Shown here: piece after piece, positions 1 through 64,000 of the stretch | Position numbering within the stretch: position 1 is the first letter of the stretch | Layout of the letters: each line of letters opens with the position of its first letter | From: Escherichia phage ECD7 | Length of the DNA: 64,000 nucleotides | Reading direction: 5' to 3' (one strand) | Sequence record: NC_041936.1 | The notes under the pieces: model-generated | What the model saw: the letters and a program-made list of their open reading frames with translations, nothing else | Databases searched by the model: none | Told to the model about the DNA's origin: nothing | Made by a program: the position numbers and the translations under genes

Positions 1-1434
1 TTAAAATTTAACATTCTTAACCAGTTTCATAAAGTCTTGTGCGCGTTTGTCGTTATGCAGAATACGATACCAGTTATCTACAATATCATACAGTAACGGG
101 CTATTCTCTTTAAACTTCGCACAAACTGCTTTAATTCGTTCGTTTGCTGCCGTGAATTTTTCGTCACAGATCTTTTTAGTTTCTTCGTCCATAATCCAAC
201 GAGTACGAAGGAGTAACTTGGAAACCTCTTTATTATAATGACGACCGTACAGTCTGTCAATAAATTCTGGAACACAGCGTTCTAGTTCATCGTCATGAAA
301 CAACATAGTGATCACACCCAGATATTCGCCATACCCCAGATGATTGGTCTTAACCTTCTTAGCCAGACCAGCCAGCTTACCGCGAACAAATTCTAGCGCA
401 CATTCCAATTGTTCGTCAACGAGATATTTTTGTGTCTCGTTTCGAGTAATAATATACTTTGTTACCCCGAAGTAGTCACGCGCCGTGTGTAATGTATTTT
501 CATTATAGATCGATTGACGGCTACGGCTTTCGAATGCATCACCTACGCGGAACATGTGCAAGCCTGATAACTCGCGAATCTCTGCCGCTTTCATGTGATG
601 GCTGGTTTTATGCCAACTGTCACCAATCTTTTCCATGATATACACGTTAGGCAGCTTGGGAGTAGCTTCACGTTGTGTACGCTCGGTCTTCTCCGGCTTA
701 ACTGCTTTAGCACGCAGATCATCGGCCTCTGATACCTTAATCACGGTCATTTCAGAATCATCATAATACTGTTTGATGTACTCGAAAGTCTCCATATGTT
801 TTTCGTTTTTCTGACGGAACACCAGTACCTTTTTATTGATGCCGTATTCCTGGACCATGCCGTTAAGAGTCAGTGCACGCAGTTTCGGTTTATCGGTGTC
901 ATCAATAAGACACGTAATATCTTCTTTATGCATCCATACAAAATGCGTAATGTTATATTGACTGCTAACGAAAGCAGGGCGCAATTTACTGATTGTGTGA
1001 CGAGTACGATACAGAGTATACACCTGACCTTCTACGTCATTTGGCGAATCTTTACCCGCATTCACAAACTTATTATAGATTGCTACCGGATCATCCCACT
1101 GTCCGATCTTACCCATCTTGCTAATAATATTGCGTTGCGTCGATGAATACTCGCTCATAAATTGCGCAAGTTTACGCTCTGTTTTAATGTTGGCGATCTT
1201 TTCTTTAACCTTTTCCAACATCATTTCATTGATTTCTGCAATGCGTTTTTCGATGTTCGCTTTAGTCTCAATTGACAAGTGAACTTCTTCACGCGATGGC
1301 ATCAGGTCCAGATCACCCAACTCAAAATTAATGTAAATGGTCTGGTGCTGGCGGTTTACAGCTTCTAACCATGTTCCGCGAACATATTCATACGGGATCG
1401 GATACTGGATCTTACCCATGATTGCATATACCAC
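1..1434 (-). CDS. rIIA: rIIA, C-terminal portion (same reading frame as 1498..2109; stop TAA at 1-3)
   Basis: Translation resembles T4 RIIA central/C-terminal region; track start is GTG at 1434 but frame is open up to the TAA at 1498-1500. Confidence 0.8.
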   Translation of the reverse strand: MVYAIMGKIQYPIPYEYVRGTWLEAVNRQHQTIYINFELGDLDLMPSREEVHLSIETKANIEKRIAEINEMMLEKVKEKIANIKTERKLAQFMSEYSSTQRNIISKMGKIGQWDDPVAIYNKFVNAGKDSPNDVEGQVYTLYRTRHTISKLRPAFVSSQYNITHFVWMHKEDITCLIDDTDKPKLRALTLNGMVQEYGINKKVLVFRQKNEKHMETFEYIKQYYDDSEMTVIKVSEADDLRAKAVKPEKTERTQREATPKLPNVYIMEKIGDSWHKTSHHMKAAEIRELSGLHMFRVGDAFESRSRQSIYNENTLHTARDYFGVTKYIITRNETQKYLVDEQLECALEFVRGKLAGLAKKVKTNHLGYGEYLGVITMLFHDDELERCVPEFIDRLYGRHYNKEVSKLLLRTRWIMDEETKKICDEKFTAANERIKAVCAKFKENSPLLYDIVDNWYRILHNDKRAQDFMKLVKNVKF

Positions 1435-1497
1435 ATACGCATCATTATCGCGACCATTACAAACATAATAATTATCAAAGCTAGGGAAATAATTAAT

Positions 1498-2109
1498 TTA
1501 GATTGCGTTGATATTAGGCTTATGTTCCCCAAAATGACGCAGTACAAACTGTGCTTCTCGATGCCATGTCTGAATGTCTTTTTCTTTCACCGGAATAGTG
1601 ATTTTCAGACCATTGTCTTCATAGGTCGGATCGTCGAAAATCTGCACCATTTTCGGCATAGAGTTTTGCACAAATGCCGTAAAGCCATAAGCGCGACCAT
1701 TGTAGTAGTTTACGATTGTAAAGGTGTCGGTGTAACTATAAGCAGACTTCGCACCCAAACCAAAAGATCCGATATAATCATTAGTTTGGTCTTTTGTTGA
1801 TTCAAAGTAAACCGTAAACAATTGTTCTAATTCTTTCTTAGACGGAATACCAGTACCATAATCACGCACAGAAAAATACGGTTCGATTGCAGTTGGTAAA
1901 TGAATATCAAACGGACGATCTAAGGTTCCTGCTTCTTTGTGAGTGTCGGTAGCATTGCACGAATACTCACGGACGCAAGCACGTTCACAATATTGATAAG
2001 TGTTCTTAGAAAGCACCATAAAAGCCTTGCTACTTGCTTTCAGTGAAAAATCAACCGCACCGCTCAGGTCACTGCCAAATACTTCTTCATTATCGATATG
2101 CATTTTCAT
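1498..2109 (-). CDS. rIIA: rIIA N-terminal GHKL-ATPase-like portion, ended by in-frame TAA at 1498-1500
   Basis: 203 aa with GSFGLGAKSAYSYTDTF region resembling RIIA N-terminus; ATG at 2107-2109. Confidence 0.8.
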   Translation of the reverse strand: MKMHIDNEEVFGSDLSGAVDFSLKASSKAFMVLSKNTYQYCERACVREYSCNATDTHKEAGTLDRPFDIHLPTAIEPYFSVRDYGTGIPSKKELEQLFTVYFESTKDQTNDYIGSFGLGAKSAYSYTDTFTIVNYYNGRAYGFTAFVQNSMPKMVQIFDDPTYEDNGLKITIPVKEKDIQTWHREAQFVLRHFGEHKPNINAI

Positions 2110-2123
2110 AATATAATCCTCAC

Positions 2124-2381
2124 TTAATTAAAATCTTCTTTGTCCATCTCTGCGTAGATTACATCCCACGCCCATAAATCAATAAACGCATTATATGTCA
2201 CGGTGCAATCGTTGTCAATCACTTCTTTCGCATATTTCTTGATGTTTTCGTAGGAAACTTGCGGGTCAATTTTGTGTTTACGAAGGTGCGCATATTCATA
2301 CCTCAGACATTTCATAAACAGGTCCATCGATTTCTTTTCTCGATGACACTTGGCGATCATAAAATCAAAACTTCGACTCAT
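2124..2381 (-). CDS. hypothetical protein (rIIA.1 position)
   Basis: 85-aa minus-strand ORF between rIIA and gene 39; no recognised family. Confidence 0.45.
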   Translation of the reverse strand: MSRSFDFMIAKCHREKKSMDLFMKCLRYEYAHLRKHKIDPQVSYENIKKYAKEVIDNDCTVTYNAFIDLWAWDVIYAEMDKEDFN

Positions 2382-2391
2382 TTTCTACTCC

Positions 2392-2586
2392 TTATACATT
2401 TTCAATCACCCATTGCAGATGGGCTTCTGCGTCAACCAGTTCAGCGCGGCTTTTCTCTAAGCACTTGCTGTATTCTTTACGTTCCCAATCAGCTATTTCG
2501 TTTTTCAGGACTTCTTCATAGTAAGCAATTACGCCTTTCAGGTCTGAAACTTTACGGCTTGCCAGTTCGATGTAATGGTTACGCAT
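2392..2586 (-). CDS. hypothetical protein
   Basis: 64-aa minus-strand ORF, tightly packed. Confidence 0.4.
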   Translation of the reverse strand: MRNHYIELASRKVSDLKGVIAYYEEVLKNEIADWERKEYSKCLEKSRAELVDAEAHLQWVIENV

Positions 2587-2782
2587 TTTGATTCTCCTTT
2601 GTTACTAGATAACGAATTTGGTCTTGCATTGCGATCAGTTCCCAGCGTGCTACTTTCATCATGGAAACTGACTCTTTGAACATAATATTGGCTTTTTCCT
2701 TCTCCCCTGTCAAGTAGATTTCTGCAATTTTTTCACAAAATTTTTGAGTTTCTTCATTCTTAAATGGTTTCATATAAGTCAA
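2579..2782 (-). CDS. hypothetical protein
   Basis: 67-aa minus-strand ORF immediately downstream of an early promoter. Confidence 0.4.
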   Translation of the reverse strand: MTYMKPFKNEETQKFCEKIAEIYLTGEKEKANIMFKESVSMMKVARWELIAMQDQIRYLVTKENQNA

Positions 2783-2798
2783 CCTTTTGTTTTCGATG

Positions 2799-2836
2799 GG
2801 GATATTATGATATATCCCCTATCTGGTGTCAACAAC
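2799..2836 (-). promoter_or_regulatory. sigma70-type early promoter with GGGGATAT/ATATCCCC stem-loop around the -10
   Basis: Minus strand reads TTGACA-17nt-CATAAT; plus-strand tgtcaa at 2827-2832. Confidence 0.55.
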
Positions 2837-2839
2837 TTT

Positions 2840-3139
2840 TTAATCTTTTTTCAGTGCATCCATTACTCGCTCTGCGATCAGTTCTCGTAAGCACTGATAG
2901 CCATGATATTTGATGGCAATGTCACGCAGATCATTAACCAGTTCCCGTACTTCATGGTCTTTCAAATCGTCTCTGTATTTCGACTTAACCGTGTCTTTAG
3001 GTGGATTGCGAATAACCTGAAAACCTTGTTCTGCAATCACTGCGGCTTCTCGCTGGCGTTCATGCTGTACTGTATTTTTGATCAGGTCTACTTCCATGAA
3101 CTTTGTCATACTCATCATCATGTTATTCTTTTTGCTCAT
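2840..3139 (-). CDS. hypothetical protein
   Basis: Likely start ATG at 3137-3139 (MSKKNN...) downstream of promoter at 3170-3203; track ORF extends to 3220. Confidence 0.45.
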   Translation of the reverse strand: MSKKNNMMMSMTKFMEVDLIKNTVQHERQREAAVIAEQGFQVIRNPPKDTVKSKYRDDLKDHEVRELVNDLRDIAIKYHGYQCLRELIAERVMDALKKD

Positions 3140-3169
3140 TATTAAATCCTCATAAAAGAAAAGGGAGAC

Positions 3170-3203
3170 TCCCATTATAGAGAATCTCCCTTGTATGTCA
3201 AGT
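3170..3203 (-). promoter_or_regulatory. sigma70-type early promoter
   Basis: Minus strand TTGACA-16nt-TATAAT just after the gene 39 stop. Confidence 0.5.
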
Positions 3204-3204
3204 G

Positions 3205-5028
3205 TTATGATTGCATCCAAATTTTTCGGCGGTCTGAATCTTCGCTATAGAGCAAATCGAATAGCTCTTTATAGTTTTCCGGTAACGTGATGATTTCCAT
3301 TACAGGATCGTTGATCACGCGATGATAATCTGATTCTGTAAGAGATGCTAACCCTTTGATATATCGAATGCTATAACCTTTGATATTATCTCGGTCGTTC
3401 TCGAAATCTTCTAGGTCATAATACCATCGAACATCATCACCTTTCTTTGGTTCCGCAATGATAATAGGTGTTTTGATAAACCGGATTCGTCCATCTTCGA
3501 ACAATTCAGGCCAACGTGCAAAGAAAGAGATCAGACTAGGTTTAATAGACCCGATCCCGTCAGTATCAGCGTCGGTCATAATCGCAATATTTTTGTATTG
3601 CATAACTTCCAATGCATCAACACCAAATTGCAAGCCAGTGATCGCCATGATGTTAAAAATTTCGGCGTTCTTAACGATCTTTGCCTCCGGTTGTTCCCAC
3701 GTTGTAAGAGTTTTGCCTCGCAACGGGAAACCTCCATGTAAATCTGGATCACGTACAGAGACCAGATAGTTGATCGCGGAATCACCTTCCGTCAAAAACA
3801 GGGTAGTTTCTGCGTCAGTTCCAATAAGGTTAGCTTTAACGTGTTTTGCTACCTTAGCCCGTTTCGCTGCTTTTGCTGCCTTAGTCGCTGCCGCTTTATC
3901 TGCTGCCTCTTTGCGTGCCAGGACTACAGCAATAATAGGCATGATAATGTTTTCTTTCTTCGCAATGACTTTAGCCAGCTTTTTAAAATCAAGATCAATA
4001 TGACGCTTGATATCACCAGTTGGATTAGTCAATCGTTCTTTTGTCTGTGAATCAAAACGGAGGTTTGGCAATTCACGAACAATAAGAATACAGGTCAATC
4101 CAGACTTAACCGCCGCTTTAGTAACATCAACCTTATGTTCTTTCTTGATTCGTTTTACAATCTCTTCACAAAGATCATCTATCACGTAGTCTACGTGTGT
4201 TCCCCCGTTTTTGGTAAACAGACCATTAGCAAAGGATACTGATTTAAAACCTTCTCCCTCGACCGCAGGAACTAGGGCAAGTGAAAAGTTTTTATCTTCA
4301 ATGACAAACGGATCATCATTGTATAGTTTAGCATAATCCTTGAACTTACTAACAATACGTTTACCATTAAACTTAAACGTGATCTTAGGAAAGATTACGC
4401 TCAATGATTGCAGACGGTCATGAACAATATCTAAAACAGAGTTGTCCATCATATAACCTTCGAAGTGGTCAAAGTCTGGACAAAATGTAACCTTCGTTCC
4501 CTTCAATTTTGATGGTTTTGATGACCATGTGATATTTTCAGCACCATTTGTGCATTGAACGGTCATTTCTGTTTCACCGTCACAAGTTACACCAGTAAAC
4601 CAATCGCTAAAGAAATTTGACAACGACGACCCCACACCGTTCATCCCTTGCGTTAATCGATTTGTATCATCAAAGTTAGATCCGGCCTTTGTTCGTGTCC
4701 ATGCGGCTACAGGTTGCGGAATCTGCGTACCCTCTGGAGTAGTAACCATATGTTGAGGAATACCGCGACCATTGTCTGTTACCGTAACAATATTGTTTTG
4801 GATATCTACGCTAATCACATTGGCAAATTCAAAATTAGTGCGGATCGCCTCGTCTACAGAGTTGTCGATGATCTCATCAATGATTTTAACCAGCCCAGGA
4901 ACATATGAAATTTTTGTCCATTTACCGAACAGGAAACGTTGATGTTCTTCGTAAGTTGTTGATCCTATATACATTCCTGCACGCTTAAGGACATGTTCAC
5001 GATCAGATAAAATGCGAAACTCACTCAT
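3205..5028 (-). CDS. 39: DNA topoisomerase II large subunit, fused gp39/gp60 form (GyrB-like ATPase)
   Basis: 607 aa; strong resemblance to T4 gp39 N-terminus (ILSDxEH, GMYIGS, VPGLVK, DNGRGIP) continuing through the region that is gp60 in T4. Confidence 0.93.
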   Translation of the reverse strand: MSEFRILSDREHVLKRAGMYIGSTTYEEHQRFLFGKWTKISYVPGLVKIIDEIIDNSVDEAIRTNFEFANVISVDIQNNIVTVTDNGRGIPQHMVTTPEGTQIPQPVAAWTRTKAGSNFDDTNRLTQGMNGVGSSLSNFFSDWFTGVTCDGETEMTVQCTNGAENITWSSKPSKLKGTKVTFCPDFDHFEGYMMDNSVLDIVHDRLQSLSVIFPKITFKFNGKRIVSKFKDYAKLYNDDPFVIEDKNFSLALVPAVEGEGFKSVSFANGLFTKNGGTHVDYVIDDLCEEIVKRIKKEHKVDVTKAAVKSGLTCILIVRELPNLRFDSQTKERLTNPTGDIKRHIDLDFKKLAKVIAKKENIIMPIIAVVLARKEAADKAAATKAAKAAKRAKVAKHVKANLIGTDAETTLFLTEGDSAINYLVSVRDPDLHGGFPLRGKTLTTWEQPEAKIVKNAEIFNIMAITGLQFGVDALEVMQYKNIAIMTDADTDGIGSIKPSLISFFARWPELFEDGRIRFIKTPIIIAEPKKGDDVRWYYDLEDFENDRDNIKGYSIRYIKGLASLTESDYHRVINDPVMEIITLPENYKELFDLLYSEDSDRRKIWMQS

Positions 5029-5127
5029 TATTAAACCTCTTCATAACATAACCATAACTTACTGCAACCGCCACAAAGACGGCTGCAACAATCATATTAA
5101 AAATTGAGTGATTGTCAAGTATATGAC

Positions 5128-5301
5128 TCATGACACGCGCACATTTTTATCGTAATACCCGCCATTAATCCCGCGCGGGGCAGTTAATCCCTGTTTGCAT
5201 TCTTTACCACATTCAGGGCATTCTGCCTTTTCACGCTCGGAAATTTTGCGGATTTTCTGAAATTGACCGTGTTCTTCACAAGAATAATCATATAATGGCA
5301 T
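5128..5301 (-). CDS. FmdB-like zinc-ribbon protein
   Basis: Internal start MPLYDYSCEEHG...; CxxC...CPECG pattern; track ORF 5128..5382 overlaps dexA. Confidence 0.5.
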   Translation of the reverse strand: MPLYDYSCEEHGQFQKIRKISEREKAECPECGKECKQGLTAPRGINGGYYDKNVRVS

Positions 5302-5302
5302 A

Positions 5303-5971
5303 TTATCCCCTTTGTTTCTTAACTGAATTTGGATCTGGATTTTCTGGCAAGTCTTCCAGACCCATAGCATAACGTTGTGCATAGATTAGCATAAGAATAT
5401 CGCGAGCGCAATCATGAATTGCATCATGCGCGATAAATCCGTCTAGCGTACCCATTGGTAACGGGCATTCACACATACCACGATGCATCAATGTACGCTC
5501 AATGGCGGTGCGAACGTCTCGGATGTTCCAGAATCGCACAGGTTCAAGATTGAACGTCTCTCGTGTATTGTATGCACGGCGGATCATATCAACTAGTAAC
5601 GGAATATCAAACGCATTACCGCGTGACCACATTACGGATTTAACCGGATCTACCCCTACGGATTCACAGAATGCGTTAAAACGCGCTAAACCTTCTTTAG
5701 TTGATACTTCCGTACCATTTGTGATTAATTGCTTTCTCATGCCTTCTGAGGCGGTATTCTTCCACCATTCAACCACACCATGATCAAACACCCTTACACC
5801 TTTCTGGGAAGGAATATCAAATTTTACCAGAAAGGAATTGTCAACCAGTTCTTTAAATGTAGGTGGGTTGTGCGGATCTTCTTTAAATCCGATTGCCGCC
5901 ATATTGATCACCGCCCCATCAGGCGGATAACCTAAACTTTCAAAGTCAATCATTAAATCCACTGGAAGCAT
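5303..5971 (-). CDS. dexA: exonuclease A (DEDDh 3'-5' exonuclease)
   Basis: Start ATG 5969-5971 preceded by GGAGG; MLPVDLMIDFESLG... resembles T4 DexA; synteny. Confidence 0.85.
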   Translation of the reverse strand: MLPVDLMIDFESLGYPPDGAVINMAAIGFKEDPHNPPTFKELVDNSFLVKFDIPSQKGVRVFDHGVVEWWKNTASEGMRKQLITNGTEVSTKEGLARFNAFCESVGVDPVKSVMWSRGNAFDIPLLVDMIRRAYNTRETFNLEPVRFWNIRDVRTAIERTLMHRGMCECPLPMGTLDGFIAHDAIHDCARDILMLIYAQRYAMGLEDLPENPDPNSVKKQRG

Positions 5972-5972
5972 T

Positions 5973-6278
5973 TTAAATATCCTCCGCGATATGACGGAAC
6001 AACTCCAGATCGTTTTTATCCAGAATGAAACCGCTACAATCAATAATCCCGTTACCGTAATTATCGGTTAACAGTCGGTCCGTTGCCATGTATGCGCGTA
6101 CTTTGTTGTTAAAATTCATTACGTGTTGTGCATAGTCACAATGAATCTTTTGACGGTTCCACGCGACAATTGATTGTAGATGTATGACATTAGCCATATC
6201 ATTAATAACAACCATATCAAAAACCTCGCTTAGTGAAATGTTCTGGCATTTTATTGATACATACAGCTTGGTAGTCAC
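5973..6278 (-). CDS. hypothetical protein (dexA.1 position)
   Basis: 101-aa ORF; its 5' region is part of a local direct repeat. Confidence 0.4.
   Translation of the reverse strand: MTTKLYVSIKCQNISLSEVFDMVVINDMANVIHLQSIVAWNRQKIHCDYAQHVMNFNNKVRAYMATDRLLTDNYGNGIIDCSGFILDKNDLELFRHIAEDI
6190..6269. repeat. direct repeat copy 1 (gene end/start junction module)
   Basis: ccatatcaaaaacctcgcttagtgaaatgttctggcattttattgatacatacagctt, repeated imperfectly at 6387-6447. Confidence 0.7.
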
Positions 6279-6386
6279 GAGATTTTTTTTGACGAATTAA
6301 GAGCTACAGCCAAAAAATCCTGTAACTGTTTGTTTGTCATTTTTGGCTTACACCGCGTATCTAAACTCTTCGTTCTTCTGGCTTCA

Positions 6387-6447
6387 TTAGCCATATCAAA
6401 ACCCTCGCTTAGTGAAATATTCGATCATTTTATTGATACATTCAGCT
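6387..6447. repeat. direct repeat copy 2
   Basis: ccatatcaaaaccctcgcttagtgaaatattcgatcattttattgatacattcagctt. Confidence 0.7.
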
Positions 6448-6573
6448 TCACTGTCGCCGGATACGTTCCATCCATAATGACCCCAACTAAAACACATGGT
6501 AACAGTTCCATTGTGACGGCGTACCGTCACATCATCAAATTCTGGGATACTTCGCATAATCATAATAATTTCC

Positions 6574-7965
6574 TCAAATATAGTCTACTCGATACCGCGC
6601 ACGGGTAACACCCACATATAATAACTGCATTGCCAATTCAAAGTCAACATTGTCTGTACACATGCAAGGAGTATACAGGAACACGCGGTCTACGCTGATC
6701 CCTTGTGACTTATGAATGGTGCAAGCTGGTAATGCTTTTACATTCAAGAACATACGCTTCATCGTCCAGAATGAATCCCAATCTGGTTTAAATTTTGGAT
6801 TCTCTTTCTTCATTTCGCGATATTGTCCGGCGACCGTATTCAGATAGATAGAGAAAATGTTCTTCTGACGTTGTTCTGTCAGAATGTTGATTTCTACTAA
6901 ATCTGGTTTATCTGTAGTGATTCCGACTGCATCTAAACCTACTTTCTGATTTAGGATTTCTTTGTCTTCGTCATCATCGACGCTTTCCACTTTCAGAGTA
7001 TATCCTAAAACTGGTTGCGGATCTACCCCCGTGCAACGTAATGTAAATTCACGCGGGATGACCTCTTTAACTCGGATCATCTCACCATTGTTAAAAATAA
7101 CATTGGGAATCTTCTTCCCGCGTTCATCTCGCAGATATTCGATCAATGGTTCCTGAGTAACCAGAATTTCATCTACAATCACTGGTTCATCGGTGTTATA
7201 AACGCGCTTACGTACAATTTCATTGAGTTTTTCGACGCTCTTGTTAGTGTAGGCCAGAATACGGTTTTCTAGAAGGTCTTCCGGCGTTTTAACGGTTTCG
7301 AAATAATGCTTCATAAACTCCGGCAGAGTTGAGCTATGGAATACACCCTCGTTACCGCACTGCTTTTCGAATACCCATTTACCGTTACGGACAGCGGTCG
7401 CCACATCAATTATTGGTGCATTGGACCGTTTAATCTCTGTGAGTTCTACATTCTGGAATCTTTCATCGGTGAAGAAAGGAGAGATCGACGTTGCACCGCT
7501 CGGATCAACTGGTCGTAACTGGTACAGATCACCAACGGCAATAATAACAATTCGACCGTTGATACTCTTCATGAGAATATCAAATAGTTTCTTATCGACC
7601 ATACTCGCTTCATCAACAATGATGATCTGAACATCATCTAGCTTAGGAGTATCTTTTTGCTCAAATACTTGAGTATCTTCATAGTTGGTCGGGTTTAGTC
7701 GCAGTAGTGCATGTAAAGTAAATGCTTGACGACCTACCGCTTTACTCAAAACTTTTTTAGCCTGGTGGGTGGGCGTTGCCAAAACCACACCAGTTACACC
7801 ACGGCGGACCATTTCCTGAACAATGAATTTCATCATTGCGGTTTTACCAGTACCCGCCGCACCCCGGACAGTTGTATGCTTCTTTTGTTCAATGCGTTTC
7901 ATTAGAACATCAAAAGCATGTTTTTGCCCGTCTGTTAACATATCGAAAGTTAATACTCTGCTCAT
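6574..7965 (-). CDS. dda: Dda DNA helicase (SF1)
   Basis: 463 aa; GAAGTGKT Walker A; LTDGQKHAFD and C-terminal LLYVGVTRARY resemble T4 Dda. Confidence 0.93.
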   Translation of the reverse strand: MSRVLTFDMLTDGQKHAFDVLMKRIEQKKHTTVRGAAGTGKTAMMKFIVQEMVRRGVTGVVLATPTHQAKKVLSKAVGRQAFTLHALLRLNPTNYEDTQVFEQKDTPKLDDVQIIIVDEASMVDKKLFDILMKSINGRIVIIAVGDLYQLRPVDPSGATSISPFFTDERFQNVELTEIKRSNAPIIDVATAVRNGKWVFEKQCGNEGVFHSSTLPEFMKHYFETVKTPEDLLENRILAYTNKSVEKLNEIVRKRVYNTDEPVIVDEILVTQEPLIEYLRDERGKKIPNVIFNNGEMIRVKEVIPREFTLRCTGVDPQPVLGYTLKVESVDDDEDKEILNQKVGLDAVGITTDKPDLVEINILTEQRQKNIFSIYLNTVAGQYREMKKENPKFKPDWDSFWTMKRMFLNVKALPACTIHKSQGISVDRVFLYTPCMCTDNVDFELAMQLLYVGVTRARYRVDYI

Positions 7966-8279
7966 TATCCTAAAATCCTCACCTTGCGAACACAGATAGT
8001 ATTGAGTTCTCGCCGTACCCGTTCTTTCTCATATTCAGGAATTTTGTATTCTATACCATCCCGAACAATTTCAGAAGACCGGATTATACCAAATTTTCTT
8101 TTAGGCACAACCTTGTATTTCGGTTCACCTGCCAATAGACTCTCACAATAATCTATCTGATCACACATTGACGCTAACGCAGCATCATGGGTTTCGCAAG
8201 TTAGGACGCGACCCTTCGCGTCCACTGAGTATTGAAAGAATCCGTCTTTATCACGATAACATACAGCAAATACATGCAT
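7965..8279 (-). CDS. hypothetical protein (dda.1 position)
   Basis: 104-aa ORF, start overlaps dda stop. Confidence 0.45.
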   Translation of the reverse strand: MHVFAVCYRDKDGFFQYSVDAKGRVLTCETHDAALASMCDQIDYCESLLAGEPKYKVVPKRKFGIIRSSEIVRDGIEYKIPEYEKERVRRELNTICVRKVRILG

Positions 8280-9034
8280 TATAAACCTACCTTAGCTTTC
8301 ATCAATTCAATCCACGACGCATCAATCGGAAGCCCGTATTTCACGCGTTCTTTTTGTGCTGGCGTTAAGTTCTCATACTTAGAAAGAGATTCAATCAAAA
8401 CGCTGGTATATTTTAGCACGATTTCGGTATTGTTTGCAATAGCCTTAAGTTTTTCTTCTTTCTTGTTGATTTCGCTAAGTGCTTGCTTGAGGTCTGCAAT
8501 TTTCTGATAACGTTCTTCCATACGGAAGAGAGTATTTTTAATCGCTCGCTCGGCTGCCTCTGCTTTTTCCGGTTCGTTGTGCTTTTTGTGGCGCTCGATT
8601 GCTAATTTCTTTTCTTCGATTGCCATTTCCTGATTTTTGATGCGATTCTCGTTAAGTTCGATCCACTCGATGTACTTCGCACGTAGGGCAATTTCATCAT
8701 CAGAAAGTTTACCGTTAGTTCCTAGTTCCTGGATCTCTTTAAGAGATTCGATAGTGTGATTGCCACGGAAAGAATTATATTTCAGTTTAACCGGAATTAC
8801 ATTGCCATCAACATATCCCAGATTGCAATCAATGCGCTCTAATGAGAGTCCGTCATCACCTTCACCGAAAGCCTCACCTGAATAGGCGCAATGAGTCTGA
8901 CGGTAAATGTTACGCACAGTGACTAAGCTCATAGAGAAGTCTTTGTTGCGACGTGAAGCGCCAGCCATGATAGAGTTCAGACGGAAAACAACCAGCGCCA
9001 ATTCTTCGTTAGATTTAAAAGCAAACAGTTTCAT
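8279..9034 (-). CDS. hypothetical protein with C-terminal coiled coil (Srd-like by position only)
   Basis: 251 aa; position matches T4 srd; sequence similarity not verified. Confidence 0.4.
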   Translation of the reverse strand: MKLFAFKSNEELALVVFRLNSIMAGASRRNKDFSMSLVTVRNIYRQTHCAYSGEAFGEGDDGLSLERIDCNLGYVDGNVIPVKLKYNSFRGNHTIESLKEIQELGTNGKLSDDEIALRAKYIEWIELNENRIKNQEMAIEEKKLAIERHKKHNEPEKAEAAERAIKNTLFRMEERYQKIADLKQALSEINKKEEKLKAIANNTEIVLKYTSVLIESLSKYENLTPAQKERVKYGLPIDASWIELMKAKVGL

Positions 9035-9057
9035 AATTGATTCTCCTTAGTTGGTAT

Positions 9058-9094
9058 GTGTGTATTATTGTCTATCTGGTTTGTGCTGTCAACA
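9058..9094 (-). promoter_or_regulatory. sigma70-type early promoter
   Basis: Minus strand TTGACA then about 17 nt then AATAAT/TAATAC; followed by RBS and ATG at 9034. Confidence 0.45.
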
Positions 9095-9095
9095 C

Positions 9096-9599
9096 TTAAA
9101 TTAAAGAAAATTTGTAAATCTCTATCAGATCGCCGTTACACGCGTAAACTTCCTCGATCTCATCAAGGATCATGGTCGTCCCTGTCTTGTATATGCACTC
9201 TCGCTCATCTGCCAACATAGCATACAAAGACAGTCGAGTAGTCGGATTGTCATACTCTTTAGACACCACTCGGTCAATAGCATGTTCGTAATAATTCATG
9301 CAAGGCTTGGTAGGTTTTATTGCAATAATCTTTCCTGTTGCATAAACATCGGTTGCAAAGTCCTCTGCTGTTGATTGCAGTGGCGTAAAGCTCATAGGAC
9401 GCTCTACAACGAAAGAATCACCTACAATTAAGGTATCCAGCTTACGGCCTTCTCTTTTGCTCACACCGCGATACAAGGCTTCATGATGCACTAACCGTTC
9501 AGTCTTTTCGATCAATCCATTAAGGATCGACATATCGATATTTTCTTTAGAGTTCATCACTTCATCAATGATGTTAAGTTCTTCTGGTGTAAATTGCAT
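9096..9599 (-). CDS. ADP-ribosyltransferase (ModA/ModB-like)
   Basis: 167 aa; R (LYRG), S-T-x (QSTAE) and E-x-E (ERE) motifs in the order expected for R-S-E ARTs; T4 modA/modB position. Confidence 0.55.
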   Translation of the reverse strand: MQFTPEELNIIDEVMNSKENIDMSILNGLIEKTERLVHHEALYRGVSKREGRKLDTLIVGDSFVVERPMSFTPLQSTAEDFATDVYATGKIIAIKPTKPCMNYYEHAIDRVVSKEYDNPTTRLSLYAMLADERECIYKTGTTMILDEIEEVYACNGDLIEIYKFSLI

Positions 9600-9600
9600 A

Positions 9601-9663
9601 ATAAAAAAGCCTCCAATCTTTCGACGGGAGGCATAATAAAACCATTATAGAGTAGTGTCAACT
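9601..9663 (-). promoter_or_regulatory. early promoter plus terminator-like hairpin that sequesters the ART gene Shine-Dalgarno
   Basis: Minus: TTGACA-17-TATTAT, then GCCTCC-12nt-GGAGGC hairpin, U6, ATG at 9599. Confidence 0.5.
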
Positions 9664-9668
9664 AATTT

Positions 9669-10187
9669 TTAGTAGCCGCGTTCTTGACGGGCGAAGTTTT
9701 CAGCATTTTTCAGATAGTACAGAATAAAGAGTTCTTGAGCGTCAATACCCAGCGGGATCATCTTGGACAGAATGAAGTGGATCGCGTCCACAAATTCAAA
9801 TTTCACTTCAAGCTGATCTTCTGGTGACAGTTCAGAGAATTTACGCGCTCGCGCTTCCCCGTGGTTCTTTTTCCACATTTTCCAGATTGCGCTTGCATCT
9901 TTACCATTGGACATTCCACCCAGCGATGTGTAAAGCTCTCGTGTTTCGTCTGCGATAGCGTCATCCATCCGTTGCATCCAATCCAGCATTTCACCGCAAG
10001 TCTCTAGCTTAGTTGGGTTTGGGACCCAATCAAATTTTTCGGATAATGCAACCTGCAAACCAGTTTGCATTTCGAGCATCACCTGAAACGGATCTTTACC
10101 TTCTGCAATCGCGTGATGATATGCGGCGATAGCCGCGTTAATATCTTTTTCGTTAACCAGACCAGCACAAGAATTAAATTCTGACAT
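9669..10187 (-). CDS. 56: dCTP/dUTP pyrophosphatase gp56 (MazG-like)
   Basis: ATG at 10185-10187 with GAGGTG SD (track start is GTG at 10193); position between mod and 61. Confidence 0.65.
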   Translation of the reverse strand: MSEFNSCAGLVNEKDINAAIAAYHHAIAEGKDPFQVMLEMQTGLQVALSEKFDWVPNPTKLETCGEMLDWMQRMDDAIADETRELYTSLGGMSNGKDASAIWKMWKKNHGEARARKFSELSPEDQLEVKFEFVDAIHFILSKMIPLGIDAQELFILYYLKNAENFARQERGY

Positions 10188-10201
10188 ATTCACCTCATTA
10201 A

Positions 10202-11230
10202 TTAAAATTTACAATATTTCATAAACCGCATTTTAGCCATCAGACCTTGTACGGTGTTCTCTTTGATATATTCCATGATCTGGTCGCGTGTAGCGCCCTC
10301 GTCCTGAATCATGGCGTTAACGTCTTTAGAATGCCACGGGCAACGATCCCACAATACAATCTTTTCCCCTGCATTGATAAACTTTTCCAGTCGGTGCATT
10401 GTATCGGCTGACCGTGGTTCCGCATCAAGTACAAACACTCGCTGGTCTGGGAAAGGGATTTCATCTAATCCCAAAGTACCGCCAGTAATTGCACACCCGT
10501 TATCAATAAACAATGAATCGATCGGACCTTCTAAGAAATACACTGGCTTACTCGGATCGGCGCGTTCAAGACCATAGACCTTACTCGCCAACTCGTGAGT
10601 TTTAATCGTCATATATTTGGTCTTTCCGTAATCCTTTCTCAATGCTCGCCCCTGAATGGATTCTATCTTGTTCTCGCGGTTAAAGATAGGAATAACTAAA
10701 CGCGGTTCAGGTTGTGGATTCTTGAAAGTATCAGCCTTAATGTGATTTGCTACCTTTTGCCATTCTCTCGTGAAATAAAGAAGATCCCATTTATCGTGGG
10801 GAATGCAACGATCACTGACATACTTTATTATAGGATGATTAGCCGGAAGAGTATCTAATCTCTCGCAGAAAGGCAATGTTTGCACTTTCTTAATCTCCGG
10901 CTTTTCTACCTTTTTCAGTGGCTTGAACGTGGTGTTCTTGTGGTCGCCTTGTTCCTTCCGTCGTTCCATAAGCCATTCCCTGAATAGATCCGGCTTATAT
11001 TGTTTAAGAAATTCACCTAACGGCTGATTGTAGTTACAGTTGAAACATCCGGCTCGCAAACTATCTTTATAGGTATAGATACGGAATCGCGCCATTGTGC
11101 TATTCTTTTTGGAATCTCCGCAGATCGGACAACTTGCTACTAACGTAAATGAGTTAGTATGTAACCGCTTGAAATTTCGTTCGCCGTATAATGCTTTTTC
11201 GGCTATTTCATAATCTGCGTAGTAAATCAT
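10202..11230 (-). CDS. 61: DNA primase gp61
   Basis: 342 aa, same length as T4 gp61; N-terminal CPICGDS...CFNCNY zinc ribbon. Confidence 0.9.
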   Translation of the reverse strand: MIYYADYEIAEKALYGERNFKRLHTNSFTLVASCPICGDSKKNSTMARFRIYTYKDSLRAGCFNCNYNQPLGEFLKQYKPDLFREWLMERRKEQGDHKNTTFKPLKKVEKPEIKKVQTLPFCERLDTLPANHPIIKYVSDRCIPHDKWDLLYFTREWQKVANHIKADTFKNPQPEPRLVIPIFNRENKIESIQGRALRKDYGKTKYMTIKTHELASKVYGLERADPSKPVYFLEGPIDSLFIDNGCAITGGTLGLDEIPFPDQRVFVLDAEPRSADTMHRLEKFINAGEKIVLWDRCPWHSKDVNAMIQDEGATRDQIMEYIKENTVQGLMAKMRFMKYCKF

Positions 11231-11237
11231 AAGATCC

Positions 11238-11801
11238 TCACTGTATATTTTTACTTCTCTGCTTTCCTATCCAGATCCGTCTAACTGTTTCCGCATTAAC
11301 ATCATATATTTTTGCGATCTTTGCCGCAGATCCGGTTCCTTTTAGAGTTTTGATTTCTTCAATCTGATCTTTGGTTAATTTAGCCCAATGGTGTGCATCA
11401 CCATAACACGAACTCAGACCGTGTGTCAATGCATGAATCTGATTTTCTGATTGTGTAACCCATTCAAGATTATATAGGTCATGGTTTCTTTTGTTTCCAT
11501 CGATATGATTAACAAACGGCAAATTGTTTACGTTTGGTATAAACGCTTCTGCTTTTGCTCTGTGTATGTATATCGATAGAGATTTAACCCTAGACCCTGA
11601 ACTAGTTTTATTACCGTAAGGATCTCTGATTCTTGCTACGGCGTATCCACCGCTTCTTCCGGCTACAGATTCTCTATAAATCTTTCCTGTTTTCTTGTTT
11701 CTAATGCGTCCATATGAGCTAACCTCGTAGCCTGGCATTTCGACGCCCATATAAACAAGGTCTTTCCATTCTTCTGGATGTTCATCACAATACCGTTTCA
11801 T
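11238..11801 (-). CDS. free-standing HNH homing endonuclease (AP2/NUMOD-like N-terminus, C-terminal HTH)
   Basis: HIDGNKRNHDLYNLEWVTQSEN HNH motif; inserted between 61 and 56. Confidence 0.8.
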   Translation of the reverse strand: MKRYCDEHPEEWKDLVYMGVEMPGYEVSSYGRIRNKKTGKIYRESVAGRSGGYAVARIRDPYGNKTSSGSRVKSLSIYIHRAKAEAFIPNVNNLPFVNHIDGNKRNHDLYNLEWVTQSENQIHALTHGLSSCYGDAHHWAKLTKDQIEEIKTLKGTGSAAKIAKIYDVNAETVRRIWIGKQRSKNIQ

Positions 11802-11816
11802 GATGTTATTAACCTC

Positions 11817-12020
11817 TTATAGCTCAAATTTCATGAAAGTTCCTACACTTTCATTTTCATTCTCTCCGTTCTCATCTAAGCCAAATTTGTAGACACTACC
11901 ATCTGGCGATGTGTAAGAGAATACACGAAAACGGCCTACCGGGTCAAGTTCTGTAAATTCATATTCTTTTCCGGCTTCAAAAAGTGCATATGTGCTTTTA
12001 AGACATTTCATCGTAATCAT
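11817..12020 (-). CDS. hypothetical protein
   Basis: 67-aa ORF, ATG at 12018-12020. Confidence 0.4.
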   Translation of the reverse strand: MITMKCLKSTYALFEAGKEYEFTELDPVGRFRVFSYTSPDGSVYKFGLDENGENENESVGTFMKFEL

Positions 12021-12340
12021 TTAAGCGCCACCGATAACAGAATGAGAACTACACCAACATACATTGTGATCTCGGATAACTTTTCTGTTTTTGTTTTGTG
12101 TCCAGATAATCCGAAAACAACAACACCGATAATAGCGGACAGCAAGCCAACGATAAACATGATGATACTAAGCACCGTCTTTCTCCTTTTTGCGTTTTTC
12201 TTTACCCGCTACACTAGGTCCACGATTGGTAATAGATCCGCTCGTTTCACCTGCTGCAATCTTCTCAGGATTGCCGCCAGCATCGCCAGCGGTCATATCT
12301 TCTTTGAGTTTATTTTCTTCAACAAACTGTTTAAAGCCAA

Positions 12341-12718
12341 TCATAGAATAATCTCTTTCAGTAAGTCAACAATCTGGTCTTTTGTCAGTTTATCCTGATT
12401 CTCTACAATCTTGATAACACAAGCGTTAACATCTTTTCGAGTCACGCGGGAGATCGTTTTAATACGATGAAACGGTTCGTAGAAATATACTGCTTCATTA
12501 TAGAGAGCGGATACTTTACGACGCATTTGATCTTTATCTGACAAGAAAACAAGTGCTGTTTTATGACCTTCTACACCCGCCACGTTATATAGTTCAGCAA
12601 CACCCCAGCGACCTTCCGGTTCAATCATTCCGGCGTGTTTACCGTCGATAAAAATAAGAATATCTCCGTTGAATGCGGTTTTGAATGCTACATCTTCCGG
12701 CGTAATCATATTTTTCAT
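12341..12718 (-). CDS. hypothetical protein (61.x region)
   Basis: 125-aa ORF. Confidence 0.45.
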   Translation of the reverse strand: MKNMITPEDVAFKTAFNGDILIFIDGKHAGMIEPEGRWGVAELYNVAGVEGHKTALVFLSDKDQMRRKVSALYNEAVYFYEPFHRIKTISRVTRKDVNACVIKIVENQDKLTKDQIVDLLKEIIL

Positions 12719-12748
12719 AATATAGTCTCCTTAGAGTTTCATTATAGA

Positions 12749-13384
12749 TTAATCGAATGTAGAAAGCAAATGTTTTGTTTCTTTCAGTTGTCGTTCAAGA
12801 TTTTTGCGTTTCTCTTTAAGTTGCATTTTAGCATTATTTCTCTCTCTTGTAACCTCTTTATCAATGCTCTTATTCCAGTTATCAATATCAGAATAAGTTG
12901 GCATACCCAATTCTAGACCTAATGCGGTTGGATGCAGGGTAACAGTCCATAAACCGCTAATCTTCTTAAATAGGTCGGGGTGTAGTGTACTATCTACATC
13001 TTCCGGTGTCAACTCTTTTTCTTCTTTCAGTGGTGGGATCTCGTCATATGGTTCCAGTGCATTTACTTTAATATCAGATACCTCATCAAAGAATCCGCGT
13101 ACATCCGCAGGAAATACACAAGCAATTTCCCAACCGTGATCACGAAGAGAAGTAATATTTTTCACTCCCCCGCCATGTGTGATGATTGATGTGACATTGC
13201 CATCAAGGTCCACCGAATTTACGAGAAATGGCTTATCGTCTGTCAGATCATTATAAAACTGTGCTTCGGCTGTAGTCATCTCCAGAAACAGATCTCGGAT
13301 CGGACGACCATCAGGTGCGTTACCTTCCTTGAGAGTATAAAAGCGACTTACGATCCATTTTGGCGGTAAAGTATTAGCGATCAT
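12749..13384 (-). CDS. hypothetical protein (61.x region)
   Basis: 211-aa ORF. Confidence 0.45.
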   Translation of the reverse strand: MIANTLPPKWIVSRFYTLKEGNAPDGRPIRDLFLEMTTAEAQFYNDLTDDKPFLVNSVDLDGNVTSIITHGGGVKNITSLRDHGWEIACVFPADVRGFFDEVSDIKVNALEPYDEIPPLKEEKELTPEDVDSTLHPDLFKKISGLWTVTLHPTALGLELGMPTYSDIDNWNKSIDKEVTRERNNAKMQLKEKRKNLERQLKETKHLLSTFD

Positions 13385-13434
13385 GTTATATCTCCTATCA
13401 AATCATTCACCAGCGCCCCGCAGGGCGCATTTTA

Positions 13435-14847
13435 TTAGAAAGTCATGTTATTTGCTAGCTCGTCGAGTTTTTCTCGTTTCTCGGCTTGCTGTGCGCTTTG
13501 TGGTTTAACTTGTGCATTCTCCTGATCTGCGATCTGGTTTGGTACTTCATACCAACGCTGATTGCCTTTTTTTACACCAACGTTAAATCGTGAATAATAG
13601 TTCTTGTCACCGTAACGAGACTTGATCTGCTTCATGAGTTGAACGCCCATTTTAGCCAGGTCTTCGGTTTCGATAACACCCAACATAAAATCGGCTGTAG
13701 CCGGAAGACCTGCTGATTCAGCGGTATCACTCATGTTAAGGTCGGAAGCATCCCAACCCGCGCGGGTAGTCTGTGCCGCAGTCCAACCAACAACATCCCA
13801 CTTAACAAAAAATCCTCGCAGTTCTTCCGCAATCGCCTTAACTAGTGTGTAACTATTTTCAGAGTATACACGCAAGCGAGACGATGCGCAAATCCCCAGA
13901 TAGTCAACAATCACAACATCAGGTTTAAACTGTTTCTTGAGTCGCAATTCATTCATTAACGCCTCAAAGTGATTGGAGTTCGCGCCACCAGTCGGATACT
14001 GCTTGATCATCAATTTTCCAACCGGACGATCTCCGATCTTCTTATTCTTAACACGCTTCATACGTGCGGAATATTCCGCAAAAGAAACATTACCATTATC
14101 CAATTCATCTAATGTAATGTCAAGCAAGTTTGCGTCGATACGTTTGGCTACGACATGCTCTGCCATCTCCATTGAGATATACAATACATCATAACCGCAT
14201 TCCATATAATCCGCAGCAAGAGAACACAATCCAAGCGATTTACCAACATTTACACCAGCAAGCAACACATTTAGCGTTTTTCTTTCCGCCCCTCCTTTCG
14301 TGATTTTATTCAACATCGGCAGCTTAAACGGGATCTTATTCGCTTTAGTCTGATATAGCAAGAATCGTTTTTCAAAGTCATTAAACCAGTCATGACCTAC
14401 ATCAGAATCAAACGTAATGGATAGTGCTTCCTGCATGATCTCAGGAATAGCTCCCTCACTCGGCAATTTCTTATTCTGTTTCTCTTTTGGTAGTTGTGCG
14501 TTCGCCTGAATCTCTAGCGCCCGTGACATTGCATTATACATGGCACGGTCACGAATAAATTTTTCGGTTTCCTTCATTAACCAATCAAGGTCTTCCGGTG
14601 TATTCTCCAGCGAATCGAGAAGAGTTTTAGCCCCTTCATATGTTGTCTGATTGCCTCTCTCCTTGTCCAAAGCAATCTGTAATGCAGTTGGCGTAGGAAT
14701 ATTGGAATATTCGTCTACGTGCTTTTTAATCAGCTTATAAATCAGTTTTTCTTCGTCTTCGGTGAAGTAGTCCGCTTTAAGGTGAGGCCATACATTCGTA
14801 AAGAATGCGCCATTGTAAATCAACTGTGAAAAGATAGTTTTAATCAT
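13435..14847 (-). CDS. 41: replicative DNA helicase gp41 (DnaB-like)
   Basis: 470 aa; long stretches resemble T4 gp41 (NVLLAGVNVGKSLGLCSLAADY, YISMEMAE, KQIKSRYGDKN). Confidence 0.95.
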   Translation of the reverse strand: MIKTIFSQLIYNGAFFTNVWPHLKADYFTEDEEKLIYKLIKKHVDEYSNIPTPTALQIALDKERGNQTTYEGAKTLLDSLENTPEDLDWLMKETEKFIRDRAMYNAMSRALEIQANAQLPKEKQNKKLPSEGAIPEIMQEALSITFDSDVGHDWFNDFEKRFLLYQTKANKIPFKLPMLNKITKGGAERKTLNVLLAGVNVGKSLGLCSLAADYMECGYDVLYISMEMAEHVVAKRIDANLLDITLDELDNGNVSFAEYSARMKRVKNKKIGDRPVGKLMIKQYPTGGANSNHFEALMNELRLKKQFKPDVVIVDYLGICASSRLRVYSENSYTLVKAIAEELRGFFVKWDVVGWTAAQTTRAGWDASDLNMSDTAESAGLPATADFMLGVIETEDLAKMGVQLMKQIKSRYGDKNYYSRFNVGVKKGNQRWYEVPNQIADQENAQVKPQSAQQAEKREKLDELANNMTF

Positions 14848-15161
14848 ACATAGCCCCCAACTACACGCATAACAAAGGTCTTGAGTTTATACCAGAAAGT
14901 TTCTTTTTTCAACTTTTCTTCTGCTTCTTTGATCTGCGCGGTTAACGCCTTAATGACGTGTGGATATACCACATCACGATCTGACGGCGTGGAGTAGTCG
15001 ACCACAATACCTTTAGTGTCTGGATCGTATTCAACATTATGAATATAGACAATATGATGTTCTCCCTCTTCATCAACAATTATCAGTTCCTGGATAACTG
15101 TCTTCATTGCTTCTTGAATCAAGCTGTGTGCTTCTTCTAAACTTGTTGGTTTCTTATCCAT
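14844..15161 (-). CDS. gp40-like protein (assigned by position)
   Basis: 105-aa ORF between uvsX and 41 with hydrophobic C-terminus. Confidence 0.4.
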   Translation of the reverse strand: MDKKPTSLEEAHSLIQEAMKTVIQELIIVDEEGEHHIVYIHNVEYDPDTKGIVVDYSTPSDRDVVYPHVIKALTAQIKEAEEKLKKETFWYKLKTFVMRVVGGYV

Positions 15162-15182
15162 AATATAATCCTCTCTAGATAT

Positions 15183-15206
15183 GAAAAAGGGGCACGTAGC
15201 CCCTTT
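15183..15206 (-). terminator. intrinsic terminator-like hairpin after uvsX
   Basis: Minus: AGGGGC-uacgu-GCCCCU followed by UUUUU. Confidence 0.5.
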
Positions 15207-15216
15207 ACTACCATTG

Positions 15217-16287
15217 TTATGCTAACATATCTTCGATTTCTTTGTCAACTGCTTCGTCGCTGATCACTTGCCCCAGCTTATAATGATCGTTGATTGCTTC
15301 GTTAAACTTATCGTTTGTCAGAAGTGGTTTCCAGAACTCAATGCTATTGGTTTCTTTAGCACGGAACTTGCGTTCTTCGGTTTCCATCTCTCCGGTCTCA
15401 GTATTCAGGATTGAACGAGAATACCAGCCGTTTGACGGTTTCACTACCCAACCTAACTCTACAGCCAACTCCAGCAAACCGGAATAAGGATCGATGCCAC
15501 CGCTAAATGTTACGCTAATCGGGAACTTAGATTTTTCTTTAACGGTTCGTGATTTTTCCGCATTCAGGATAAAATCATAACCAGTAATTTCGGTTCCTTC
15601 TTTCTGCTGACGACGACCAATAATGAAAACTTCATTGGCTGAATACATCGCGCCCGTACCGCCGGACATAACGGTCTTACTAAACATTTCTTGCGTTTCG
15701 TAAGTGTGGTTAATAGCGATGCACGGGATATCATTCATAGTCAGATACGGTGTAACCATACGGAACAAGCCTTTAAGTGCTTTAGCTCGCGTCATATCCT
15801 GTGCGGATTTCTCATTAATCGCGTCTTCAACTTCTTTTTTACTTGCTAAGTTACCGATTGAGTCAATAAAGATGATCACTTTATCTTCACGGGTAATTTG
15901 CTCAAGCTGGTTCATGATTTCAAATTTAAGTTCTTCGATGTTCTTGATTGGAACATGCACCACGCGATCAGGATCTACACCCATAGATTCAAGATAAGCG
16001 GGTGTAATACCGAACTCAGAATCAAAGAACAAACACGCCGCATCAGGATTCTGTTTCATGTATGCACTAACACAAGTTAATCCCATGTTTGATTTAAAGT
16101 GCTTAGACGGACCAGCAAAGAAAATCAGACCAGATTGAAAGCCCTTTTTAAGATCACCTGAAAACGCAATATTCAGCATCGGGATCTTAGTGCGAGTATT
16201 TGTTTTTTCGTTAAAGAAGCTGGATTTAGACAGTACCGCAGTAGTTTTCAGGGTAGAGTTCTTTTTCAGTTTTTCCAGTACAGACAT
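15217..16287 (-). CDS. uvsX: UvsX recombinase (RecA-like)
   Basis: 356 aa; TKIPMLNIAFSG, GPSKHFKSN, CIAINHTYETQEMFSKTVM resemble T4 UvsX. Confidence 0.95.
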   Translation of the reverse strand: MSVLEKLKKNSTLKTTAVLSKSSFFNEKTNTRTKIPMLNIAFSGDLKKGFQSGLIFFAGPSKHFKSNMGLTCVSAYMKQNPDAACLFFDSEFGITPAYLESMGVDPDRVVHVPIKNIEELKFEIMNQLEQITREDKVIIFIDSIGNLASKKEVEDAINEKSAQDMTRAKALKGLFRMVTPYLTMNDIPCIAINHTYETQEMFSKTVMSGGTGAMYSANEVFIIGRRQQKEGTEITGYDFILNAEKSRTVKEKSKFPISVTFSGGIDPYSGLLELAVELGWVVKPSNGWYSRSILNTETGEMETEERKFRAKETNSIEFWKPLLTNDKFNEAINDHYKLGQVISDEAVDKEIEDMLA

Positions 16288-16298
16288 TATTAATACCT

Positions 16299-16526
16299 CT
16301 ATTCAGTTAATCCGTAATACTTTAATTGCTTCATTGTTATTCGATCTTTGTAGTGCTCTTGAATTAACTTTTTCATCGCATCAACATCGATCGTCACAAA
16401 TACTTCGTTGCTGTGATTTCCGTGAACTTTCTTGAAATGCTCTATGCCTTCCTCACGTTCGCGTTTAATCTTTTCAATGTCTCTCATAGTATATTTCTCA
16501 CGTTGGCGGGTATCGTCACCCAACAC
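16299..16526 (-). CDS. hypothetical protein
   Basis: 75-aa ORF occupying the slot where T4 has beta-gt/42/imm. Confidence 0.4.
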   Translation of the reverse strand: MLGDDTRQREKYTMRDIEKIKREREEGIEHFKKVHGNHSNEVFVTIDVDAMKKLIQEHYKDRITMKQLKYYGLTE

Positions 16527-16548
16527 CCGCCATTATACACACTCGATC

Positions 16549-18025
16549 TTAAATGTCAAACAGGTCCGTAAGCGATGCCACCTTTTCATATTGCAGCTTT
16601 GCAGCCGTGGTAATGTTCTCCAGTGGTTTGACGAAAGTCTTATTAAACAACAAAGGCCAGTCTAACCACTTCAACACTTCTGATTCAATTTCTGGCGGAA
16701 TACGAGTACCAGACAACCAACCAAAACAGATTTCTCCAAACGGATTTCGATCTTTAAGCGGTACAATCATAACCTTCTCGCCTTCACGAATCGGATCTAG
16801 TCCGAATTTTCGAGCATTACGATTATAACACAATACACTCTTAACCGCATACGGACAACCCTTAATCGGATACCCGTTTGAATCGCTGTATTTCTGTAGG
16901 TTGTTTGCAGATGATACCGCAGCAACCTCAAGATAATCAAGTTTTCTAAACTCTTGCTCAAAAATACCGTAGTATTCCTGTAGCGATTCTTCCCCTTCCT
17001 GCAACATACGGCGAATACATTCTTTCAGTGATTTCTGACATGCTTTAGGGGTGGAGCTACGTTGCGTTTCCAAGCCCATGATTTTTAGCTTAGGTTCAGC
17101 AAAGCGCGTTCCTTCCATATCCCAAACATTAAGAGCATAACGCTTTTTACCAGTCCAGAATCCACCGATACCCGCAGATTTCAACGGAGGACCAGCAATT
17201 GCCTCACGGTCCATAAACATCAAGTGCTCATAGTTATTCATGTACTCGCATAACTCGCGATATCCCTTGTCGATAATAGGTTCCATTCGATGTTTACCGA
17301 AATTATCAAGGAAGTCAACAAGTTTTTCGGTATCGTCGAAACGGTCTTCCCCGCCAACCTTATCAACAACATTGTTAACCAGCACATAAACGGAGTCAGT
17401 ATCACAATAACGAACATATGCAAAATCAGTTGTTCCGCAAAGCTCGTTTAAGTATTCGTTAATCTTACGCTCAATCCACTGAATTGCAAGCTGACCAAAC
17501 AGTGTGATCGCACTAGCGTTACGGAGATCATAAAAACGGAATTTAGGATTCCCCAACGCACCATAAAGGGAGTTGATCAAAACTTTACGAGAAAGCTGGT
17601 TTGTATTGCACAAGATCGACTCGTCTTTACATTCTTCCAGCAATTTCTCTAAGGCATCTTTACTTAATTCAGAAAGCATCGATTTAAACGCTTCGTCAAA
17701 GTCGTGACGCACTTCAACGCTATAGCTAATGGTTCCCCCATAAACATGATTTTCATCGTGTAGAATCGCTTTACATAGTTCAGCATTGCGATCACATGCC
17801 AGCATCATATTTTTGTACTGCTTACGCTGATCAAATACCTTTTTAATCTCAATAGGTACGATACCATGAATATCTTTTCGATACATCCACCCGTTAGGCG
17901 AGCAAGAATACTCATCACTCGGACGTGGTGCAGTTTTATTGATATATTCGTGCATCGGTGCAGCATCAAAAGATCCAGCGATTGTTTCAGGCGAAATATT
18001 AACCTGACGGATGATTGATGGATAC
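16549..18025 (-). CDS. 43: DNA polymerase gp43, exon 2 (motif A YPS onward; palm/thumb)
   Basis: Frame open from 18025 (YPSIIRQVNISPET...); LINSLYGALGN, YCDTDS, KKRY motifs; stop at 16549-16551. Confidence 0.9.
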
Positions 18026-18165
18026 CATTATGTTCAGCGCGGTTCGCTACTCCCGCGCCCGTTCTCTTGCGAACTGCTACATGTCACCATGTAGATCAGA
18101 CTATATCACATTCTCATAGAGAATCCTGCCATTTCGAATCGCTTGATTCTACTCTACTCGGTTCG

Positions 18166-18990
18166 TTACCCTTTCGATAGTCGTTGAACAACTGCATCTT
18201 TAAGCTCATTTTGATCAAACGGTGTTCTCTTACAGTACCCGCTATAATTCTTGGCAAAAGGTTTCTTCTTACCAAAGATCTCTTTTCCTGAATTATGTGC
18301 TTCAACAAGAAAATTCACCATTTCATCAAATGTGAAACTTGTAAATTTAGCATAAGTTTCATTACGTTTTGACATTATTTTACTCATAACTTCCGGTCGT
18401 TTAGACGCTGAATTTTCGCGCTTCTCGCCAGCATTAAATGATACTAACTCACCGGAAACATATCTAGGATCATCACAACTAACTCTAAACCGATTTCCTT
18501 CCTTATCCTTAACGATAACAGTATTCTTTAGCTTTTCTGCCATAGAATCAAGACCTTTTCGTATAGTGTCCTCATCAGCCCCGAAATATTTCTTTCCGCT
18601 CATATCGGTTCTGGCTTTTCCGGTCTTGTTTTCGGATATTTTCAGTCTAACTTCCTCTCGCTTGGCTGGGTTATTGTCTCCAGCGAATGCATCTTTGGTT
18701 AACGCCTTCACTTTATCGTCATAAGATCCTCTAGAGATGAAAGCATATGCTCTCTTGCATTCACCGTTATTGAATATTAAGCACAATAACCGATGCGCCT
18801 CGACGTGGTCTTCAAACTTAAGCCTAACAAGATTCCATTTATCTAACCGATATTCAGGGAACATTGACTTCGGGCATATATGATGCACCTCGGAATATTC
18901 TTCACCCTGATACGGATTAGACACCAGTTTAATGTAGTCGTTTAATGCTTCCTCGTTATGTATTTCGTACTTTCTTAAAATGTCTTTCAT
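18166..18990 (-). CDS. intron-encoded HNH homing endonuclease
   Basis: HNH motif EVHHICPKSMFPEYRLDKWNLVRL...HVEAH; ATG at 18988-18990 preceded by GGAGG. Confidence 0.8.
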   Translation of the reverse strand: MKDILRKYEIHNEEALNDYIKLVSNPYQGEEYSEVHHICPKSMFPEYRLDKWNLVRLKFEDHVEAHRLLCLIFNNGECKRAYAFISRGSYDDKVKALTKDAFAGDNNPAKREEVRLKISENKTGKARTDMSGKKYFGADEDTIRKGLDSMAEKLKNTVIVKDKEGNRFRVSCDDPRYVSGELVSFNAGEKRENSASKRPEVMSKIMSKRNETYAKFTSFTFDEMVNFLVEAHNSGKEIFGKKKPFAKNYSGYCKRTPFDQNELKDAVVQRLSKG

Positions 18991-19035
18991 CTCGCGCCTC
19001 CAATGTATATCAATATTTATATACATTATAAGACA
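18991..19035 (-). promoter_or_regulatory. T4-type late promoter (TATAAATA) and RBS for the intron endonuclease
   Basis: Minus strand TATAAATA (plus 19024-19031) about 33 nt upstream of the HEG ATG. Confidence 0.5.
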
Positions 19036-19139
19036 CGTTAGCTCAAAATGCAACTGCTGCTGATTGTCTCCTTAGAGATTTCCCAGCAATTAAGCAGGTT
19101 ATTCGATCACTGTCACCAGTGAAAGCCCCATATCAGTTT

Positions 19140-20341
19140 AGGGAAGTAAGGTCAAAGCTCATCATCCAACGATAAGCATTAGGTACTGGCTCTTTTACGA
19201 ATGCGCCAGGATAAGTCTGCTTAGGCTGTATCTTGTTCTCTGGTACTACTTTACCCTCAGCTTTCAGAGATCCGAAGATAATAGCATCCCATACTTTCAT
19301 CGGGTTATAAACATGGTTAAATTTAATCTTTGCATAGAAACATAGACTATACACCAGATCGATAAATCCACGCTTTTTATCAATCGCCAGCACACGATCA
19401 ACGTCGCCGATGTTATAATCGATGTAAAGTTGATGATTGTCATCACGCAATTTCTTTAACGGACCATCATAATCAACCTTACCGATTCCTGTCTCATATT
19501 CAGCAACATAATCTAACGCATATGTTGGTTGAGTCGTAAAGCTAAATTTCTTGTACAGGTCAATATAATCAAGGCTTTCGATCCCCATGATCGTAAATGC
19601 TTCACGCTCGTTGCCAAAATCATCCTGTGAGATTCTGGATTTAATCTTACCGCACGGGCTTAGACGGTTAGCGGTTCTACTTCCGAACTTATTACTGATA
19701 CGTTTAATGATATATGGAATATCGAATGTTTCTGTGTTCCAGCCAGTGAAACCAACGGGTCGGTTTTCCTCAAAGAATCGGATGTATTCTAACAGCAATT
19801 CATCTTCTGTGTCATAGACGTTATAAACAACGCGCTCTACAATATCAGGTCGAAGAATAGACTTGCTTGCTTCCCAGATTTCACCGTTTTTTCCTTTCAA
19901 ATCAAATACAAAGAAACGATCATGTACGGAATCATAATGCGTAATTGCATCTATAGGATATTTCGCTTCTTCTGGTTTAGGAAATTCTGGGGCAGTGACC
20001 TCAATATCAACCCATGCTACACGGATTTTATTTCGGTCATATCGAATCTCTCCTTTATACGTATCGGACAGATAGGAGATGATAAAATCATCCATCCCTA
20101 GTGCCTCTTGCCCCATCTCCCCCATCTTTTTACGCCATTTGTTGGCCTCGTTCATAGATGGGAATTTTTTAGCAATGCAAGGCTTGCCGTAGATATCTTT
20201 ATAATTCGTAACCATACCAGGCGCGGCATGATGAAATAAAGTTGGCGTATATTCAACGTAACGCTCTTGTTCTTGTCCAGCATCATCAATATAACGCTCG
20301 TAGATCTTATCACCCACTCGCTCACATGACAGAAAATACAT
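19140..20341 (-). CDS. 43: DNA polymerase gp43, exon 1 (N-terminal and 3'-5' exonuclease domains to motif A)
   Basis: ATG 20339-20341 with AAGGAG SD; ERYIDDAGQ, FDIPYI, ends FDLTSL at splice site. Confidence 0.9.
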
Positions 20342-20364
20342 AATATAAACTCCTTCACTTACGA

Positions 20365-20405
20365 AAGACACTCATTATAGGGGAATCGACTTAGTTTGTC
20401 AATAC
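20365..20405 (-). promoter_or_regulatory. sigma70-type early promoter upstream of gene 43
   Basis: Minus: TTGACA-17nt-TATAAT, with GGGG/CCCC inverted repeat flanking the -35. Confidence 0.5.
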
Positions 20406-20423
20406 CCCTATCCCATCAGTATC

Positions 20424-20786
20424 TTAGCGTCCGATCTGATATTTCTCGATCAGCGTCCACTCTTCTTTCTGTTTGAAAGACAGTACACGGAAATTATTAA
20501 CTTCGGTAGTTTCAAAATCATTATCAATCAGGGTACACAGATTCCACTGCGCCAGAAGTTTTGCAATGTTATTACGGCGTAATTCATCTTCCCACGTCAT
20601 TTTAACACTACGACCATCTAATTTCAACAACTCCTTGAAATGAACGATGTAATAGCGCCCTTTCTTCTGGAGAATATGACAAGACTGATACAGTGTCTTG
20701 TCTCGATTGTTGGCAATGCCGCAGCGGGTTAAAGTTTCCTTAATTTTAAGGAAGTTTTCAGGACTAATCAAATTAATTTCAATCAT
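20424..20786 (-). CDS. regA: translational repressor RegA
   Basis: 120 aa; LYQSCHILQKKG.YYIVHFKE nearly identical to T4 RegA. Confidence 0.93.
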   Translation of the reverse strand: MIEINLISPENFLKIKETLTRCGIANNRDKTLYQSCHILQKKGRYYIVHFKELLKLDGRSVKMTWEDELRRNNIAKLLAQWNLCTLIDNDFETTEVNNFRVLSFKQKEEWTLIEKYQIGR

Positions 20787-20787
20787 T

Positions 20788-21366
20788 TTACCACCTTTCT
20801 ATAATCTTTTTAAGTCGTTTCCTTTCTGTCTGATTCTTAGTAACACCCGCCAAAAGTTCATCGGTCGCATACGGTTTAATGTGCTTCAATAACTTGTCCA
20901 TATATCCCTTTTCATTAGCCAAATCGAGATAAAACCGGGCGTCATCCATATTTACACAATATGCTTTCGCCACTGCCATTAAAACCAATTTTTGGTCCAA
21001 TTCTTCTGTTAGTTTAGCCCATTTACCGTATCGTTTCCCCTTAGAAATACTCTGTAAGAGATAATCAAAATGCATTTGATCTGGGAGGCCATGACCGATT
21101 AAATTCATCACATACGCGCTATATAGGCAATCTGCGTGCTGGGAAAGAGCGGTGTTAATCCATCTCTGGTTATATGCAGAATTGTTTCCCACATTAACGC
21201 GCTGTTTATCTAAGGTGATATGATCCATCAGAGCAAATAATGCATTGTCGGTTTTCTCGGTGAATGTGTCAGCTAATTCAGACACCTTTTCCCAATCACG
21301 AGAGCGCCATGCAATTTCATGCTCGTTTAATTGTGTATCATCTTCACCGAAAAATTGACCTAACAT
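20788..21366 (-). CDS. 62: clamp loader small subunit gp62
   Basis: 192 aa; QLNEH.VAW, KRYGKWAKL resemble T4 gp62. Confidence 0.85.
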   Translation of the reverse strand: MLGQFFGEDDTQLNEHEIAWRSRDWEKVSELADTFTEKTDNALFALMDHITLDKQRVNVGNNSAYNQRWINTALSQHADCLYSAYVMNLIGHGLPDQMHFDYLLQSISKGKRYGKWAKLTEELDQKLVLMAVAKAYCVNMDDARFYLDLANEKGYMDKLLKHIKPYATDELLAGVTKNQTERKRLKKIIERW

Positions 21367-22340
21367 TATACGAACTCCAATTCAACCATTAATTGCATTA
21401 ACAAAAAGACAATGTGAATCTCTTTATCAGCCGCGTGCGCAAACATCTGATTATTTTCACCGATAATCTCAGTGAGACGAATAATAGAAGCTGGCTTAAC
21501 TTGAGTATACAACTCATTATAAAGTTTCTTGACAAATTGAGCGTATGTATTGGTATAGCGTGGCGCGAGTTTACGCACATTAGCAAACTGTTTAGTTTTA
21601 AGTGCTTCCACCACATCGGTTACTTCGGTATTGCTACTTTCGATAACCATGCTCAATACGCCAGCATCAATTTTACCATGTTTAGCGTAGCGGTCCAAAA
21701 GTTTCATTACGCGTCGGAAGTCTGGGAAGTTCTGCTTAACCAATTCCGCTAATACGCGCATTTCTTCTACTGGTACACCTTCTTTATCAAGAATTGCTTT
21801 ACACCGGACGATCATTTCTTTCATCATGCGAAGCTGATCATCTTTAGTCGGAGATCCAAACGTGATGGGGTCAAAACGAGATCGTAACGCTGGGATAATA
21901 CCTTCTAGATCGTTTGCTGTGATAATGAATGTTACATTGTTTGAGTATGCCTCAGAGAAACTACGCAAGTGTCTTTGAGCATCAGCTAGCCCCGCTCGGT
22001 CATACTCATCGATAATAACAACTTTGCCTTTTTCTCGTTTTTCTTCATCGAGTGATACACTCTGCGCAAAGCGTGTAATCTCATCTCGGATAAAATCAAT
22101 CTTACAATCTGCACCGTTAACAAACAGATAATCAACACCCACATCTTCGCAAAGCGCCTTAGCAACGGTTGTTTTACCAGTACCCGGCGATGGGCTATGC
22201 AGAATCATTGAAGGGATTCGGCCTTGCTTAACAATCTGCGCGAAGATCTTTTTATCTGCTTCCGGCAGAATACATTCAGAAATTGATTTCGGACGGTATT
22301 TCTGTTCCCACTGAAACTCATTTTCATTAACACTCAGCAT
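21366..22340 (-). CDS. 44: clamp loader large subunit gp44 (AAA+)
   Basis: ATG at 22338-22340; EQKYRP, SPGTGKTT Walker A; synteny. Confidence 0.92.
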   Translation of the reverse strand: MLSVNENEFQWEQKYRPKSISECILPEADKKIFAQIVKQGRIPSMILHSPSPGTGKTTVAKALCEDVGVDYLFVNGADCKIDFIRDEITRFAQSVSLDEEKREKGKVVIIDEYDRAGLADAQRHLRSFSEAYSNNVTFIITANDLEGIIPALRSRFDPITFGSPTKDDQLRMMKEMIVRCKAILDKEGVPVEEMRVLAELVKQNFPDFRRVMKLLDRYAKHGKIDAGVLSMVIESSNTEVTDVVEALKTKQFANVRKLAPRYTNTYAQFVKKLYNELYTQVKPASIIRLTEIIGENNQMFAHAADKEIHIVFLLMQLMVELEFV

Positions 22341-22365
22341 ATAATCACCTCTCACAAATTACATC

Positions 22366-22393
22366 ATTAAAACGGGGAGTATTTATACTCCCC
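22366..22393 (-). promoter_or_regulatory. stem-loop with TATAAATA in the loop between genes 45 and 44
   Basis: GGGGAGTA-TAAA-TACTCCCC perfect inverted repeat; possible late promoter or attenuator. Confidence 0.35.
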
Positions 22394-22405
22394 ACAAACA
22401 TTATA

Positions 22406-23092
22406 TTAGTCGGTGTAGCTGGAGTCAAGGTCACACGCGATCATATAAGATACGGTTTCACTTGCCAGCCATACAGCCTTACGGCGAGTGAAGCTCAGTT
22501 TGTAATCGCCGAAGTCAGTAGCAACCAGTTTCATGTTATCTTTACGAATAAAGAAATGGAAGTCTGCGGTTCCGGTATATTCGCCCATATCAAGACAAAA
22601 CATCTCATTAGGATTATTTTTGTCAATCTCTTCCCAACCTTTGATCATCAGACGACCATCAATCGGAAGAAATTCAAGGCGATCCACTTTAAGCTGATTG
22701 CTCATTTTCATAAGCTGTTTCAGATCGTCGTTGCTCAGTTCGTAATCTACATCGCTTGCAGGTGGAGTAACTCGGCCTTTCGGTGATACGATAGCAGCAG
22801 CACTAGCACCAGGGTAATTAATTTTCAGACGATCATTAGACACACGAATGTTACCAGTGCGGTCATCAACCGTAATATCTGCTTCATCGCCTACCAGATT
22901 CAGAATACCCAGGAAAGAGTTAAGATCATAGATCCCGATTTCGTGTTCCAGTTCTTGATTCAGAGTCGCTTCACCATATACAACGTTTGTCATGTTTTTG
23001 GTGATTAGGACGTTTCCTTTTTTCAGGATGATACCTGGGTTAATAGCGGAAAAGTTTTTCAGGGTAGCAATGGTTTCTTTAGTCAGTTTCAT
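22406..23092 (-). CDS. 45: sliding clamp gp45
   Basis: ATG 23090-23092; MKLTKETIATLKNFSAINPGI resembles T4 gp45 N-terminus. Confidence 0.9.
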   Translation of the reverse strand: MKLTKETIATLKNFSAINPGIILKKGNVLITKNMTNVVYGEATLNQELEHEIGIYDLNSFLGILNLVGDEADITVDDRTGNIRVSNDRLKINYPGASAAAIVSPKGRVTPPASDVDYELSNDDLKQLMKMSNQLKVDRLEFLPIDGRLMIKGWEEIDKNNPNEMFCLDMGEYTGTADFHFFIRKDNMKLVATDFGDYKLSFTRRKAVWLASETVSYMIACDLDSSYTD

Positions 23093-23122
23093 CAAATCAC
23101 CTTTATCATGTTAATCAATTAA

Positions 23123-23521
23123 TTACGGGTTTACTGCGTGTTCGTTACGAATCTTGAGCATTTTGTTTTGGAAGTTTTCCGCAGCTTGCTCATCAATAGC
23201 ATGAGTATACTTAAATCCAATGTATGCTGTCAAGTATTGTTGCAGAGCATAGACAGTAACAGGATTCTTTGCGGTCTTCTTGCCTTCGAGATATATCAGA
23301 TCACCACGAACATCAAACGCAAGTTTACGACGAATCACATTATCAACAAACTCATCAACAACAAAATGCCAAATGTTGCTATCGGTTCCAATATCAAAAT
23401 TAATCACACAGCCTTGTTTGACATAATCAAACGGTATCGGGAATAGTTTATAGTCAAGTTCGATAAACATTAATTGTTCTTTTAAGCTCATACGTTTCAT
23501 TCTATCACTTCCCATCAGCAA
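23123..23521 (-). CDS. hypothetical protein (rpbA position)
   Basis: 132-aa ORF immediately upstream of 45; assignment by position only. Confidence 0.35.
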   Translation of the reverse strand: MLMGSDRMKRMSLKEQLMFIELDYKLFPIPFDYVKQGCVINFDIGTDSNIWHFVVDEFVDNVIRRKLAFDVRGDLIYLEGKKTAKNPVTVYALQQYLTAYIGFKYTHAIDEQAAENFQNKMLKIRNEHAVNP

Positions 23522-23897
23522 TTGCGATCAGACGAGTTACTACTACGCTAGCGGCTTCAATCAGCAGTTCATCAGTGTCAATCTGATAACCCTTTTCGAG
23601 AATATCTTTACCTCGAATAGTTTTAGCGCCTTTAGCAATTGAATCATCGTAATACTTGCGCATTGCAGCGATCCATTCTTTTTGCACCATATCATCAATA
23701 TGCGCGTACAGTTCAAAGCGTGCTTGCTGCGGGATAACCTTCATTTTAGCTTTCTCGCTTTCTGGCATTTGTAGTACCCACGCTTTACGGATCTTGTTCA
23801 TTGCTCGGTCAAATTCGAGACTGGTTTTCTTGTTCTGAATGTCTGCTACAGTAATTTTAGCCAGGTTTGCGGAAGTAGTCATAATATTAATCTCCAA
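23505..23897 (-). CDS. hypothetical protein
   Basis: 130-aa ORF. Confidence 0.4.
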   Translation of the reverse strand: MEINIMTTSANLAKITVADIQNKKTSLEFDRAMNKIRKAWVLQMPESEKAKMKVIPQQARFELYAHIDDMVQKEWIAAMRKYYDDSIAKGAKTIRGKDILEKGYQIDTDELLIEAASVVVTRLIAIADGK

Positions 23898-23912
23898 AAT
23901 AAAATCAGTATA

Positions 23913-24143
23913 TCACGTTCTAAAGTTTGTTGCAACCCCAGCATCAGGGTAATCAAGTTTATCAAAGTTTGGGACCAGCATAAACTCATGATGACGACAA
24001 GACAACATTTTTGTTATGTCTTCATCGCTGTATATGCTGTTTTTCATATCCCCCATACTAACTACATATTCTTCACCGGAATATAGATTGATTAAGGTAT
24101 ACAATTCTAACTCCGGCTGCGTTACTCTGTCAAATGTTAACAT
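23913..24143 (-). CDS. hypothetical protein
   Basis: 76-aa ORF. Confidence 0.4.
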   Translation of the reverse strand: MLTFDRVTQPELELYTLINLYSGEEYVVSMGDMKNSIYSDEDITKMLSCRHHEFMLVPNFDKLDYPDAGVATNFRT

Positions 24144-25812
24144 TCATTTCAGTGAATCGCCCACGTTTAACCATCTTGAGATGACGGCTAAAATCATCAG
24201 GGTTATGGTCACGATGGCTGATAATATACACGTTATCATCTAACTTGTCAATGATGGAATCAAGTGCTTTTACGCCTTGAACGTCCGTAGCCCCATCATA
24301 AATTTCGTCGAGTACCAACAAAGAAATGTTAGTATCAGATACTTTACCAGCAACATCACGCCATGTAAAGAGCATCGCAAGGTCAATACGTGCTTTTTCG
24401 CCTTGACTGAATGATGTATACGAAAACGATTCACGCCCCCGTGATTTGATTGTTTCGTTAAACTCTTCATCTAGCGTAAAGATATAATCCGCTTCCATGA
24501 TATCAAGATAATATGCAATCCGATCATTGAAATATGGAATATATTTCTTGACGATAGACGCCTTAACACCGGAATCCTTCAACATTTCTGTTACAAATCC
24601 ACGGTGATATTTTTCAAGAACTAGCTTTGATTTTTCATTAGTAATCTCTACCAGTTCGTGTTCCAGTTTAGCAAGTTCTTCGGAATTGTCAACCCTTTCT
24701 TTTTGTAATTCCTGAATTGCTTTCTGGATCTGTTTAGCACGACCTACAGATGCCGTTAAATTCGCTCGCTGCGACTCTATAGCGCGTTTAATTTCCAAGA
24801 CCTTAGTTTGTGCTGCCTGGAAAGAATTGGCTTTCTCTGCGTATTCTACGCGTTTCTCGTCAATCAGAGACAGTTTATGTTCTGCTTGTGCTTTTTGTTC
24901 GCGTACAGCCTGATCATTACCCTGAATGATCGGTTGTGTGCACGTAGGACAGATCCCGCCTTTCTCGTGCATATGGATAACACGGTCAAAGTTCTGGATC
25001 TGCGCACCAATCTGTGCGATAGCAGTATTAATTTTAGCCAATGCTGCGCTAGGATCTTCCGGCATAACAACAGCCAATAGCTCATCGGTCAAGCGCGTTT
25101 CTTCGGCTTTAAACGCTTTAGCTGATTCTACTTCTTTCTCGTACATATTCTGCAAACGCTGTAGATTCTCGGCACTCGCCTTGCTAGCGTCTTCTATGTA
25201 CTTTTTATGAGTGTTGATTTGTTGCTGAACGTGATTAGCTTTCATTTCCTGCATTTGGATATTCTGGGTAATCTCGCGCACATACGCTTTATTCAGTTTA
25301 TCCATTTCGCCTAGCGTAGCAATATCAAGCAAATCCTCGACCAGTTTACGGCGACCCGCTGCCGGAAGACTCATAAACGGAACATAACCAGCCGTGCCTA
25401 AAACAACGATCTGTTTGAAGCTGGCTAGATTCATGCCTATGATACCTTCAAAATATTCCTGAAAGTCTTTGGTGCTTGCGCTCTCGTCGATCTTTTGACC
25501 GTCGCGATGCACTTCGAATACTTCCGGCTTTTGACCACGTTTGATATAAAACTCTTTCCCGTCCAGTTCAAACCAGACTTCGACTAACAGTTTCTTTTTG
25601 TTTACGCTGTTAATCAATTGGCCTTTCTTGATACTACGAAACGGTTTACCGAACAACACAAAGCAAAGCGCCTCAATCATGGTCGATTTACCAGCACCGT
25701 TAACACCAGTGATTAGTGTCTTTTTGAATCCGTCTAGCTGAATCTCAACAGGTTCAGCACCCACGCTCATTATATTTTGATAGCGCAAGGTTTTAAAATT
25801 TAACTTTGCCAT
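24130..25812 (-). CDS. 46: recombination endonuclease subunit gp46 (SbcC/Rad50-like ATPase)
   Basis: ATG 25810-25812; LITGVNGAGKST Walker A, long coiled coil, C-terminal signature region. Confidence 0.93.
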   Translation of the reverse strand: MAKLNFKTLRYQNIMSVGAEPVEIQLDGFKKTLITGVNGAGKSTMIEALCFVLFGKPFRSIKKGQLINSVNKKKLLVEVWFELDGKEFYIKRGQKPEVFEVHRDGQKIDESASTKDFQEYFEGIIGMNLASFKQIVVLGTAGYVPFMSLPAAGRRKLVEDLLDIATLGEMDKLNKAYVREITQNIQMQEMKANHVQQQINTHKKYIEDASKASAENLQRLQNMYEKEVESAKAFKAEETRLTDELLAVVMPEDPSAALAKINTAIAQIGAQIQNFDRVIHMHEKGGICPTCTQPIIQGNDQAVREQKAQAEHKLSLIDEKRVEYAEKANSFQAAQTKVLEIKRAIESQRANLTASVGRAKQIQKAIQELQKERVDNSEELAKLEHELVEITNEKSKLVLEKYHRGFVTEMLKDSGVKASIVKKYIPYFNDRIAYYLDIMEADYIFTLDEEFNETIKSRGRESFSYTSFSQGEKARIDLAMLFTWRDVAGKVSDTNISLLVLDEIYDGATDVQGVKALDSIIDKLDDNVYIISHRDHNPDDFSRHLKMVKRGRFTEMNVNI

Positions 25813-26056
25813 TAATCCACTCCGCAATCACACATTCCATAATATTAAATGCTAACACATCTTCATCAATGTTGTAAACACTTGCCGCCTTCACTTTAAC
25901 TAGTGTGTCTCTGCGATCTGGCAACATGATCACATAATCCAGTGTCGCCGGATCATATGTCATAAAGGGGTCAATATAAACCCCTTTATTCAATGCCAGA
26001 TATTCGCGAAGACCTTCTATAACCCTGTGTCTAAGGTAGGTCATCGATAGAATCAT
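25793..26056 (-). CDS. hypothetical protein
   Basis: 87-aa ORF between 46 and 47. Confidence 0.4.
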   Translation of the reverse strand: MILSMTYLRHRVIEGLREYLALNKGVYIDPFMTYDPATLDYVIMLPDRRDTLVKVKAASVYNIDEDVLAFNIMECVIAEWINGKVKF

Positions 26057-26649
26057 TTTAGTTTATGTTCCTCTAAAAATTCTTCAATTTCACCTTGCAG
26101 GTCTTCCGCTTGTTGTTCCAGAATATCACGAAATTCACCTACAGTCAAGCGGTAATCACACTTCACCAGTCGATGTGGGAGAATATACCCTTTATACATC
26201 GTCTCTGACGCTTCCAGGAATACCCCACTATGCATGACAGAGATCCAACCTGTTAACGTCAATGGAGTATTCGGAAAATAATACTTGCTGGATTGTTTCC
26301 ACTGTACGAAAGCACCATATACAATCGGATTATATTCACCAACCACACTCTTAATAATGGATTCTACTTTGTCTTTTACAAAGTCGCCAATGTCCATAGT
26401 TACCATCAAATCCTGTGGGTGAATCACTTTAAGGTAACGACGATAACCGTCATCATACCACATCTTAACCACTGGCTGACCCCACATTTTAGCAATACTC
26501 GCTTTCAGATAGCCATAGATCGGATTCTTGCAATGTGATTGTTTTAGTGTGTATGTGTGCACCAATTTAATAAAATGTTCCATTACCAACAAATCAGAAT
26601 CAGCCGCGACCATAGTCGTATTCATAATATGTTCCTCGTTCAATCTCAT
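26053..26649 (-). CDS. hypothetical protein
   Basis: 198-aa ORF between 46 and 47. Confidence 0.45.
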   Translation of the reverse strand: MRLNEEHIMNTTMVAADSDLLVMEHFIKLVHTYTLKQSHCKNPIYGYLKASIAKMWGQPVVKMWYDDGYRRYLKVIHPQDLMVTMDIGDFVKDKVESIIKSVVGEYNPIVYGAFVQWKQSSKYYFPNTPLTLTGWISVMHSGVFLEASETMYKGYILPHRLVKCDYRLTVGEFRDILEQQAEDLQGEIEEFLEEHKLK

Positions 26650-26917
26650 ATTGTTTCAGGTCTTCTAAAAGTTCATCCACTGCTTGTTTCAGTACATGAC
26701 GCAGCGTAAAGTAATAGCTTTCATCAAATTCTATTTCCGCGCGAGGAATAGAGCGAATCTTACACTTAACAGTAGTATCGGTGAGTCGCTTTTCGACCAT
26801 CATCCGAACTTCTTCATGCTCTTTGGAATACCATACATCAACGGAGATCCCCTTACGTCGAGCAAACATAGGCAATGCTGCATTAAATTCCATTACTTTT
26901 TGTGCAAGTGTTTTCAT
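26600..26917 (-). CDS. hypothetical protein
   Basis: 105-aa ORF. Confidence 0.4.
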   Translation of the reverse strand: MKTLAQKVMEFNAALPMFARRKGISVDVWYSKEHEEVRMMVEKRLTDTTVKCKIRSIPRAEIEFDESYYFTLRHVLKQAVDELLEDLKQYEIERGTYYEYDYGRG

Positions 26918-27165
26918 CGTACAGACTCCATAGATCCACGCGCAATAACATTCTGGGTAATATCAGCAACCTTACGGGATACGATGTTTGTTAGCCCCTC
27001 TTTGGTGATATTTTCACGATCAAATGGGATTTCGTCATGAGTCCACAAACCATAGTTAGACCGAAATGATAGCATATACTGACCATCTCGCACAACCTCA
27101 AATACATGGATCTTAGTGAATTTCGATAAACCTTCGTTGATTTCTTTCAGTGCATTAGTAATCAT
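26914..27165 (-). CDS. hypothetical protein
   Basis: ATG at 27163-27165 with GGAGG SD (track start is TTG at 27177). Confidence 0.4.
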   Translation of the reverse strand: MITNALKEINEGLSKFTKIHVFEVVRDGQYMLSFRSNYGLWTHDEIPFDRENITKEGLTNIVSRKVADITQNVIARGSMESVR

Positions 27166-27189
27166 AACAACCTCCAATCAATTTTTTTA

Positions 27190-27222
27190 GAGAGTATAAC
27201 GGGGATTTCTCCCCGCGTCAAC
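27190..27222 (-). promoter_or_regulatory. sigma70-type early promoter with CGGGGA/TCCCCG stem-loop in spacer
   Basis: Minus: TTGACG-17nt-TATACT. Confidence 0.5.
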
Positions 27223-28247
27223 TAACTTTTTGCGCTATTTACTTCGGCTAAAAGTTCATCAGAAATACGCTTGACCGCCGCAAGTTCTTCCGGTTCTAGG
27301 TTTTGTTCTTCCAGATATTCATAGACCATCTGAATAGTGCTTTTAACTTCAATAACACCTGTTTCCTGTGATGCGCTACTCTCCAGCTTATGGACCACTT
27401 TTAGCTTGTGTACAACGGCCTCTAACGCGCTTTCTAACTTAGTTAACCCATTATCAGCGACCGTTGCGATAAGACGCACACTAAGCCCTTTAAAGCGTTC
27501 TACATCGATTTTATCATCTGACGGGTAAGTGATACGCACATGATAAGTTTTGTCATTCTGGATAAACTCTTTTTTGTGTGTATCGGTATCGAATACCCAA
27601 AACCCACGCGGATCGTTTTCGTCACCCGCCGTTAGTGTGTATGGTGTACCGATATACGTTACATTACCGCCATCGCTGATAGTATGAAAGTGACCAGAAA
27701 ACACTTCACGGTATTTCTTGAGGAAGTCCGCGCTATAACCTTCGGATTTTAGCCCTTTATAGAAATAGTAACCAGACAGTTCCCAATGGCCTACACAATA
27801 TTCGCTGAATGAGTTTTGAATAAACTCTAAAATCTCTGATTTATTGTCATCACAAAACCACGGGAACAGATCAAATGATACACCATCAAAGGTGACTGTT
27901 TCCGGTTTATCAATAACCTTAATGCAATCATACTGGCTTAACACTTCACGCGGTGCGTTAGGCTGGATCTTGTTTCGTTTAAACATATCATGATTCCCGA
28001 CCGTGATATAACAAGTAATTCCAGCCTCTTCCAGTAATGGGATGACCTTAGTACGGTTAAATTTCATGGTTTCATGGGTAATTGCTTTTCGGCAATCAAA
28101 CCAATCCCCTGTTTGAATCCATGTCTTAATATTATGCTCTTTGGAGTATTCAACCGCTTTCTTGATGGTATCAAGAATATACTCATGCACCCACGGATCA
28201 TCGCCACCGATACCAGTATGCAGATCACCTAAAAGCAAAATTTTCAT
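27222..28247 (-). CDS. 47: recombination nuclease subunit gp47 (SbcD/Mre11-like phosphoesterase)
   Basis: MKILLLGDLH, GNHDM metallophosphatase motifs; 341 aa. Confidence 0.93.
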   Translation of the reverse strand: MKILLLGDLHTGIGGDDPWVHEYILDTIKKAVEYSKEHNIKTWIQTGDWFDCRKAITHETMKFNRTKVIPLLEEAGITCYITVGNHDMFKRNKIQPNAPREVLSQYDCIKVIDKPETVTFDGVSFDLFPWFCDDNKSEILEFIQNSFSEYCVGHWELSGYYFYKGLKSEGYSADFLKKYREVFSGHFHTISDGGNVTYIGTPYTLTAGDENDPRGFWVFDTDTHKKEFIQNDKTYHVRITYPSDDKIDVERFKGLSVRLIATVADNGLTKLESALEAVVHKLKVVHKLESSASQETGVIEVKSTIQMVYEYLEEQNLEPEELAAVKRISDELLAEVNSAKS

Positions 28248-28289
28248 AGTCTCTTCCTCTCTTCGTTTTCGATGCTCTCACTATATCAC

Positions 28290-28316
28290 AGAAAAATAAA
28301 AAGGGAAACCCCCTTT
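28290..28316 (-). terminator. weak intrinsic terminator-like hairpin upstream of gene 47
   Basis: Minus: AAAGGG-loop-CCCUUU followed by U-rich run. Confidence 0.35.
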
Positions 28317-28338
28317 CAGAGTCTCCCTTATAAAGCCA

Positions 28339-28626
28339 TTACAGCATACTTAATACCGTTTGCCGTGTACTAATCCACATAGCAGAAAGCAGTTCTGGCG
28401 TGTGTGGCTGTTTGTAGATATCACGTAACTTTCCGATAGCGTAGATATACGCATCACGATTATCATCGATGATAGCTTGTTCAGCCCACCGCTTAAGGCG
28501 TGCAATCTCTCGCGAGTTCTTACGCAAGATCTTTTCCGCTTTCTTAGCGGCTTTAGCCTCTAGTTCTGCTTGTACTTTGTCTACTTCATTCACTGCAATC
28601 TGGTCATGCTGTTCATTGCAAGTCAT
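28339..28626 (-). CDS. hypothetical protein
   Basis: 95-aa ORF in the slot where T4 has alpha-gt. Confidence 0.4.
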   Translation of the reverse strand: MTCNEQHDQIAVNEVDKVQAELEAKAAKKAEKILRKNSREIARLKRWAEQAIIDDNRDAYIYAIGKLRDIYKQPHTPELLSAMWISTRQTVLSML

Positions 28627-28627
28627 A

Positions 28628-28861
28628 TTATTTTACCTCTGGGATATAATCAATTATTAAAGAAAATTCATCTTCTGATACATTATAGCTATGTGAGATT
28701 GTACCCGTAAAGACCTCAAGATCCGGTGATTTGATATTGCACGGATCGATAATCACCGGAACGCCGCAATCTCTCAAAAATAATTTGGCGAAATACGGCA
28801 CAAGGTCAGTTTCAAACTCTGCTTCTTCCAGCAAACGGGAAATGTTAATTTTCAATCTCAT
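28628..28861 (-). CDS. hypothetical protein
   Basis: 77-aa ORF. Confidence 0.4.
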
Positions 28862-29378
28862 AAAATTGGTCCAGGCTAGGCAATTCCTCGGTCAATACAT
28901 CTTCAACCTTTGGCGCTTTCGGTTTATTGACCGATTCCTCGTAGTTGTTGATTTTATCGTAAATGTCCTGTATGAATGCCTCATCAGCAATCTGGCACAT
29001 ATCAGCGTCGCGTTCGTCATATACATGATGCACAAAATATTTGTATTTTGCGGCTGTCGCTGTTCTCTCTTTTTTAATGCGCTGTACAAAAGCATTAAAG
29101 CACGCTTGCGTGATGTAAGCATGAGGATTTTTATACTTTGTCTCGTCAAAATTAATCAAACCCTTGACCGCCGCTTCGATTCCGTCGTCGATCATTTCTT
29201 CGCGCCATGTTTGACTATAACCAGAAAAGTTAAAACGACGTGATAGATTTTTGGAGATTTGCATAATTGCTAGGCCGATTTGATCGCTCATTGGAACTTG
29301 CCGACCTTCTGCTGCAATTTGTTGTTTCCAACGGCAAATTTCTTCGTAAAGCTCTTTATTGTTTACATAATCAGACAC
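28845..29378 (-). CDS. 55: late-transcription sigma factor gp55
   Basis: [36 protein letters not shown] essentially identical to T4 gp55; GTG start with GAGGGT SD. Confidence 0.92.
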
Positions 29379-29418
29379 TTCGCACCCTCGCTATTATTTA
29401 GGAAATAACCCTTTCGGG

Positions 29419-30888
29419 CTATTCCCCATTGCCATTATACTTTCTTTGCTTAGTTATCCACACTCTAACCATCTCTACAGATTCGCCGTCAGACGGATCA
29501 AGAGTTTTTCCTTTTTTCTTCATGCGGTACTTAAATCCGTTAAATCTTGCATTCTCTTGCTCGTTAAAGTCGAACATCTTTTTAAATGATTTTCGCCCTT
29601 TACGCTCACCACATTCTAGCGGAATCATTCGGTCTGTTATTACATTGGCATTAGGTAGAAACGTTTTTAGATAATCAACCAACGCCCAATCAGGAACATA
29701 TAGATTAACATTCTCCTTGCTCTCGTTGTCTCTCAGGTTACAACGCAAACATAATTGAAATGCTGGTTCCAGATAATCAGACACATGACGCGCTTTCAAA
29801 AACTCGTTTGTCGGGAGATCACAACTATTAGCAAGACCTTTTAAAATATCAATCTCCCATCGTTGAGGGTTAAAGCTGAACATCACAGCAACATTTTTAT
29901 GATGAATGTAAGAGTTAAGACCATAAGATCCGTAAGGTATCCGCTCACCAATACCATTTGTGCACGATTCACGGTCCCGATTCACGGTATAAATGAAGTC
30001 ATCACCACATTCATTTTTAACCATATCAACAAGACGTTCAAAGGTATTGTTTGTTTCTGACTGGTGACGCGACCATCGTTCGGAGTCCGTCATAAGGATG
30101 ATGTTAACTCTATCTGTATTTTTATACTCTTTGAAATATAGTCTGGATTCTAGCGCACTCGGAACAAAATCGCAATTTGCATAGTATCGTAGATACTTCC
30201 CGCTATATGTATCAAAGAGATTTGCACATGCTATCGTAACCTTTTTAAAGTCTCCCCACGTACCGTGTTTGTTATCGTTCAAGAAAACAATTTTCGACCC
30301 ATTCTTCCGGTGTCCTTCGTTATGTTTTACCATAACGTTGATTTTCTTCTCTAATAACGCCTCATAAAGCCCTCTAAGAGAAGAATCGATCATATCAGTA
30401 CCATCCTTTGCACTTTCTATCTTTTCTTTGATAGCGGCCTTCTCAGAGTCTTTTAGAACTAAGTTCTGTAGGCATTCCGATTCGTCGGCGATTGGTTCGC
30501 AATGCTTCGTGATAAGTTCAAGATTAGACTTAAACGGATACTCATTAAATTCAACCAGTTGAGGAACTTCATCAATGTAAAGAGCATAATCACCAAACAT
30601 TTTTGAACGTTCCATATTAGATAACGCTGTATGTGTAATGAATATCACATCAGCACCATCTTTAACTGATTGCATTATCGACGCTTGCACTGTCTTAAGG
30701 CTTCTTAGTCTTGTGCTATCAATCAAGACAGCACGACCGCCCATTCTTTTAAACTTATTGTAAGATTGTTCACTTAAAACACGAGATGGCGAAGCAATAA
30801 CCGCTTTTTCTTTTGTCTCTAGGACGTGGGAAAGTATAGCATCAGTTTTCCCCGCCGCTGGCAATGCGATTAATGTTTCAATCTTCAT
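29419..30888 (-). CDS. P-loop NTPase with SF2 helicase-like N-terminal domain, unknown function
   Basis: 489 aa; Walker A LPAAGKT, motif Ia-like SPSRVLSEQ, Walker B YIDEV; no recognisable helicase domain 2. Confidence 0.55.
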   Translation of the reverse strand: MKIETLIALPAAGKTDAILSHVLETKEKAVIASPSRVLSEQSYNKFKRMGGRAVLIDSTRLRSLKTVQASIMQSVKDGADVIFITHTALSNMERSKMFGDYALYIDEVPQLVEFNEYPFKSNLELITKHCEPIADESECLQNLVLKDSEKAAIKEKIESAKDGTDMIDSSLRGLYEALLEKKINVMVKHNEGHRKNGSKIVFLNDNKHGTWGDFKKVTIACANLFDTYSGKYLRYYANCDFVPSALESRLYFKEYKNTDRVNIILMTDSERWSRHQSETNNTFERLVDMVKNECGDDFIYTVNRDRESCTNGIGERIPYGSYGLNSYIHHKNVAVMFSFNPQRWEIDILKGLANSCDLPTNEFLKARHVSDYLEPAFQLCLRCNLRDNESKENVNLYVPDWALVDYLKTFLPNANVITDRMIPLECGERKGRKSFKKMFDFNEQENARFNGFKYRMKKKGKTLDPSDGESVEMVRVWITKQRKYNGNGE

Positions 30889-31193
30889 TAGAAACCCTTA
30901 CGTCGTGCTTTCTGGCATTTCTTGATCATTTTATCAGAAATTTCGCGCTTAGGTGCAATCTCTTTCACACCGAAAGCACTAATGCCAAATTCAGAGAGAA
31001 TATATTCAACCAACAATTCACGCACACGCGCTTTACCGATATTCACGCCGTTATTTTTCAGATATGTCTGGCCTTCGACTTGCATCAGATCTAAATCTGC
31101 GTCGGTAATATTGATTTCTTCCATGCGCCCAAATCGAGAATAAACCATGTGTGCGATTGCATTGTGTACTAACATAATATATTCCTCACTCAA
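30888..31193 (-). CDS. hypothetical protein, translationally coupled to the P-loop NTPase
   Basis: 101 aa; stop overlaps the downstream ATG; basic C-terminus. Confidence 0.45.
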   Translation of the reverse strand: MSEEYIMLVHNAIAHMVYSRFGRMEEINITDADLDLMQVEGQTYLKNNGVNIGKARVRELLVEYILSEFGISAFGVKEIAPKREISDKMIKKCQKARRKGF

Positions 31194-31200
31194 GAATTAC

Positions 31201-31359
31201 TTAATGATACTTACTTTACCAGATCCATGACAATGAGCGCAACACCCATCACCACGCAATCCTGTTCCGTTACAGTGTTTACACTTCTTCAACGGTAAAG
31301 CCATTATAGCAAATAAAGCAATAATGAACACCGAAACTAAATTCTCAATAATCATAAAT
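31201..31359 (-). CDS. small membrane-anchored Cys-rich peptide (52 aa)
   Basis: MIIENLVSVFIIALF...CKHCNGTG...CCAHCHGSG; below the ORF-track length cutoff, hand-translated. Confidence 0.3.
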
Positions 31360-31614
31360 CGCCCTCAGTTCTTTATAGCCTCCAATGTGCTCGTTGTCAA
31401 TGAATATCTGGGGGTATACAAACCGGAGGCTCTTTGAGTTTAGCCTCCCCGCCAGTTCTTCAATCATATCACGGTCGGGAATAATGTCAACCCCGACCTG
31501 CTTGAATACTGGTTTAAGTGTATACGGAATACCCAGATCATCCAGTAGCTTCATTGCACTAATACAACCATAACAATGATAAGCCTCTTTCGGTATACCG
31601 TATATCTCGATCAT
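31345..31614 (-). CDS. nrdH: glutaredoxin-like protein NrdH
   Basis: 89 aa; CYGC redox motif; position near nrdG/nrdD. Confidence 0.7.
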   Translation of the reverse strand: MIEIYGIPKEAYHCYGCISAMKLLDDLGIPYTLKPVFKQVGVDIIPDRDMIEELAGRLNSKSLRFVYPQIFIDNEHIGGYKELRAIYDY

Positions 31615-32093
31615 TTCTCAGCCTTTAATCTTTCTAGTTCTTCTTCCAGTTCCTTAATGCGCTTCTCGCGTTCAATATCACGTTGGATCTTAGTGGCGAA
31701 TACTCGTTTAAACTGATTATAGTCATCAATTTTAAATACTTCCTCTTCACCGTATCGACGTACAGAAACTTCGTAGTTGTTGAAAAATTGTTCCAACATT
31801 GCATCAGTGGTCAGTTCTGCCGATACCACTTTAAAATGACGTTCTTCTGATTGCAAAAACCAGTTGTGCGCGTATTCCCGTACATCATCAACATTGCGGC
31901 AGGTGTATACCGTGCCATCAATTTCAATCGCAGAAACATAATCAACATCCGATGCATGGTGATCAAATGCGATAACTTTAAATGGACGGTCGCCTATAAA
32001 CTCTGCTATTGCATCATTTGCAACGCTAAAGTTTGCAAAATCTTCTCTCGTTTTCTTATCTTTCCACTGATAGGTCACGCCAGCAACAAACAT
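31611..32093 (-). CDS. paralog-family protein (one copy of ~90-aa repeated domain)
   Basis: ATG 32091-32093; GVTYQWKD...IEIDG...ERHFKVV domain pattern. Confidence 0.55.
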   Translation of the reverse strand: MFVAGVTYQWKDKKTREDFANFSVANDAIAEFIGDRPFKVIAFDHHASDVDYVSAIEIDGTVYTCRNVDDVREYAHNWFLQSEERHFKVVSAELTTDAMLEQFFNNYEVSVRRYGEEEVFKIDDYNQFKRVFATKIQRDIEREKRIKELEEELERLKAEK

Positions 32094-32094
32094 A

Positions 32095-32919
32095 TTACCA
32101 TCCTCGCTCTTTACCAATCAAAAATTCAACTTCACGACGTTTAATGTCTTCTTGAAGGTCTTTAATCTTCTGTCGATCTTGCATGATTTCATCCATCTTG
32201 TCAAGTGCCGCAATGAAATCATCGAAACGTTCAAAGGTTTTACCTTCATTTGCTTCGCCAAATTTAACCATTGTCAGGCCGTAACGACTACTAAACAGAC
32301 GTTTCAACTGTCCAACGATCTTAGAATCAGTGGTTATAACTTCCAATTCTTCTACTTCACGAAAGAATTTTCTATCAGAATCAATAAACCAGCTAGTTCC
32401 TTTATGGTCTCTATCTTCGGTTGCGCTCATTAGAGTATGGTCTTTACCATCAATTTCAATTACATCAATTTGCCCACATGGACTAACATTTTTAACAGTA
32501 AAAGGTCTATAATTTATTGCTCGTGCAATAACATAATTAAGGTTAGATACGTTTTCAGCATAATGGCAGAAGTCGGTCATAGCATTCGCATCTTTCCAAG
32601 TATAAGTTTTACCAACTTCCCATTTCTGGGGAACTTCTTCAACTTCACGAAAGAATTTTCTATCGAATGGACTAAAGAAATATGTTGCCGTCCAAATGTC
32701 TTTTCCTGTAGCAGTTTTCGCCGTATGATAAACACCGTCTAGCTCTATTGCATCAATCCAACCGTTACCCTCGATCTCGATGATGGTAAATGGCTTGTCA
32801 CCAATAGCTGCACTGATATCGCTGTTAAGTGGAGAAAGAACACCTTCTCCGTTAGTAATAAACTCAGTTTTAGCGTTTTCGTCTTTCCAGGTGTAAGTTT
32901 TACCAATTTCCCATTTCAT
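32095..32919 (-). CDS. paralog-family protein (two tandem copies of the domain)
   Basis: WEIGKTYTWKD...IELDGVYHT...DRKFFREVEE repeated twice within 274 aa. Confidence 0.6.
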   Translation of the reverse strand: MKWEIGKTYTWKDENAKTEFITNGEGVLSPLNSDISAAIGDKPFTIIEIEGNGWIDAIELDGVYHTAKTATGKDIWTATYFFSPFDRKFFREVEEVPQKWEVGKTYTWKDANAMTDFCHYAENVSNLNYVIARAINYRPFTVKNVSPCGQIDVIEIDGKDHTLMSATEDRDHKGTSWFIDSDRKFFREVEELEVITTDSKIVGQLKRLFSSRYGLTMVKFGEANEGKTFERFDDFIAALDKMDEIMQDRQKIKDLQEDIKRREVEFLIGKERGW

Positions 32920-32931
32920 AATATATTCCCC

Positions 32932-33417
32932 TTAACCGATTTTATCAAGTTCGTTTAATGCTTTCTCTGCTTCCTGTATAGCTTGCACCCTTTCCGGCAT
33001 TTTGTCAAGAAAATCTTTCAACTCTTCAAAACTGGAGATATGACGCAAGGCGTTAGCACCGATAGCCGCATGTGATTTACATTCAAAGCGGATTTTATAA
33101 TTATCCATCGCCAACTTGAGAAGATCTATTAGATCATATTCATGACCAGGCAATAAAACTTCTTTGAAGCACGCTCGGTCGCCATCGGAAAACCATATAT
33201 TATCACCAACATCGATAGAACTAATATAATCCCCTTCGTGATTATAGATTGAACGTACATTACCCCAACGGTCTACAGTAGCGACAGTAAATGGTTTATC
33301 TAGATATGTAAACACACCATCAATATTAGGTTTTTGTTTGTAACGCCAACAATCACGCAAAATGCGCTTTTCGTCCTCACCAACCAACTTATATGTCTTC
33401 CCTTCTTCCCATTTCAT
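32932..33417 (-). CDS. paralog-family protein
   Basis: MKWEEGKTYK...; probable ATG at 33415-33417. Confidence 0.55.
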   Translation of the reverse strand: MKWEEGKTYKLVGEDEKRILRDCWRYKQKPNIDGVFTYLDKPFTVATVDRWGNVRSIYNHEGDYISSIDVGDNIWFSDGDRACFKEVLLPGHEYDLIDLLKLAMDNYKIRFECKSHAAIGANALRHISSFEELKDFLDKMPERVQAIQEAEKALNELDKIG

Positions 33418-33456
33418 AATATCATCTCTCATTTTTGATACGTGATTCTAATTGGA

Positions 33457-33948
33457 TCATACGGTCGCGCGTTTGCTTGTATTCGCGGATAGCACCGATT
33501 CGGCTAGGCATACCATCCAGTACGCTCTTAATCCTTCTAGGGTAGTGATTTTAGCAATGCTATTATGTAACCCCATCTTATCGGTCAACTGAATGTCGTA
33601 GGCTTCCATAAGCAGACCCAGACGTTCTAAAGTTAGGTCTTCTTCTTTTTCTTCCGATTCTGGAATCTTAGGTTCAATAGTAACTTCGGTAAAGAAACGA
33701 CGCTCACCCGACCAAAACCACACGCCGGAACAACCAATAGGGGATTCTTTTAACGTCATAGAGTCGTAACCACTGCCGATAATAGTAATTTCTCTAACAT
33801 CACCATCATCGTCAAGGTCTTCTACCCTAAACGGGCGACCAGCCAACAAGTCAACAATACATCTGTTAATAGACGACGAAAATTTAGTCAGTTCGGCTTT
33901 CGACGCTTCGCATTCAATCTTGTAAGTTTTACCAACTTCCCATTCCAT
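33457..33948 (-). CDS. paralog-family protein
   Basis: MEWEVGKTYK... with GAGGTG SD; ATG 33946-33948. Confidence 0.55.
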   Translation of the reverse strand: MEWEVGKTYKIECEASKAELTKFSSSINRCIVDLLAGRPFRVEDLDDDGDVREITIIGSGYDSMTLKESPIGCSGVWFWSGERRFFTEVTIEPKIPESEEKEEDLTLERLGLLMEAYDIQLTDKMGLHNSIAKITTLEGLRAYWMVCLAESVLSANTSKRATV

Positions 33949-33958
33949 AATAATCACC

Positions 33959-34462
33959 TCAAATAATTTTCACTGGAATACTATTAACAATCTTGTATTG
34001 TACTTGATTGTCAGACCCCCGCCACGGCTTCTTCGTTGGCATATCTTTAATATAACGCCCATCGATGAACATGTCAACTGATTCTACAATTTTTCTTTGC
34101 TCATCATTCAATTGGTCAAGGGTATAACCGGACCATAGCCAAATATCTTTATTTGGCATCCATGATTTTACTTCATCGATGATCCGCTGTACACCCTTTA
34201 AATTGCGTTTATACAGTGGATCGCCACCTAAGAATGTTAGCCCCTGAATAAAATCAGGTCTAAGCAGATCCAGAATCAATCCCATTGTATCATCGGTGAA
34301 TGGTTCCCCGTTCTTAGGATTGAGTAGGCTAGCATTAAAGCAACCATCACATGCGTGTGAACATCCGGTAACGTAAAGGGAGACTCTCACTCCCTCACCG
34401 TTAACCATATCACAATCTTTAATATCGGCATAGCGTAGTTTGCCGTATGTATCAGAACTCAT
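33959..34462 (-). CDS. nrdG: anaerobic ribonucleotide reductase activating protein NrdG (radical SAM)
   Basis: CSHACDGC (CxxxCxxC) cluster; ATG at 34460-34462. Confidence 0.85.
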   Translation of the reverse strand: MSSDTYGKLRYADIKDCDMVNGEGVRVSLYVTGCSHACDGCFNASLLNPKNGEPFTDDTMGLILDLLRPDFIQGLTFLGGDPLYKRNLKGVQRIIDEVKSWMPNKDIWLWSGYTLDQLNDEQRKIVESVDMFIDGRYIKDMPTKKPWRGSDNQVQYKIVNSIPVKII

Positions 34463-34604
34463 ATTCAATTACCCCGAACTCGTTTACAATCTGCGCTTTA
34501 TAGTAACCACCGCGAGATGCTAATAGATAAGCTGGGCTTAGGTATTCGTATTCACGGATTTCTACTTGTGCGTTTTCAGTTTCCCAAATCAGTAAAGTCC
34601 ACAT
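34452..34604 (-). CDS. hypothetical small protein
   Basis: Internal ATG (MWTLLIWE...) after AGGAGA; track ORF 34452..34679 runs through the promoter. Confidence 0.3.
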   Translation of the reverse strand: MWTLLIWETENAQVEIREYEYLSPAYLLASRGGYYKAQIVNEFGVIEYEF

Positions 34605-34639
34605 ATTTGATTCTCCTGTAAAGTTGTATCTCGTCTTGA

Positions 34640-34676
34640 TGAATATAGTATAGGGGATCTCGCGATCCCCGTCAAG
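34640..34676 (-). promoter_or_regulatory. sigma70-type early promoter with 18-nt palindrome in spacer
   Basis: Minus: TTGACG-GGGATCGCGAGATCCCC-TATACT. Confidence 0.55.
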
Positions 34677-34679
34677 CAT

Positions 34680-35228
34680 TTATTTTAAATTTTTTCGAAT
34701 GTATTCAGACCATTCCTTCCCTGTCATTTCGGACCCGTTCTGGAAACTGAAATATTCATACGGCATCGAGTCAAGATAAAACAGGATCATACATCGCGCC
34801 ATATAATACCAATCACGATTAAAGTAAACTACGTTATCACCAGTACCATCAACCCCTTTATCATAACCATCGCGGGTACGGGCGACCCATTGAATAGTAT
34901 CATTTTTCTCGCGGATCGTAACAGGTTCCCAATATCCAGCACATCCAGCATGACCACACAAACAAGTCAGGAAATATTGACCTTTTGCTTTGTTGTCATC
35001 CCATTCACGATGGATTGGTTCGATCTCGTGAAACAGTGCTAAGCAATCATGATTATGCAACACTGGCTTACCATCAATCAATGCATGGAATGTATACAAA
35101 CGACCAGTAGACAAATAGCTATCCTCACGCTCAACCAGTTCAATAGCAATCTTTTTAGCTCGTTCTTTGTGTCGTTGTGCTTTACGCTTACGGTTTAATG
35201 ATTTCATATTCACCTCACACATTATCAA
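34680..35228 (-). CDS. hypothetical protein
   Basis: 182-aa ORF between nrdD and nrdG. Confidence 0.45.
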   Translation of the reverse strand: MIMCEVNMKSLNRKRKAQRHKERAKKIAIELVEREDSYLSTGRLYTFHALIDGKPVLHNHDCLALFHEIEPIHREWDDNKAKGQYFLTCLCGHAGCAGYWEPVTIREKNDTIQWVARTRDGYDKGVDGTGDNVVYFNRDWYYMARCMILFYLDSMPYEYFSFQNGSEMTGKEWSEYIRKNLK

Positions 35229-35770
35229 AGGTCGCGATATAGTACATTATGAAAATGAGAACTTGCATTACCAATATTGTAGATAATAAATTCTTCATCC
35301 GGCGCTTGCGCTACAAATTGAGTATGAGCAACCGCCACAACCTTAAAAATACGATCCGTGATCTTGTGTTTAATTTCGGCTCCTACTTCCATAGGAACAT
35401 ATTCATGTGTTTCTGTTTCAGTCGCAAAACAGCCATCTTCTTCATAAGCACGAACAAATCGATCGCAATCAGTACGCTTAACAAATTCAAGAGTATACAA
35501 TTCTCGTGAATTGTCGGTATAGACTAATACAGAATTATTCTGATAGCGAATCACATACAGGTTATTATCATCGTCAATTACGCAAAAGCTACGGATTTGT
35601 GTTCCTTCGCCTTTACTCCAGCAGATATTAACCACAGTTCCTCTAATAAAAAAACTTTCCTTTAAATTAAAACTAGCCAATGTGCTAGCGTGCATTTTAA
35701 CAACAACACCATCGCCAATTTCCAGTTTACGAAGTTTAACTTCTTTGCTCAGTACACAAAACATCATCAT
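35225..35770 (-). CDS. hypothetical protein
   Basis: 181-aa ORF. Confidence 0.45.
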   Translation of the reverse strand: MMMFCVLSKEVKLRKLEIGDGVVVKMHASTLASFNLKESFFIRGTVVNICWSKGEGTQIRSFCVIDDDNNLYVIRYQNNSVLVYTDNSRELYTLEFVKRTDCDRFVRAYEEDGCFATETETHEYVPMEVGAEIKHKITDRIFKVVAVAHTQFVAQAPDEEFIIYNIGNASSHFHNVLYRDL

Positions 35771-35789
35771 GTTGTCCTCTCGTTGTTTT

Positions 35790-35828
35790 CGATGTGAGCA
35801 TTATACATTAGCTAATCATGTTGTCAAC
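35790..35828 (-). promoter_or_regulatory. sigma70-type early promoter
   Basis: Minus: TTGACA-16nt-TATAAT directly after the nrdD terminator. Confidence 0.55.
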
Positions 35829-35835
35829 ACCCCAA

Positions 35836-35864
35836 AACGAAAAAGCCGACCCTTTCGGATCGGC
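35836..35864 (-). terminator. intrinsic terminator after nrdD
   Basis: Minus: GCCGAUCC-gaaag-GGUCGGC then UUUUUCGUUUU. Confidence 0.65.
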
Positions 35865-35870
35865 TGAAAT

Positions 35871-37733
35871 TTACATGTGCTTAACGCGGTTTACCATCTC
35901 GGAGTGTTTCCCGTGATTAAATGGACGCAGATCAACAGATCCAAGATATCCACTAACGCGACGGATAACATTCATCTTTTCCAGATTGTCATTGCCGCAA
36001 TCAGGACAAACAAAACCAGACTCGGTCGCTCTCATTTCCTTATTAGATCCGCATACATGACATACATCAGAAGGAGTATTAACACCGAAGTAGTGCAATT
36101 TATCCATTGCATAGTCTACTACAGTTTCAAGACCTTTCAGGTTGTTTTTCATGTCTGGGAACTCAACATAAGAGATCATGCCACCGGACGCCAGCCAGTG
36201 ATAATCTTTCTCAAAGTCGATTTTCTCAAATGGTGTGACTTTCCGGTCTACGTCAAGGTGGAATGAGTTGGTGTACCAGTCTTTATCGGTAGCACCCTTA
36301 ACAATACCAAATTGCTCTCTGTCCAGTCGATTAAATCGATAGCAAAGGCTCTCGGCTGGCGTACCGTAAAGACTAAACCCAAGTCCGGTTTCATCCTTCC
36401 ATTTTTCAGTATAATGACGCAAGATCTTAAGAATATGTTTACCGTATCGCTGCGCATCTTCCGAATCAAACGGATGAACACCAAACAGGACGCTCAATAC
36501 CTCATGTAAACCAATATATCCAAGAGAGATACTAGCGCGACCATCTTTCAGAACTTCCAAAATTTCATCGTTTTGATGAATACGGAAAAATGCACCTTCG
36601 GTATACAGCACCGGAGCAACATTGGCTTTAGCACCTTTTAAAGCGTCTACGCGACTCATGAGAGCATCAAAGCAAATAGGCAGACGATTAGCTAGCTCTT
36701 GTTCGAATAGCTCAATTCTGCGCATTACAGACGCTTTACCAGCACGACGCGCGGCAATAAGAGCAATACGCGGAAGATTCAGAGTCACAACACCCAAGTT
36801 ATTGCGTCCGTCTAATACTTCCTCGCCTTTCTCATTATGCCACACACCCAGGAAGCTACGACAACCCATCGGGCTAACCGGAACACTAGATCCAGTGATA
36901 CTACGGTTATTCTTCGCAGAGATATAATCAGGGTAAAGACGCTTACTAGAACATTCCAATGCAAGTTGCTTAATGTCGTAGTTCGGATCTTCCGGTTTAA
37001 GGTTTAATCCTTCTTCTAAGAACATCACCAGCTTAGGAAACACCGGAGTGATACCATCTTTACCTAAACCTTTAGTTCGAACGTTCAGGATCGCTTTCTG
37101 AATCAGTTTTTCTTCCCAGCTAGTACCCATACCAAAGGTTAAAGTCACAAAAGGCGTTTGACCGTTGGTGGAGAACAAAGTGTTGATTTCATATTCCAAC
37201 GCTTGATACCCGTCTAAAGTTTCTTTTTCTGTCTTCTCTTGTGCATAGAGAGTATCAGCTTTGATTCCGTAGGTTTCGGCATCAGCAAGGTGTTTATGAT
37301 ATGTTTTCTCAACATACGGTGCTAACACCTGATCGATGTTTGCGATTGTGGTCCCGCCATATTGATGACTTGCCACCTGTGCGATAATTTGAGCGGTTAC
37401 AGCACAAGCAACGCCGATCGATTTCGGACTTTCGATTTGTGCGCTACCCAATTTAAAACCATTCTCTAACATGTCTTTGAGATTAACAAGACAGCAGTTA
37501 GTAAACGGCATAGCGGGTGCATAATCCATATCATGATAATGAATATCACCGTCTACATGCGCTTTATAGATGTGCTCAGGTAACACGGTTTTAGCAATCT
37601 GTTTAGACACAGCACCAGCAATCAGATCTCGACGTGTCGGGAATGTTCGCGCGTCTTTGTTCGCGTTCTCTTTGCTTACTTCGTTTTCTTTACCCGTTGC
37701 GATCTCTGTAATGTCTTTGATTAGTTTTTCCAT
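35871..37733 (-). CDS. nrdD: anaerobic ribonucleoside-triphosphate reductase NrdD (glycyl radical enzyme), uninterrupted
   Basis: 620 aa; C-terminal Cys cluster CHVCG...CPDCG and glycyl-radical region; no intron. Confidence 0.93.
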   Translation of the reverse strand: MEKLIKDITEIATGKENEVSKENANKDARTFPTRRDLIAGAVSKQIAKTVLPEHIYKAHVDGDIHYHDMDYAPAMPFTNCCLVNLKDMLENGFKLGSAQIESPKSIGVACAVTAQIIAQVASHQYGGTTIANIDQVLAPYVEKTYHKHLADAETYGIKADTLYAQEKTEKETLDGYQALEYEINTLFSTNGQTPFVTLTFGMGTSWEEKLIQKAILNVRTKGLGKDGITPVFPKLVMFLEEGLNLKPEDPNYDIKQLALECSSKRLYPDYISAKNNRSITGSSVPVSPMGCRSFLGVWHNEKGEEVLDGRNNLGVVTLNLPRIALIAARRAGKASVMRRIELFEQELANRLPICFDALMSRVDALKGAKANVAPVLYTEGAFFRIHQNDEILEVLKDGRASISLGYIGLHEVLSVLFGVHPFDSEDAQRYGKHILKILRHYTEKWKDETGLGFSLYGTPAESLCYRFNRLDREQFGIVKGATDKDWYTNSFHLDVDRKVTPFEKIDFEKDYHWLASGGMISYVEFPDMKNNLKGLETVVDYAMDKLHYFGVNTPSDVCHVCGSNKEMRATESGFVCPDCGNDNLEKMNVIRRVSGYLGSVDLRPFNHGKHSEMVNRVKHM

Positions 37734-37777
37734 TGTATCACCTATGAAAAAGCGGGATTTCTCCCGCTCGTTGATAG

Positions 37778-38272
37778 TTATTTTACCAGTTCTGCTAATT
37801 CTTTTTCCGCCGCTTCCAGTTCAGCTTTCAGTTGTTTGATCTCTTGTCGCTTCTTATTAGCGGCTTCCTGCTTACTATTTCGGATAACCTGATCTAGATA
37901 CAACTCCCAATCCTGAATATTTTTGATAATGTAACCGTCAACATTAATTGGTCGGAGATTCAGTACAGCTTCCAGTTTAGTTGGAAAAACTTTAATTGCT
38001 GGGGTGAAGTATTCATATTCGTTATCTTCAAACCAATAACCTAGACTTGCATTATCAATACGAAGACGAAGTTCAAGATCAAGGTCTTTATCTTCGGTGT
38101 ATAGGTCTTTTACACACCCCATAGAATTAACAACAACTTTAAAACGAATTTTATCTACACCACCAAACACATCAGTAAGGATACCAGCAATTGAGCTATT
38201 AGCGCAAGATTGGTCGCTGAATGCGTCAAGGTTTTCTTTAGTTACAGTATACCAAACATCTTGTACCCACAT
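37778..38272 (-). CDS. hypothetical protein
   Basis: 164-aa ORF with C-terminal coiled coil. Confidence 0.45.
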   Translation of the reverse strand: MWVQDVWYTVTKENLDAFSDQSCANSSIAGILTDVFGGVDKIRFKVVVNSMGCVKDLYTEDKDLDLELRLRIDNASLGYWFEDNEYEYFTPAIKVFPTKLEAVLNLRPINVDGYIIKNIQDWELYLDQVIRNSKQEAANKKRQEIKQLKAELEAAEKELAELVK

Positions 38273-38294
38273 AATATAATCCTCTCGTTGTTAA

Positions 38295-38331
38295 GTGGGA
38301 GTATTATAGCATACTCCCTTTGCACGTCAAG
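38295..38331 (-). promoter_or_regulatory. sigma70-type early promoter with GGGAGTAT/ATACTCCC stem-loop over the -10
   Basis: Minus: TTGACG-about 16nt-TATAAT; -35 overlaps the stop of 38327..39505. Confidence 0.5.
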
Positions 38332-39505
38332 CACTAACTTTTTTCTTTACTGCTTTCACCTTCTGGCGAATTGCTCGAATCTCTTCGATCTCTTTTTCAG
38401 TATCTTTAACAATTTCTTTGCGATTCTGAATATCTTTATCGAGATTATCATCAAGTTTAGGCAGCATGTCAATCAAGAACTTTTTAAGGTCTTTCAGGTT
38501 TCGGATAACAGCACCTTCACCCATTACCGCCACACCAACACCATCCGGCAGATCACCAAACAGCTTAACCAGTTCAGACAGATGATCATGATCTTCTAGT
38601 GCTTCTTCCGGTTCAGATGGCAGTTCAACAAAGTTATAACGTTCATCATTGCTGATCAAGTGATACCACCAAACCCCGAAAGATTTCGGTGTATATTCTA
38701 CACCATCAATTTCAACCGCGTCAACACTTCCATAATCATCTACTTTAGTTACCTTAAATCCTTGTCCCAGCTTTTGAACAATTTCAACAACATTACTTGA
38801 TACAGTTTCAGCGGTAAACCAATATGGCAAATTATGCTGATTTGGCTTGTAGCGTTCACCTACTTTAAATCTCTGACCAGCCGCTTGCATAGAATGAAAT
38901 TGTTGTTTCGTGATTTCCGCGAAGTATTCAAATTCGCCATCATCAAACACACAAGCCCATTGATCACAAAAACGATCTGCCTTAACAGTTTCACCTTTCG
39001 CGGTGATCATGGTAGCTGATCCGTGCAATTCTTCTTCAACTAAAAAGCCATATTCGGCAAAATCAACAAGTTTCATGGCTTCTTTATGCTCTGGGTCATG
39101 CTCTCCCCAGAATCGCTTAAATTCTTGCAAACCTTCTGGGGTAAACGAATAACATTTACCTTTTTCAAAGTAAGTCGGCATTGCATCCTCTTTCTTGTTC
39201 ATCGCTTCGTATGCCTCTTTTGAGATGCGTTTAAAGTATTTACGCTCATTGTGCATAATCATAGTAGCCCAATAATCAACAATATCATTAGCGGAATAAA
39301 CTACATCTCCAGCTTCAATAGTAATAACATGACCGTGGTCATCTTTTTCTAATACTTTAAAGCCCTTTTCGACGATTTCAGCAACCCGAATATGACCACG
39401 GCGCGAAGCATCGGTCAGAATAATTGAATAGCGAGAAAAGTCTAGAAACTCATCTTTACCGCCTTCACGGAATGCATAGTAATGACCTTCAAAGAATTTA
39501 GCCAT
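38327..39505 (-). CDS. paralog-family protein (three tandem copies of the ~90-aa domain)
   Basis: FEGHYYAFREG...GFKVLEKD...ERKYFKRI, then two further repeats. Confidence 0.6.
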   Translation of the reverse strand: MAKFFEGHYYAFREGGKDEFLDFSRYSIILTDASRRGHIRVAEIVEKGFKVLEKDDHGHVITIEAGDVVYSANDIVDYWATMIMHNERKYFKRISKEAYEAMNKKEDAMPTYFEKGKCYSFTPEGLQEFKRFWGEHDPEHKEAMKLVDFAEYGFLVEEELHGSATMITAKGETVKADRFCDQWACVFDDGEFEYFAEITKQQFHSMQAAGQRFKVGERYKPNQHNLPYWFTAETVSSNVVEIVQKLGQGFKVTKVDDYGSVDAVEIDGVEYTPKSFGVWWYHLISNDERYNFVELPSEPEEALEDHDHLSELVKLFGDLPDGVGVAVMGEGAVIRNLKDLKKFLIDMLPKLDDNLDKDIQNRKEIVKDTEKEIEEIRAIRQKVKAVKKKVSA

Positions 39506-39524
39506 AATATAATCCTCTCGTTGT

Positions 39525-39566
39525 TTAGATTGTAGTATCTTACTACTCCCGTTTCATCATGTCAAG
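39525..39566 (-). promoter_or_regulatory. sigma70-type early promoter (PeSL-like)
   Basis: Minus: TTGACA-17nt-TAAGAT. Confidence 0.5.
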
Positions 39567-40146
39567 CGTTAAATGACTTTTGGATCTCTTTCAGTTCAGC
39601 TACTTTATCGGCGCTATATTTTGCTTGATGTTCCATGCGCTTAATCTCACCTTTGATATAGGTTTCTAGCTTAGGTTTATTCTCAATCAGAAAATCTTTC
39701 AAGTCATCGGCATTTTTAAAGTATAGCTGATTATCAAAGCTAAAATCTTCCAGCGTCAATGATACCAAAGAAGACTTCGCAAACAAGTTAATCAGATCTT
39801 CCAGCGATTCTTCTTTCTTAACTGGTTTCATTTCTTCAAACTGCTTTTTAGTGATGCGTTTAAAGTATTTGCGCTCGCTTGCATCAATCATGATTGACGC
39901 GCCCTCATAATCATGAGTTTCTACCAAATACACTTTACCCATAACATTAACCGTAAGAACTTTAAAGCCCCTGTGAAGCACACCATACAGGAACTTGTTA
40001 TGTTGTGGATAGCGTTTAACAAATTCCTCTACGGACTCAGCATTACGGAAAGTGTAATAACGACCTCGTTCAAAAACAGCATCATTTGAAGACTTAGCCG
40101 GATACAATTTATACGTTTTCTGTACCATAATATAATCCTCTATCAT
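39562..40146 (-). CDS. paralog-family protein
   Basis: ...GFKVLTVNVMGKVYLVE...ERKYFKRITKKQFEEM. Confidence 0.55.
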   Translation of the reverse strand: MIEDYIMVQKTYKLYPAKSSNDAVFERGRYYTFRNAESVEEFVKRYPQHNKFLYGVLHRGFKVLTVNVMGKVYLVETHDYEGASIMIDASERKYFKRITKKQFEEMKPVKKEESLEDLINLFAKSSLVSLTLEDFSFDNQLYFKNADDLKDFLIENKPKLETYIKGEIKRMEHQAKYSADKVAELKEIQKSFNA

Positions 40147-40415
40147 GTCACTAATTGAACAGCACGAAACAGAATGCGGTCACACGGAAGCAGCATAAAT
40201 TCCCAACGCGGATCAAAATCTTTAGCGGTGTATGTTTTCCCATCAACAGAGATTTCACTTACATAACCAATAGGTGACACTTTAAGAACAGTAAATCCAT
40301 TTTTGATTGCTTCGTAGGTATCTTTCAGACCTTCGTAGTCGTCCTCTAAGAAGTCTTTACGTGCTTGCTCAGATTTAAAAACATAGGCAACACCAGCTTT
40401 AAACATCTTACGCAT
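40143..40415 (-). CDS. paralog-family protein
   Basis: Internal ATG (MRKMFKAGVAY...) after AGGAGAATCAA; ...ISVDGKTYTAKDF...DRILFRAV. Confidence 0.5.
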   Translation of the reverse strand: MRKMFKAGVAYVFKSEQARKDFLEDDYEGLKDTYEAIKNGFTVLKVSPIGYVSEISVDGKTYTAKDFDPRWEFMLLPCDRILFRAVQLVT

Positions 40416-40439
40416 TGTTGATTCTCCTTCTTGATTAGA

Positions 40440-40476
40440 TGGGAGCATTTTACTACTCCCATTTCTTATTGTCAAC
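40440..40476 (-). promoter_or_regulatory. sigma70-type early promoter (PeSL-like)
   Basis: Minus: TTGACA-17nt-TAAAAT. Confidence 0.5.
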
Positions 40477-40478
40477 TA

Positions 40479-40952
40479 CTATCTTAATCTTTGTATGAAT
40501 TGTTTCTTATACTTCTTCGTGATCTCTTCTCGTGTATCAGCGTCGCAGTAATCGAAACCTTCTGCGTCCATAATATCAACCATCTCCGCGCGTGTCAAGC
40601 GTGAAAATCGTTTTACTTTATCAACAGCATATTGAGGATGTAAATGATTGTTGGTGTAGTCTCCTTTGATGTAATTAACATAGTTTGTAGCCCAAACAAC
40701 GAAATCAGCACCTAAAGCACCAACACCAAACCGTTTAAAGTCTCCGGTCAACGATCCTTCTAGGCGGTTGCAACACGAATGAAGCAATCCCCTTACGCGG
40801 CCTTGCCCTTTACCATCTAGATCGTGGTCGTGGTCAAGATGGTTTTTGCTCATATCCTCAAAAAGTGGCAATTGACAAAGGGGGCAAATGCCCCCCTGTT
40901 TTTCGAATAGTTCTTGTTTGTACTCTTTAGCACTCTTAGCAGTCAGTAACAT
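40479..40952 (-). CDS. 49: endonuclease VII gp49 (Holliday junction resolvase)
   Basis: CPLCQ...NHLDHDHDLDG...GRVRGLL resembles T4 endo VII. Confidence 0.88.
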   Translation of the reverse strand: MLLTAKSAKEYKQELFEKQGGICPLCQLPLFEDMSKNHLDHDHDLDGKGQGRVRGLLHSCCNRLEGSLTGDFKRFGVGALGADFVVWATNYVNYIKGDYTNNHLHPQYAVDKVKRFSRLTRAEMVDIMDAEGFDYCDADTREEITKKYKKQFIQRLR

Positions 40953-40976
40953 AAATTCACCCTCCAAAGAAGGTAT

Positions 40977-41258
40977 TTAACCATTAATCTTGTTTTTGAC
41001 TACAAAGGATCGGAACTCATCAAAGCCACCGATATAATCACCATCATAGAAAATCTGCGGCATGGTGGCAATAACTTCTACCCCTGCGCGATCCTGAATG
41101 TCGGCAATGATAGAATCAATCTTTACAGGGCGACCGTTTTCGTCCACACCATCATTGACAGGAATATAGATGTAAGGGATCTTACGCGATTCACAAAGGC
41201 GCTTTGCATTCTGGCAATACTTACAGTTGTAACCTTCAAAACCAAAAATTTCTACCAT
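40977..41258 (-). CDS. nrdC: thioredoxin/glutaredoxin NrdC
   Basis: ATG 41256-41258; CKYC redox motif; MPQIFYDGDYIGGFDEF resembles T4 NrdC. Confidence 0.8.
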   Translation of the reverse strand: MVEIFGFEGYNCKYCQNAKRLCESRKIPYIYIPVNDGVDENGRPVKIDSIIADIQDRAGVEVIATMPQIFYDGDYIGGFDEFRSFVVKNKING

Positions 41259-41266
41259 GTTGTACC

Positions 41267-42079
41267 TCAATCTACGTTAGTTACATAAACTTCTTGTGTA
41301 TCAGAAGACTTACCACCTGAACGATCTAGGCAATAGGTCTTATTCAACAGGACGCAGTTTAAATCATTCCGCTTGATAAAGTCAAGGAGATGATCATTTA
41401 CCTTTCCCTTATGATGTGTGACATTACTGATACCAAACCGAAAACCACGCTCCATAATAGATTCTACCCACTGATAGAATTTAATCTCTTCCTCGTCACT
41501 CCAGAACTTATTATATTCCGCAGAAGTGATAAGGTACGGCGGGTCCAAATAAACGAAATCACCTGGCAAGATCTCGATCTCGTCATAACGACCAGAAGTA
41601 AAACTGATTCGACCGTCTTTGTTTTCTTCCTTAAAATTCAGGACACGCTCTACCGCGTTTTCGTTAAAAGTCCGGCGACCAAAATTAGCATTAAATTCGC
41701 CCTTCCGGTTATGGCGGTTAATGTTGCTAAAACTGTGCTGAATCAGAACAAACAGAGATAGCGGATCTGGATTCTCATTATACTTCTTACGGAATGCCAT
41801 GTAAGCATCTTTATCATCACGAGACAAATCATTTTCGGCAATAATCCGCTTGATCGTAGAAACCGGATCAGGACACTCGTCAATCGCTTTGTACGCTTCA
41901 ATTAAGCGGTGATCATAGTCATTAGCCAGCACATCCCCTTCGACGTACAGAGACACGCTCAAGCCGCCACAAAAGGCATCAACAAAGCGGTTATAGTGCT
42001 TAGGGAAATACTTACTAACACCTGGCAATAGCTTTTCCTTATTGCCAGTATAGGGAATTAAACCTAATGCTTTCTTCAT
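41267..42079 (-). CDS. dam: DNA adenine methyltransferase Dam
   Basis: FCGGLSV (SAM-binding) and DPPY catalytic motif; 270 aa. Confidence 0.85.
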   Translation of the reverse strand: MKKALGLIPYTGNKEKLLPGVSKYFPKHYNRFVDAFCGGLSVSLYVEGDVLANDYDHRLIEAYKAIDECPDPVSTIKRIIAENDLSRDDKDAYMAFRKKYNENPDPLSLFVLIQHSFSNINRHNRKGEFNANFGRRTFNENAVERVLNFKEENKDGRISFTSGRYDEIEILPGDFVYLDPPYLITSAEYNKFWSDEEEIKFYQWVESIMERGFRFGISNVTHHKGKVNDHLLDFIKRNDLNCVLLNKTYCLDRSGGKSSDTQEVYVTNVD

Positions 42080-42510
42080 TATCCCTTCCTCAAATAAGTT
42101 CTCTCAAGCTCTACCAGTTCGAAAAATTCTTGCCAATCACACGGAAAATTGCAGTTTCCAAAATGGTCTTCGTTATAGAGTTCTTGACCGGATGGCAACT
42201 TAATATCTGTTACGCTGTAGTATCCGCAACAATCGCAATCACCCTCTGTATATTCTGTTTTGGTAGGAATATCCATCATTGCCAGATACAAAGGTACATC
42301 GTCTTGCTCAAAGTTCATGTAACCTTCATGGTCAAACGAGACAAAGTTATCATCACCACCGAAAGGGATATAATGGTCATAATCGGTTATAGGTTGACCG
42401 TGTAATTCCCATTCTACAATTTTAACATTACCACTAAACTTTATACCCATAATTTCAACAAGAAAATGAGTATCGTCAATGTAAATCTTACTAGGGGTTG
42501 GATAAACCAT
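42079..42510 (-). CDS. hypothetical protein
   Basis: 143-aa ORF. Confidence 0.4.
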   Translation of the reverse strand: MVYPTPSKIYIDDTHFLVEIMGIKFSGNVKIVEWELHGQPITDYDHYIPFGGDDNFVSFDHEGYMNFEQDDVPLYLAMMDIPTKTEYTEGDCDCCGYYSVTDIKLPSGQELYNEDHFGNCNFPCDWQEFFELVELERTYLRKG

Positions 42511-42520
42511 TATATAATCC

Positions 42521-42817
42521 TCATATCTCAGAGAATAGAATCTCTGTTAGCTTCACTGACTGCTCTCTGAATGTTAGCGTATACTCGAAAGGAAAGTCAA
42601 CACCCAACTTCAAAAGAGAATAGCCTACCGCCTCTTTATGCTTATCGGTTAGGGCGATCCTAACCAATTCCCGTTGAATCTCTTTAGGCGGTGAATGGAT
42701 AGTAACACGGGTATCATGTAATGTCCAGTCACCATTTCGAATTAAGATTAACGGTTTATCATCATTGAAGATCACCGACCCCTTTCCGGTCGGTGAATGT
42801 TTTATATTAATCATCAA
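42521..42817 (-). CDS. hypothetical protein
   Basis: 98-aa ORF. Confidence 0.4.
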   Translation of the reverse strand: MMINIKHSPTGKGSVIFNDDKPLILIRNGDWTLHDTRVTIHSPPKEIQRELVRIALTDKHKEAVGYSLLKLGVDFPFEYTLTFREQSVKLTEILFSEI

Positions 42818-43028
42818 ATTCTAAGAAATATTCTGGAACGATATAACCGTTAAAGTCATTGCACTTATAAAAATGTGGTGCATTTAATGCTGGATGAGCA
42901 TTAGTAAAGAGTTTACCCTCTAGAAACAGAATGTAATTAATCGGTCTAATACCGACAGAATCAGGGTCTAAACCTTTTTCTTTCAGTTCAGCCAGCGTTA
43001 AAACTCGTCCAGATCGTAACTTAGCCAT
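42807..43028 (-). CDS. hypothetical protein
   Basis: 73-aa ORF. Confidence 0.35.
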   Translation of the reverse strand: MAKLRSGRVLTLAELKEKGLDPDSVGIRPINYILFLEGKLFTNAHPALNAPHFYKCNDFNGYIVPEYFLEFDD

Positions 43029-43314
43029 GATTTACCCCCAATTCATCAAGATTATGTCGCAGCATTTCAGAGTATTTTTCTACTTCCTTAATCTTAGTGT
43101 GGATATCCACGATCTCATCCACACTATCAGAAATTTTAATGGCATTCGCGAGCGTGCTTTTACCCGCTTTCACAGTCTCTTTCATTTCAACCAACATGTC
43201 CGCGTGTTTCAATAGTAATTCTTCACGTCGAACATAAGCGACGGTCAAAGCCTCATCAGCGATTTCTAAAGCATTTTCAGCGACACCAACAACCATTTTA
43301 CGAGTAGACAGCAT
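43021..43314 (-). CDS. hypothetical protein
   Basis: 97-aa ORF. Confidence 0.4.
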   Translation of the reverse strand: MLSTRKMVVGVAENALEIADEALTVAYVRREELLLKHADMLVEMKETVKAGKSTLANAIKISDSVDEIVDIHTKIKEVEKYSEMLRHNLDELGVNHG

Positions 43315-43328
43315 AAATTCACCTCACA

Positions 43329-43673
43329 TTATTTCACATTAACGCCGTCATCAATCCAGCCGACGCTATTTGGTTTAACAGTTTTACCATAGGATGCATA
43401 CTTAATCAAGCATGGTTTAACATCATTATCAAATCTTCCTAAACGTACCCCAAGATCAGGAATATCCATGTAGGCGGCTTTATATCCCCATGTGCCATAT
43501 TCAGAATCAATCTCAACCGGACGGCCTTTAAAAGCATACACTACACCGTGACGGTCAACGATAACATAGCAATAACCAGCCGGAAGATACACAGTTTCGC
43601 CGTAAACTTTAACTGGAGTAGCAGAAGAGATAAACATAATATAATCCTCACATCGTTCATTTGATGCGGTCAT
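43329..43673 (-). CDS. hypothetical protein
   Basis: 114-aa ORF. Confidence 0.4.
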   Translation of the reverse strand: MTASNERCEDYIMFISSATPVKVYGETVYLPAGYCYVIVDRHGVVYAFKGRPVEIDSEYGTWGYKAAYMDIPDLGVRLGRFDNDVKPCLIKYASYGKTVKPNSVGWIDDGVNVK

Positions 43674-43701
43674 TATATGATAACCGCATTTTCATGTCAA
43701 C
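43666..43701 (-). promoter_or_regulatory. sigma70-type early promoter
   Basis: Minus: TTGACA-17nt-TATAAT with GCGGT/ACCGC inverted repeat. Confidence 0.5.
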
Positions 43702-43708
43702 AGTTTTT

Positions 43709-44083
43709 TTAAAAATCTTCGTCCGGTTTATATCGACCGTCATCGACTGGTTTTGGACTGAATCCTTTATGCGTGCGCGGCTTCGCTTCCGGTTTACCAG
43801 CAATCATCAAACCAAAACATTTCATCCCCTTATAACACATAACAATATCAACCACGGTCCACGTTATAGGCCATAAGATTGCAGCAATACAAAATGCTCC
43901 TGTATCGACCTCTTTGGTGTCCTTGTCGAATCTGGCATACAAGCAGAATACTAGATACGAGATCATTGCACCAGTAACCCAGATATAAAGTACATTAACA
44001 ATATCTTGTGTTGTCAAATTGTCCTCCTTACATGTCTTGCAGTGCATAAAAGCATTTTTCTTCGTAGTCATAGAAAATGTCAA
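43709..44083 (-). CDS. hypothetical membrane protein
   Basis: 124 aa with hydrophobic segments. Confidence 0.4.
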   Translation of the reverse strand: MTFSMTTKKNAFMHCKTCKEDNLTTQDIVNVLYIWVTGAMISYLVFCLYARFDKDTKEVDTGAFCIAAILWPITWTVVDIVMCYKGMKCFGLMIAGKPEAKPRTHKGFSPKPVDDGRYKPDEDF

Positions 44084-44306
44084 AGTATGCTTTTTCTACA
44101 TACTCGCCATTGATCCAAGCGGCAGTAACAATCAGAGTGGTCCAGTTAGATCCGCTCTCAACGGTAAAGGTTTTAATACCCAGCTTCGCTGCCAAGTCGA
44201 ACGCAAACCGGACGCAACCACGGCAGGAAGTGATATTGGAAGTTTTGATTTTAAAGCCACCGCGAGTTTTAGAAATTTCTACTTTAGCGAAAGACAGGTT
44301 GCTCAT
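44028..44306 (-). CDS. hypothetical protein
   Basis: 92-aa ORF. Confidence 0.4.
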   Translation of the reverse strand: MSNLSFAKVEISKTRGGFKIKTSNITSCRGCVRFAFDLAAKLGIKTFTVESGSNWTTLIVTAAWINGEYVEKAYFDIFYDYEEKCFYALQDM

Positions 44307-44347
44307 TTTGATTCTCCTTAAGAAAGTGTGTTTCGTTTTGATGTGTG

Positions 44348-44378
44348 TAGTATAGGGGATACGTGATCCCCTGTCAAC
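44348..44378 (-). promoter_or_regulatory. sigma70-type early promoter (PeSL-like)
   Basis: Minus: TTGACA-GGGGATCACGTATCCCC-TATACT. Confidence 0.55.
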
Positions 44379-44385
44379 AACTTTT

Positions 44386-44715
44386 TTATGATTTTAGTGA
44401 ATTAACCACTACATCAAAATGATGGACAGAGCACACCTTACGAAACACATATTCATCGTGTTTCGGGATCTCCCCTAACCTCTCTATTTCGCTCGCCATA
44501 ACGATAAACTGTTTATCTGGTGCATATGCCTTGTATGCTTCAACAACGCACGGAAAACGCGTTTTAGAGAGTTCTGGATAGTTTTCTGAATCCAGAAGGA
44601 CAATGAATACTCTGTTACATTGATTGTAGAATCCTGTTTTTGATTTCATCAAGTTTTCTTCTATGTTCAAGTCGCGCAATCTTCTTTTCATGATTTCGTT
44701 GGTTCTTGTCTTCAC
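44386..44715 (-). CDS. hypothetical protein
   Basis: 109-aa ORF. Confidence 0.4.
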   Translation of the reverse strand: MKTRTNEIMKRRLRDLNIEENLMKSKTGFYNQCNRVFIVLLDSENYPELSKTRFPCVVEAYKAYAPDKQFIVMASEIERLGEIPKHDEYVFRKVCSVHHFDVVVNSLKS

Positions 44716-44956
44716 AGTTTACCCACTCAACAAGATCTTTACCTAACTCGAAAGCCCATTCTCGGTCTTGCTTTACGTTTTGTAGGTATGGACTTTCTGA
44801 CACTCTACGAAGTGATGTTGTCGTAACAAGAATGATCCCAGAAATGGTCGGATGTTCCTTTCCATATACAATAGGACGCGAGTCACGTTCAATACCCTGT
44901 AAGAAGGTGTATCCTGAATCACTTAGGATCATATACATTTTCATTTCATCCATCAC
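44615..44956 (-). CDS. hypothetical protein
   Basis: 113-aa ORF. Confidence 0.4.
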   Translation of the reverse strand: MMDEMKMYMILSDSGYTFLQGIERDSRPIVYGKEHPTISGIILVTTTSLRRVSESPYLQNVKQDREWAFELGKDLVEWVNCEDKNQRNHEKKIARLEHRRKLDEIKNRILQSM

Positions 44957-45210
44957 AGTTTCCTCAACCAGTTATTAAAGCGAGTAAACCATGATGCTTT
45001 TCGTGCTTCTTTTACTTTATGTGCACGTAAACCACTGAAACACCATTCATAATCATCACTGAAACATGATTCAACAGGAACACCCGCATTTCGTAGTTCT
45101 CTGGTCTTTATCATGAATCCTTGACATAAGGGGCGACCTTCAACAATAATAGGAAGTTTAACTTTTTCCATGAAAGTATACCCAGCACGGTCAATAATTT
45201 CAATTTTCAT
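44953..45210 (-). CDS. hypothetical protein
   Basis: 85-aa ORF. Confidence 0.4.
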   Translation of the reverse strand: MKIEIIDRAGYTFMEKVKLPIIVEGRPLCQGFMIKTRELRNAGVPVESCFSDDYEWCFSGLRAHKVKEARKASWFTRFNNWLRKL

Positions 45211-45454
45211 TTACATTATCTCCATAGATCTTTCCAGCAATATCAATTTCACCAGCGCGAACATCTAGGATAAGATGCGGTAGGTGTATGCAGTTTTCCC
45301 ACCCTACGCGCTTCATTTCTTCTACGGTAACGTAAGCCCATCCGTTCGCTGTAATAAAGTCTACTTCAACCTTGAGAGGAAAGAAAGACTTTTCTATGTC
45401 TTCGAATCCGACAATATGTTTTGTTGTTGAATATGGAATATATCCGGTGATCAT
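45200..45454 (-). CDS. hypothetical protein
   Basis: 84-aa ORF. Confidence 0.4.
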   Translation of the reverse strand: MITGYIPYSTTKHIVGFEDIEKSFFPLKVEVDFITANGWAYVTVEEMKRVGWENCIHLPHLILDVRAGEIDIAGKIYGDNVNEN

Positions 45455-45885
45455 TTTGTGATCTCCTTATACTCAACACACCATAAGCGGGTAGCCCATG
45501 ATAAACGCTCATAACGCTGGCAGAAATCGGACCATAGATATTGTGCACCGTTCGGCATAGTTGAAATATGCGTTTTCTCTCCAACTTTCACGAAAGAAGT
45601 ATTCGATTTTGTGATCTCGACCGGAGTATACCCGAAAGCGGGTTCCAAGCCAACATCTGAACTAAATGCCAATTTAACAGAATTTGTTTTTCTGACCGCT
45701 GTCCGGTTTCCTTCTGGGTATAGCACAGCAGGTTTAGCGCCTAAGCGGATAAACTCAGTGTTTTTAATAAACAGAATATCATGATAACCGTCATATTCTG
45801 ACACTTCCATAGTAACAGGAAAATCGACATGTGCTAAACCCGGTAGATCTCGCATATCATGAAAGGTCGCCATCAACTTTTTCAT
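45451..45885 (-). CDS. hypothetical protein (shares ~55-aa domain with 45896..46141)
   Basis: VEITKSNTSFVKVGEKTHISTM...LSWATRLW vs IVITKSNMSFVEVGEHTHITTM...LSWAIDVW. Confidence 0.45.
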   Translation of the reverse strand: MKKLMATFHDMRDLPGLAHVDFPVTMEVSEYDGYHDILFIKNTEFIRLGAKPAVLYPEGNRTAVRKTNSVKLAFSSDVGLEPAFGYTPVEITKSNTSFVKVGEKTHISTMPNGAQYLWSDFCQRYERLSWATRLWCVEYKEITK

Positions 45886-45895
45886 TCTATATTCC

Positions 45896-46141
45896 TCACT
45901 CTTCTGTAATTACTTCATATTCAATTTTCCATACATCAATCGCCCAGCTTAAAAGCTCGTACGATTTACAGAAAGATGACCAAATATACTGTTTTCCGTA
46001 CATCGTTGTTATGTGTGTATGCTCGCCAACTTCAACGAAAGACATATTTGACTTTGTGATAACTATAGGAATGCAACCGAAAGGAGGCGGTATTACTGAT
46101 TCGTTGGTCTTCATTCTATATTCCTCACTCTTCGGTTTCAT
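45896..46141 (-). CDS. hypothetical protein (paralog of C-terminal domain of 45451..45885)
   Basis: See adjacent gene. Confidence 0.45.
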   Translation of the reverse strand: MKPKSEEYRMKTNESVIPPPFGCIPIVITKSNMSFVEVGEHTHITTMYGKQYIWSSFCKSYELLSWAIDVWKIEYEVITEE

Positions 46142-46361
46142 TTCTTTTATATGGTACTATAACCGGATTAATACAGCAAGCACCAATTACGTTATGAGCA
46201 CCACAATTTAAGCATTTATAATCATGGAACTTATTAAGGAATCGCCCGAACTCATAACCTACTAGCGCCGCGTGTACTTGAGTCTCGATCTCATCCATAT
46301 CAGCCAATGTTTTAACCTTCATAATATAATCCTCAAATACTGGTTTTGCGAAGATGGTCAT
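46125..46361 (-). CDS. hypothetical protein
   Basis: 78-aa ORF with Cys pairs. Confidence 0.4.
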   Translation of the reverse strand: MTIFAKPVFEDYIMKVKTLADMDEIETQVHAALVGYEFGRFLNKFHDYKCLNCGAHNVIGACCINPVIVPYKRNETEE

Positions 46362-46623
46362 TACATGCTTTTAATGCATCAGTTGCTGTGTCATAACGAG
46401 TATTATCATAGCACCAATAACCATCTGTCAACTGATAAATTAATCCATCCTTTTTAGCTTCGATGAAAGATAACTCTTTGAAAGTTTCTACTTTCTTTGC
46501 TGATACTCCACGGTCACGGCGCTTATAGAGTTTAGCTAAAATGCGTTCAGCTTGTTCCTCTTTATCACCAGACAGATCCCAAATAATGTTGCGGATATGT
46601 TTGATTAATTGTTCAGTGGTCAT
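46333..46623 (-). CDS. hypothetical protein
   Basis: 96-aa ORF. Confidence 0.4.
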   Translation of the reverse strand: MTTEQLIKHIRNIIWDLSGDKEEQAERILAKLYKRRDRGVSAKKVETFKELSFIEAKKDGLIYQLTDGYWCYDNTRYDTATDALKACNDHLRKTSI

Positions 46624-46649
46624 CTTTGATTCTCCTTAGTTGGTATGTG

Positions 46650-46681
46650 TGCATTATAGCATTGTGATTATCTTTGTCAAC
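46650..46681 (-). promoter_or_regulatory. sigma70-type early promoter (PeSL-like)
   Basis: Minus: TTGACA-17nt-TATAAT then conserved UTR and AAGGAG. Confidence 0.55.
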
Positions 46682-46684
46682 ACC

Positions 46685-46717
46685 CAAAAACAAAAAAGGC
46701 TATCCCGAAGGATAGCC
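46685..46717 (-). terminator. intrinsic terminator after the glycine-rich gene
   Basis: Minus: GGCUAUCC-uucg-GGAUAGCC then UUUUUUGUUUUU. Confidence 0.65.
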
Positions 46718-46724
46718 CATAAAA

Positions 46725-47501
46725 TTACACGCGAGCGCCGTAGATCGTGCCTACTTTATCCCAGCGAGGGGCATTACCAGTAACAGCCTTACCAGCAGCA
46801 CCACCGTTATATTCTGTACCGTTACCTTGAGTATTACATCTTCCTCCAGCAGCACCGACGTCACCACCAGCACCACCTGTATATGCACTAAGAGACCCCT
46901 CACCAACAGATCCTTTACCCGGAGCGGAAATAGTGCCGGCGGTTGCACCAGCACTCATATTAGAGGAAGACCCACCAGCACCAAATGGACGACCGCCGCC
47001 ACCGCCAAAGGATAGTTTACCCCTGTTACCACCGCCACCGCCACCGCCGCCACCAGCGATTGCACCGTTATTCGTAATTCGTAGACGTGTACCGATAGCG
47101 TTATTGATTGCGTTTCCACCAGCAGCGCCAGCAGCGTTACTACCACCATTACCCCCACGTCCGTAGACAGTCACACCGGCGTTAATGATCAATGTTACAT
47201 ATTCGTTTGTTAACGAGCTAGGGAAGTCAAGACAAGGAACGCCAGTAGATTGGGAAACAATATTACCAGTGATAGTAATTACTACAGGAGTAGATCCTTG
47301 TGCTTTCATCCAGTTAATAAGAGTGTCTTTATTGTAAGAGTTACTAGCACCAATGCTATAATGAATCTCTTTAGAGCGTCCGACCATTGCCGACATATAC
47401 GCCGGACGACCTAAGCGTACAGCTTGCATTGCGGCGCTCATCCACCGTTGACCAGTCTCGGACACCGCAGATGATCCTACCCATCCAGAAGATATTGCCA
47501 T
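46725..47501 (-). CDS. glycine-rich protein of unknown function
   Basis: 258 aa; structured N-terminus then GGNGG/GGGGGGGGG runs; unusually GC-rich for this genome. Confidence 0.55.
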   Translation of the reverse strand: MAISSGWVGSSAVSETGQRWMSAAMQAVRLGRPAYMSAMVGRSKEIHYSIGASNSYNKDTLINWMKAQGSTPVVITITGNIVSQSTGVPCLDFPSSLTNEYVTLIINAGVTVYGRGGNGGSNAAGAAGGNAINNAIGTRLRITNNGAIAGGGGGGGGGNRGKLSFGGGGGRPFGAGGSSSNMSAGATAGTISAPGKGSVGEGSLSAYTGGAGGDVGAAGGRCNTQGNGTEYNGGAAGKAVTGNAPRWDKVGTIYGARV

Positions 47502-47515
47502 AAAATTTCCTCACA

Positions 47516-47537
47516 AGAAAAGCCCCAATTAAGGGGC
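47516..47537 (-). terminator. terminator-like hairpin upstream of the glycine-rich gene
   Basis: Minus: GCCCC-uuaauu-GGGGC then UUUUC. Confidence 0.35.
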
Positions 47538-47555
47538 ATTGATTGATAATATTAC

Positions 47556-47777
47556 TTAGATGACCTCTGCTTCACCATCCAGGAAGAAAGACCATGTTTT
47601 GTTAGGATAGCGAAGCGCCCATGATTCAGCAGTTTTAACACCAGATTCGAACAATTGACGACTGGTTACTTTAGCCATACCATCTTCGATGGCAACGTTT
47701 TCAATAATCATCGGGTAATTAGCGCCACGCATGAAACCGAAACCAGCGGAAGATTTGATAATTTTAACAGTTGCCAT
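47556..47777 (-). CDS. hypothetical protein
   Basis: 73-aa ORF. Confidence 0.4.
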   Translation of the reverse strand: MATVKIIKSSAGFGFMRGANYPMIIENVAIEDGMAKVTSRQLFESGVKTAESWALRYPNKTWSFFLDGEAEVI

Positions 47778-47817
47778 TTTTTGATTCTCCTAGAAAGTGT
47801 ATCTCGTTTCGATGTGT

Positions 47818-47849
47818 GCATTATGCAATAACACCGGATCGCTGTCAAC
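47818..47849 (-). promoter_or_regulatory. sigma70-type early promoter (PeSL-like)
   Basis: Minus: TTGACA-17nt-CATAAT. Confidence 0.55.
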
Positions 47850-47866
47850 ACTTTCTAAGAAAAATT

Positions 47867-48151
47867 TTAAATTAATCGAATATAGCCCAGAATTTCAGCA
47901 CTTTTAGCCAGGTCTAAAACTTCCCATTCAAGGTCGCCGTAGTCATAATTTGCAACCATCAACTGACCATTTTTCATGCAGCAATCATGAGAGAAAATTT
48001 GCCCCGCATAAACTACGATAGTGATAAACTTTCCTGATTCTGGCGGTGTGGAAGACAAAGCGACCATATGACCATTCAGCTTAGTCACCAGTGATGGAAC
48101 AATAAAATTCGGGCTTACCTTAATACCGTTAAATTCGTTTGTGTCTTTCAT
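47867..48151 (-). CDS. hypothetical protein
   Basis: 94-aa ORF. Confidence 0.4.
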   Translation of the reverse strand: MKDTNEFNGIKVSPNFIVPSLVTKLNGHMVALSSTPPESGKFITIVVYAGQIFSHDCCMKNGQLMVANYDYGDLEWEVLDLAKSAEILGYIRLI

Positions 48152-48498
48152 GCCAGACCTCGCAAAACACTAATAGCATAATCATGCTGGTTATTCATAA
48201 TATCAATTGCATTGTGATAACGAGCTAAACCATCAAGGATAAATTCTTGTTTATCCTGTTTCAGTTTGGTATCACGCGCAGCCATAAGAGCATCGAGAAC
48301 AGGTCCAAAGTGATTATCTAATTCATCTTCGGTTGCAATGTTTCCTATTGCCTCGTCGATCCGTGATTCTAATGCTTGCTTTTCGTTGATCACTTGCTGG
48401 GTATATTCCAACACATCAAGAATATCGCGGGTAACGTCGCCATGATAAGGTATTCCCGCATGAAGGTGATCAATTAGTCGTTGAATGTCAATGTTCAT
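48148..48498 (-). CDS. hypothetical protein
   Basis: 116-aa ORF. Confidence 0.4.
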   Translation of the reverse strand: MNIDIQRLIDHLHAGIPYHGDVTRDILDVLEYTQQVINEKQALESRIDEAIGNIATEDELDNHFGPVLDALMAARDTKLKQDKQEFILDGLARYHNAIDIMNNQHDYAISVLRGLA

Positions 48499-48833
48499 TT
48501 GTAACCCTCCTCTGAAAGCACATCCCAGATCGTTGCGTCAAGATGCATTAAATTCCACATAATAGAATCATAACTACCGAAGCCAGAAGTAAAAATTACA
48601 TCACACTGGCGATAAGTCTTATGAAAATCGGTAGCGGTCTCTGCATCAATAGGCATATCGTCACCGGAAAGCACCAGACATTTAAGAATCATAACTCTGT
48701 TAGCCGTTGGCGCTTGCTTAGTCTTTTCAGCATATTTTTCGATGATCCGTTTTGCCTTTTCTTCTTTGATACGTCCAGACCAAATCCGGTTTCGGTATTG
48801 ATTCATAATAATTTCAATCACATCATTTTGCAT
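48495..48833 (-). CDS. hypothetical protein
   Basis: 112-aa ORF. Confidence 0.4.
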   Translation of the reverse strand: MQNDVIEIIMNQYRNRIWSGRIKEEKAKRIIEKYAEKTKQAPTANRVMILKCLVLSGDDMPIDAETATDFHKTYRQCDVIFTSGFGSYDSIMWNLMHLDATIWDVLSEEGYK

Positions 48834-49032
48834 TCTTCACGGTCTCCATAATTGTTTTGTAAGCCAGTTTAAGATGATCACCGAAAAACTTTGCGGTGTT
48901 ACCCTTCGGATCGCGGAGCATGGTTTCTACGATCTCATCGTCAGTAACAATTTCTCCCTTCTTTGCTGCATGTTCTACCATATACTTCAAAGTTTCTTCG
49001 GAGGCAAGTGCTGCGGCTACTGGATTAATCAT
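48823..49032 (-). CDS. hypothetical protein
   Basis: 69-aa ORF after AAGGAG. Confidence 0.4.
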   Translation of the reverse strand: MINPVAAALASEETLKYMVEHAAKKGEIVTDDEIVETMLRDPKGNTAKFFGDHLKLAYKTIMETVKNAK

Positions 49033-49059
49033 TTTGGTTCTCCTTTGTTGTCGATGTGT

Positions 49060-49091
49060 GCATTATGCTATACCCTATTCCGGTTGTCAAC
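49060..49091 (-). promoter_or_regulatory. sigma70-type early promoter (PeSL-like)
   Basis: Minus: TTGACA-17nt-CATAAT. Confidence 0.55.
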
Positions 49092-49099
49092 ACCTAAAA

Positions 49100-49125
49100 A
49101 CGAAAAAGCCACCCTTTCGGATGGC
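49100..49125 (-). terminator. intrinsic terminator
   Basis: Minus: GCCAUCC-gaaag-GGUGGC then UUUUUCGUUUUU. Confidence 0.65.
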
Positions 49126-49359
49126 TTTTGATTATATTTTATTCACGTCCATTTGTATAGTAGTGTTTGAATCGACCTTTGCTAAACTCGTTAAACATAG
49201 TAACCAATTTACCATCCCTTTCCAATGATAACCCTTCCTCGTCTTAGATGGGTCTTCCGATTCGGCAGTAATTGAACACGCGAAAGTATGAGGAAGCCAA
49301 ATGGTTGTGTTAATGCTAGTATTCTTTTACTTCTGGTATGTATCCCAATGTGACTAACA

Positions 49360-49758
49360 TTAAGCCAATCGAGTGAGTTTATAAATTGTTTTAAAGCATA
49401 GAGCTTTGATATCGTCTAAAACGCTCTGTAACGAGCTATCAACATCATTATAAATCTCACTAGCCATTTGCGTTAACTCTTGCAAATAGGCAATTTCGCT
49501 CATCTCCTTGCGGACGACCAACGTTGGCTGATAACGACCAGTGATCCCAATATTGGTTTCAGTGAAATCATCAACCAATTCTTGCATTTCAAGATAGAAC
49601 TCTTCTAGAGCCTTATGTTTTGCATAAGATCCAGGACCAGTTACCCCAAAATGCGCAGAATGCATATAAGTAACACTCATCAGACATTCACCGATAAAGC
49701 GGTCAACTTTATTAGCTTTCCCCTCTTCGGACGTCTTTCGAAAATCACTGAATTTCAT
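49360..49758 (-). CDS. hypothetical protein
   Basis: Internal ATG 49756-49758 (MKFSDFRK...) with GGAGAA SD. Confidence 0.45.
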   Translation of the reverse strand: MKFSDFRKTSEEGKANKVDRFIGECLMSVTYMHSAHFGVTGPGSYAKHKALEEFYLEMQELVDDFTETNIGITGRYQPTLVVRKEMSEIAYLQELTQMASEIYNDVDSSLQSVLDDIKALCFKTIYKLTRLA

Positions 49759-50047
49759 GTTCTCGATTCTCCATATTATGCAACATAACAAACTGTTGTG
49801 CGGCATATTCCCCCATAATAAAACACTGCTTAGAATCCATACATTTACTACGAGCATACATCTTCATAATATGGGCATGAAATTTCTGGCTGGTTTCAAT
49901 GGAAGGAGATATTTTGTTTACATATACTATCATTGCACCGTCGAAATAATCAGTAAAGTCACCAGTTGGATCATATTGATCAGCACTGACACTTCCGACC
50001 GCAGTCAAGCATATTGCCGCTGTTAGAGTTTTACGAATAAATGACAT
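49745..50047 (-). CDS. secreted protein with N-terminal signal peptide
   Basis: MSFIRKTLTAAICLTAVGSVSA signal-like N-terminus; late promoter and SD-sequestering hairpin upstream. Confidence 0.5.
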   Translation of the reverse strand: MSFIRKTLTAAICLTAVGSVSADQYDPTGDFTDYFDGAMIVYVNKISPSIETSQKFHAHIMKMYARSKCMDSKQCFIMGEYAAQQFVMLHNMENREHEIQ

Positions 50048-50051
50048 AAGT

Positions 50052-50095
50052 CATTCCCCCAGATTAAAAATATTCAGTTATATTTATAATCTGGG
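50052..50095 (-). promoter_or_regulatory. late promoter TATAAATA within a 10-bp stem hairpin that pairs with the SD
   Basis: Minus: CCCCAGATTATAAATA...TAATCTGGGGG then ATG; arrangement resembles the T4 soc/e regulatory logic. Confidence 0.55.
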
Positions 50096-50115
50096 GCTTT
50101 ATTTATGATTAACTC

Positions 50116-50712
50116 TTATTTGGTAGTACCGTCAATAAAATGTTTACGGCACACAGAGACATATTTATCCTCTGCACCAACTTCTATTTGAGCACCATCG
50201 CGAATAACATTACCCTCTTTATCTACACGAAGGACCATTGTTGCTTTCTTGCCACAATGACAAATACCCTTCATTTCGACCAGTTTATCAGCAAATGCCA
50301 TTAATGCCGCAGATCCTTCAAATAGATTGCCCTGAAAGTCGGTGCGAAGGCCATAGCACAGTACAGGGATATTTGCATCATCGACAAGCGCACACAAGCC
50401 TAAAACATGCTCTTTAGTCATAAATTGGGCTTCATCTACAAATACAGCATCAGGACGCCATCGATCCGGTCTACGCTTACCTAACGATTCACGATAAACC
50501 AAATCGAAAAGATCATCCGATTTAGTGAAGGTGATCGCTGGAGCACTTAGACCAATTCGGGAAACAACTTCACTTTCTGAATCTCGATTATCAATCGCTG
50601 GCTTAAGAATTAATACTCGCATATCACGTTCGGTATAGTTATAAGCACTTTGTAACAGAGAAGTTGATTTGCCAGCGTTCATAGATGCATAGTAGAAATA
50701 TAGTTGCGCCAT
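50116..50712 (-). CDS. tk: thymidine kinase
   Basis: YFYYASMNAGKST Walker A, Zn-ribbon CxxC...CxxH at C-terminus; 198 aa. Confidence 0.9.
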   Translation of the reverse strand: MAQLYFYYASMNAGKSTSLLQSAYNYTERDMRVLILKPAIDNRDSESEVVSRIGLSAPAITFTKSDDLFDLVYRESLGKRRPDRWRPDAVFVDEAQFMTKEHVLGLCALVDDANIPVLCYGLRTDFQGNLFEGSAALMAFADKLVEMKGICHCGKKATMVLRVDKEGNVIRDGAQIEVGAEDKYVSVCRKHFIDGTTK

Positions 50713-51005
50713 TAATTAATCTCCAAAAATCCAGCAAGACCTAAACCGATATAAGTCCAGATACAAAGGAAAAAGAAGCAAACACCCATAGCAAAGATAA
50801 ATCCGCGTAGTGTCTTTGGATAACCTACCCAATATTCCCGACCATCTTCTAACCGGATCAACTTATTGCCTTGCGAGTCCATATCAACTACAACATGTTT
50901 ATTTCGAGATTGCAATAGATATTGTTTTACAATCTCTACACCCGCCATAATAACAATAACGAAAATAAAAGTCCACACAACAAGATTAATGATAGTCTCA
51001 AGCAT
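50712..51005 (-). CDS. hypothetical membrane protein (two predicted TM helices)
   Basis: 97 aa, hydrophobic N- and C-terminal segments. Confidence 0.45.
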   Translation of the reverse strand: MLETIINLVVWTFIFVIVIMAGVEIVKQYLLQSRNKHVVVDMDSQGNKLIRLEDGREYWVGYPKTLRGFIFAMGVCFFFLCIWTYIGLGLAGFLEIN

Positions 51006-51240
51006 TTTCTATCACCTCCACCCAATCAGGTGTTTCCTGAAAGACTCCTTCACCTTCATGATGGTCGCAACCTTTATTGCTGCAATACATCCACCAATCC
51101 CACATTCCCCACGGTAAACGCTGCATATCGTCGTTACAGCAAGTGAAGATGATAGGCCAACCACATCTACCACAACGGCAGTTTTCCTTCATGTGTGCGG
51201 TATTAGGCTTCTTCATAGATGACTCCAATATAATCGACAT
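50998..51240 (-). CDS. Cys-rich small protein
   Basis: CRCGRCGW...CCND...CSNKGCDHHEGEG. Confidence 0.4.
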   Translation of the reverse strand: MSIILESSMKKPNTAHMKENCRCGRCGWPIIFTCCNDDMQRLPWGMWDWWMYCSNKGCDHHEGEGVFQETPDWVEVIENA

Positions 51241-51407
51241 TTACATTTAGGGCAATGCGGTTCTTTAATATAATACCCGTCTGTCTTTGGAACACTAACA
51301 GGAGCGGTTTTTATATTGTATTCAGTGAAACAACGAAAACAAGTTACGTTTTCTACAGACTGACGTTTCACCCAATCACCGGAATATAGATCATTTTTAT
51401 TTGTCAT
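51213..51407 (-). CDS. zinc-ribbon-like small protein
   Basis: CFRCF...CPKCKC; probable internal ATG at 51405-51407. Confidence 0.4.
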   Translation of the reverse strand: MTNKNDLYSGDWVKRQSVENVTCFRCFTEYNIKTAPVSVPKTDGYYIKEPHCPKCKCRLYWSHL

Positions 51408-51852
51408 ATTCAACCACCACAATGTTAATGTCTGGAGTAGCAATATTAATGATCTCTTCTACACATTCCCACTCAAGGCCACCGATACCGCAACCGATTT
51501 TAGGAATATAGAAAGGCTGTATAGCACCCTCAAAAACATCATTGAGAGACTCAAATCCTTTCAGGATAGCACCATATTCAGCATTTGGACCCGGTCGGAA
51601 TTTGGTATAGAGATTCACCCCGCACCAGTTATAACCATTAACTTGATGCGTCCAGACACTAAACCCACCCAGCTTTTCGACCTTACCGCGAGAAGTTTGC
51701 TTGTCAATCTCTAACGCTTGCGGGAACTCTTTCGCGATCTTCGCAGCAATACCAGCGCCCATAGTATGAAAACAATTACAACCATGAATTAAATGACCGT
51801 TTCCTTGTTTAAACAGGGCGATGAGATCGCCCTTTACAGTATCAATAATCAT
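51397..51852 (-). CDS. macro-domain protein (ADP-ribose binding/processing)
   Basis: GDLIAL...LIHGCNCFHTMGAGIAAKIAKEFP and later IGCGIGGL resemble the macro-domain ligand-binding loops. Confidence 0.65.
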   Translation of the reverse strand: MIIDTVKGDLIALFKQGNGHLIHGCNCFHTMGAGIAAKIAKEFPQALEIDKQTSRGKVEKLGGFSVWTHQVNGYNWCGVNLYTKFRPGPNAEYGAILKGFESLNDVFEGAIQPFYIPKIGCGIGGLEWECVEEIINIATPDINIVVVEYDK

Positions 51853-51867
51853 AATATAAACCTCTCA

Positions 51868-52227
51868 TTAGTCACGGGAAGACAACCCAGCCATAAAACG
51901 GCTTAACAGTGTGTCGCGATAAGCAAAGCATAATTGCTTATCAGGAGCAGTATCACACAAGTTGCGTTTTGTTTTAGCAAAGCTGGCAATACTCAGATCC
52001 CATGCTCGATTTTTTCGTTTTTCGTCTCGACCTTGTTTGTATGCTTCATCAAGTTCGAGCGCGATAAAATCACTACACATGTTATCATCATCACAGAAAG
52101 TTTTAATGATCTTTTTGTTGATCTCAAATCCTTTGTATTCAAACTTTGGATAAGGGCGCTCATTACTAGCAAGCGCACCAGCAGAGAACATCATAGCAAT
52201 CATAGCAATTATTGTCAACTTTTTCAT
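51868..52227 (-). CDS. secreted/periplasmic Cys-containing protein
   Basis: Signal peptide MKKLTIIAMIAMMFSAGALA; four Cys in mature part. Confidence 0.5.
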   Translation of the reverse strand: MKKLTIIAMIAMMFSAGALASNERPYPKFEYKGFEINKKIIKTFCDDDNMCSDFIALELDEAYKQGRDEKRKNRAWDLSIASFAKTKRNLCDTAPDKQLCFAYRDTLLSRFMAGLSSRD

Positions 52228-52234
52228 ATATTCC

Positions 52235-52825
52235 TCAATAGCGTTTAGTCTTAAGAATGCCTTTACTCTTTAGATGGTTAGCCTTTTTTAGTACGTCATC
52301 AGCATAACCTAATCCGGCTTTATAGTTCCATCCAGCATTGTAAGAAGCTAGCGCGAGTCTGATATTACCGTTTCGAATATCCAGCCAGTATGCTAACTCA
52401 TCCATCGCGTAGAATGCAGAAACCTCGCGATTCATGATAAAGTTGATAGTCTGGCGATCACTCATTTTAACACCGCGCTTTGCATTTTTCGCTTTCACCG
52501 TTTTAAGGTAATTTTGAAATAATCCATAAGCATGATGATTTTTCTTTGGTGCTAAGTTTGCACCCGCGCTTGATTCTTGCCATGCGATACCCGCCAGGAT
52601 GTGACCTAAACCCTTTCCGTTATAGCGAATATTCGGATGGTACTTTTTCAACTTACCGCTTTTCTCAAATTGCTCGCCGTATTGATAGGCGAAATGTAAA
52701 TTATCTAGTTGGTGTGCTGTAAAGTTGTCTATCGGCGCTTTTTTGATCGGTGCGCTAGTCGATGCGTGTGTAGCACCAACGGCTAGTGACAGACTCAATA
52801 CTATCGCTTTTAGAACTTTTAACAT
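52235..52825 (-). CDS. lytic transglycosylase (SLT domain) with Sec signal peptide
   Basis: Signal peptide MLKVLKAIVLSLSLAVGATHA; SLT motifs AWQESS, YGLFQ, ASYNAGW. Confidence 0.75.
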   Translation of the reverse strand: MLKVLKAIVLSLSLAVGATHASTSAPIKKAPIDNFTAHQLDNLHFAYQYGEQFEKSGKLKKYHPNIRYNGKGLGHILAGIAWQESSAGANLAPKKNHHAYGLFQNYLKTVKAKNAKRGVKMSDRQTINFIMNREVSAFYAMDELAYWLDIRNGNIRLALASYNAGWNYKAGLGYADDVLKKANHLKSKGILKTKRY

Positions 52826-52859
52826 TAATTTCTCCTGTTTGGCTTAACTTTCTGATTTC

Positions 52860-52890
52860 ATAATATAGCCCTATCACCAGAAAGTCAAGC
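52860..52890 (-). promoter_or_regulatory. sigma70-type early promoter driving the SLT operon
   Basis: Minus: TTGACT-17nt-TATTAT then CAGGAGAAATTA-ATG. Confidence 0.55.
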
Positions 52891-52911
52891 ATTATTTTTA
52901 ACCAATTTCCA

Positions 52912-53334
52912 TTATTGGTCTACCTTCAAAACAACCGCCGACATTTTACCCGCCAGTCGTTTTGGATTCTCTATAATCATTCGGCAGCATAGACCGTGAT
53001 ATGGCTTACCCTCTTCGATTAGATCTACTGTCATCCCGATCCACATGTTACCATCAGTAATTTCTAATCGATTAGGTCGGTTTTCCATTTTCAGGAAGTC
53101 GAAGATCTCCGGCAAACGAGTTTCTATCTTATTGAATAGTTCCATTGTCTTATGTTCATCGATATGACGATCGGTTAGACGGTCGATCATATGCGGACTA
53201 AAGCGAATGAAAATATACTCGCCGTAACCATCATTCAAGCACTTTTCTTTGATCTGCGCATTGGTTTTGCGCATTTCGGTTTCGAAGAATCTACGCAGCT
53301 TACTACGGCGAACATGTACGTTAATTGTTTCCAT
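52912..53334 (-). CDS. regB: RegB site-specific endoribonuclease
   Basis: VHVRRSKLRRFFE, RLEITDGNMWIGMTV, CRMIIENPKRLAGK resemble T4 RegB; ATG 53332-53334. Confidence 0.85.
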   Translation of the reverse strand: METINVHVRRSKLRRFFETEMRKTNAQIKEKCLNDGYGEYIFIRFSPHMIDRLTDRHIDEHKTMELFNKIETRLPEIFDFLKMENRPNRLEITDGNMWIGMTVDLIEEGKPYHGLCCRMIIENPKRLAGKMSAVVLKVDQ

Positions 53335-53338
53335 TTTA

Positions 53339-53674
53339 TTATCCTTTCTTAAACAAATTGCGAATCCAGTATACAAACGGGATCTCTTTAAACTTGAATT
53401 TCTCTATAGTTAATTCTTTAGTAGCAAGATGAATACCATAAGCATCATGTGTCACGATATGCCATTTTCTATAGTCCAAATGTGAACAACCGTCTGGATC
53501 TAGGTTAATAAGAGTTTCTCGCTCACTAGGATTATTTTTCCACAATTTTGTAATAGGATCGCACATAATTCGACCTAGCGTACCATGAATAATCTCACAA
53601 CGGTAAAGTTTTCCAGCAGTGAGATAGGCGCACCCGTCATAGTCGGTATAAACAAACACTTCTTTAACACTCAT
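53339..53674 (-). CDS. small paralog-family protein (GC[SA]HL..W motif)
   Basis: Internal ATG with GGAGTA SD; ...DPDGCSHLDYRKWHIV. Confidence 0.45.
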   Translation of the reverse strand: MSVKEVFVYTDYDGCAYLTAGKLYRCEIIHGTLGRIMCDPITKLWKNNPSERETLINLDPDGCSHLDYRKWHIVTHDAYGIHLATKELTIEKFKFKEIPFVYWIRNLFKKG

Positions 53675-53696
53675 TTTAATACTCCTTTGTTTCGAT

Positions 53697-53732
53697 GGGG
53701 GTATATTACTACCCCCGTTTTGTTGTGTCAAC
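53697..53732 (-). promoter_or_regulatory. sigma70-type early promoter (PeSL-like, GGGGGTA stem-loop)
   Basis: Minus: TTGACA-17nt-TAATAT. Confidence 0.55.
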
Positions 53733-53992
53733 TACTTTTTCAAGATTTTTTTAATTGCGTTCCAAAGACCTTTATTCTCAGGTTGTTTTGGTTCTTCGAT
53801 CAGTGTCCATGTTCGACCGTCTAAGTGTGCACAATTTTTAAGACAAATAAAAATCTGGTGTCCATTATCATCACGGATATAACCACTATTCGCAAATCTT
53901 TCATGTGGTGTATATTCATACAGTGTATTTGGTGTAATATACTTGCGGTTACTATAAGGTGTCATTACATATTTCATGGTACTAACTCCCAT
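53732..53992 (-). CDS. small paralog-family protein
   Basis: ...CLKNCAHLDGRTWTLIEEP. Confidence 0.45.
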   Translation of the reverse strand: MGVSTMKYVMTPYSNRKYITPNTLYEYTPHERFANSGYIRDDNGHQIFICLKNCAHLDGRTWTLIEEPKQPENKGLWNAIKKILKK

Positions 53993-54168
53993 TTATCACC
54001 GCGAAGATGAGAACATCCACCATCAAGAAGGATCGTAATACGAAACCCCGCATCATCTTCAATATACCCGATTGTCGGTGGATTTTCGTCGTCTCGTGCC
54101 GGGGTAAAATCATACATCTTTCCCGGTGTGATATCATTGCCTTTATTGCTATTGGTATAAACTTGCAT
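53974..54168 (-). CDS. small paralog-family protein
   Basis: ...LLDGGCSHLRGDKWELVP. Confidence 0.45.
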   Translation of the reverse strand: MQVYTNSNKGNDITPGKMYDFTPARDDENPPTIGYIEDDAGFRITILLDGGCSHLRGDKWELVP

Positions 54169-54189
54169 TTTCTTAATCTCCTATATTAA

Positions 54190-54888
54190 CTAACCACGGG
54201 TATAGTGTTCCAGAACAACTGTCAGATGAATATATTCTAATAGATCTTTCCAAAAGTCAACATCTGGTTCTTCCGGCATACCGTTTTTCTTTGCCTCTTC
54301 ACGCGCGAGTTTAACACGCTCGTAGAGGTCTTTCAATTCTTCCCGCACATTATCAAATGTTCTTTCTCCTAACTTACACGCTAAAATCGAAGAACGTCGT
54401 GCGAGCGGGAATTGTAGATCACCTGTCTGGTAGATTTCAAGTAGCTGATAACCAACACGCAGAGCATGAGAAAGATCTTTCCAGTTACTGAAATACTTTT
54501 CCGATTTGGCTACCTGTTTCTTGAGATAACCAGACAAACCCCACATACCAACATGATAGAATTTATCGCGATGTGTTCGGATGTATTCCCATTCTCTGGA
54601 GGATTCGATCAACATGTTACTAGGCGCGTGCACCATGTCAATAGCGCCGATATCGCCTTTACATGCCAGATTGATAAACCGTTTTAGACTGAACATATTA
54701 ACGTCAATATCGTCTTTGGTGTTCTTGATCCCTTGACCGCTAGTGCTTTGATCATAGTGTTCTTTCATCGATCCTAAGATAATTTCTTTCGCAGTCGGAA
54801 CAAAGATACCACGATAATCTTTATCTGAATTTTCAGTATCAAGGCCGTATAAGTGAGATCCGAAGACCATTTTAACCATTGTATGCAT
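54190..54888 (-). CDS. Pol-beta superfamily nucleotidyltransferase, unknown substrate
   Basis: FGSHLYGLDTENSDKDY fits the G[GS]x9-13DxD NTase motif; 232 aa. Confidence 0.6.
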   Translation of the reverse strand: MHTMVKMVFGSHLYGLDTENSDKDYRGIFVPTAKEIILGSMKEHYDQSTSGQGIKNTKDDIDVNMFSLKRFINLACKGDIGAIDMVHAPSNMLIESSREWEYIRTHRDKFYHVGMWGLSGYLKKQVAKSEKYFSNWKDLSHALRVGYQLLEIYQTGDLQFPLARRSSILACKLGERTFDNVREELKDLYERVKLAREEAKKNGMPEEPDVDFWKDLLEYIHLTVVLEHYTRG

Positions 54889-54933
54889 AATTAAACCCTC
54901 AGTTGATTAAGAGATTGCATCATATCATCATAA

Positions 54934-54963
54934 AACGAAAAAGCCAACCCTTTTCGGATTGGC
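54934..54963 (-). terminator. intrinsic terminator after the GrcA-like gene
   Basis: Minus: GCCAAUCC-gaaaag-GGUUGGC then UUUUUCGUUUU. Confidence 0.6.
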
Positions 54964-54974
54964 TTGATGAAAAA

Positions 54975-55391
54975 TTAGAGAGATTCGGTAAAGGTACGCG
55001 CGATAACGTCACGCTGCTGGTCTGGAGTCAGACTATTGAAGCGCACTGCGTAACCAGAAACGCGAATTGTAAGCTGCGGGTACTTCTCAGGATGTTCAAC
55101 AGCGTCCAGCAACATTTCTCGTAACAATACGTTAACATTCAAATGCTGACCACCTTCGACAACCGGAGCACCATTATCTACAATGACAGGACGGAAGCTA
55201 GTTGTGTGCAGTGCCAGCGAATCGACGTCTTCTGCGGTGATCACATGGTCTTCTGCGAAAGTTTTACTAACAATTACTTTAGCGCCGATCAGTGCTTTCG
55301 GTTCGGATACCAGAATCATAGGCGCGAAGTGTCCACCAATAATAGTACCTTTATGCTCACCTTTCATGATTTGAATTGCTTTAAATTCCAT
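54975..55391 (-). CDS. autonomous glycyl radical cofactor (GrcA/YfiD-like)
   Basis: C-terminal [12 protein letters not shown]...[34 protein letters not shown] nearly identical to enterobacterial GrcA. Confidence 0.85.
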
Positions 55392-55526
55392 AATTCACCT
55401 CTTATAGATCAGGACGTTCGTCATTAATTTTACCAACCAAAACACCATAGAGTTTATCAGGTTGGATTTTACGATTCTTTTTAATTGTAGCACGAAATCG
55501 ACGAGCTACGCTATCTTTATTTTTCA

Positions 55527-56012
55527 TTAGTTGATACCTAAGCCAATGAAAATAGGTTGGTCTTCTACACTACCCCTTCCAACACTAAATCGATTTACTT
55601 CTAAAAACTGCAATACGCTGTCAGTAAATCCGCGCATGGTAGTATCTAGGATAAAAATTGTTTTGTCAAGACTACGACCTCGCCAAGTGATCGGATTCAG
55701 GAAAGTTCGGATAGACGTACAATCTACATTTGAAATATTTACATTTTCACCGCGACCGCGATCTCGGATCGTTTTGGCATGTTCCCGCGTCGTTGAAACG
55801 ATAAAGACACTATAGCCTTTTCTAGTATAATGGTCATATAACTTGATTGTAGCGTCTGTATGCCCTGTCTGACGTCCTAAATTGATTGAGACGATGGAAT
55901 CTAGGTCATCAGCAAAATTGCGTCGCTTACGGCGTTCTATGATGCCATTTACGGCAGAAATACACGCAGCATAAATCAAATCTTTACTTTCTAATTTTAC
56001 ATCAATATTCAT
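55527..56012 (-). CDS. hypothetical protein
   Basis: 161-aa ORF preceded by a 9-bp stem 5'UTR hairpin (56030-56060). Confidence 0.45.
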   Translation of the reverse strand: MNIDVKLESKDLIYAACISAVNGIIERRKRRNFADDLDSIVSINLGRQTGHTDATIKLYDHYTRKGYSVFIVSTTREHAKTIRDRGRGENVNISNVDCTSIRTFLNPITWRGRSLDKTIFILDTTMRGFTDSVLQFLEVNRFSVGRGSVEDQPIFIGLGIN

Positions 56013-56074
56013 GGTAAAGTCTCCAGTGAACGGGGAGAGATCCTTAGATTGTCTCCCCGTTGATGGTTAATATT

Positions 56075-56464
56075 TTATTTTGGATCTGGGTATTTGCTGT
56101 GTGGTAGCTGAAAATGAACACCGTCTTTAAACGATACCCAATCCCCACCCCATTCAACAGAAACACCCAATTCTCGACCAGCTTGTTTAAATGCATCCGC
56201 GATCATGCGGTAGTATTTCATGTTCCATGTATCCTTATCTTTCGGATACGCTACAACGTCAACCGCTAAACCGTGAAGATGACGAGATTTCATAGTCTTA
56301 GATTTACCTTCCGCAACATATTTCTTTTGCGTTTCTAGACTACGTACACCTTCCGTAATACCAAAATCGACCGGAGTCAGTTCTAATGCACGATGAACGA
56401 CTTTTACCAGATCAGGATGCACACCAACAAGCCGATCTTTGCTTCTTTGAGATAATTTAAACAT
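56075..56464 (-). CDS. endolysin, L-alanyl-D-glutamate peptidase (peptidase M15-like)
   Basis: SRHLHGLAVDV and DGVHFQL zinc-ligand motifs; 129 aa; occupies the T4 e (lysozyme) neighbourhood. Confidence 0.8.
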   Translation of the reverse strand: MFKLSQRSKDRLVGVHPDLVKVVHRALELTPVDFGITEGVRSLETQKKYVAEGKSKTMKSRHLHGLAVDVVAYPKDKDTWNMKYYRMIADAFKQAGRELGVSVEWGGDWVSFKDGVHFQLPHSKYPDPK

Positions 56465-56493
56465 TATTCACCCCCCTTTGTGAGTGATAATAT

Positions 56494-56685
56494 TTAGATT
56501 CCGGCGATCCTGCATATAGTTCTTGTATTAGCACCAATCAGGATCGCATTAACGACAACCATTCCCCAATCAACCCACTGATTATTATAAATGCTAAACC
56601 CGTTTGCAAGACCAAATACAAGCATTCCGGTACACATACTCAGAGCAATAATCAACATCACGGTAAAACCAAATGCAAATCTCAT
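56494..56685 (-). CDS. small hydrophobic membrane protein
   Basis: 63 aa, mostly hydrophobic. Confidence 0.4.
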   Translation of the reverse strand: MRFAFGFTVMLIIALSMCTGMLVFGLANGFSIYNNQWVDWGMVVVNAILIGANTRTICRIAGI

Positions 56686-56686
56686 A

Positions 56687-56953
56687 TTATTTTCCTTTTC
56701 TCTGTTTACGTTTATAAAAGTAATACATTACCTCATCGCGTCCGGTGATCCAACATGCTAGGGCGGTAAACAGGTTTACAATTCCCAACACACCTACGGA
56801 TGCGGCGCTGTCAACAGACATAGGAACAGTAAAGGCCATAGCTAACATAGCAACGCCACAAATGACATTAAGCACCATTATAATAAGACCGAAGAAAACC
56901 ATTGTCAATCCTCCCAAATAAGAAAACCAACAATCACGCCAGTGATAAGACAT
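56687..56953 (-). CDS. small hydrophobic membrane protein
   Basis: 88 aa, two hydrophobic helices. Confidence 0.4.
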   Translation of the reverse strand: MSYHWRDCWFSYLGGLTMVFFGLIIMVLNVICGVAMLAMAFTVPMSVDSAASVGVLGIVNLFTALACWITGRDEVMYYFYKRKQRKGK

Positions 56954-57096
56954 GATGCGCCGCTAATAAGACAACCCGCGCCAAGTGATTCCCACCAGAT
57001 CAGAGAAGCGACAATAACACAGAATCCCCATACTACCGCAATCACAACATAGGCAAGGGTCGCCCAAAACATATATTTGTTCATAATAAATCCCAT
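56905..57096 (-). CDS. small hydrophobic membrane protein
   Basis: 63 aa. Confidence 0.35.
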   Translation of the reverse strand: MGFIMNKYMFWATLAYVVIAVVWGFCVIVASLIWWESLGAGCLISGASCLITGVIVGFLIWED

Positions 57097-57476
57097 TCAC
57101 CAAACAAATAAGAAAAAAGCCATATCAACAGAAACGAGGCAATTGATCCGGCAAGCAAAATGATATTAGAGAATCCGCCGTCTATCCAGCGACAAAACAG
57201 AATACGCCAGTATAGAAGCATAAACCCAGTACAAAGCATACTATAAGCAACCATAGAAAGCCCTCCAGTGAGCTAATTTAGTGCGGGTAGTACATTACCC
57301 TACCCGTATTGTTAATCATCGCAGAGCTTCTTCTAGCGCGATCCCAAACCATCCACAAACAACGCCCATACAGACAGCTACAAGAAGATTCATTCTCTCT
57401 TTAGGAATCATTGCAATCATAACAACAACCATACAGAAAGCCATTACCATTGAAGTTAACATTTGTTCAACCATTA

Positions 57477-57815
57477 TCACACCTTTAAAGTCATAGACGC
57501 ATAAACATTAATGCCAGTCCAGTTAGGATCGCAATTATACTCAACATCCCACAAATAAAGCGGTTTAGATGTATCAGCCAAGTTTTTAAAATCTTCTACC
57601 CACATTTCAAGGCTATATGATGGATAAACTAGGCTATCATATCCGCCGTAACGTTGGCCTACTGGTCGGTCAGTAAAAACTACCTCAAGATCCGGTAATT
57701 CTTTTTCAAGGATAACCGCCAGCGCATAAATCAGACGGTCTTCCTTGTTACGCTGCCGAAGGACCGTTGTCAGTTGGGTTTTCTGGTTCACTAGCAAGCA
57801 CCTCCACATTTTCAC
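57477..57815 (-). CDS. hypothetical protein
   Basis: 112-aa ORF. Confidence 0.4.
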   Translation of the reverse strand: MKMWRCLLVNQKTQLTTVLRQRNKEDRLIYALAVILEKELPDLEVVFTDRPVGQRYGGYDSLVYPSYSLEMWVEDFKNLADTSKPLYLWDVEYNCDPNWTGINVYASMTLKV

Positions 57816-58068
57816 AGAATGAAATTTTCACAGACACAATTTTACCATAAGTGAAGAATGAATATACATTATCGAGATATTCAACGTCACCTACAATCAC
57901 ATCAAACTGCGGATCAGCAACTGCCGCAACATATTCTACCAGTTCATCAAGAGAATGCAACTTAATTTCATCAATTCGGCTGTATTTGGTTGCATCTTTA
58001 ATTTTAAAACCACGTTCTTTCAGCTTGTCAATCAGAATTTCACGCGGAGTTTCAAACAGTTTGCTCAT
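57748..58068 (-). CDS. hypothetical protein
   Basis: 106-aa ORF. Confidence 0.4.
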   Translation of the reverse strand: MSKLFETPREILIDKLKERGFKIKDATKYSRIDEIKLHSLDELVEYVAAVADPQFDVIVGDVEYLDNVYSFFTYGKIVSVKISFCENVEVLASEPENPTDNGPSAA

Positions 58069-58089
58069 AATATAATCCTCACATTAAAT

Positions 58090-58290
58090 CTAAAATTTGT
58101 TAACGACGAATTGCATAATTAGACTAATCACAAACATTGCAAACCAAGTATAAATGCAACAGATAAAAGCTACATACAATTCAATCTGGTCAGAGAATAC
58201 ACCGGGTAAAAGCATTAGCAAAATAACAACAGTAAAGACGCTAGCGATACCCGCAACAAAACCAATATCATTTTTACTAATCGTCATCAA
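58090..58290 (-). CDS. small hydrophobic membrane protein
   Basis: 66 aa. Confidence 0.4.
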   Translation of the reverse strand: MMTISKNDIGFVAGIASVFTVVILLMLLPGVFSDQIELYVAFICCIYTWFAMFVISLIMQFVVNKF

Positions 58291-58496
58291 GTCACCGTTT
58301 TGTAAAGAAACACAATAAAATCCAAGACAAGAAAGACAGTGTAAATGATCATCGTCAAGACAGTAAACACTGTCAAATTTTCATCGTTAGTTAATTCATA
58401 GTCGCCCATCCATACAATAACAAGATATAGCATTGAAAGAATGGAAGCACCTACGAAGTTAAAAAACATATTCTTGAGCGTCATATTAACAACCAT
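58287..58496 (-). CDS. small hydrophobic membrane protein
   Basis: 69 aa. Confidence 0.4.
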   Translation of the reverse strand: MVVNMTLKNMFFNFVGASILSMLYLVIVWMGDYELTNDENLTVFTVLTMIIYTVFLVLDFIVFLYKTVT

Positions 58497-58668
58497 CGCG
58501 GCTTAAGTCAACAACAATTGCATACAGCATAATGAATATGCTAGCAGATCCGAGAATCAATGCACCCTCACATTTTGAAACTCGCTCATCAAAATGTAAC
58601 ATTATCCATCCGAGGATGTTAAAGGCGCAGACCGCGCCTATGTTCGCTAACCAATTAATCTTTTTCAT
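58486..58668 (-). CDS. small hydrophobic membrane protein
   Basis: 60 aa. Confidence 0.35.
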   Translation of the reverse strand: MKKINWLANIGAVCAFNILGWIMLHFDERVSKCEGALILGSASIFIMLYAIVVDLSRDGC

Positions 58669-58676
58669 AATATACC

Positions 58677-59003
58677 TTAGAAAGAAACAGTTTTCAAGAA
58701 ATCCAGATTTTTAGTACCGAAAACAGAAAAGTAGTGTTTTCCTTTTTCGGTTTTAGAGAAAGCGATTGTCTTCTCTACATGGTGACGGAAGCCAGACAGA
58801 CGATCACCCAGGTCAAGGCGGCAAGCGTAAGTAGTGCCGTTTTCGAAAGTAACCTCGATTTGAGTTTTGTCATATTCGCTTTCATAGGCTTTTGCTGCCG
58901 CGTCCTGTGCTTTACGCTCGAAGTCTTCGAAGTGGAATACTTCGTTTGCGTTAGCGAATACAGAAGATTCAGAGAAGATAACTTTAACAGATACTGGTTT
59001 CAT
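58677..59003 (-). CDS. hypothetical protein
   Basis: 108-aa ORF after AAGGAG. Confidence 0.45.
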   Translation of the reverse strand: MKPVSVKVIFSESSVFANANEVFHFEDFERKAQDAAAKAYESEYDKTQIEVTFENGTTYACRLDLGDRLSGFRHHVEKTIAFSKTEKGKHYFSVFGTKNLDFLKTVSF

Positions 59004-59044
59004 TTTGATACTCCTTAGTAGTTCGTGTTTCGTTTCGATGGGTG

Positions 59045-59076
59045 TATTATGCTATACACCCTCTCTCGTGTCAACA
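59045..59076 (-). promoter_or_regulatory. sigma70-type early promoter (PeSL-like)
   Basis: Minus: TTGACA-17nt-CATAAT then conserved CATCGAAACGAAACAC UTR. Confidence 0.55.
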
Positions 59077-59083
59077 ACTTTTT

Positions 59084-59272
59084 TTAGTCTTTTTTCAAAA
59101 TTTTTAAGGCAGTTTCTACAGCACCTTTCCAACCCTCCCACATAATGGACATAGTAATGAAGTTAAAGCACCCGCAGGAATCAACCTTTTTAGAGATAAA
59201 CCATTCAACAAATCCTTCGCTCATACCATGCTCTTTAGCGGATTCGCGTAATTGTTCAATTTGGTCTTCCAT
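59084..59272 (-). CDS. hypothetical protein
   Basis: 62-aa ORF. Confidence 0.35.
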   Translation of the reverse strand: MEDQIEQLRESAKEHGMSEGFVEWFISKKVDSCGCFNFITMSIMWEGWKGAVETALKILKKD

Positions 59273-59281
59273 AGTATCACC

Positions 59282-59482
59282 TCAACACTTAACGTTATTC
59301 AAACGATTTTGAAAGTACATATAGCAAGCATAATTTTGCTTTGGTTGTACCGTATCAGATAGACACGCTTTTGCAGCCTCGCGGTCCGATGGATCTACAC
59401 CCTCAGCTTTAAGTAATGCTAAAATCTGGTTATAGCGTACTCTTAGCTGTACTAATGGTTTCTCTCCCACAAAACCCTCCAA
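59282..59482 (-). CDS. hypothetical protein
   Basis: 66-aa ORF. Confidence 0.35.
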   Translation of the reverse strand: MEGFVGEKPLVQLRVRYNQILALLKAEGVDPSDREAAKACLSDTVQPKQNYACYMYFQNRLNNVKC

Positions 59483-59710
59483 TTAAAGTTGTTCTGCAAT
59501 GTATGCGGTGCATTTGCGGAGTTTAGCCATAGCACCACCTTTCATGTCGCTTGCGCCTACAATGTTCATGATCTCTAAGCGATCAGCCGGATTCAGTCTA
59601 GTAGCCCAGATCTGGTTAGCCAGTTCCATTTTACCCATCTGCGGTTCCATCTCAAACATTTCACGCTCAAAGTCGATAATTTCTTTTGCTGCGTCTTTAA
59701 AGTTAATCAT
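59483..59710 (-). CDS. hypothetical protein
   Basis: 75-aa ORF. Confidence 0.4.
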   Translation of the reverse strand: MINFKDAAKEIIDFEREMFEMEPQMGKMELANQIWATRLNPADRLEIMNIVGASDMKGGAMAKLRKCTAYIAEQL

Positions 59711-59737
59711 TTTGGTCCTCCCGTTTCGTTGATGGTT

Positions 59738-59769
59738 GTATTGTAGGGGAGTTATCCTCCCCTGTCAAC
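59738..59769 (-). promoter_or_regulatory. sigma70-type early promoter (PeSL-like)
   Basis: Minus: TTGACA-GGGGAGGATAACTCCCC-TACAAT. Confidence 0.5.
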
Positions 59770-59776
59770 ACTTTTA

Positions 59777-59962
59777 TCAGAAATATGCAATATAGTTTGC
59801 CAGTCCTACAGAGTCATCATTCGGCATTGCTTTTACCGCCAGTTCAAACCCTGCTTCAACTTTCTGTTTAGCGGATTCTTCGTTATAACCCCAGATGACC
59901 AGAATAGCTACTACGTTTTCTTTGCTTACTGCTTTCAGTGCTTTAGTGATGCGACGTGCCAT
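59777..59962 (-). CDS. hypothetical protein
   Basis: 61-aa ORF. Confidence 0.35.
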   Translation of the reverse strand: MARRITKALKAVSKENVVAILVIWGYNEESAKQKVEAGFELAVKAMPNDDSVGLANYIAYF

Positions 59963-60006
59963 AATTTGATTCTCCGTTTAAGAAAGTGTGTTTCGTTTCG
60001 ATGGGT

Positions 60007-60038
60007 GTATTATGCTATAGGCGTGATCTGGTGTCAAC
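60007..60038 (-). promoter_or_regulatory. sigma70-type early promoter (PeSL-like)
   Basis: Minus: TTGACA-17nt-CATAAT. Confidence 0.55.
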
Positions 60039-60060
60039 AACTTTTTTAAAAATTTTAGGC

Positions 60061-60087
60061 AATAAAAAAGCCACTCCGAAGAGTGGC
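60061..60087 (-). terminator. intrinsic terminator
   Basis: Minus: GCCACUC-uucg-GAGUGGC then UUUUUUAUU. Confidence 0.7.
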
Positions 60088-60237
60088 TTATAGGGAAGGT
60101 AGCGAATCTTCCTTGTCTCCAACCTGCTAGCGGCCTAGCAAGTGAATGCTTTAGCGTACCGGATCACCCCATACGCTGTAATAAATGCGGCTAGGTGACG
60201 TCCAAATCATTCTAACCGCGCTGTCTTTAGTTCACTA
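60088..60237 (-). ncRNA. candidate small structured RNA (late promoter to terminator, no ORF)
   Basis: TATAAATA at plus 60239-60246 (minus strand), about 150 nt with several 6-bp hairpins, longest ORF 14 codons, ends at terminator 60061-60087. Confidence 0.4.
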
Positions 60238-60456
60238 TTATTTATATCGCTTTCTCTCGCGACGTTTTTGATCTTCTTCCTTGATAGAGTTAAACGCATC
60301 AAAAAGACACATGACACTGATAATGAACATAACCGTATTTTCTACGATATCCCACGGCTTCGCATCAGTACAGATCCCCCAAACGGTAAGAAATGCAAAT
60401 AGTGCAGAAGAGATCACAAGCATGATACTTGCTAAGATATAAAAAGTCATTTTCAT
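60238..60456 (-). CDS. small hydrophobic membrane protein
   Basis: 72 aa. Confidence 0.4.
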   Translation of the reverse strand: MKMTFYILASIMLVISSALFAFLTVWGICTDAKPWDIVENTVMFIISVMCLFDAFNSIKEEDQKRRERKRYK

Positions 60457-60647
60457 GGTTTTACCTCAATTCTTCGATATTCATCACACATCCACGCAGT
60501 AAGCAAGAATCCCAGCACATAAGCAACAAAATACGTTAATGCTTCTTCTGGTTTCGTGCTATGTATCATCAGTAAACCAGCGAGAACGGTCTTAACAATT
60601 ACATTTAAAATAATTAGCCACGCAAATAATTTCATCGTTTGCCCCAT
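60453..60647 (-). CDS. small hydrophobic membrane protein
   Basis: 64 aa. Confidence 0.4.
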   Translation of the reverse strand: MGQTMKLFAWLIILNVIVKTVLAGLLMIHSTKPEEALTYFVAYVLGFLLTAWMCDEYRRIEVKP

Positions 60648-60871
60648 TTCGGTCGAGTCTTTTCAAACTTATACATTACGTAACAATCTCGAATCATCCA
60701 CGTAACAAGAGCACCAGTCAACACAGACAACACACAGAAGAAGTAAAACGGTCCGGTTGCATTATCAACATGAGCAAGCCATGTAAAGAAAACACATGCT
60801 AAGAATGTAAAGAACATCATAAAACACAAGAAAGCAAAATATTTTATGCTACTCATAGCGCCACCATACAA
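60632..60871 (-). CDS. small hydrophobic membrane protein
   Basis: 79 aa. Confidence 0.4.
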   Translation of the reverse strand: MYGGAMSSIKYFAFLCFMMFFTFLACVFFTWLAHVDNATGPFYFFCVLSVLTGALVTWMIRDCYVMYKFEKTRPKWGKR

Positions 60872-60959
60872 CAGATCATAAGAAAACCCAACGCAATAAG
60901 AATTGCATCAAATTTAGTGAACTCCGGTCCACCTATCAACATCATTCGTTCCTGTTCAT

Positions 60960-61202
60960 TCATAGATCACAGAGCCATCTGAAAGCACCACATAAAGCGA
61001 GCAGAATACTAGGTATAAACGAGACTAAAACAAGTTGGCAAAAATCATCTAAGGTAACACCGGAATAGCTACCTACTGTAACAACACCGATCATCAGACA
61101 CAGAAAGAAAACAAATGCAATCAGAAACAAAGTATTGCTAAACAGTTTAGTGATCATTAGACACCCCACGACGATCAATTTCAAAAACTTTTTTATCATC
61201 AA
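60960..61202 (-). CDS. small hydrophobic membrane protein
   Basis: 80 aa. Confidence 0.4.
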   Translation of the reverse strand: MMIKKFLKLIVVGCLMITKLFSNTLFLIAFVFFLCLMIGVVTVGSYSGVTLDDFCQLVLVSFIPSILLALCGAFRWLCDL

Positions 61203-61350
61203 CGAAGCATGTCACAACTGCCTCGTTGACTTCCGCAAATTGTTGTGTTACCCACTTAAGGTCAGAGCGAAACAATGTTCTATTAATAACAAATGTTTTA
61301 CCGCTCTTATCCTTACCCATAAATTTTGCTTTAACCATATCCAATTCCAT
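61147..61350 (-). CDS. hypothetical protein
   Basis: 67-aa ORF. Confidence 0.35.
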   Translation of the reverse strand: MELDMVKAKFMGKDKSGKTFVINRTLFRSDLKWVTQQFAEVNEAVVTCFVDDKKVFEIDRRGVSNDH

Positions 61351-61368
61351 ATTATCACCTTATTTGCT

Positions 61369-61527
61369 AATCGCTAAACCCAATCCGAAGAGAGCACCCG
61401 ATGCTACAGTATACACGAAAGTTTCAAAGGCAGTAAAGATATCTAAGCCACCAGCTAACAGAGTTGCAGTAAACAGAGTACCAGCTACGAACATAAAAGT
61501 TTTACCGATAAATTTCATCTTGATTCT
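61369..61527 (-). CDS. small hydrophobic membrane protein (52 aa)
   Basis: Hand-translated MKFIGKTFMFVAGTLFTATLLAGGLDIF...; below track cutoff. Confidence 0.3.
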
Positions 61528-61543
61528 CCTTTCGTTTGTTTGT

Positions 61544-61579
61544 GGGGGTATCTTACTACCCCCGTTTCATGTTGTCAAC
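61544..61579 (-). promoter_or_regulatory. sigma70-type early promoter (PeSL-like, GGGGGTA stem-loop)
   Basis: Minus: TTGACA-17nt-TAAGAT. Confidence 0.55.
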
Positions 61580-61584
61580 TGTTT

Positions 61585-62028
61585 TTAAGAAAATTTTACT
61601 TCGTCTACAATGTCTTTCATGACATTGATTTCCATTCCGGTCAGAACACGTTGGAACATGTGCTGAACATACGCTTTCAGGTATTCATTTGACGGCTTGC
61701 TATCAAAAGTCTTTTTAGTGTAGTAGTCATCACCGAAAGCTACTGTAATTACATTTTCGTCGTCATTCCAAGCGATATAAGCAAATTTGCCGTTATCCCA
61801 GAAGCGAGCACTAATTGCTACTTTTGTTGAATCGAATCCTAATTCGCTGTGAGATTCAAGAACTACTTGCGTGCCAGTTTCTTTATGAATGTAGTAGCGG
61901 GATACTAAGTCAAAGTTACGGGTGTAGTGACATTCGAATTTATCTTTAAACATCATCATTTTGATTCTCCTAAGTGTGTTTCGTTTCGATATGTGTATTA
62001 TTCTATAGTCGTTTATGGTTGTCAACAC
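61585..62028 (-). CDS. hypothetical protein
   Basis: 147-aa ORF upstream of the Acb1-like gene. Confidence 0.45.
   Translation of the reverse strand: MLTTINDYRIIHISKRNTLRRIKMMMFKDKFECHYTRNFDLVSRYYIHKETGTQVVLESHSELGFDSTKVAISARFWDNGKFAYIAWNDDENVITVAFGDDYYTKKTFDSKPSNEYLKAYVQHMFQRVLTGMEINVMKDIVDEVKFS
61995..62026 (-). promoter_or_regulatory. sigma70-type early promoter (PeSL-like)
   Basis: Minus: TTGACA-17nt-AATAAT. Confidence 0.5.
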
Positions 62029-62029
62029 C

Positions 62030-62061
62030 TAAAAACAAAAAACCCCGAAAAATTTTCGGGG
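62030..62061 (-). terminator. intrinsic terminator
   Basis: Minus: CCCCGAAAA-u-UUUUCGGGG then UUUUUUGUUUUU. Confidence 0.7.
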
Positions 62062-62068
62062 TATAAAA

Positions 62069-62533
62069 TTACAGTTTGGTCGTCCACTCCAGGTCTAGAT
62101 CTTCGACATACTCATGAGATCGGACAATCTCTAAATCGAACTCTAGGTCAGTGCCAAATTTACGCGCACCAACATCATAAGAAAGCGTGATATGCGGTAC
62201 ATATTCAGGATAATCCCACGTCGCACCTAAAGCAGTGCCGATATCGTGTCTGAATTGCATGTAGTCGCTTTCAAATGCCAACACAAGCGCATTAGTACCG
62301 GATTGAGTTTCAAACACTTTCAGATGACACAGAGAGCCTAAAAACTTTTCACCCTCTTCCGGGATAAACGGAACATAGACACGAGAATATAAGATAGTGC
62401 TATGCAGTTTATCACGAGGAACAGCATTAGGCAGATCGTAGAACTCCTGCAATTTTTCAATGCGGTCTAGTGTATCCTCAGTGAATTTAACCGCAGCATA
62501 TGTACCTTTAACGGATTCTCGAAACGGGGTCAT
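62069..62533 (-). CDS. 2H phosphoesterase-family protein, Acb1 (gene 57B)-like candidate
   Basis: Two H-x-T-x motifs (KLHSTILY, VPHITLSY); sits next to 57A and gene 1 as T4 57B does; ATG 62531-62533. Confidence 0.55.
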   Translation of the reverse strand: MTPFRESVKGTYAAVKFTEDTLDRIEKLQEFYDLPNAVPRDKLHSTILYSRVYVPFIPEEGEKFLGSLCHLKVFETQSGTNALVLAFESDYMQFRHDIGTALGATWDYPEYVPHITLSYDVGARKFGTDLEFDLEIVRSHEYVEDLDLEWTTKL

Positions 62534-62535
62534 AA

Positions 62536-62802
62536 TCAAGCCTCCGTGATCAGTTCTACTTCCTCTTTATCGTCTTCCGCTGCTTCGTCTTTAGGGAGAA
62601 GTGCTTTCACTTCTTCGACAATCGCATCAAGGGAAACAGTGCCGTTTTCGTCTGGCTGAATACCCAGAATGCGTACCAGTTCCATCAATACACGCTCACG
62701 ATCTTTCAGTTGGCCTTCTAAGAATGCGGCCTTTTCTTGAGTGTCAAACAGACGTACTTTCAGGACATTAATCATTTGTTCATGCTGATTGGACATATTC
62801 AC
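62536..62802 (-). CDS. 57A: tail fiber assembly chaperone gp57A-like
   Basis: 88 aa coiled-coil, LKVRLFDTQEKAAFLEGQL resembles T4 gp57A; synteny. Confidence 0.6.
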   Translation of the reverse strand: MNMSNQHEQMINVLKVRLFDTQEKAAFLEGQLKDRERVLMELVRILGIQPDENGTVSLDAIVEEVKALLPKDEAAEDDKEEVELITEA

Positions 62803-62829
62803 ATCTCCTACTTGTTGATAACTTTTTTA

Positions 62830-63486
62830 TTAAATGTTCGCGAGAATCGCGCTTTCAAATTCTTCTAATGTACCATTATTTATGATAATGGTTTCACCGT
62901 CAATAGGCAAAATTCCTTTTTCGGTGGAGTGAGTCGATACAATACCAGTATCACGATGAATATGCAACACCTTAGCACCCATAGAACGCATGAGAGCAAT
63001 TTCAATAGGCTGACGCACATCAACCACTACAAAATACCCTTCTTCATTTTTGCGCTTCATAAACTCATTCACGAAGAGATTACACCAATAAAGCGGATTG
63101 ATCAAGTTAACCATTATATCAGTACCGAGAGTGGTTAACATGAGACGAATAGACCAGACGTTATTATGTTTTTCGCCAATCTCATTAACGACCTTGTAAA
63201 TCTCAGCCAGACGATCACAAGTAAAGGAACTACCGCCATACTTCGAATCTAACATAAGCAGACACTGAATAAACCACTTATGCGCGGTATAGGTATCAAT
63301 ACCTAGATCGGCTTCTCTGTCACGCCCTAACCCGTCAAAGTCAAGATAAGTCAGACCTAAGTCTGGTTGACATTCGCATAAGATTTCTTTGATCGGTGCT
63401 GCCAGTTGATAACTGTGTCCATCAATGATTAACGCGGCAGTGTCTTTTCCTACTCGCTTTTTACCACAAAGTGCAATCAATTTCAT
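62830..63486 (-). CDS. 1: deoxynucleoside monophosphate kinase gp1
   Basis: MKLIALCGKKRVGKDT P-loop, LGTD, VVDVRQ resemble T4 gp1. Confidence 0.88.
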   Translation of the reverse strand: MKLIALCGKKRVGKDTAALIIDGHSYQLAAPIKEILCECQPDLGLTYLDFDGLGRDREADLGIDTYTAHKWFIQCLLMLDSKYGGSSFTCDRLAEIYKVVNEIGEKHNNVWSIRLMLTTLGTDIMVNLINPLYWCNLFVNEFMKRKNEEGYFVVVDVRQPIEIALMRSMGAKVLHIHRDTGIVSTHSTEKGILPIDGETIIINNGTLEEFESAILANI

Positions 63487-63501
63487 TATATAAGCCTCTT
63501 A

Positions 63502-64000
63502 TTACTTTCTAAAAGCAGGGTGCATAGCTTTAATACCTTCCACCCGCTGACGATCCGCCGCCTGAATTGCTGGGCGAGGAACGATCAGTTGACCATCACG
63601 TTCAATGCTCATTGTTTTAAATGGAAGAATTGCAGTACACACCAGAGATTCATGCATATCATCAGTGTATGTTAACTCAAGTTCCCCCAATTGTGAACAC
63701 CAACAACCATAAAAGTTAAAGGTGCAAACAATGTTACGGCGTTCATTGTCCATCATGTGAACTTGAACGGCTTCCGGCATTGAATCCTTCCACGCTGTGG
63801 AGTTACCGTTATTGTAGTCTACTATAGAAAGCATCCATGTGTAAAGGTTTAGATAGCTTTCCAAATGCTCATCAACGATAAACCGGACTACCAACGGGTC
63901 AAACTCCACATGACTAGACGGATAATCAGCAACCGCCAAACCATATTGACCAGCAACTTGCTTAGTCGGTGGAATGGTTATAGCAGGAAGTGTAACACAT
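63502..64000 (-). CDS. gp3-like protein (by position), 5' end beyond window
   Basis: Frame stays open to position 64000; track start at 63939 is a TTG, so the true start lies outside the window. Confidence 0.4.
   Translation of the reverse strand, partial: CVTLPAITIPPTKQVAGQYGLAVADYPSSHVEFDPLVVRFIVDEHLESYLNLYTWMLSIVDYNNGNSTAWKDSMPEAVQVHMMDNERRNIVCTFNFYGCWCSQLGELELTYTDDMHESLVCTAILPFKTMSIERDGQLIVPRPAIQAADRQRVEGIKAMHPAFRK

Follow-up and report, generated by a model that had tools for sequence, protein, structure and literature searches.

Rereading of the window (the whole 64-kb stretch of DNA analyzed here) indicates that the rIIA gene of an RB49-like phage is cut after 203 of its 702 codons by one base change, from GAA to TAA. 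The explanation that we prefer, and consider probable rather than assured, is a real, single G-to-T transversion in a Krischvirus phage, by which the Glu204 codon of rIIA (GAA) became an ochre codon (TAA). The allele would be an ordinary and probably recent knockout (or else a base-call error), i.e., an instance of a textbook kind, and it entails no new gene arrangement. The features on which the analysis is based are collected in Table 1.

Table 1. Coordinates of the features of the interrupted rIIA locus and of a second private lesion in the window.
Feature	Position	Strand	Remarks
Complete rIIA locus, interrupted once	1..2109	-	702 sense-codon positions, then the final TAA (3..1)
Shine-Dalgarno sequence GAGGA of the native rIIA start	2117..2121	-	ATG at 2109..2107; duplex with the 16S 3' end, -8.3 kcal/mol
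203 still-translated codons, predicted N-terminal GHKL (Bergerat-fold) ATP-binding domain	1501..2109	-	phrog_612 and AlphaFold2/Foldseek
In-frame ochre codon TAA, codon 204, next base A (TAAA)	1498..1500	-	GAA (Glu) in relatives
21 in-frame sense codons after the stop, containing no ATG, GTG, or TTG	1435..1497	-	Part of the predicted linker coil between domain 1 and domain 2
Mechanical ORF from GTG226 to the stop, remainder of rIIA	1..1434	-	No ribosome-binding site of its own; predicted untranslated or nearly so
175-aa hypothetical gene with private frameshift	~33,420-33,948	-	Last ~35 codons out of frame relative to Cognac

Identity of the rIIA Locus

The first 2400 nt of the window, which comprise rIIA and two upstream genes, match 57 GenBank phage records at 97.4-98.3% nucleotide identity, and all 57 belong to Krischvirus, a group of RB49-like phages of the T4 type whose hosts are E. 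coli and Shigella. Over 25 kb of the window, the best match is about 98% identical. By these similarities, the window is the start of a Krischvirus (RB49-like) genome, and its position 1 coincides with the rIIA stop codon, which is the customary start of T4-type genome records. One 2109-nt CDS fills the rIIA interval in RB49, Phi1, JSE, G2494, MIZ6, 011D4, and Cognac, under the names rIIA, RIIA lysis inhibitor, or membrane integrity protector; the two small upstream genes are likewise shared. The partner gene, rIIB, lies past position 1 of the window; in MIZ6 and 011D4, it is found downstream of rIIA, after a 132-nt ORF.

Translation of the minus strand from 2109 to 1 yields 703 codons with stops at codon 204 and codon 703 only. 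The first-pass annotation had delineated two ORFs here, 1498..2109 and 1..1434, and had placed them in one reading frame, separated by a sole stop, the TAA at 1498-1500. In the ORF list, both are on the minus strand, with 203 aa (starting with ATG) and 477 aa (starting with GTG), respectively. The arithmetic (2109 - 1434 = 675 = 3 x 225) and the translation agree with this description, the interval 1435..1497 consisting of 21 sense codons. The two sides had also been described as colinear with RIIA, and comparison with the RIIA profile of the PHROGs collection (phrog_612, 725 positions) leads to the same result: the 203-aa N-terminal piece aligns to positions 1-201 (E = 1.9e-96), and the C-terminal piece of 498 codons, past the stop, aligns to positions 206-725 (E = 3.7e-84). 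Because the N- and C-terminal pieces are colinear on the profile, with no part missing or duplicated, they belong to one gene.

A BLASTP search recovered 296 RIIA homologs with E <= 1e-10, of which the named ones are annotated as RIIA, and 118 of the best 120 of these 296 are a single protein of 650-817 aa. Identity to the named proteins of Serratia, Acinetobacter, and Enterobacter T4-type phages, among the matches listed, is 27-30%. The locus is an rIIA gene by descent; as written, it is a disrupted allele, in which the uninterrupted ORF characteristic of RIIA is lost.

The Ochre Codon and Its Status in Related Phages

At codon 204, the translated sequence reads ...KPNINAI up to the stop and INYFPSFDNYY... 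after it. Comparison of this codon with that of related phages, as suggested by the first-pass annotation, gave GAA (Glu) and an uninterrupted rIIA CDS in each of the seven relatives that were read directly (Cognac among them). For a check of this base across the genus, a 121-nt piece centered on the codon was searched twice, once as it stands in the window and once with the G restored. Restoring the G gained one matching base in 57 of 57 GenBank Krischvirus records, and we infer G as the first base of codon 204 in all of them. These comparisons bear out the first-pass view of a point nonsense mutation in one gene, rather than of two genes.

GAA also occurs at this codon in one IMG/VR contig and in one 168.7-kb metagenome contig, which were the only matches in scans of IMG/VR and metagenomes for the flanking pattern with any base at the first codon position. 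An exact-pattern scan of IMG/VR for the TAA allele returned no match, and none of the three possible truncated products was present in a collection of 15 billion proteins (exact look-up); therefore, the allele has no independent sighting. Given G in about 60 relatives and T here, the difference is a G-to-T transversion of the coding strand that is private to the window, equivalent to a C-to-A change at position 1500 of the plus strand, where the window has A and the relatives have C. The single-base difference between a sense codon and UAA, by which an rII ochre nonsense mutant is recognized, is thus found at this site. The T4 late-promoter motif (TATAAATA) is not created by the G-to-T change, as compared by eye (6 of 8 matches only).

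Age of the Lesion and Accuracy of the Sequence

Ten rIIA substitutions are private to the window among eight aligned sequences: seven are synonymous, two are missense (E160D and L544R), and one is the nonsense change. Codon differences between the window and Cognac number 42 synonymous and 9 non-synonymous in rIIA, as against 855 synonymous and 362 non-synonymous in the 115 ungapped genes of the window. By these counts, purifying selection on rIIA has been at least as strong as on the average gene. In view of this selection and of the mostly synonymous private changes, the stop is either very recent or not real. A long-standing pseudogene is ruled out on the same grounds, i.e., the mostly synonymous private changes and an rIIA that is more constrained than the window average. 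The 121-nt piece around the stop is just 90-96% identical to relatives; a mutational cluster around the stop was considered and rejected, and the piece is a polymorphic patch in which the window carries the Phi1 haplotype.

We consider it unlikely, if far from negligible, that the phage truly has GAA and that the deposited T is a base-call or assembly artifact. Such an error would account for a change that is private to one sequence as against about 60 relatives, for a TAA allele that is missing from all collections searched, and for strong purifying selection over the rest of rIIA, as in an intact gene. However, consensus substitution errors are generally rare in deep phage assemblies, and a random error would have a ~3% chance of falling in rIIA (2109/64000 nt) and a few-percent chance of producing a stop, whereas a real rIIA mutation would be neutral or favored during laboratory propagation. 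Moreover, of the 127 genes of Cognac, 121 have a plainly intact counterpart in the window, and none besides rIIA contains an in-frame stop.

The remaining point on the side of an error is that the window has a second private, disruptive difference, the loss of one nucleotide near 33,532. Relative to Cognac, the deletion is at about 33,532/33,533 of the plus strand (GAAGGTATT to GAAGG-ATT), at a site that is not in a long homopolymer, and 12 of 12 sampled relatives have 121 nt in a span for which the window has 120 nt. The deletion reflects either a further loss of gene function or an error in the sequence, and two private lesions in 64 kb would fit a passaged stock that is shedding accessory functions as well as a record with a few errors.

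Other Observations in the Window

In tblastn, the 175-aa protein of Cognac also matches the window at 33,417-32,947 and 32,625-32,353, and the frameshifted gene is therefore part of a small tandem paralog array (32,353-33,948, minus strand). In the gene 43 region, also on the minus strand (16,549-17,955, 18,166-19,053, and 19,133-20,371), two polymerase ORFs are arranged around an ORF of ~295 aa, as they are in Cognac. Two CDSs named DNA polymerase are likewise found in most of the matches listed in the 25-kb search. It has been suggested that gene 43 of JSE, a relative, carries a putative group I intron (PMC2993671), but an Rfam scan of the whole 64-kb window, including the gene 43 region, gave no match at gathering thresholds. 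A 33-aa annotated ORF of Cognac (61,078-61,179 there) is divided between two frames at 61,251-61,350 of the window (minus strand), its size being too small for interpretation. Three window genes have no stop right after their last Cognac-aligned residue, and their C-termini thus differ from those of Cognac. All matched genes of the window are on the minus strand.

Predicted Structure and Function of the Truncated Product

The structural context of the stop was examined in an AlphaFold2 model of an intact, 99% identical Krischvirus RIIA (P0001), built with a 48-sequence alignment (mean pLDDT 85.8). The model has an alpha/beta unit at residues ~27-190, with a helix (residues 176-190) as its last element; residue 204 is in the coil that follows (residues 191-213), ahead of a second, beta-rich unit. 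When the whole model was compared with the PDB using Foldseek, the best matches were full-length GHKL ATPases of the Hsp90 family (TRAP1, HtpG, and GRP94; E down to 6e-15), followed by Topo II, GyrB, and MutL. A weak match to HATPase_c_3 at residues 77-140, below the Pfam cut-off, agrees with the Foldseek result. The organization expected of RIIA, a GHKL-like N-terminal domain together with further domains in one polypeptide of ~700 aa, is present in the intact model. A sequence search of the PDB for a solved RIIA structure gave nothing significant.

The resemblance of the full-length RIIA model is to whole Hsp90-family chaperones, and it extends beyond the isolated GHKL domain. An Hsp90-like fold may bear on the mechanism of RIIA, a long-standing puzzle.

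Position 204 varies across the family alignment (D/E/N/Q) and falls within an indel-prone stretch, and the family-invariant residues Y236, F262, R273, and E274 are all located past the stop. In the GHKL ATPases Hsp90, GyrB, and MutL, a catalytic residue of the ATP site is supplied by the second domain. By analogy with these enzymes, the free 203-residue domain may be capable of nucleotide binding at best. As the Hsp90-like middle and C-terminal parts would be lost, and these invariant residues with them, the model and the analogy lead us to expect an rIIA null allele.

Translation Downstream of the Stop

The first-pass annotation had also allowed for a natural split of rIIA, with an independent start for the C-terminal part. 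Such a split was looked for in the relatives and is absent from them, and no Shine-Dalgarno sequence was found past the stop. A naturally split gene was therefore rejected: the stop occurs in 0 of 57 relatives, the downstream part has no Shine-Dalgarno sequence, and the homologs are single proteins. At the candidate restarts, the energy of the Shine-Dalgarno duplex with the 16S 3' end is +0.3 kcal/mol (GTG226, position 1434, 63 nt downstream) and -2.8 kcal/mol (ATG231, position 1419), compared with -8.3 kcal/mol at the native rIIA start; an independent restart of the downstream part is rejected in view of these energies and of the distance.

ARAGORN identified no tRNA genes in the whole 64-kb window, and for RB49, phi1, and JSE the tabulated number of tRNA genes is 0 (PMC2993671). 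TAA is the commonest terminator, ending 66 of 116 window genes (14 of them in the TAAA context), and recoding or codon reassignment is rejected, TAA being the main terminator of the genome. No known readthrough signal was seen at the stop. The conserved stop that would be expected of programmed readthrough is likewise missing, as no stop is present at this site in 57 relatives, and rIIA is alone among the 127 Cognac CDSs in having an in-frame stop in the window. Taken together, the lack of an independent start or ribosome-binding site, the lack of tRNA genes in the 64 kb, and the prevalence of TAA as a terminator leave a natural split, readthrough, and recoding unsupported.

We regard as very improbable any reading in which the stop is tolerated or used, be it through low-level ochre readthrough or suppression by the host, with some full-length RIIA made, through reinitiated, cooperating N- and C-terminal polypeptides, or through a positively selected loss of RIIA. 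The site itself is the most permissive one for a split, as the coil here joins two predicted domains and is both variable and prone to indels, and selected loss has a precedent in the rIIB loss alleles that escape a gasdermin/CARD defense (PMC10312443). Nevertheless, the split is found in no relative and the top homologs are single proteins (118 of 120, 650-817 aa), the C-terminal part has neither a Shine-Dalgarno sequence nor a nearby start, tRNA genes are missing from the window as from RB49-type genomes, and TAA is a standard terminator here, its TAAA context included, with no known readthrough signal seen. The specific case of a real TAA that was positively selected, in which loss of full-length RIIA (with the free GHKL domain perhaps kept) would evade an RII-sensing host defense by analogy with that precedent, seems to us just as improbable.

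Likely Origin and Implications

If the transversion is real, as we prefer, ribosomes would stop at TAA-A, and the product would be a fragment of 203 residues with the N-terminal GHKL ATP-binding domain only. The remaining 498 codons, which encode the Hsp90-like middle and C-terminal parts with the R273/E274 block, would receive no useful translation, since the nearest canonical start in frame lies 63 nt past the stop and lacks a Shine-Dalgarno sequence. The predicted rIIA null would be fully viable on ordinary laboratory hosts, would have no defense against Rex-type prophage exclusion, and would possibly show rapid lysis on B-type hosts. Its likeliest origin would be a recent spontaneous mutation that became fixed by plaque purification or passage on a Rex-free host.

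In the laboratory, rIIA is famously a dispensable accessory gene. Spontaneous r mutants arise at a frequency of 1e-3 to 1e-4 (PMC6832632), and transposon insertions in T4 rIIA and rIIB are neutral unless RexAB is present (bioRxiv 10.1101/2025.11.20.689424). Similarly, knock-down of divergent rII modules in five phages was without effect in the absence of Rex and lowered plating on RexAB cells (PMC11879866). Losses have also been recorded directly: an rII deletion reached fixation during experimental evolution of T4 (PMC9391042), the escapers selected by a gasdermin/CARD defense system were loss-of-function rIIB alleles (PMC10312443), and a T4 stock from a culture collection carries an rIIA-rIIB fusion (PMC8594841). 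Given this published dispensability and these cases of loss, a spontaneous rIIA nonsense mutation that passed through plaque purification on a Rex-free host would be unremarkable.

For annotation, rIIA should be treated as a single gene that is disrupted, whether labeled a pseudogene or a nonsense allele, instead of two genes. The stock would be expected to act as an rIIA mutant, for example by being excluded by Rex-carrying lysogens, which would affect tests of host range or therapy, and, if the base is confirmed, the phage would provide the RB49 group with a natural rIIA null that is ready for use. The value of the ochre finding is practical; it has little novelty and opens no new biological question.

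Comparison With Known Systems

The closest counterparts are the ochre nonsense mutants of T4 rIIA, which are classical from the work of Benzer and of Brenner and colleagues. Like these, the present allele has a one-base UAA inside a T4-type rIIA, with the rest of the cistron intact and in frame, and rII is dispensable on Rex-free hosts. Unlike these, the present phage is a Krischvirus, and its allele, read from the sequence, was apparently not isolated on purpose.

The intact rIIA genes of RB49, Phi1, JSE, Cognac, G2494, and other Krischvirus phages share with the window the position at the start of the record, the length of 2109 nt, and the neighboring genes. They differ from it at codon 204, which is GAA in these Krischvirus genomes and TAA here, and in the two further private missense changes of the window, E160D and L544R.

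A third comparison is with rII loss alleles found in T4 and T6, namely an rII deletion in T4 (PMC9391042), escapers with a frameshift or stop in T6 rIIB (PMC10312443), and a T4 rIIA-rIIB fusion (PMC8594841). These, too, represent rII damage in propagated stocks with viability on the standard host retained; in contrast to the present allele, they come with a documented selection or history, and the lesion described here is in the rIIA of a different genus.

Follow-up and report, generated by a model that had tools for sequence, protein, structure and literature searches.

The repeated intergenic cassettes of the window, i.e., the whole stretch of 64,000 nucleotides analyzed here, are very probably the PeSL (promoter-early stem-loop) elements of Krischvirus. 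The window covers the initial 64 kb of a Krischvirus genome (RB49/Phi1/JSE-like T4-type coliphage), is 93–98% identical to other Krischvirus genomes and is collinear with the Phi1 genome from base 1; all of its genes lie on the minus strand. The elements first defined as PeSLs, those of Phi1 and RB49, combine a near-perfect TTGACA-N17-TATAAT with AT-rich upstream sequence, a Shine-Dalgarno sequence (SD) and ATG at the 3' end, and a Gn-loop-Cn stem-loop in one of five alternative positions (PMC2839356; PMC4122927). The sequence-only reading had likened the cassettes to the PeSLs of T4-type phages, and indeed every feature stated for PeSLs is present in the window, which belongs to the same genus. 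Syntenic positions and the five stem-loop placements are also shared with the Phi1 and RB49 elements (Arbiol et al., 2010, PMC2839356), and in both cases the elements cluster in the hyperplastic region and border gene 43 and nrdD. Because these elements are orthologues, nothing essential differs between them, apart from the decayed stem of cassette 39565 and the indels of the window, which lie mostly away from PeSLs. Since PeSLs were described as early as 2010 in phages of the window's own genus, the finding of the cassettes is correct, though not new.

All 22 positions at which the sequence-only reading had placed its approximately 20 early promoters carry the cassette design, and one further copy was found at 52888 (Table 1). 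These positions mark the start-site end of the cassettes, about 30–35 nt below the -35 box. Read on the minus strand, the 23 cassettes consist of an A/T-rich stretch, (G)TTGAC(A/G) (TTGACT in the 52888 copy), a spacer of 17 nt (19 cassettes) or 16 nt (four), a -10 with zero to two mismatches from TATAAT and, 27–46 nt further on, an SD and ATG. Each is predicted from these elements to be a strong host sigma-70 early promoter, built of an A-tract UP-like region, GTTGACA, a 16–17 nt spacer and a TATAAT-like -10, which would drive the next small gene via a standard short leader, mostly with a GGAG Shine-Dalgarno. TTGACA-N16-18-TATAAT with at most one mismatch occurs 34 times on the minus strand and once on the plus strand as compared to 1.8 ± 1.5 times in dinucleotide shuffles, perfect matches number eight against 0.07 expected, and the promoter excess was confirmed by an independent consensus scan. 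Promoter activity is known from the literature: the RB49 early consensus is consistent with 5'-end mapping (PMC1524935), and PeSL206/205 yielded about 13,000 Miller units in a reporter (PMC2839356). Moreover, orthologous promoters and terminators are annotated in the GenBank records of GEC-3S and RB49.

Table 1. Cassettes and probable further members of the family in the window (all on the minus strand). Letters A–E label stem-loop types; cassettes are also named by a single coordinate, e.g., 9092.
Feature	Coordinates	Promoter	Class	Stem-loop or terminator	z	Remarks
2832, upstream of ORF004	2771..2857	-35 2832-2827; -10 CATAAT 2809-2804	A	GGGGATAT/ATATCCCC 2819-2798; 6-nt loop over -10 start	-3.5	ATG 2773-2771
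3201, upstream of ORF005	3137..3226	-35 3201-3196; -10 TATAAT 3179-3174		3192-3161; 13 bp, -10 as loop, U-tract after	-4.8	
9092, upstream of srd	9032..9117	-35 9092-9087; -10 AATAAT		without stem-loop		
9661, upstream of modB	9597..9686	-35 9661-9656; -10 TATTAT	E	GCCUCC/GGAGGC 9632-9609, then U-tract		hairpin begins at predicted start site
Probable member, 3' end of gene 43, upstream of ORF025	16485..16584	perfect TTGACA-N16-TATAAT 16559-16532		16531-16505, downstream of -10; -19.8 kcal/mol		orthologous early promoter annotated in RB49
Upstream of gene 43	20339..20427	perfect; -35 20402-20397	C	20408-20380, spans -35	-3.6	RB49 ortholog annotated as early promoter
Probable member, between genes 45 and 44	22338..22453	TTGACT-N17-TATAAT 22428-22400		GGGGAGUA/UACUCCCC 22393-22374, then GUUUU		bears TATAAATA late-promoter motif; early and late promoters annotated in RB49
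Upstream of ORF038	27163..27246	-35 TTGACG 27221-27216	B	27216-27199, in spacer	-3.2	
Upstream of ORF053	34602..34700		B	GGGGAUC/GAUCCCC 34670-34653	-3.4	long 42 nt leader; ortholog changes confined to loop
After nrdD	35768..35865	perfect; -35 35827-35822	D	nrdD intrinsic terminator 35865-35844, then UUUUCGUUUU		orthologous terminator and promoter annotated in GEC-3S
Upstream of ORF057	38270..38355		A	GGGAGUAU/AUACUCCC 38318-38297	-3.0	
39565, upstream of frd.2	39503..39590		A	decayed 3' arm TACTACA		TACTCCC in 7/7 relatives
Upstream of ORF060	40413..40500		A	40461-40440	-3.3	sense-strand U.G pair, U-A in 5/7 relatives
Upstream of ORF068	43635..43725	perfect	A	43689-43664; 10 bp	-4.2	U.G/U-A variation among relatives
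44377, upstream of ORF070	44304..44402		B	GGGGAU/AUCCCC 44372-44354		87% identity to Phi1 PeSL212(211)/210 over ~100 nt
46680	46621..46718	perfect; -35 46680-46675	D	terminator 46718-46697 after gene 38		
47848, upstream of ORF080	47775..47873	-35 47848-47843		without significant stem-loop		long conserved leader
49090	49030..49129	-35 49090-49085	D	terminator 49129-49104		
52888, upstream of vs.1	52823..52913	TTGACT-N17-TATTAT		weak stem-loop only		absent from sequence-only reading; orthologous promoter annotated in GEC-3S
Upstream of ORF095-regB	53672..53756		A	GGGGGUA/UACCCCC 53716-53697	-3.4	
59074, upstream of ORF113	59001..59099		A	GGGUGUAU/AUACACCC 59061-59040	-3.7	long leader
Upstream of ORF116	59708..59793		B	GGGGAG/CUCCCC 59763-59745	-5.4	
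60037, upstream of ORF117	59960..60089	-35 60037-60032	D	terminator 60089-60068		
Upstream of ORF124	61516..61603		A	GGGGGUA/UACCCCC 61563-61544	-3.2	
Upstream of ORF125	61957..62062	-35 62025-62020	D	terminator 62062-62042 after gene 57B		

The conserved leader that had been ascribed to many copies was recovered, with GGAGAATCAA present in ten exact copies, every one on the minus strand and at an SD position, and CATCGAAAC or a variant with one mismatch lying at the predicted start site of nine cassettes. The proposed division into two sequence subfamilies is too simple, as the stem-loop has five placements and the leader at least four types, which occur in mosaic combinations. Exact blocks of 12–32 nt are common to different cassettes: 59074 and 60037 have 32 nt in common, the leader of 9092 has 26 nt in common with 46680, and 60037, which lost the class A 5' arm, additionally shares 21 nt each with 2832 and 44377.

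The summed minimum free energy of the 23 core promoters was -265 kcal/mol as compared to -152 ± 10 kcal/mol for shuffles, an excess of 11 SD. A significant stem-loop (z about -3 or lower) lies within the core promoter in 14–15 of the 23 cassettes; in the fold test of the 23 cassettes no stem-loop was found for 9092 and 47848, and only a weak one for 52888. The hairpin is not indispensable, since the stem of cassette 39565 has decayed in the window genome. We propose that the G/C-rich stem-loop, fused to the promoter, works as RNA in transcripts that read in from upstream; transcription from the cassette itself is predicted to start inside or beyond the 3' arm, and the resulting RNA would thus never include the hairpin. 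U-tails follow the hairpins of class D, 3201 and 9661 only, and the terminators that several cassettes had been said to follow directly were all found (5/5, class D, with 6–9 U per 10 nt after each). The hairpins of the five class D cassettes, 3201 and 9661 would be canonical intrinsic terminators insulating the transcription unit, and 3201, judged by its sequence, is an overlapping terminator and promoter. In class B, a U/A-rich tail is provided by the -10 hexamer itself; the stem-loop of Phi1 PeSL211/210, which like PeSL206/205 is class B by sequence and to which cassette 44377 is 87% identical, matched rrnB T1 approximately in termination strength in a reporter assay that covered a class B hairpin only (PMC2839356). 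Class A hairpins have 0–3 U in the next 10 nt on the sense strand and thus are not canonical intrinsic terminators; having no U-tail, they probably pause or attenuate read-through or cap the upstream mRNA at its 3' end, and we also infer a link to RegB.

All 23 cassettes are syntenic in seven relatives, and the inverted repeats, whose lack of conservation had been named beforehand as counter-evidence, are kept in the homologous cassettes. Among these relatives, which are close (93–99% identity) and hence offer few independent events, one of 128 columns is variable in the -35, 1/82 in the -10 and 12/110 in the loops; within the spacer the 5' stem arm varies in 1/137 columns, whereas the unpaired spacer varies in 43/214 (Fisher p 2.5e-9). 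Eight of the 13 variable stem pairs still pair, and all eight stem transitions give sense-strand G.U and none A.C (binomial p 0.008). In the class A paralogues seven stem positions are paired in 13/13, with two to four pair types at five positions, the only non-Watson-Crick pairs being sense-strand G.U, and the pairing fraction is 0.95 as compared to 0.59 in partner-swapped controls. Taken together, the conserved 5' arm, the sense-strand G.U and the covariation among paralogues point to a hairpin in the read-through RNA as the target of selection. The stem-loops might instead be chiefly DNA-level cruciforms or palindromes for a recombination protein (e.g., endonuclease VII or another factor), the cassettes being chiefly mobile linkers that excise and insert ORFan genes via mini-circles. 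Using inverse PCR, Arbiol et al. found PeSL-PeSL mini-circles, and they speculated on a protein targeting GGGG...CCCC (PMC2839356), and the exact shared blocks, the three-way mosaic of 60037 and the indel next to cassette 49090 would fit such a role. However, we regard it as unlikely, because each tolerated G.U would be an A.C in the opposite strand of a cruciform, and the stems covary instead of holding one recognition sequence. Furthermore, only about one in 13 distinct indels relative to the seven relatives touches a cassette (cassette coverage 4.6% of the window), and most are homing-endonuclease insertions. Cassette 49090 is the sole one adjoining an indel (49134-49326); immediately upstream of it JK32 has an additional 2.1 kb, and Phi1 differs there too. 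The block 58650-62100, which includes five cassettes as well as two single genes lying between cassettes, is intact in 57/57 Krischvirus records. Modular gene shuffling, the role that the sequence-only reading cited as proposed for PeSL cassettes, thus finds little support, and no visible sign of its operation is seen in the window.

It is quite improbable that the cassettes lack common descent and that each promoter converged independently on the sigma-70 consensus, their likeness being functional. Conservation is indeed highest in the functional hexamers, the UP-like A-tracts and the SD, and another 17 near-consensus promoters lie in genes or at gene ends without the remaining cassette features. 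Yet the exact blocks of 21–32 nt span spacer, discriminator and leader, positions without a known consensus need, identical stems recur within sub-groups, and one 3.4-kb query gives three to five paralogous places per genome (megablast). More probably, the repeat family goes back both to selection favoring consensus signals and to recombination or conversion among its copies, and the exact blocks could act as recombination linkers, as a by-product and not as a demonstrated activity in the window. That class A hairpins work on the plus strand and terminate antisense transcription that enters the early region, as 4–7 U in the 10 nt after them on that strand and the terminator-like scan hits at 53694-53719 and 61542-61565 might suggest, is hardly credible, given that sense-strand G.U is an A.C mismatch on the plus strand and that the window holds one near-consensus sigma-70 promoter, no TATAAATA late motif that we could find and no genes on that strand.

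Outside the genus, the PeSL analogues of T4/PST and KVP40/nt-1 and the T4 early promoters are likewise composites of early promoter and stem-loop in the intergenic parts of hyperplastic regions, but they differ in having -35 boxes of the form TTTACW or TTGYVH and stems richer in A/T (Comeau et al., 2014, PMC4122927). In distant T4-like contigs around tk none of the window's cassettes was found, and TTGACA-consensus promoters numbered 0–1 per 20 kb at most loci and up to seven in one. Lambdoid morons are likewise small accessory genes with their own promoter and terminator; as far as they are portrayed in PMC2839356 (citing Hendrix et al., 2000), they do not constitute a family of repeated sequences, and no role as recombination linkers is proposed for their regulatory parts.

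A further parallel concerns translation. The T4 genes e, soc and I-TevI have SD-sequestering hairpins that give transcript-specific translation control. The SD is unpaired in all cassettes but 9661, and T4-like sequestration would be limited to that one: its SD forms part of the 3' arm of a hairpin exclusive to read-through transcripts, and the cassette's own start site falls within that hairpin.

Megablast matched the window to Krischvirus genomes (RB49, Phi1, JSE, GEC-3S and others) at 93–98% identity, no record being identical, and its gene coordinates are those of Phi1 from base 1 (rIIA) on. This makes it the opening 64 kb of a T4-type coliphage resembling RB49, with about 40% GC, a steadily negative GC skew and all ORFs of any substance on the minus strand. 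The 22 cassette sites listed in the sequence-only reading each show, when read on the minus strand, an A/T-rich stretch, (G)TTGAC(A/G), a spacer of 16–17 nt and a TATAAT-like hexamer. A scan of the window for TTGACA-N16-18-TATAAT with at most one mismatch detected 34 near-consensus promoters on the minus strand and one on the plus strand, as compared to 1.8 ± 1.5 in the dinucleotide shuffles used as control; perfect TTGACA/TATAAT matches numbered eight against 0.07 expected, and a separate consensus scan of 44–64 kb was in agreement. Chance was rejected as the source of the cassettes given the 34 minus-strand promoters against 1.8 in shuffles, as was a MITE-like transposon, for which neither terminal repeats nor target duplications were seen. 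By working definition, a cassette is a promoter with a Shine-Dalgarno sequence (SD) and ATG behind it, and the cassettes were checked against the annotation of Phi1, RB49 and GEC-3S: requiring SD-ATG 27–46 nt after the -10 yielded 23 cassettes, i.e., the 22 listed sites and one at 52888 (Table). The 17 further near-consensus promoters lie mostly in genes or at gene ends, without the cassette UP region, stem-loop and leader. Their number on the coding strand is far above the shuffle expectation, and several of their orthologues are annotated as hypothetical early promoters in the RB49 record. Two of them, 16559 and 22428, are probable further cassette members, each with a hairpin downstream of the -10.

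Promoter-early stem-loops (PeSLs) were defined in Phi1 and RB49, with 52 and 51 copies, respectively, by a sigma-70 consensus, an AT-rich upstream region, polyG/polyC stem-loops in five placements and a 3' SD/ATG (Arbiol et al., 2010; PMC2839356). They cluster in hyperplastic regions, where the genes behind them are small ORFs of unknown function, and also near gene 43 and nrdD (PMC2839356); the RB49/Phi1 type was later restated as TTGACA-N17-TATAAT with Gn-loop-Cn (Comeau et al., 2014; PMC4122927). All sequence-level defining features of these PeSLs are present in the cassettes, and the copies are orthologous. All 23 promoters have at most two mismatches and a 16–17-nt spacer, with strong strand bias, and all 23 cassettes end in the SD and ATG of the next gene. 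The 25 nt that precede the -35 have an A+T fraction of 0.44–0.84, and 15 of 23 cassettes show four or more consecutive A's; where a terminator hairpin lies upstream (class D), its T-tract takes the place of the A-run. The conserved leader claimed earlier was borne out: GGAGAATCAA occurs in exactly ten copies in the window, every one on the minus strand at the SD position, and in nine cassettes a CATCGAAAC-like sequence occupies the predicted start site. With respect to location, 17 of the 23 lie between 34 and 62 kb, the genes downstream are mostly 'hypothetical' in Phi1, 20402 and 16559 lie on either side of gene 43, and 35827 follows nrdD. All 23 are syntenic in seven relatives, whose homologous regions served as the orthologue set (Phi1, RB49, GEC-3S, E26, JK32, PHB13 and JSE), and all align to Phi1 and RB49 at syntenic positions with 90–99% identity; orthologous promoters and terminators are already annotated in the GenBank records of GEC-3S and RB49. 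The likeness to PeSLs proposed from the sequence is thereby supported, and the cassettes are a feature already known, in exactly this genus, and published in 2010 and 2014. They explain how host RNA polymerase can express small early genes, dozens of them, in insulated units, and it is these elements that have been proposed to serve T4-type phages as linkers in the recombination of accessory genes.

No relevant Krischvirus transcriptome or Term-seq data turned up in a literature search, and Rfam, which has no model for PeSLs, gave zero matches at gathering score over the whole 64-kb window. An IMG/VR search with thymidine kinase as query returned distant T4-like contigs (32–58% identity), none with these cassettes and mostly with zero or one TTGACA-consensus promoter per locus, up to seven in one; these contigs were of no use for orthologue analysis.

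Positions of cassettes (named by the first coordinate of the -35), further promoters and insertions
Feature	Position	Strand	Remarks
Class A	2832, 3201, 38330, 40475, 43700, 53731, 59074, 61578	minus	stem 7–10 bp (13 bp in 3201); 6-nt loop with first bases of -10
Class A exceptions	39565; 60037	minus	39565, stem decayed in this genome only; 60037, relic
Class B	27221, 34675, 44377, 59768	minus	hairpin in spacer, directly after -35
Class C	20402	minus	hairpin across -35
Class D	35827, 46680, 49090, 60037, 62025	minus	separate upstream hairpin and U-tract
Class E	9661	minus	hairpin downstream of -10
Further near-consensus sigma-70 promoters (17), -35	260, 2218, 5118, 14123, 16559, 22428, 23233, 24133, 24251, 31400, 31490, 34077, 38472, 40598, 46431, 52218, 56908	minus	at most one mismatch
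Insertion, 567 nt	11239–11807		adjoins gene 61; absent from Phi1 and RB49
Interruption of gene 43 (DNA polymerase), 1125 nt	18025–19151	minus	absent from Phi1, RB49 and E26
Homing-endonuclease insertions in relatives	28248, 36863, 41272, 54901–54928

The region from -47 to about +8 of each of the 23 cassettes was folded and compared with shuffles: z was about -3 or lower in 14–15 of them, and the summed folding energy was -265 kcal/mol as compared to -152 ± 10 in shuffles. A stem-loop is present in 20 of 23 (class A, eight and one decayed; B, four; C, one; D, five; E, one); 9092 and 47848 have none, and that of 52888 is weak. The two subfamilies described in the sequence-only reading are too simple a division: there are five stem-loop placements. 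In class A the loop never departs from its 6-nt length and in 3201 is exactly the -10 hexamer, while the 3' arm is the discriminator and ends at the start site. In cassette 39565 (39542–39530) two C's of this arm have been lost, giving TACTACA here as compared to TACTCCC in 7/7 relatives, a natural stem-breaking variant that might serve to test hairpin function.

The inverted repeats proved to be conserved in the homologous cassettes of all seven relatives, contrary to what would have refuted the sequence-only reading. In these alignments the 5' stem arm within the spacer varied in only 1 of 137 columns, as compared to 43 of 214 in the unpaired spacer (Fisher p = 2.5e-9), which is a clean test because the spacer sequence is otherwise free. 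The spacer arm is constrained as strongly as the promoter hexamers (1/128 variable columns in the -35, 1/82 in the -10), a small addition to what is known of PeSLs; loops varied in 12 of 110 columns and the leader in 42 of 683. Of the thirteen stem pairs that vary among orthologues, eight still pair, each by a transition giving G.U as read in the sense strand (U-A/U.G or G-C/G.U), and there are no transitions to A.C (binomial p = 0.008); the other five break, all by transversion, two of them belonging to the decay of 39565. Among paralogues, for which the second hyperplastic region of Phi1 was added to the window, 13 class A hairpins show pairing throughout the seven inner stem positions, five of which have two to four pair types (e.g., GGGGAUAU/AUAUCCCC vs GGGUGUAU/AUACACCC) and sense-strand G.U as the sole non-Watson-Crick pair. 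MAFFT aligned these hairpins by their -10 in three registers, so pairs were instead counted with the hairpins anchored on their structure and with a partner swap as control: the paired fraction was 0.95 as compared to 0.59 ± 0.07 with partners swapped between sequences, the anchoring itself leaning towards pairing. Class B stems behaved in the same way. Taken together, orthologues and paralogues show selection for pairing as such, acting on the transcribed-sense strand, again a modest extension of the published description; this points to RNA and not to a duplex palindrome or cruciform. Hairpins predicted in upstream coding sequence were dropped as spurious, their variable pairs mostly breaking, as chance structures should.

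The hairpins differ in what follows them. Those of class D, which had been called as five upstream terminators and are confirmed as such, as well as those of 3201 and 9661, carry 6–9 U in the next 10 nt and are by sequence canonical intrinsic terminators. Class B is marginal with 1–5 U, its tail being the -10 hexamer (UAUACU or UAUAAU), and class A carries only 0–3 U. True intrinsic terminators are thus resembled by some of the classes only, which adds slightly to the PeSL description. The promoters themselves are most probably host sigma-70 early promoters, on the basis of the sequence evidence together with an RB49 early consensus reported to agree with 5'-end mapping (PMC1524935) and lacZ fusions driven by Phi1 PeSLs (PMC2839356). 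In vivo promoter activity has been published only for the Phi1 paralogues 193/192 and 206/205, both outside the window, with about 13,000 Miller units for PeSL206/205, and in vivo terminator activity only for the Phi1 211/210 stem-loop, likewise outside the window, about equal to rrnB T1 (PMC2839356). By our own reading of the sequence PeSL206/205 and PeSL212(211)/210 are class B, and cassette 44377 is 87% identical to the latter.

The predicted start site falls after the 3' arm in classes A–C, and inside it in 3201, so that the hairpin would be present only in transcripts entering from the upstream gene. A class A hairpin might there act as an attenuator, a pause site or a 3'-end cap. We consider it rather unlikely that the class A hairpins lacking a U-tract are not terminators at all but a distinct RNA element of read-through transcripts, selected strictly as sense-strand RNA, e.g., a processed 3'-end cap that determines how stable the mRNA upstream is, or a device for pausing or anti-occlusion by which incoming polymerases would be kept from silencing the cassette promoter. 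Two class A hairpins (53694–53719 and 61542–61565) score as terminator-like when read from the plus strand, where the A-rich spacer preceding the stem turns into a U-rich tail; in class A as a whole these tails have 4–7 U in 10 nt. An antisense terminator role was rejected, since stem G.U pairs are confined to the sense strand and plus-strand near-consensus promoters number just one in the window. Two intrinsic terminators of the minus strand, 54965–54941 and 47537–47522, stand alone, with a consensus promoter adjacent to neither; the former lies beside the homing-endonuclease insertion site of JK32 and JSE (54901–54928).

Upstream of modB, the class E cassette (9686–9597) has a terminator-like hairpin at 9632–9609, followed by UUUUUU, with the SD GGAGG in its 3' arm. 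As the predicted start site is at about the hairpin start or just past the 5' arm, the SD would be exposed in the cassette's own transcript alone, and read-through transcripts would either terminate at the hairpin or hide the SD. The SD GGAG was found in 16 of 21 cassette-led genes as compared to 34 of 104 other called genes (p = 4e-4), and regB, encoding according to the annotation notes of the records an endoribonuclease that cuts GGAG, lies in the window at 52912–53334; it is plausible that the standard leader may mark early mRNAs for inactivation by RegB. The late-promoter motif TATAAATA has four copies in the window, all on the minus strand (60246, 50088, 22387 and 19021). The third is carried by a hairpin, GGGGAGUAUAAAUACUCCCC, between genes 45 and 44 (22393–22374, then GUUUU), which lies 6 nt after an early -10, so that early promoter, late promoter and hairpin overlap; the fourth lies just upstream of the ORF inserted in gene 43.

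With regard to the proposed linker role, cassettes have exact blocks of 12–32 nt in common, and blocks like those of 2832, 59074 and 44377 are combined as a mosaic in 60037; the copies have therefore undergone recombination or conversion with one another. Among about 13 distinct indels or replacements relative to the seven relatives, called by collinear chaining (greedy and DP) with artefactual gaps ignored (E26 32–45 kb, RB49 6–12 kb, PHB13 41–45 kb), one abuts a cassette (49134–49326, just upstream of 49090), cassettes occupying 4.6% of the window. The others are homing-endonuclease insertions, six of the total (Table), or replacements at least 500 nt from cassettes. The block 58650–62100, with five cassettes and two single genes each flanked by cassettes, is fully covered in 57/57 Krischvirus records and in one aligned piece in 56. 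A linker role of the cassettes may thus exist but is not visibly active in the window, whose indels are better accounted for by homing endonucleases and a short SD-linker repeat, a further small supplement to the PeSL literature.

The insertion beside gene 61 holds a homing-endonuclease ORF with HNH_3 and NUMOD4 (11238–11801). The insert in gene 43 is probably a group I intron with a homing endonuclease gene: its ORF (18166–18990, 274 aa) matches PHROG 12434, HNH/homing endonuclease (E 6e-131), with no match found in Pfam, and Rfam gave a group I intron match at 18337–18077 that stays below threshold (32.8 bits vs a gathering score of 50). Otherwise, the polymerase would be split as 'genes-in-pieces', with the exo part at 19133–20341 and the pol part at 16549–17955. 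JK32 apparently has the same split. A single gene, 45896–46114, is present here, in E26 and in PHB13, and Phi1, JSE and JK32 lack it; the stop/SD/ATG linker GAAGAGTGAGGAATATAGAATGAA stands on both sides of the gene as a direct repeat of 24 nt, with junctions at ~46125 and 45905, which makes this a case of modular gain or loss via a short translation-initiation linker and not via a promoter cassette.

Follow-up and report, generated by a model that had tools for sequence, protein, structure and literature searches.

How a gene can be expressed from behind a predicted transcription terminator that also contains the gene's own ribosome-binding site is the question raised by a short intergenic spacer in the genome of Escherichia phage ECD7. 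We addressed it in a window of 64,000 nt (the whole stretch of DNA analysed, from sequence record NC_041936.1, to which all positions below refer). The phage belongs to Krischvirus, a genus of T4-type coliphages (RB49/GEC-3S/phi1-like), and window positions 8900-10300 share 99.4% identity with GEC-3S, where the region has identical coordinates, and 99.1% with RB49. Primase gene 61, gene 56, mod, srd, ORF012, and dda follow each other in this order, all on the minus strand, with a spacer of 69 nt between gene 56 and mod. The ORF that is called mod here (9096-9599, minus strand) corresponds to a gene named modB in about 57 public genomes; Krischviruses carry one Mod-type gene, whereas T4 carries two. 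The locus is delimited by the following features:

9669-10193, minus strand: gene 56 (annotated as dCTPase/dUTPase-like; Pfam dUTPase_2), the upstream neighbour of mod
9096-9599, minus strand: mod, an ORF for 167 aa with an ATG start (9599-9597), annotated as modB in RB49, GEC-3S, and phi1
9064-9092, minus strand: early promoter of srd, TTGACA-17-AATAAT, 4 nt past the mod stop codon and annotated in GEC-3S

With the srd promoter downstream of it, mod constitutes a single-gene cassette between two early promoters.

The first-pass annotation had proposed, from motif order, that the encoded protein is an ADP-ribosyltransferase (ART), and several searches agree with it. The protein matches PHROG 832, "RNA polymerase ADP-ribosylase" (E = 1e-20), and BLASTP aligns it with T4 ModB (E = 8e-11, 33% identity over 113 aa) and T4 ModA (E = 2e-6, 23% identity over 159 aa). 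Searches of Pfam-A, NCBIfam, and the PDB sequences with Mod gave no match; the Pfam-A result is uninformative since T4 ModA and ModB themselves have no match in the same copy of that database, and a profile search limited to Pfam would have misled where PHROG 832 gave the ART-family hit. An exhaustive profile HMM search of 1.8 billion representatives recovered only 25 relatives, as compared to the three found by a word-indexed protein search, and by sequence the Mod relatives are a small phage family. R44, G45, S70, E132, and E134 do not vary among the 25 members of a family alignment that includes T4 ModA and ModB. The codons of the motif residues in this alignment are:

9470-9468, minus strand: R44, within LYRGV
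9392-9390, minus strand: S70, within S70-F-T72
9206-9204, minus strand: E132, within E132-R-E134
9200-9198, minus strand: E134, within the same motif

R44 aligns to R73 of T4 ModB, mutation of which abolished both ADP-ribosylation and RNAylation (PMC10468400). An AlphaFold2 model of the protein (pLDDT 95.1, pTM 0.88) gave 103 Foldseek matches in the PDB at E <= 1e-3, with ARTs of the R-S-E type throughout the best 50 of the 103 and Certhrax, C3, iota Ia/CDTa, VIP2, ExoS/T, and HopU1 as the best matches. These toxins (for C3, the C3bot enzyme) share the fold and the order of the catalytic motifs with Mod (Foldseek probability 1.0, TM-score 0.5-0.6), but they are only 10-15% identical to it in sequence, and Mod is a minimal single domain without delivery or binding domains. 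T4 ModA and ModB are homologous to Mod over nearly the full length, have the R-S-ExE residues in common with it, and share its neighbourhood (dda, srd, mod) and its early-promoter control; the Krischvirus protein differs in its size of 167 aa, in lacking an N-terminal extension of ~30 residues, and in an identity of 23-33%. Judged by sequence and by the modelled fold, Mod is a member of the Mod family and a predicted arginine mono-ADP-ribosyltransferase.

Which of the two T4 enzymes it corresponds to has a bearing on its targets, which are the RNAP alpha subunit for ModA and S1, EF-Tu, and trigger factor for ModB, the latter also RNAylating rS1 and rL2 in T4. An HMM built from the ModB set scores Mod at 71.5 bits and one built from the ModA set at 63.0 bits, the top BLAST matches are ModA proteins, the position in a neighbour-joining tree is basal, and likeness to modB is seen in the S-F-T motif and in the leader hairpin. 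The label "ModA-like" given to the protein in the first-pass annotation is thus as defensible as the "ModB" of the databases, and both are tentative.

The spacer upstream of mod holds a sigma70-type early promoter, of which the elements and the expected start are:

9656-9661, minus strand: -35 element TTGACA, a minus_35_signal in the GEC-3S record
9633-9638, minus strand: -10 element TATTAT, 17 nt from the -35 element, a minus_10_signal in the GEC-3S record
9625-9626, minus strand: predicted transcription start (C9626 or G9625), the seventh or eighth nucleotide after the -10 element by the spacing rule

The two hexamers match the consensus at 11 of 12 positions, and gene 56 ends shortly before the -35 element in an AT-rich stretch (CTACTAAAAATTAG). 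Sites with a match of 11/12 or better occur 33 times on the minus strand of the window and once on its plus strand; 20 dinucleotide shuffles averaged 1.2 per strand. The TTGACA-17-TATTAT promoter that had been noticed lies at 9661-9633 and coincides with the GEC-3S annotation and with the RB49 early promoter Pe:9496 of Nolan 2006 (RB49 9446-9496, equal to window 9625-9675). The RB49 promoter model of that study is reported there to agree with the early consensus from earlier mapped RB49 early 5' ends, and the 3' end of the 51-nt model at this site falls at 9625. The literature searched yielded no mapped transcription starts for RB49 or other krischviruses and no termination or translation data for this locus. 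The spacer also contains TATAAT (9649-9644), which we rejected as a -10 element on the grounds that it lies 6 nt from TTGACA, has no usable -35 element of its own, and is lost in phage JSE.

Directly after the -10 element, without a gap, follows a hairpin that incorporates the ribosome-binding site of mod:

9609-9632, minus strand: stem-loop GCCUCC-c-GUC-GAAA-GAU-u-GGAGGC
9603-9608, minus strand: U6 tract
9610-9614, minus strand: Shine-Dalgarno sequence (SD) GGAGG of mod, inside the 3' arm of the hairpin and 10 nt before the AUG

The outer 5' arm GCCUCC (9632-9627) occupies promoter positions -6 to -1 and is followed by the bulged C9626, by the inner stem GUC/GAU with its GAAA loop (9625-9616), by the bulged U9615, and by the 3' arm GGAGGC (9614-9609), in which GGAGG is the sole Shine-Dalgarno sequence of mod. 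The stem has 9 bp, seven of them G-C pairs, and a centroid energy of -15 kcal/mol in an 86-nt context or -13.8 kcal/mol for the 24-mer alone. Folding of the 59-nt leader gave a z-score of -3.5 that was reached by none of 200 shuffles. The sequence directly after the stem, UUUUUUAUU, is the U tract of an intrinsic terminator, with T in eight of the nine bases past the stem and AUU and then AUG next. Hairpins of dG <= -12 with at least 6 T in the next 8 bases occur nine times on the minus strand of the window, that of mod included, against 0.25 in shuffles; like the promoter matches, they are far more frequent than expected by chance. TransTerm had placed a terminator of 10 bp at exactly this hairpin in RB49 (9430-9453, "modB<--56", confidence 100; Nolan 2006), and a terminator is annotated here in Ec_Makalu_002, in which the RBS is put inside the terminator, and in vB_Eco_TB34. 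Rfam gave no match at the hairpin; a sub-threshold match to isrN on the opposite strand, inside gene 56, was dismissed. The GCCUCC...GGAGGC hairpin with U6 and with the SD as its 3' arm is therefore present as first described (9632-9603), and together with its U tract it is a predicted intrinsic terminator.

The same geometry predicts two classes of mod transcript. In RNAs that contain the 5' arm, i.e., those that start at or upstream of 9632, the predicted probability of GGAGG being unpaired is ~0, which is in line with the earlier proposal that read-through RNA would mask the RBS: the SD is predicted to be fully paired, and its opening is predicted to cost 10-14 kcal/mol in read-through RNA as compared to 1.5-5 kcal/mol in RNA starting at 9626/9625, a gap of about 8-10 kcal/mol between the classes. 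RNA from the mod promoter itself would lack the 5' arm, because this arm sits at -6 to -1 and a canonical start lies 7-8 nt past the -10 element. With a long 3' extension (to 9450), the gap shrinks for the opening of the whole 30S footprint (8.8 vs 8.5 kcal/mol) and persists for the SD taken alone (6.6 vs 2.5 kcal/mol); in the promoter-proximal RNA, the SD is predicted to pair weakly with codons about 18-20. From geometry and predicted folds we infer that early-promoter RNA would form a class with an open SD. Initiation could be weakened or displaced by the high GC content between -6 and -1, and masking of the SD adds little if termination is efficient.

The mod leader has a place among elements that are already known from this phage group. 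PeSLs were defined as strong sigma70-like promoters with stem-loops that were proposed to terminate or attenuate upstream transcription (Arbiol 2010); one PeSL stem-loop was as effective as the rrnB T1 terminator when assayed with a reporter, and five positional subclasses were distinguished, one of them with the stem-loop downstream of the -10 element (Arbiol 2010). The published lists for RB49 and phi1 comprise 51-52 PeSLs (Arbiol et al. 2010; Comeau et al. 2014), and these share with the mod leader the phage group, the order of the components, and mosaic boundaries at the cassette. The gene 56-mod spacer has what defines a PeSL, namely a sigma70 promoter, an AT-rich upstream region, an adjoining stem-loop, and GGAGG-N10-ATG. 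By sequence, the mod leader is a PeSL cassette and belongs to the subclass whose stem-loop lies past the -10 element, just before the start codon. Most PeSLs in the window have their stem-loop between the -35 and -10 elements or overlapping the latter, and other PeSLs of the window continue from the -10 element with ACACCC and A-TCGAAAC where mod has GCCTCC and CG-TCGAAAG. Unlike other PeSLs, the mod leader has a 3' arm that is itself the SD and a stem that bears a full U tract: among about 35 promoter/SD/start units of the window, mod alone has its SD inside the hairpin, and it also has the best U tract. Eight other canonical terminators are present in the window, none of which (0/8) involves an SD and most of which precede a -35 element. 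Masking of the SD is not discussed in the PeSL papers (Arbiol 2010; Comeau 2014).

Within the genus, the element is kept at an identity of at least 94.5% in all 57 Krischvirus records. In JSE, a homing endonuclease gene on the opposite strand now adjoins the -35 element and replaces the upstream context, and the spacer has changed with loss of the internal TATAAT; neither TTGACA-17-TATTAT nor the hairpin is affected. In the IMG/VR contig L006, identity to the window is 92-98% across the cassette and 90-100% in the flanking genes, and only 42-84% in the bodies of gene 56 and mod. The breakpoints of the L006 mosaic and of the JSE insertion lie at the edges of the cassette, as would be predicted from PeSL-mediated shuffling. 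The stem is invariant, such that no covariation could be counted within Krischvirus, and relatives vary only in the bulge (U to C), in the length of the U tract (5-7 U), and in a -10 element TATTGT in one contig.

A related arrangement was found outside the genus. In 11 phages of other T4-like genera (seven Straboviridae genera plus Marfavirus: T4, RB69, phiE142, JS98, S16, myPSH1140, MY02, pzk-kv8, X20, Gravdalen, and PEi26), modB is preceded by an early promoter of the type GTTTAC-16/17-TATGAT and by a hairpin of 13-20 bp of which the 5' arm holds the -10 element and the following bases and the 3' arm holds the SD and the AUG. The z-scores of the folds range from -4.5 to -7.9, and none is reached by any of 200 shuffles. 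Stem pairs change together across genera (GAUAGC/GCUAUC, GAUGACC/GGUCAUC, GUAUCUC/GAGAUAC), although these pair types, tabulated from per-sequence folds by position in the 3' arm, partly represent register shifts and are weaker than column-wise covariation. MAFFT with RNAalifold gave no consensus structure for the cross-genus leaders, in which loop lengths and stem registers differ. The U tract is absent from all 11 hairpins, which are for this reason not explained by termination, and the modA leaders of the same phages have no such hairpin or a weak version of 5-7 bp. In T4, the modB leader lies at T4 13131-13200. All 11 leaders share with that of Krischvirus mod an early promoter whose -10 element or discriminator belongs to the 5' arm, together with an SD that belongs to the 3' arm; their stems are longer and include the -10 element and the AUG, whereas the Krischvirus stem starts after the -10 element, spares the AUG, and adds U6. 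The hairpin is not mentioned in two 2010 T4 reviews; older T4 literature may describe one.

We consider it probable (at roughly 0.7) that mod is an insulated early cassette in which promoter and terminator are interleaved and that the enzyme is made only from its own early promoter. Polymerase arriving from genes 61 and 56 would transcribe both arms, so that the hairpin forms; most upstream transcripts would end in the U tract, and those reading through would carry a masked SD. Initiation at TTGACA-17-TATTAT would start at 9626/9625, just past the outer 5' arm, and yield an RNA without the outer stem that is neither terminated nor closed at its SD. Synthesis of Mod would in this way be tied to the sigma70-type early promoter and end when early promoters are shut off. 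As far as computation goes, the original reading of the leader is supported, with promoter and terminator predicted independently at the same bases in public records and by Nolan 2006; the analysis shows the family and fold of Mod, the sequence elements with their precise overlap, and their conservation in all Krischvirus records, while the start site, the efficiency of termination, the differential translation, and the targets of the enzyme are what we infer. A simpler account, to which we give a minor share of the probability, sees a hairpin that does no more than end and stabilise the gene 61/56 transcript, and a promoter behind it that restarts transcription; the overlap with the SD would arise incidentally as a GC-rich stem was fitted into the 69-nt spacer and would have no role in translation. 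Termination is the role proposed for PeSL stem-loops in general and shown for one of them, the eight other canonical terminators of the window do without an SD, and the mod stem shows no covariation inside Krischvirus, all of which fits this account. It is less easily reconciled with the other T4-like genera, which keep a leader hairpin that hides the SD and AUG without a U tract and so point to selection for masking, or with the fact that GGAGG inside the arm is a strong SD at the normal spacing of 10 nt.

If transcription instead began no later than the first base of the stem (from the spacer TATAAT or at 9632-9630), all mod mRNA would carry the hairpin and attenuate itself, keeping a toxic enzyme low. 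The match of that hexamer to TATAAT is perfect, the SD is still sequestered in RNAs from 9632 or 9630, and the hairpin of another PeSL of the window (at 22428) begins at about +1; yet the proximity of the hexamer to TTGACA without a usable -35 element, its loss in JSE and the altered surroundings in L006 while TTGACA-17-TATTAT is retained, the departure from expectation of sigma70 starts 1-3 nt past a -10 element, and a start at about 9626 in the RB49 promoter model of Nolan make self-attenuation improbable. The structure might also govern the fate of the RNA, by shielding the GGAG of the SD from RegB in long transcripts or as a 3' stabiliser, or the cassette might be a recombination module. 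RegB, for which RB49 has a gene, cuts the GGAG of early SDs unless secondary structure blocks it (PMC3014915); the L006 and JSE breakpoints, in turn, accord with shuffling of the cassette. Such roles are compatible with an insulated cassette, but as the explanation proper they are the least probable of those weighed here, for they leave the exact position of the 5' arm at -6 to -1 unexplained, and the sequence 3' of the mod GGAG is U-rich while S1 stimulates RegB via A-rich sequence 3' of the cut.

The insulated cassette with its conditional SD may have a wider counterpart. Tentatively, and with slightly less than even odds, we propose a gate shared across the T4-like phages in which a modB-type early promoter lies in the 5' strand of a hairpin hiding the SD, and mostly the AUG as well, and the enzyme is translated only from the immediate-early RNA of its own promoter, never from read-through transcripts; in the Krischviruses, this hairpin would have become shorter and joined to a U tract, giving a 24-nt element that is at once discriminator, terminator, and anti-SD/SD. 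Gates of a comparable kind are known from the T4 genes e, soc, 49, and I-TevI, where long transcripts hide the SD and/or the AUG and RNA from the proximal promoter lacks the 5' strand and is translated (PMC3014915). There, however, a gp55 late promoter serves as the internal promoter and gives an early-off/late-on switch, whereas Krischvirus mod has a sigma70 early promoter, the distinction would be between own-promoter and read-through RNA, and the hairpin is also a predicted terminator.

Public sources already contained the gene with its promoter and terminator, as well as the PeSL concept, and what the first-pass annotation adds is the plausible reading of a masked SD and a start inside the stem. 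The mod gate would be a known kind of mechanism and does not change the understanding of T4-type regulation; the cross-genus modB leader hairpin is the most interesting by-product. [quoted passage not shown] In 53 nt, the mod element would combine a strong promoter, an insulator from upstream transcription, and a conditional RBS, and it could serve as an insulator in synthetic biology. If the conserved modB hairpins are functional, they would provide an early-promoter example beside the promoter-in-hairpin gates of the T4 late genes.

A strong hairpin at the start of modB was found in 11 T4-like phages of other genera, covering seven Straboviridae genera and Marfavirus:

L003 (T4 locus) 4615-4700, corresponding to T4 13114-13199, minus strand: modB-start hairpin of T4
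Upstream of modB in loci L007-L013, L015, L017 and L018: modB-start hairpins of the other ten phages

Folded over 59 nt, these hairpins have minimum free energies between -17.6 and -26.1 kcal/mol and z-scores between -4.5 and -7.9, with the -10 hexamer of the early promoter lying within the 5' arm and both the Shine-Dalgarno (SD) sequence and the AUG within the 3' arm. Their stem sequences show compensatory differences between genera, and a U tract follows the hairpin in none of the 11 phages. Two T4 reviews from 2010 make no mention of the modB-start hairpin.

Two promoter-early stem-loop cassettes (PeSLs) of the window besides that of mod also carry a hairpin at or after the -10 hexamer:

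22428-22340, minus strand: PeSL with hairpin at or after -10
3201-3139, minus strand: PeSL with hairpin at or after -10

The hairpin of the first, GGGGAGUAUAAAUACUCCCC, begins near +1 with GUUUUAAUG after it, and that of the second, GGGAGAUUCUCUAUAAUGGGAGUCUCCC, spans the -10 hexamer and is followed by UUUUCUUUU. RNA initiated at these two cassettes might itself carry a terminator-like hairpin, either whole or in part. The window further contains a family of terminators that resemble one another, exemplified by GCCGAUCCGAAAGGGUCGGC followed by UUUUUCGUUUU, several of which have GAAA or UUCG loops:

62062-62042, minus strand: terminator
60088-60069, minus strand: terminator
54963-54943, minus strand: terminator, no promoter seen after it
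49126-49107, minus strand: terminator
46717-46698, minus strand: terminator
35864-35845, minus strand: terminator

A TTGACA promoter lies about 17-31 nt downstream of five of these six. This arrangement, terminator first and promoter second, is the usual one and the reverse of that at mod, where the two elements are interleaved. Within the mod promoter itself (9649-9633, minus strand), a short AU inverted repeat, AUAAUG-GUUU-UAUUAU, is made up of the TATAAT in the spacer together with the -10 TATTAT. Folding predictions show it paired in transcripts arriving from upstream, and phage JSE has lost its TATAAT half.

Comparison of window positions 7900-10450 with L006 (IMGVR_UViG_3300005711_000037), a mosaic relative, gave 90-100% identity for primase, srd and ORF012 but just 42-84% for the gene bodies of 56 and mod, while both promoter cassettes, along with some 50 nt of the coding sequence next to them, were 92-100% identical. 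This mosaic looks as if alleles had been replaced, with the PeSLs as the breakpoints. Endonuclease insertions near the locus vary among phages. Downstream of the primase gene, where GEC-3S and RB49 have three small ORFs, the window has one ORF of 187 aa (11238-11801, minus strand) that contains the HNH-like motif NHIDGNKRNH...N; in JSE, a different homing-endonuclease gene has been inserted immediately upstream of the mod promoter, in the opposite orientation (L020 1-94).

Database entries for the closest Mod homologues (P0001-P0003) give the precomputed Pfam family PF26816. The Pfam-A copy searched held no model matching the 167-aa Mod protein, T4 ModA or T4 ModB, and PF26816 is therefore newer than, or absent from, that copy.

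The leader of another T4 early gene, mrh.2 (start codon at L003 6733), likewise pairs its SD GGAGAGU with a promoter-region ACUUUCC that adjoins the -35, and JS98 modA has weak CUUUC/GAGGAG pairings downstream of the -10. Anti-SD sequences embedded in promoters may be a more general feature of T4 early genes.

Follow-up and report, generated by a model that had tools for sequence, protein, structure and literature searches.

Compact uvsX–43 and 47–55 junctions without gene 42 or glucosyltransferase genes in DNA assigned to an RB49-like T4 relative that very probably packages ordinary cytosine

In the 64-kb stretch of DNA analysed here (the window), uvsX and gene 43 were separated by a gap of 261 bp, which lay between the right-hand edge of uvsX (16,287 bp) and the stop codon of gene 43 (16,549 bp). 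uvsX forms the left border of this gap, at which T4 has segA, b-gt, 42, imm and imm.1; the order in the T4 record is uvsX-segA-b-gt-42-imm-imm.1-43. The sole gene found between uvsX and 43 was a small ORF (Table 1). When read from an upstream GTG at 16,526 bp this ORF would encode 75 aa (16,299 bp–16,526 bp); we have placed its start at the ATG at 16,487 bp, giving 62 aa, because the PHROG alignment covered residues 14–75 and because relatives annotate a protein of 62 aa. A preliminary description of this DNA stated that uvsX and 43 are separated solely by a 75-aa ORF. It was correct that no other ORF is present, but the real start gives 62 aa and the remaining 61 bp of the gap were occupied by a promoter and stem-loop cassette. 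The small ORF is annotated as hypothetical in Cognac and RB49. Its identity was at least 95% across 57 phage records, and all 57 Krischvirus records contained it; homologues with 45–50% identity, over part of the length, were found in 13 phages of approximately 48 kb. The possibility that it was a diverged imm or imm.1 was rejected, as it showed no similarity to T4 imm or imm.1.

Table 1. Coordinates in the window of the features at and around the two junctions, with the evidence for each assignment.
Feature	Position	Strand	Evidence
Gene 56 homologue (dCTPase/dUTPase family)	9669..10193	-	49% identical to T4 gp56, E 2e-60; PHROG 173; Pfam dUTPase_2
uvsX recombinase	15217..16287	-	Pfam T4_UVSX_C 4.7e-35 and RecA; 64% identical to T4 UvsX
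Small ORF, 62 aa from ATG at 16487	16299..16487	-	PHROG 12120 at 7.4e-42; homologue of RB49ORF025c
PeSL-type cassette	16504..16559	-	Perfect sigma-70 promoter and G/C stem-loop, upstream of the small ORF
Gene 43 exon 2 (DNA polymerase)	16549..18025	-	Pfam DNA_pol_B; 100% identical to RB49 gp43 residues 425-892
Putative group I intron, 1114 nt, in gene 43 motif A	18026..19139	-	Splice-site logic; Rfam Intron_gpI 32.8 bits
HNH homing-endonuclease ORF, full length, inside the intron	18166-19053	-	PHROG 12434 at 1.1e-131
Gene 43 exon 1	19140..20341	-	Pfam DNA_pol_B_exo1; 99.8% identical to RB49 gp43 residues 1-401
Gene 47, Mre11/SbcD-like nuclease subunit	27222..28247	-	Pfam Metallophos; 56% identical to T4 gp47
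a-gt.4 homologue (DUF2654)	28339..28626	-	Pfam 1.3e-22; BLASTP against T4 a-gt.4: 43%, E 8e-20
a-gt.5 homologue (DUF5491)	28628..28861	-	BLASTP against T4 a-gt.5: 32%, E 4e-11; PHROG 1169 2.8e-29
Gene 55, late sigma factor	28845..29378	-	PHROG 234 at 4.2e-63; 61% identical to T4 gp55
dam, GATC N6-adenine DNA methyltransferase	41267..42079	-	Pfam MethyltransfD12 4.6e-31; 46% identical to T4 Dam, E 1e-70

The cassette consisted of a TTGACA-N16-TATAAT promoter on the minus strand (16,559 bp–16,532 bp), which matched the consensus at 12 of 12 positions, and a 12 bp G/C stem-loop directly after it (16,532 bp–16,504 bp; -22.2 kcal/mol, z -5.2), which formed a GGCGGGUGUUGG...CCAACGCCC-like helix. The cassette overlapped the gene 43 stop codon. 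Eight perfect sigma-70 consensus promoters were present in the window compared to 0.09 expected, all of them on the minus strand. This arrangement fits the description of the promoter-early stem-loops (PeSLs) of RB49 and phi1, in which a G(n)-loop-C(n) stem-loop comes straight after a near-perfect sigma-70 promoter (PMC4122927); the promoter, the adjoining stem-loop and a small accessory ORF alongside were all found here. The cassette would be predicted to drive the 62-aa ORF that occupies the position of b-gt, 42 and imm in T4.

Upstream of the junction, the polymerase gene was interrupted. The annotated ‘43A’ ORF ran 3 codons into the interrupting sequence and ended at 19,133 bp with ...DLTSLN*, and the annotated ‘43B’ ORF comprised 16,549 bp–17,955 bp; the 23 codons upstream of its ATG (YPSIIRQ...) matched RB49. 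In the records of relatives, two ‘DNA polymerase’ coding sequences likewise flank an HNH endonuclease. A two-subunit split polymerase, like that of the Aeromonas phages 44RR and 25, was rejected in favour of an intron because it would leave 23 conserved codons untranslated, part of motif A among them, and because the splice-site logic fits. Exon 1 ended in ...CCCU, with a U before the 5′ splice site, and the intron ended in ...AUAAUG, with a G at its 3′-end. Within intron nucleotides 6–14, GAUAUGGGG, GGGG can pair with the CCCU of exon 1 and GAUAU with GUAUC of exon 2. Splicing in silico yielded an uninterrupted gp43 of 892 aa that contained no stops and in which the DLTSLYPS motif was restored. 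The match to RF00028 lay in the 3′ part of the insert with a score below the gathering score of 50 (E 2.8e-6); its R and S elements were clear, and the 5′ half of the alignment, which fell inside the endonuclease ORF, is probably wrong. A scan of the whole window against Rfam at the gathering threshold returned nothing. In JSE, Petrov et al. 2010 have noted a putative intron in gene 43 whose endonuclease is truncated (PMC2993671).

Judged by its sequence, the window comprises the first 64 kb of a Krischvirus resembling RB49, a T4 relative of the ‘pseudo-T-even’ coliphage type. Nucleotide identity was 97–99% over nearly the whole window to Cognac, MIZ4, RB49, Phi1 and approximately 55 other Krischvirus records. 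A 6-kb query around uvsX-43 matched 71 phage records, the best of which was Cognac (98.8% over 100% of the query), with further top matches to MIZ4/MIZ5, G5211 and kvi; RB49, Phi1 and GEC-3S showed 98.3–98.4% identity over 81% of this query. A 24-kb query from the end of the window showed 96–97% identity over 99% to RB49, Phi1 and Cognac. All of these matching phages belong to the genus Krischvirus, Straboviridae. The window begins at the rIIA stop codon, as do the records of RB49 and Cognac, and nearly all genes were encoded on the minus strand in the order rIIA, 39, dexA, dda, srd, modB, 56, 61, 41, 40, uvsX, 43, regA, 62, 44, 45, rpbA, 46, 47, 55, nrdH, nrdG, nrdD, 49, nrdC, dam, 38, rI, tk, vs, regB, 57A/B and 1, continuing to gene 3. 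The GC content was approximately 40% across the whole window, and many ORFs had no recognisable domain (dozens had no assignable function). ARAGORN found no tRNA genes in the 64-kb window; the lack of tRNAs is a trait of the genus (PMC7552041, PMC6563267). Neither T4 MotA nor T4 AsiA had a tblastn match at E<=0.1 in the window, in RB49 or in Cognac; the lack of motA and asiA goes with the two-class transcription programme of the genus. Nucleotide identity, core gene order with compact junctions and the absence of tRNA genes, motA and asiA in the window all agreed with Krischvirus. As the data for this isolate comprise 64 kb, statements on the other 100 kb or so of the genome are drawn from relatives that are 97–99% identical. 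Separately, codon 204 of rIIA (1498 bp–1500 bp), which encodes Glu in Cognac and RB49, was changed from GAA to a TAA ochre codon; either an rII mutation in the isolate or an error in sequencing could account for this.

Genes 47 and 55 border the second gap, where T4 additionally has 47.1, a-gt, mobB, a-gt.2 and a-gt.3 (T4 record: 47-47.1-a-gt-mobB-a-gt.2-a-gt.3-a-gt.4-a-gt.5-55). The two small ORFs (28,339 bp–28,861 bp) that had been described as parting 47 and 55 were identified as the a-gt.4 and a-gt.5 homologues. The T4 layout on which the preliminary description relied for both gaps agreed with the T4 record, and the ORFs and homologies at both junctions, together with positive T4 protein controls, confirmed that gene 42, beta-gt and alpha-gt are missing at their syntenic positions. 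Its statement that a dCTPase-like gp56 and a Dam methylase are retained was also borne out, given the identity of both to the T4 proteins (Table 1). The gene 56 homologue adjoins the primase gene, and its product matched PHROG 173 (NTP pyrophosphohydrolase) at 5.2e-37 with its acidic motifs aligned to those of T4 gp56. The dam gene lies near nrdC and 49 in the window, whereas that of T4 adjoins gene 56. Gene 1 (gp1 dNMP kinase) is annotated in RB49 and Cognac and corresponded to 62,830 bp–63,486 bp of the window. Gene 56 is present in nearly all T4 relatives (PMC2993671); since this is true of both gp56 and gp1, neither is diagnostic for 5-hydroxymethylcytosine (hmC). Growth of T4 with dC-DNA requires a mutation in gene 56 together with mutations in 42, denB and alc (PMC12115623), and so the retention of an intact-looking gp56 is unexplained by sequence alone. 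The dUTPase function of gp56 has been called the essential one by Petrov et al. 2010 (PMC2993671), and the homologue here is likeliest to be a dUTPase-biased or less active enzyme.

The preliminary description also called for a search for gene 42 and glucosyltransferases beyond the junctions, and this was negative in the window, in RB49 and in nearly all of Cognac. The tblastn searches covered the window, RB49 in full and Cognac without 39.8–60 kb (a part covered by the window), with T4 segments as controls; the direct search for gp42 in relatives thus comprised two genomes, RB49 and Cognac. When the window was searched in six frames by tblastn with T4 gp42, b-gt and a-gt (E<=100), the best E value was 0.17. 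This was a short match of gp42 to 55,656 bp–55,829 bp, inside a Vs.8 homologue (PHROG 1488, no Pfam domain). Equally short were the best matches of b-gt (E 0.22, inside gene 55) and a-gt (E 0.20, inside an ORF at 32,095 bp–32,919 bp with goF-like PHROGs); all three were rejected as remnants and attributed to chance. There was no tblastn match at E<=0.1 for b-gt, a-gt, imm, imm.1, alc, denB or ndd in the window, RB49 or Cognac without 39.8–60 kb, and arn gave an insignificant match only (E 0.07) against the window, RB49 and Cognac. In the same run the positive controls cd, gp56, dam, uvsX, gp55 and gp47 were recovered at 1e-50 to 1e-150, and T4 itself at 100%. No thymidylate-synthase-fold or glycosyltransferase domain was detected by Pfam in 50 window ORFs of 75–489 aa. 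The annotation of RB49 by its authors lists no gp42, a-gt or b-gt, and alc is missing in RB49 at the syntenic pseudo-position pseT.3-rnlA.

Searching the Krischvirus genomes with gp42 revealed one weak match (E 0.014, 23% identity), which was td, located outside the window and the only thymidylate-synthase-fold protein of the relatives. RB49 td matched the Pfam thymidylate synthase family at 1e-84, contained an insertion of approximately 140 aa and had its catalytic Cys aligned. In the thymidylate synthase fold pyrimidine specificity is set by one position, which is Asn in dUMP enzymes and Asp in the dCMP hydroxymethylase gp42. In an alignment of td with gp42 and E. coli ThyA, the RB49 motif GLPFNVASY carried Asn where T4 gp42 has Asp (RND). 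A disguised hydroxymethylase was therefore rejected on the basis of the Asn at the specificity position and the full thymidylate synthase match. The alc, denB and arn functions act against cytosine-containing DNA (C-DNA) or protect hmC DNA, and make sense only in a phage with hmC DNA. On the sequence comparisons above, the T-even hmC network (gene 42, the alpha- and beta-glucosyltransferases, alc, denB and arn) appears to be wholly absent.

Genomes related to T4 are mosaic, and dam has moved here relative to T4; gene 42 and the glucosyltransferase genes could likewise have moved outside the 64-kb window, leaving the DNA hmC-modified. We give this almost no credence. Homologues of gp42, a-gt and b-gt were lacking in RB49 and in nearly all of Cognac, which is 98.8% identical across the uvsX-43 region, while the controls were positive; none is listed in the author annotation of RB49; alc and denB are missing too; and the avoidance of restriction sites described below speaks against modification of the DNA over a long period.

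Restriction-site counts were compared with Markov expectations (a trinucleotide Markov model for the palindrome counts), using 46 kb of T4 containing the matching gene blocks as a control. Among the six-base palindromes expected at least 5 times, 17 of 56 were absent from the 64-kb window, compared to 18 of 2011 non-palindromic hexamers in the window and 0 of 40 palindromes in the T4 control. There were no sites for HindIII (15–30 expected under two Markov models), EcoRI (14–25), BamHI (11–14), BspEI (12–26) or AgeI (13–18). PstI, KpnI, NcoI, PvuII and ScaI likewise had no site in the window; 121 CCGG sites (HpaII/MspI) and 11 NheI sites were present. Depletion extended to non-palindromic sites recognised by enterobacterial systems, with no Eco57I site CTGAAG (36 expected) and only 2 EcoO109I sites (34 expected) in the window. 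Across the whole RB49 genome (164 kb), 22 of 64 palindromic hexamers were absent, and EcoKI sites numbered 0 against 18 +/- 3 expected. The overall ratio of observed to expected palindromes (O/E) was 0.59–0.68 in the window, compared to 0.93–0.95 in T4, which showed no avoidance; for the C/G-containing six-base palindromes it was 0.59 in the window and 0.93 in T4. Avoidance was also seen for CCWGG (0.44 in the window, 1.15 in T4), of which 28 sites remained, and for GGCC (0.48 and 1.13). GATC was not avoided in the window (1.03, compared to 0.36 in T4), which fits with protection of this site by the phage Dam.

Only where DNA has been exposed to type II enzymes would site avoidance this extreme be expected. 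If the cytosines were unmodified over evolutionary time, the DNA would have been exposed to classical restriction enzymes and avoidance of their sites would follow. Among the papers searched, none described palindromes or restriction sites as being avoided in RB49 or Krischvirus, though such reports may exist. Petrov et al. 2010 asked how ‘seemingly unmodified’ relatives of T4 escape restriction, and purged sites offer an answer at the level of sequence.

Unmodified cytosine would not mean unmarked DNA. It is probable, as judged from the genes and sites present, that Dam marks GATC, that a second methyltransferase encoded elsewhere in the genome may add further marks and that the few CCWGG sites, 28 of them in the window, are open to methylation by the host Dcm. 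The intact Dam homologue and the GATC frequency noted above are consistent with this, as is RB49ORF143w, a SAM methyltransferase of 279 aa that weakly matched Eco57I and N6_Mtase; the Eco57I site itself, being purged, is probably not protected by methylation. Nothing was found against such methylation, which complements the main explanation and does not compete with it.

The main explanation, which we hold with high confidence, is that the Krischvirus lineage replicates and packages ordinary-cytosine DNA and that the window is its early and DNA-metabolism region without the T-even hmC network. The designation of this DNA as that of an unmodified-cytosine T4-like phage is thus supported by the genus assignment, the searches for hmC genes, the site avoidance and the experiments on the C-DNA of relatives. 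The absence of hmC genes and the presence of C-DNA in RB49-type phages are already known (PMC2993671, PMC6563267). RB49 was reported by Yaung et al. 2014 to be without the hydroxymethylase and beta-glucosyltransferase, and digests showed its DNA to be without hmC and glucosylated hmC (ghmC), as HpaII and NheI cut only RB49 (PMC4041780). HPLC/MS of DNA from TB34, a Krischvirus, detected canonical nucleosides only (PMC13390438). RB49-type phages are not among the carriers of gene 42, alc and denB given by Petrov et al. 2010, who stated that such genomes ‘probably lack major modifications’ (PMC2993671). Korf et al. 2019 described Krischvirus with ‘cytosine and no 5-hydroxymethylcytosine’ (PMC6563267), and Nikulin et al. 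2025 described the genus as without HmC-transferase and endonuclease IV genes and RB49 as transducing plasmids (PMC12115623).

One published result disagrees with ordinary cytosine in this lineage. SAP, a Krischvirus 99.96% identical to TB34, was reported in the 2026 Durham collection paper to contain approximately one third 5-hmdC and two thirds alpha-gentiobiosyl-mdC by HPLC/MS; no hydroxymethylase or glucosyltransferase genes were found in it, and its authors call the modification unexplained (PMC13390438). Krischviruses might therefore make hydroxymethylated and glycosylated cytosine, as reported for SAP, by an unrecognised pathway that is non-homologous to gp42 and the glucosyltransferases, and in that case the missing T4 genes would not predict DNA chemistry. 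The modification of SAP and its sensitivity to BrxU without candidate genes (PMC13390438), as well as the dozens of window ORFs without assignable function, are compatible with such a pathway. However, the SAP profile was identical to that of seven Tequatrovirus phages of the same collection (PMC13390438), and purified His6-BrxU cut SAP DNA least well. In the SNP table of its authors the differences between SAP and TB34 were approximately 45 single-base indels and C>T or G>A changes, and the indels would frameshift the DNA polymerase, UvsX, the sliding clamp, gp47, the topoisomerase and RNR beta. They resemble assembly error, so that the SAP and TB34 genomes are in effect the same, though TB34 is unmodified. 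As to whether the SNPs are basecalling artefacts at Dcm sites, two of the three sites inside the window were in a CCNGG context and one was not, a count of three sites only. RB49 (PMC4041780) and TB34 (PMC13390438) were unmodified by experiment, and in ghmC DNA there would be no selection to remove type II and type I sites throughout the lineage; the site avoidance is thus an added argument against a hidden cytosine-modification pathway. We consider such a pathway very improbable, and equally so that unrelated enzymes, whether among the unassigned ORFs or borrowed from a co-resident element, give fully hydroxymethylated and gentiobiosylated cytosine. In our own reading, the SAP result most likely reflects a mixed or swapped stock.

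With ordinary cytosine as the preferred reading, dCTP from ribonucleotide reductase and host kinases would be used directly by gp43, and the nucleotide pools would be supplied by Cd, Td, Frd, NrdAB, NrdDG, Tk and gp1. Rather than excluding dCTP, the gp56 homologue would chiefly serve as a dUTPase and feed dCMP and dUMP into Cd, Td and Frd. Defence against restriction would consist of the purging of recognition sites and Dam methylation of GATC, not of cytosine hypermodification, and the absence of alc and denB would be explained by the fact that both would target the DNA of the phage itself. Enzymes that still have sites in the DNA of the window should be usable for cutting and cloning it. This DNA should go unrecognised by type IV (modification-dependent) systems, and CRISPR and classical restriction-modification systems do see it; the transduction of plasmids by such phages matters for phage therapy. 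For the window itself the analysis mainly settles identity, that of an ordinary RB49-type phage in which the missing hmC genes are a textbook trait of the genus.

Comparison with known systems placed the window closest to RB49, Phi1, JSE, Cognac, MIZ4 and TB34, which share its gene order and the compact uvsX-ORF-43 and 47-a-gt.4-a-gt.5-55 junctions. Common features of the group are the presence of gp56, dam, cd, td and denA and the absence of 42, a-gt, b-gt, alc, denB, motA, asiA and tRNA genes. The window differed from them only in mobile-element content and point differences. Its gene 43 contains the intron, in which the HNH ORF is full length; RB49, Phi1 and TB34 are without this intron, and JSE is reported to have a truncated version. 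The window also has an extra HNH/NUMOD4 ORF (11,238 bp–11,801 bp) and is without the HNH-AP2 ORF040c that RB49 has between 47 and a-gt.4. The rIIA ochre codon also sets it apart from these relatives.

The core genes for replication and recombination are arranged alike in the window and in T4 and other Tevenvirinae with (glycosylated) hmC, at 46–64% protein identity, and gp56, Dam, Cd, gp1, a-gt.4 and a-gt.5 are common to T4 and Krischvirus. T4 additionally has segA, b-gt, 42, imm and imm.1 at the first junction, 47.1, a-gt, mobB, a-gt.2 and a-gt.3 at the second, and alc, denB and arn elsewhere, none of which is present here. The RB43/RB16-type phages (Pseudotevenvirus) are T4-related coliphages that are also reported to be without HmC-transferase and endonuclease IV genes and to transduce plasmids (PMC12115623, PMC8056088); their genus is another one and their genome is larger, and the likeness is drawn from published descriptions only. 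The T4 dC mutants (42-, 56-, denB-, alc-) have the same functional end state, in which a T4-type replisome makes and packages C-DNA. T4 also needs gene 56 to be inactivated, whereas the phage of the window keeps an apparently intact gp56 homologue. In having lost 42, denB and alc naturally, this phage parallels the mutations required in T4 (PMC12115623), and RB49, like T4dC, carries out generalised transduction (PMC12115623).

Restriction-site avoidance in the window and in the RB49 genome was extreme. Against a trinucleotide Markov expectation, 17 of the 56 six-base palindromes that were expected at least five times did not occur in the window. The entire RB49 genome lacked 22 of the 64 palindromic hexamers. 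HindIII, BamHI, PstI, KpnI, NcoI, PvuII, ScaI, SphI, AgeI, BspEI and EcoRI had no site in the window, from which Eco57I and EcoO109I sites were also purged. RB49 retained two EcoRI sites where approximately 67 were expected, and no EcoKI sites where 18 were expected. T4, analysed over 46 kb of matching regions, showed none of this avoidance. A prior account of it in RB49 or Krischvirus was not found in the literature searched; earlier reports may exist.

Among the baseplate genes of RB49, RB49ORF143w encodes a SAM-dependent methyltransferase with weak matches to the Eco57I-type and N6 DNA methylase families; it is a candidate second DNA methyltransferase alongside Dam. The td gene of RB49 and Cognac carries an in-frame insertion of approximately 140 amino acids in the middle of the thymidylate synthase fold, and the Pfam match of the RB49 protein is broken at profile position ~110.

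SAP, a Krischvirus reported to contain modified cytosine, was compared with TB34, which has canonical bases only and is 99.96% identical to it. The differences between the two are mostly 1-bp indels, by which essential genes would be frameshifted, and the SNPs are exclusively C>T or G>A, many of them Pro>Pro or Pro>Leu (PMC13390438 Table S5). Because of these frameshifting indels and the restricted SNP spectrum, the differences suggest errors of assembly or basecalling, not real biological change. Three of the SNP sites lie within the window, and two of these are in a CCNGG context.

Gene 43 was interrupted by a 1114-nt element that splits polymerase motif A at DLTSL|YPS and contains a full-length HNH homing endonuclease ORF. 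A U precedes the 5′ splice site, the last nucleotide is G, and P1/P10 pairing and the R and S core elements are present; by these hallmarks the element is a putative group I intron. The Rfam group I intron model (RF00028) matched it at 32.8 bits (E 2.8e-6), below the gathering score of 50, and the 5′ half of that alignment, inside the endonuclease ORF, is probably wrong. Splicing in silico restored an intact gp43 of 892 aa. Relatives' GenBank records annotate two separate 'DNA polymerase' CDS. The element is absent from RB49, Phi1, TB34 and SAP but present in some other near-identical Krischvirus genomes, and JSE has a putative gene 43 intron with a truncated endonuclease (Petrov et al. 2010, PMC2993671).

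Features of the window and of related genomes (L004 and L005, RB49 loci; L010, Cognac locus)
Feature	Coordinates	Strand	Remarks
HNH_3/NUMOD4/HTH homing-endonuclease-like ORF, 187 aa	ORF 11238-11801, region 11232-11806	-	domain matches
Gene 43 exons	19140-20341 and 16549-18025	-	flank 1114-nt insert
Putative group I intron in gene 43, 1114 nt	18026-19139	-	splice-site and core hallmarks
HNH homing endonuclease ORF, full length	18166-19053	-	inside gene 43 insert
Perfect promoter with stem-loop, uvsX-gene 43 gap	16504-16559	-	
Seven further perfect promoters	232, 2190, 3174, 20374, 35800, 43672, 46653	-	
Tk.4 homologue	51397-51852	-	Macro domain protein
Vs.6 homologue	54975-55391	-	glycine-radical domain
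gp57B homologue	62069-62539	-	Pfam Acb1 (anti-CBASS), 1.5e-51
RB49 td (thymidylate synthase), 410 aa	L005:36870-38102	-	
Cognac td	L010:21300-22532		same gene as RB49 td
RB49ORF143w, SAM-dependent methyltransferase, 279 aa	L004:24465-25304	+	outside window

The main difference among these Krischvirus genomes is their homing endonuclease content. Cognac shares the HNH_3/NUMOD4/HTH ORF of the window, whereas RB49 has two small ORFs (RB49ORF017c and 018c) in its place; RB49 also encodes an HNH-AP2 protein, ORF040c, between 47 and a-gt.4 that the window lacks. Approximately 120 bp (~6270-6390), between the dexA-side small ORFs and dda, aligned to neither Cognac nor RB49 and explains most of the ~176-bp coordinate offset relative to Cognac on the downstream side. 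At rIIA codon 204 (1498-1500, minus strand), where Cognac and RB49 encode Glu, the window has an in-frame ochre (GAA>TAA), so that the 702-aa protein is split across two ORFs, 1498-2109 and 1-1434; either the phage is a true rII mutant, with the rapid-lysis type of plaque, or the codon is an error of sequencing. The glycine-radical domain of the Vs.6 homologue resembles GrcA, a 'spare part' for anaerobic enzymes.

The window contained eight perfect TTGACA-N16-18-TATAAT promoters where 0.09 would be expected, and all eight lie on the minus strand. Immediately after the promoter between uvsX and gene 43 comes a strong G/C stem-loop, an arrangement that fits the description of the PeSL cassettes of RB49 and phi1, which are said to drive modular gene shuffling in those phages (PMC4122927).
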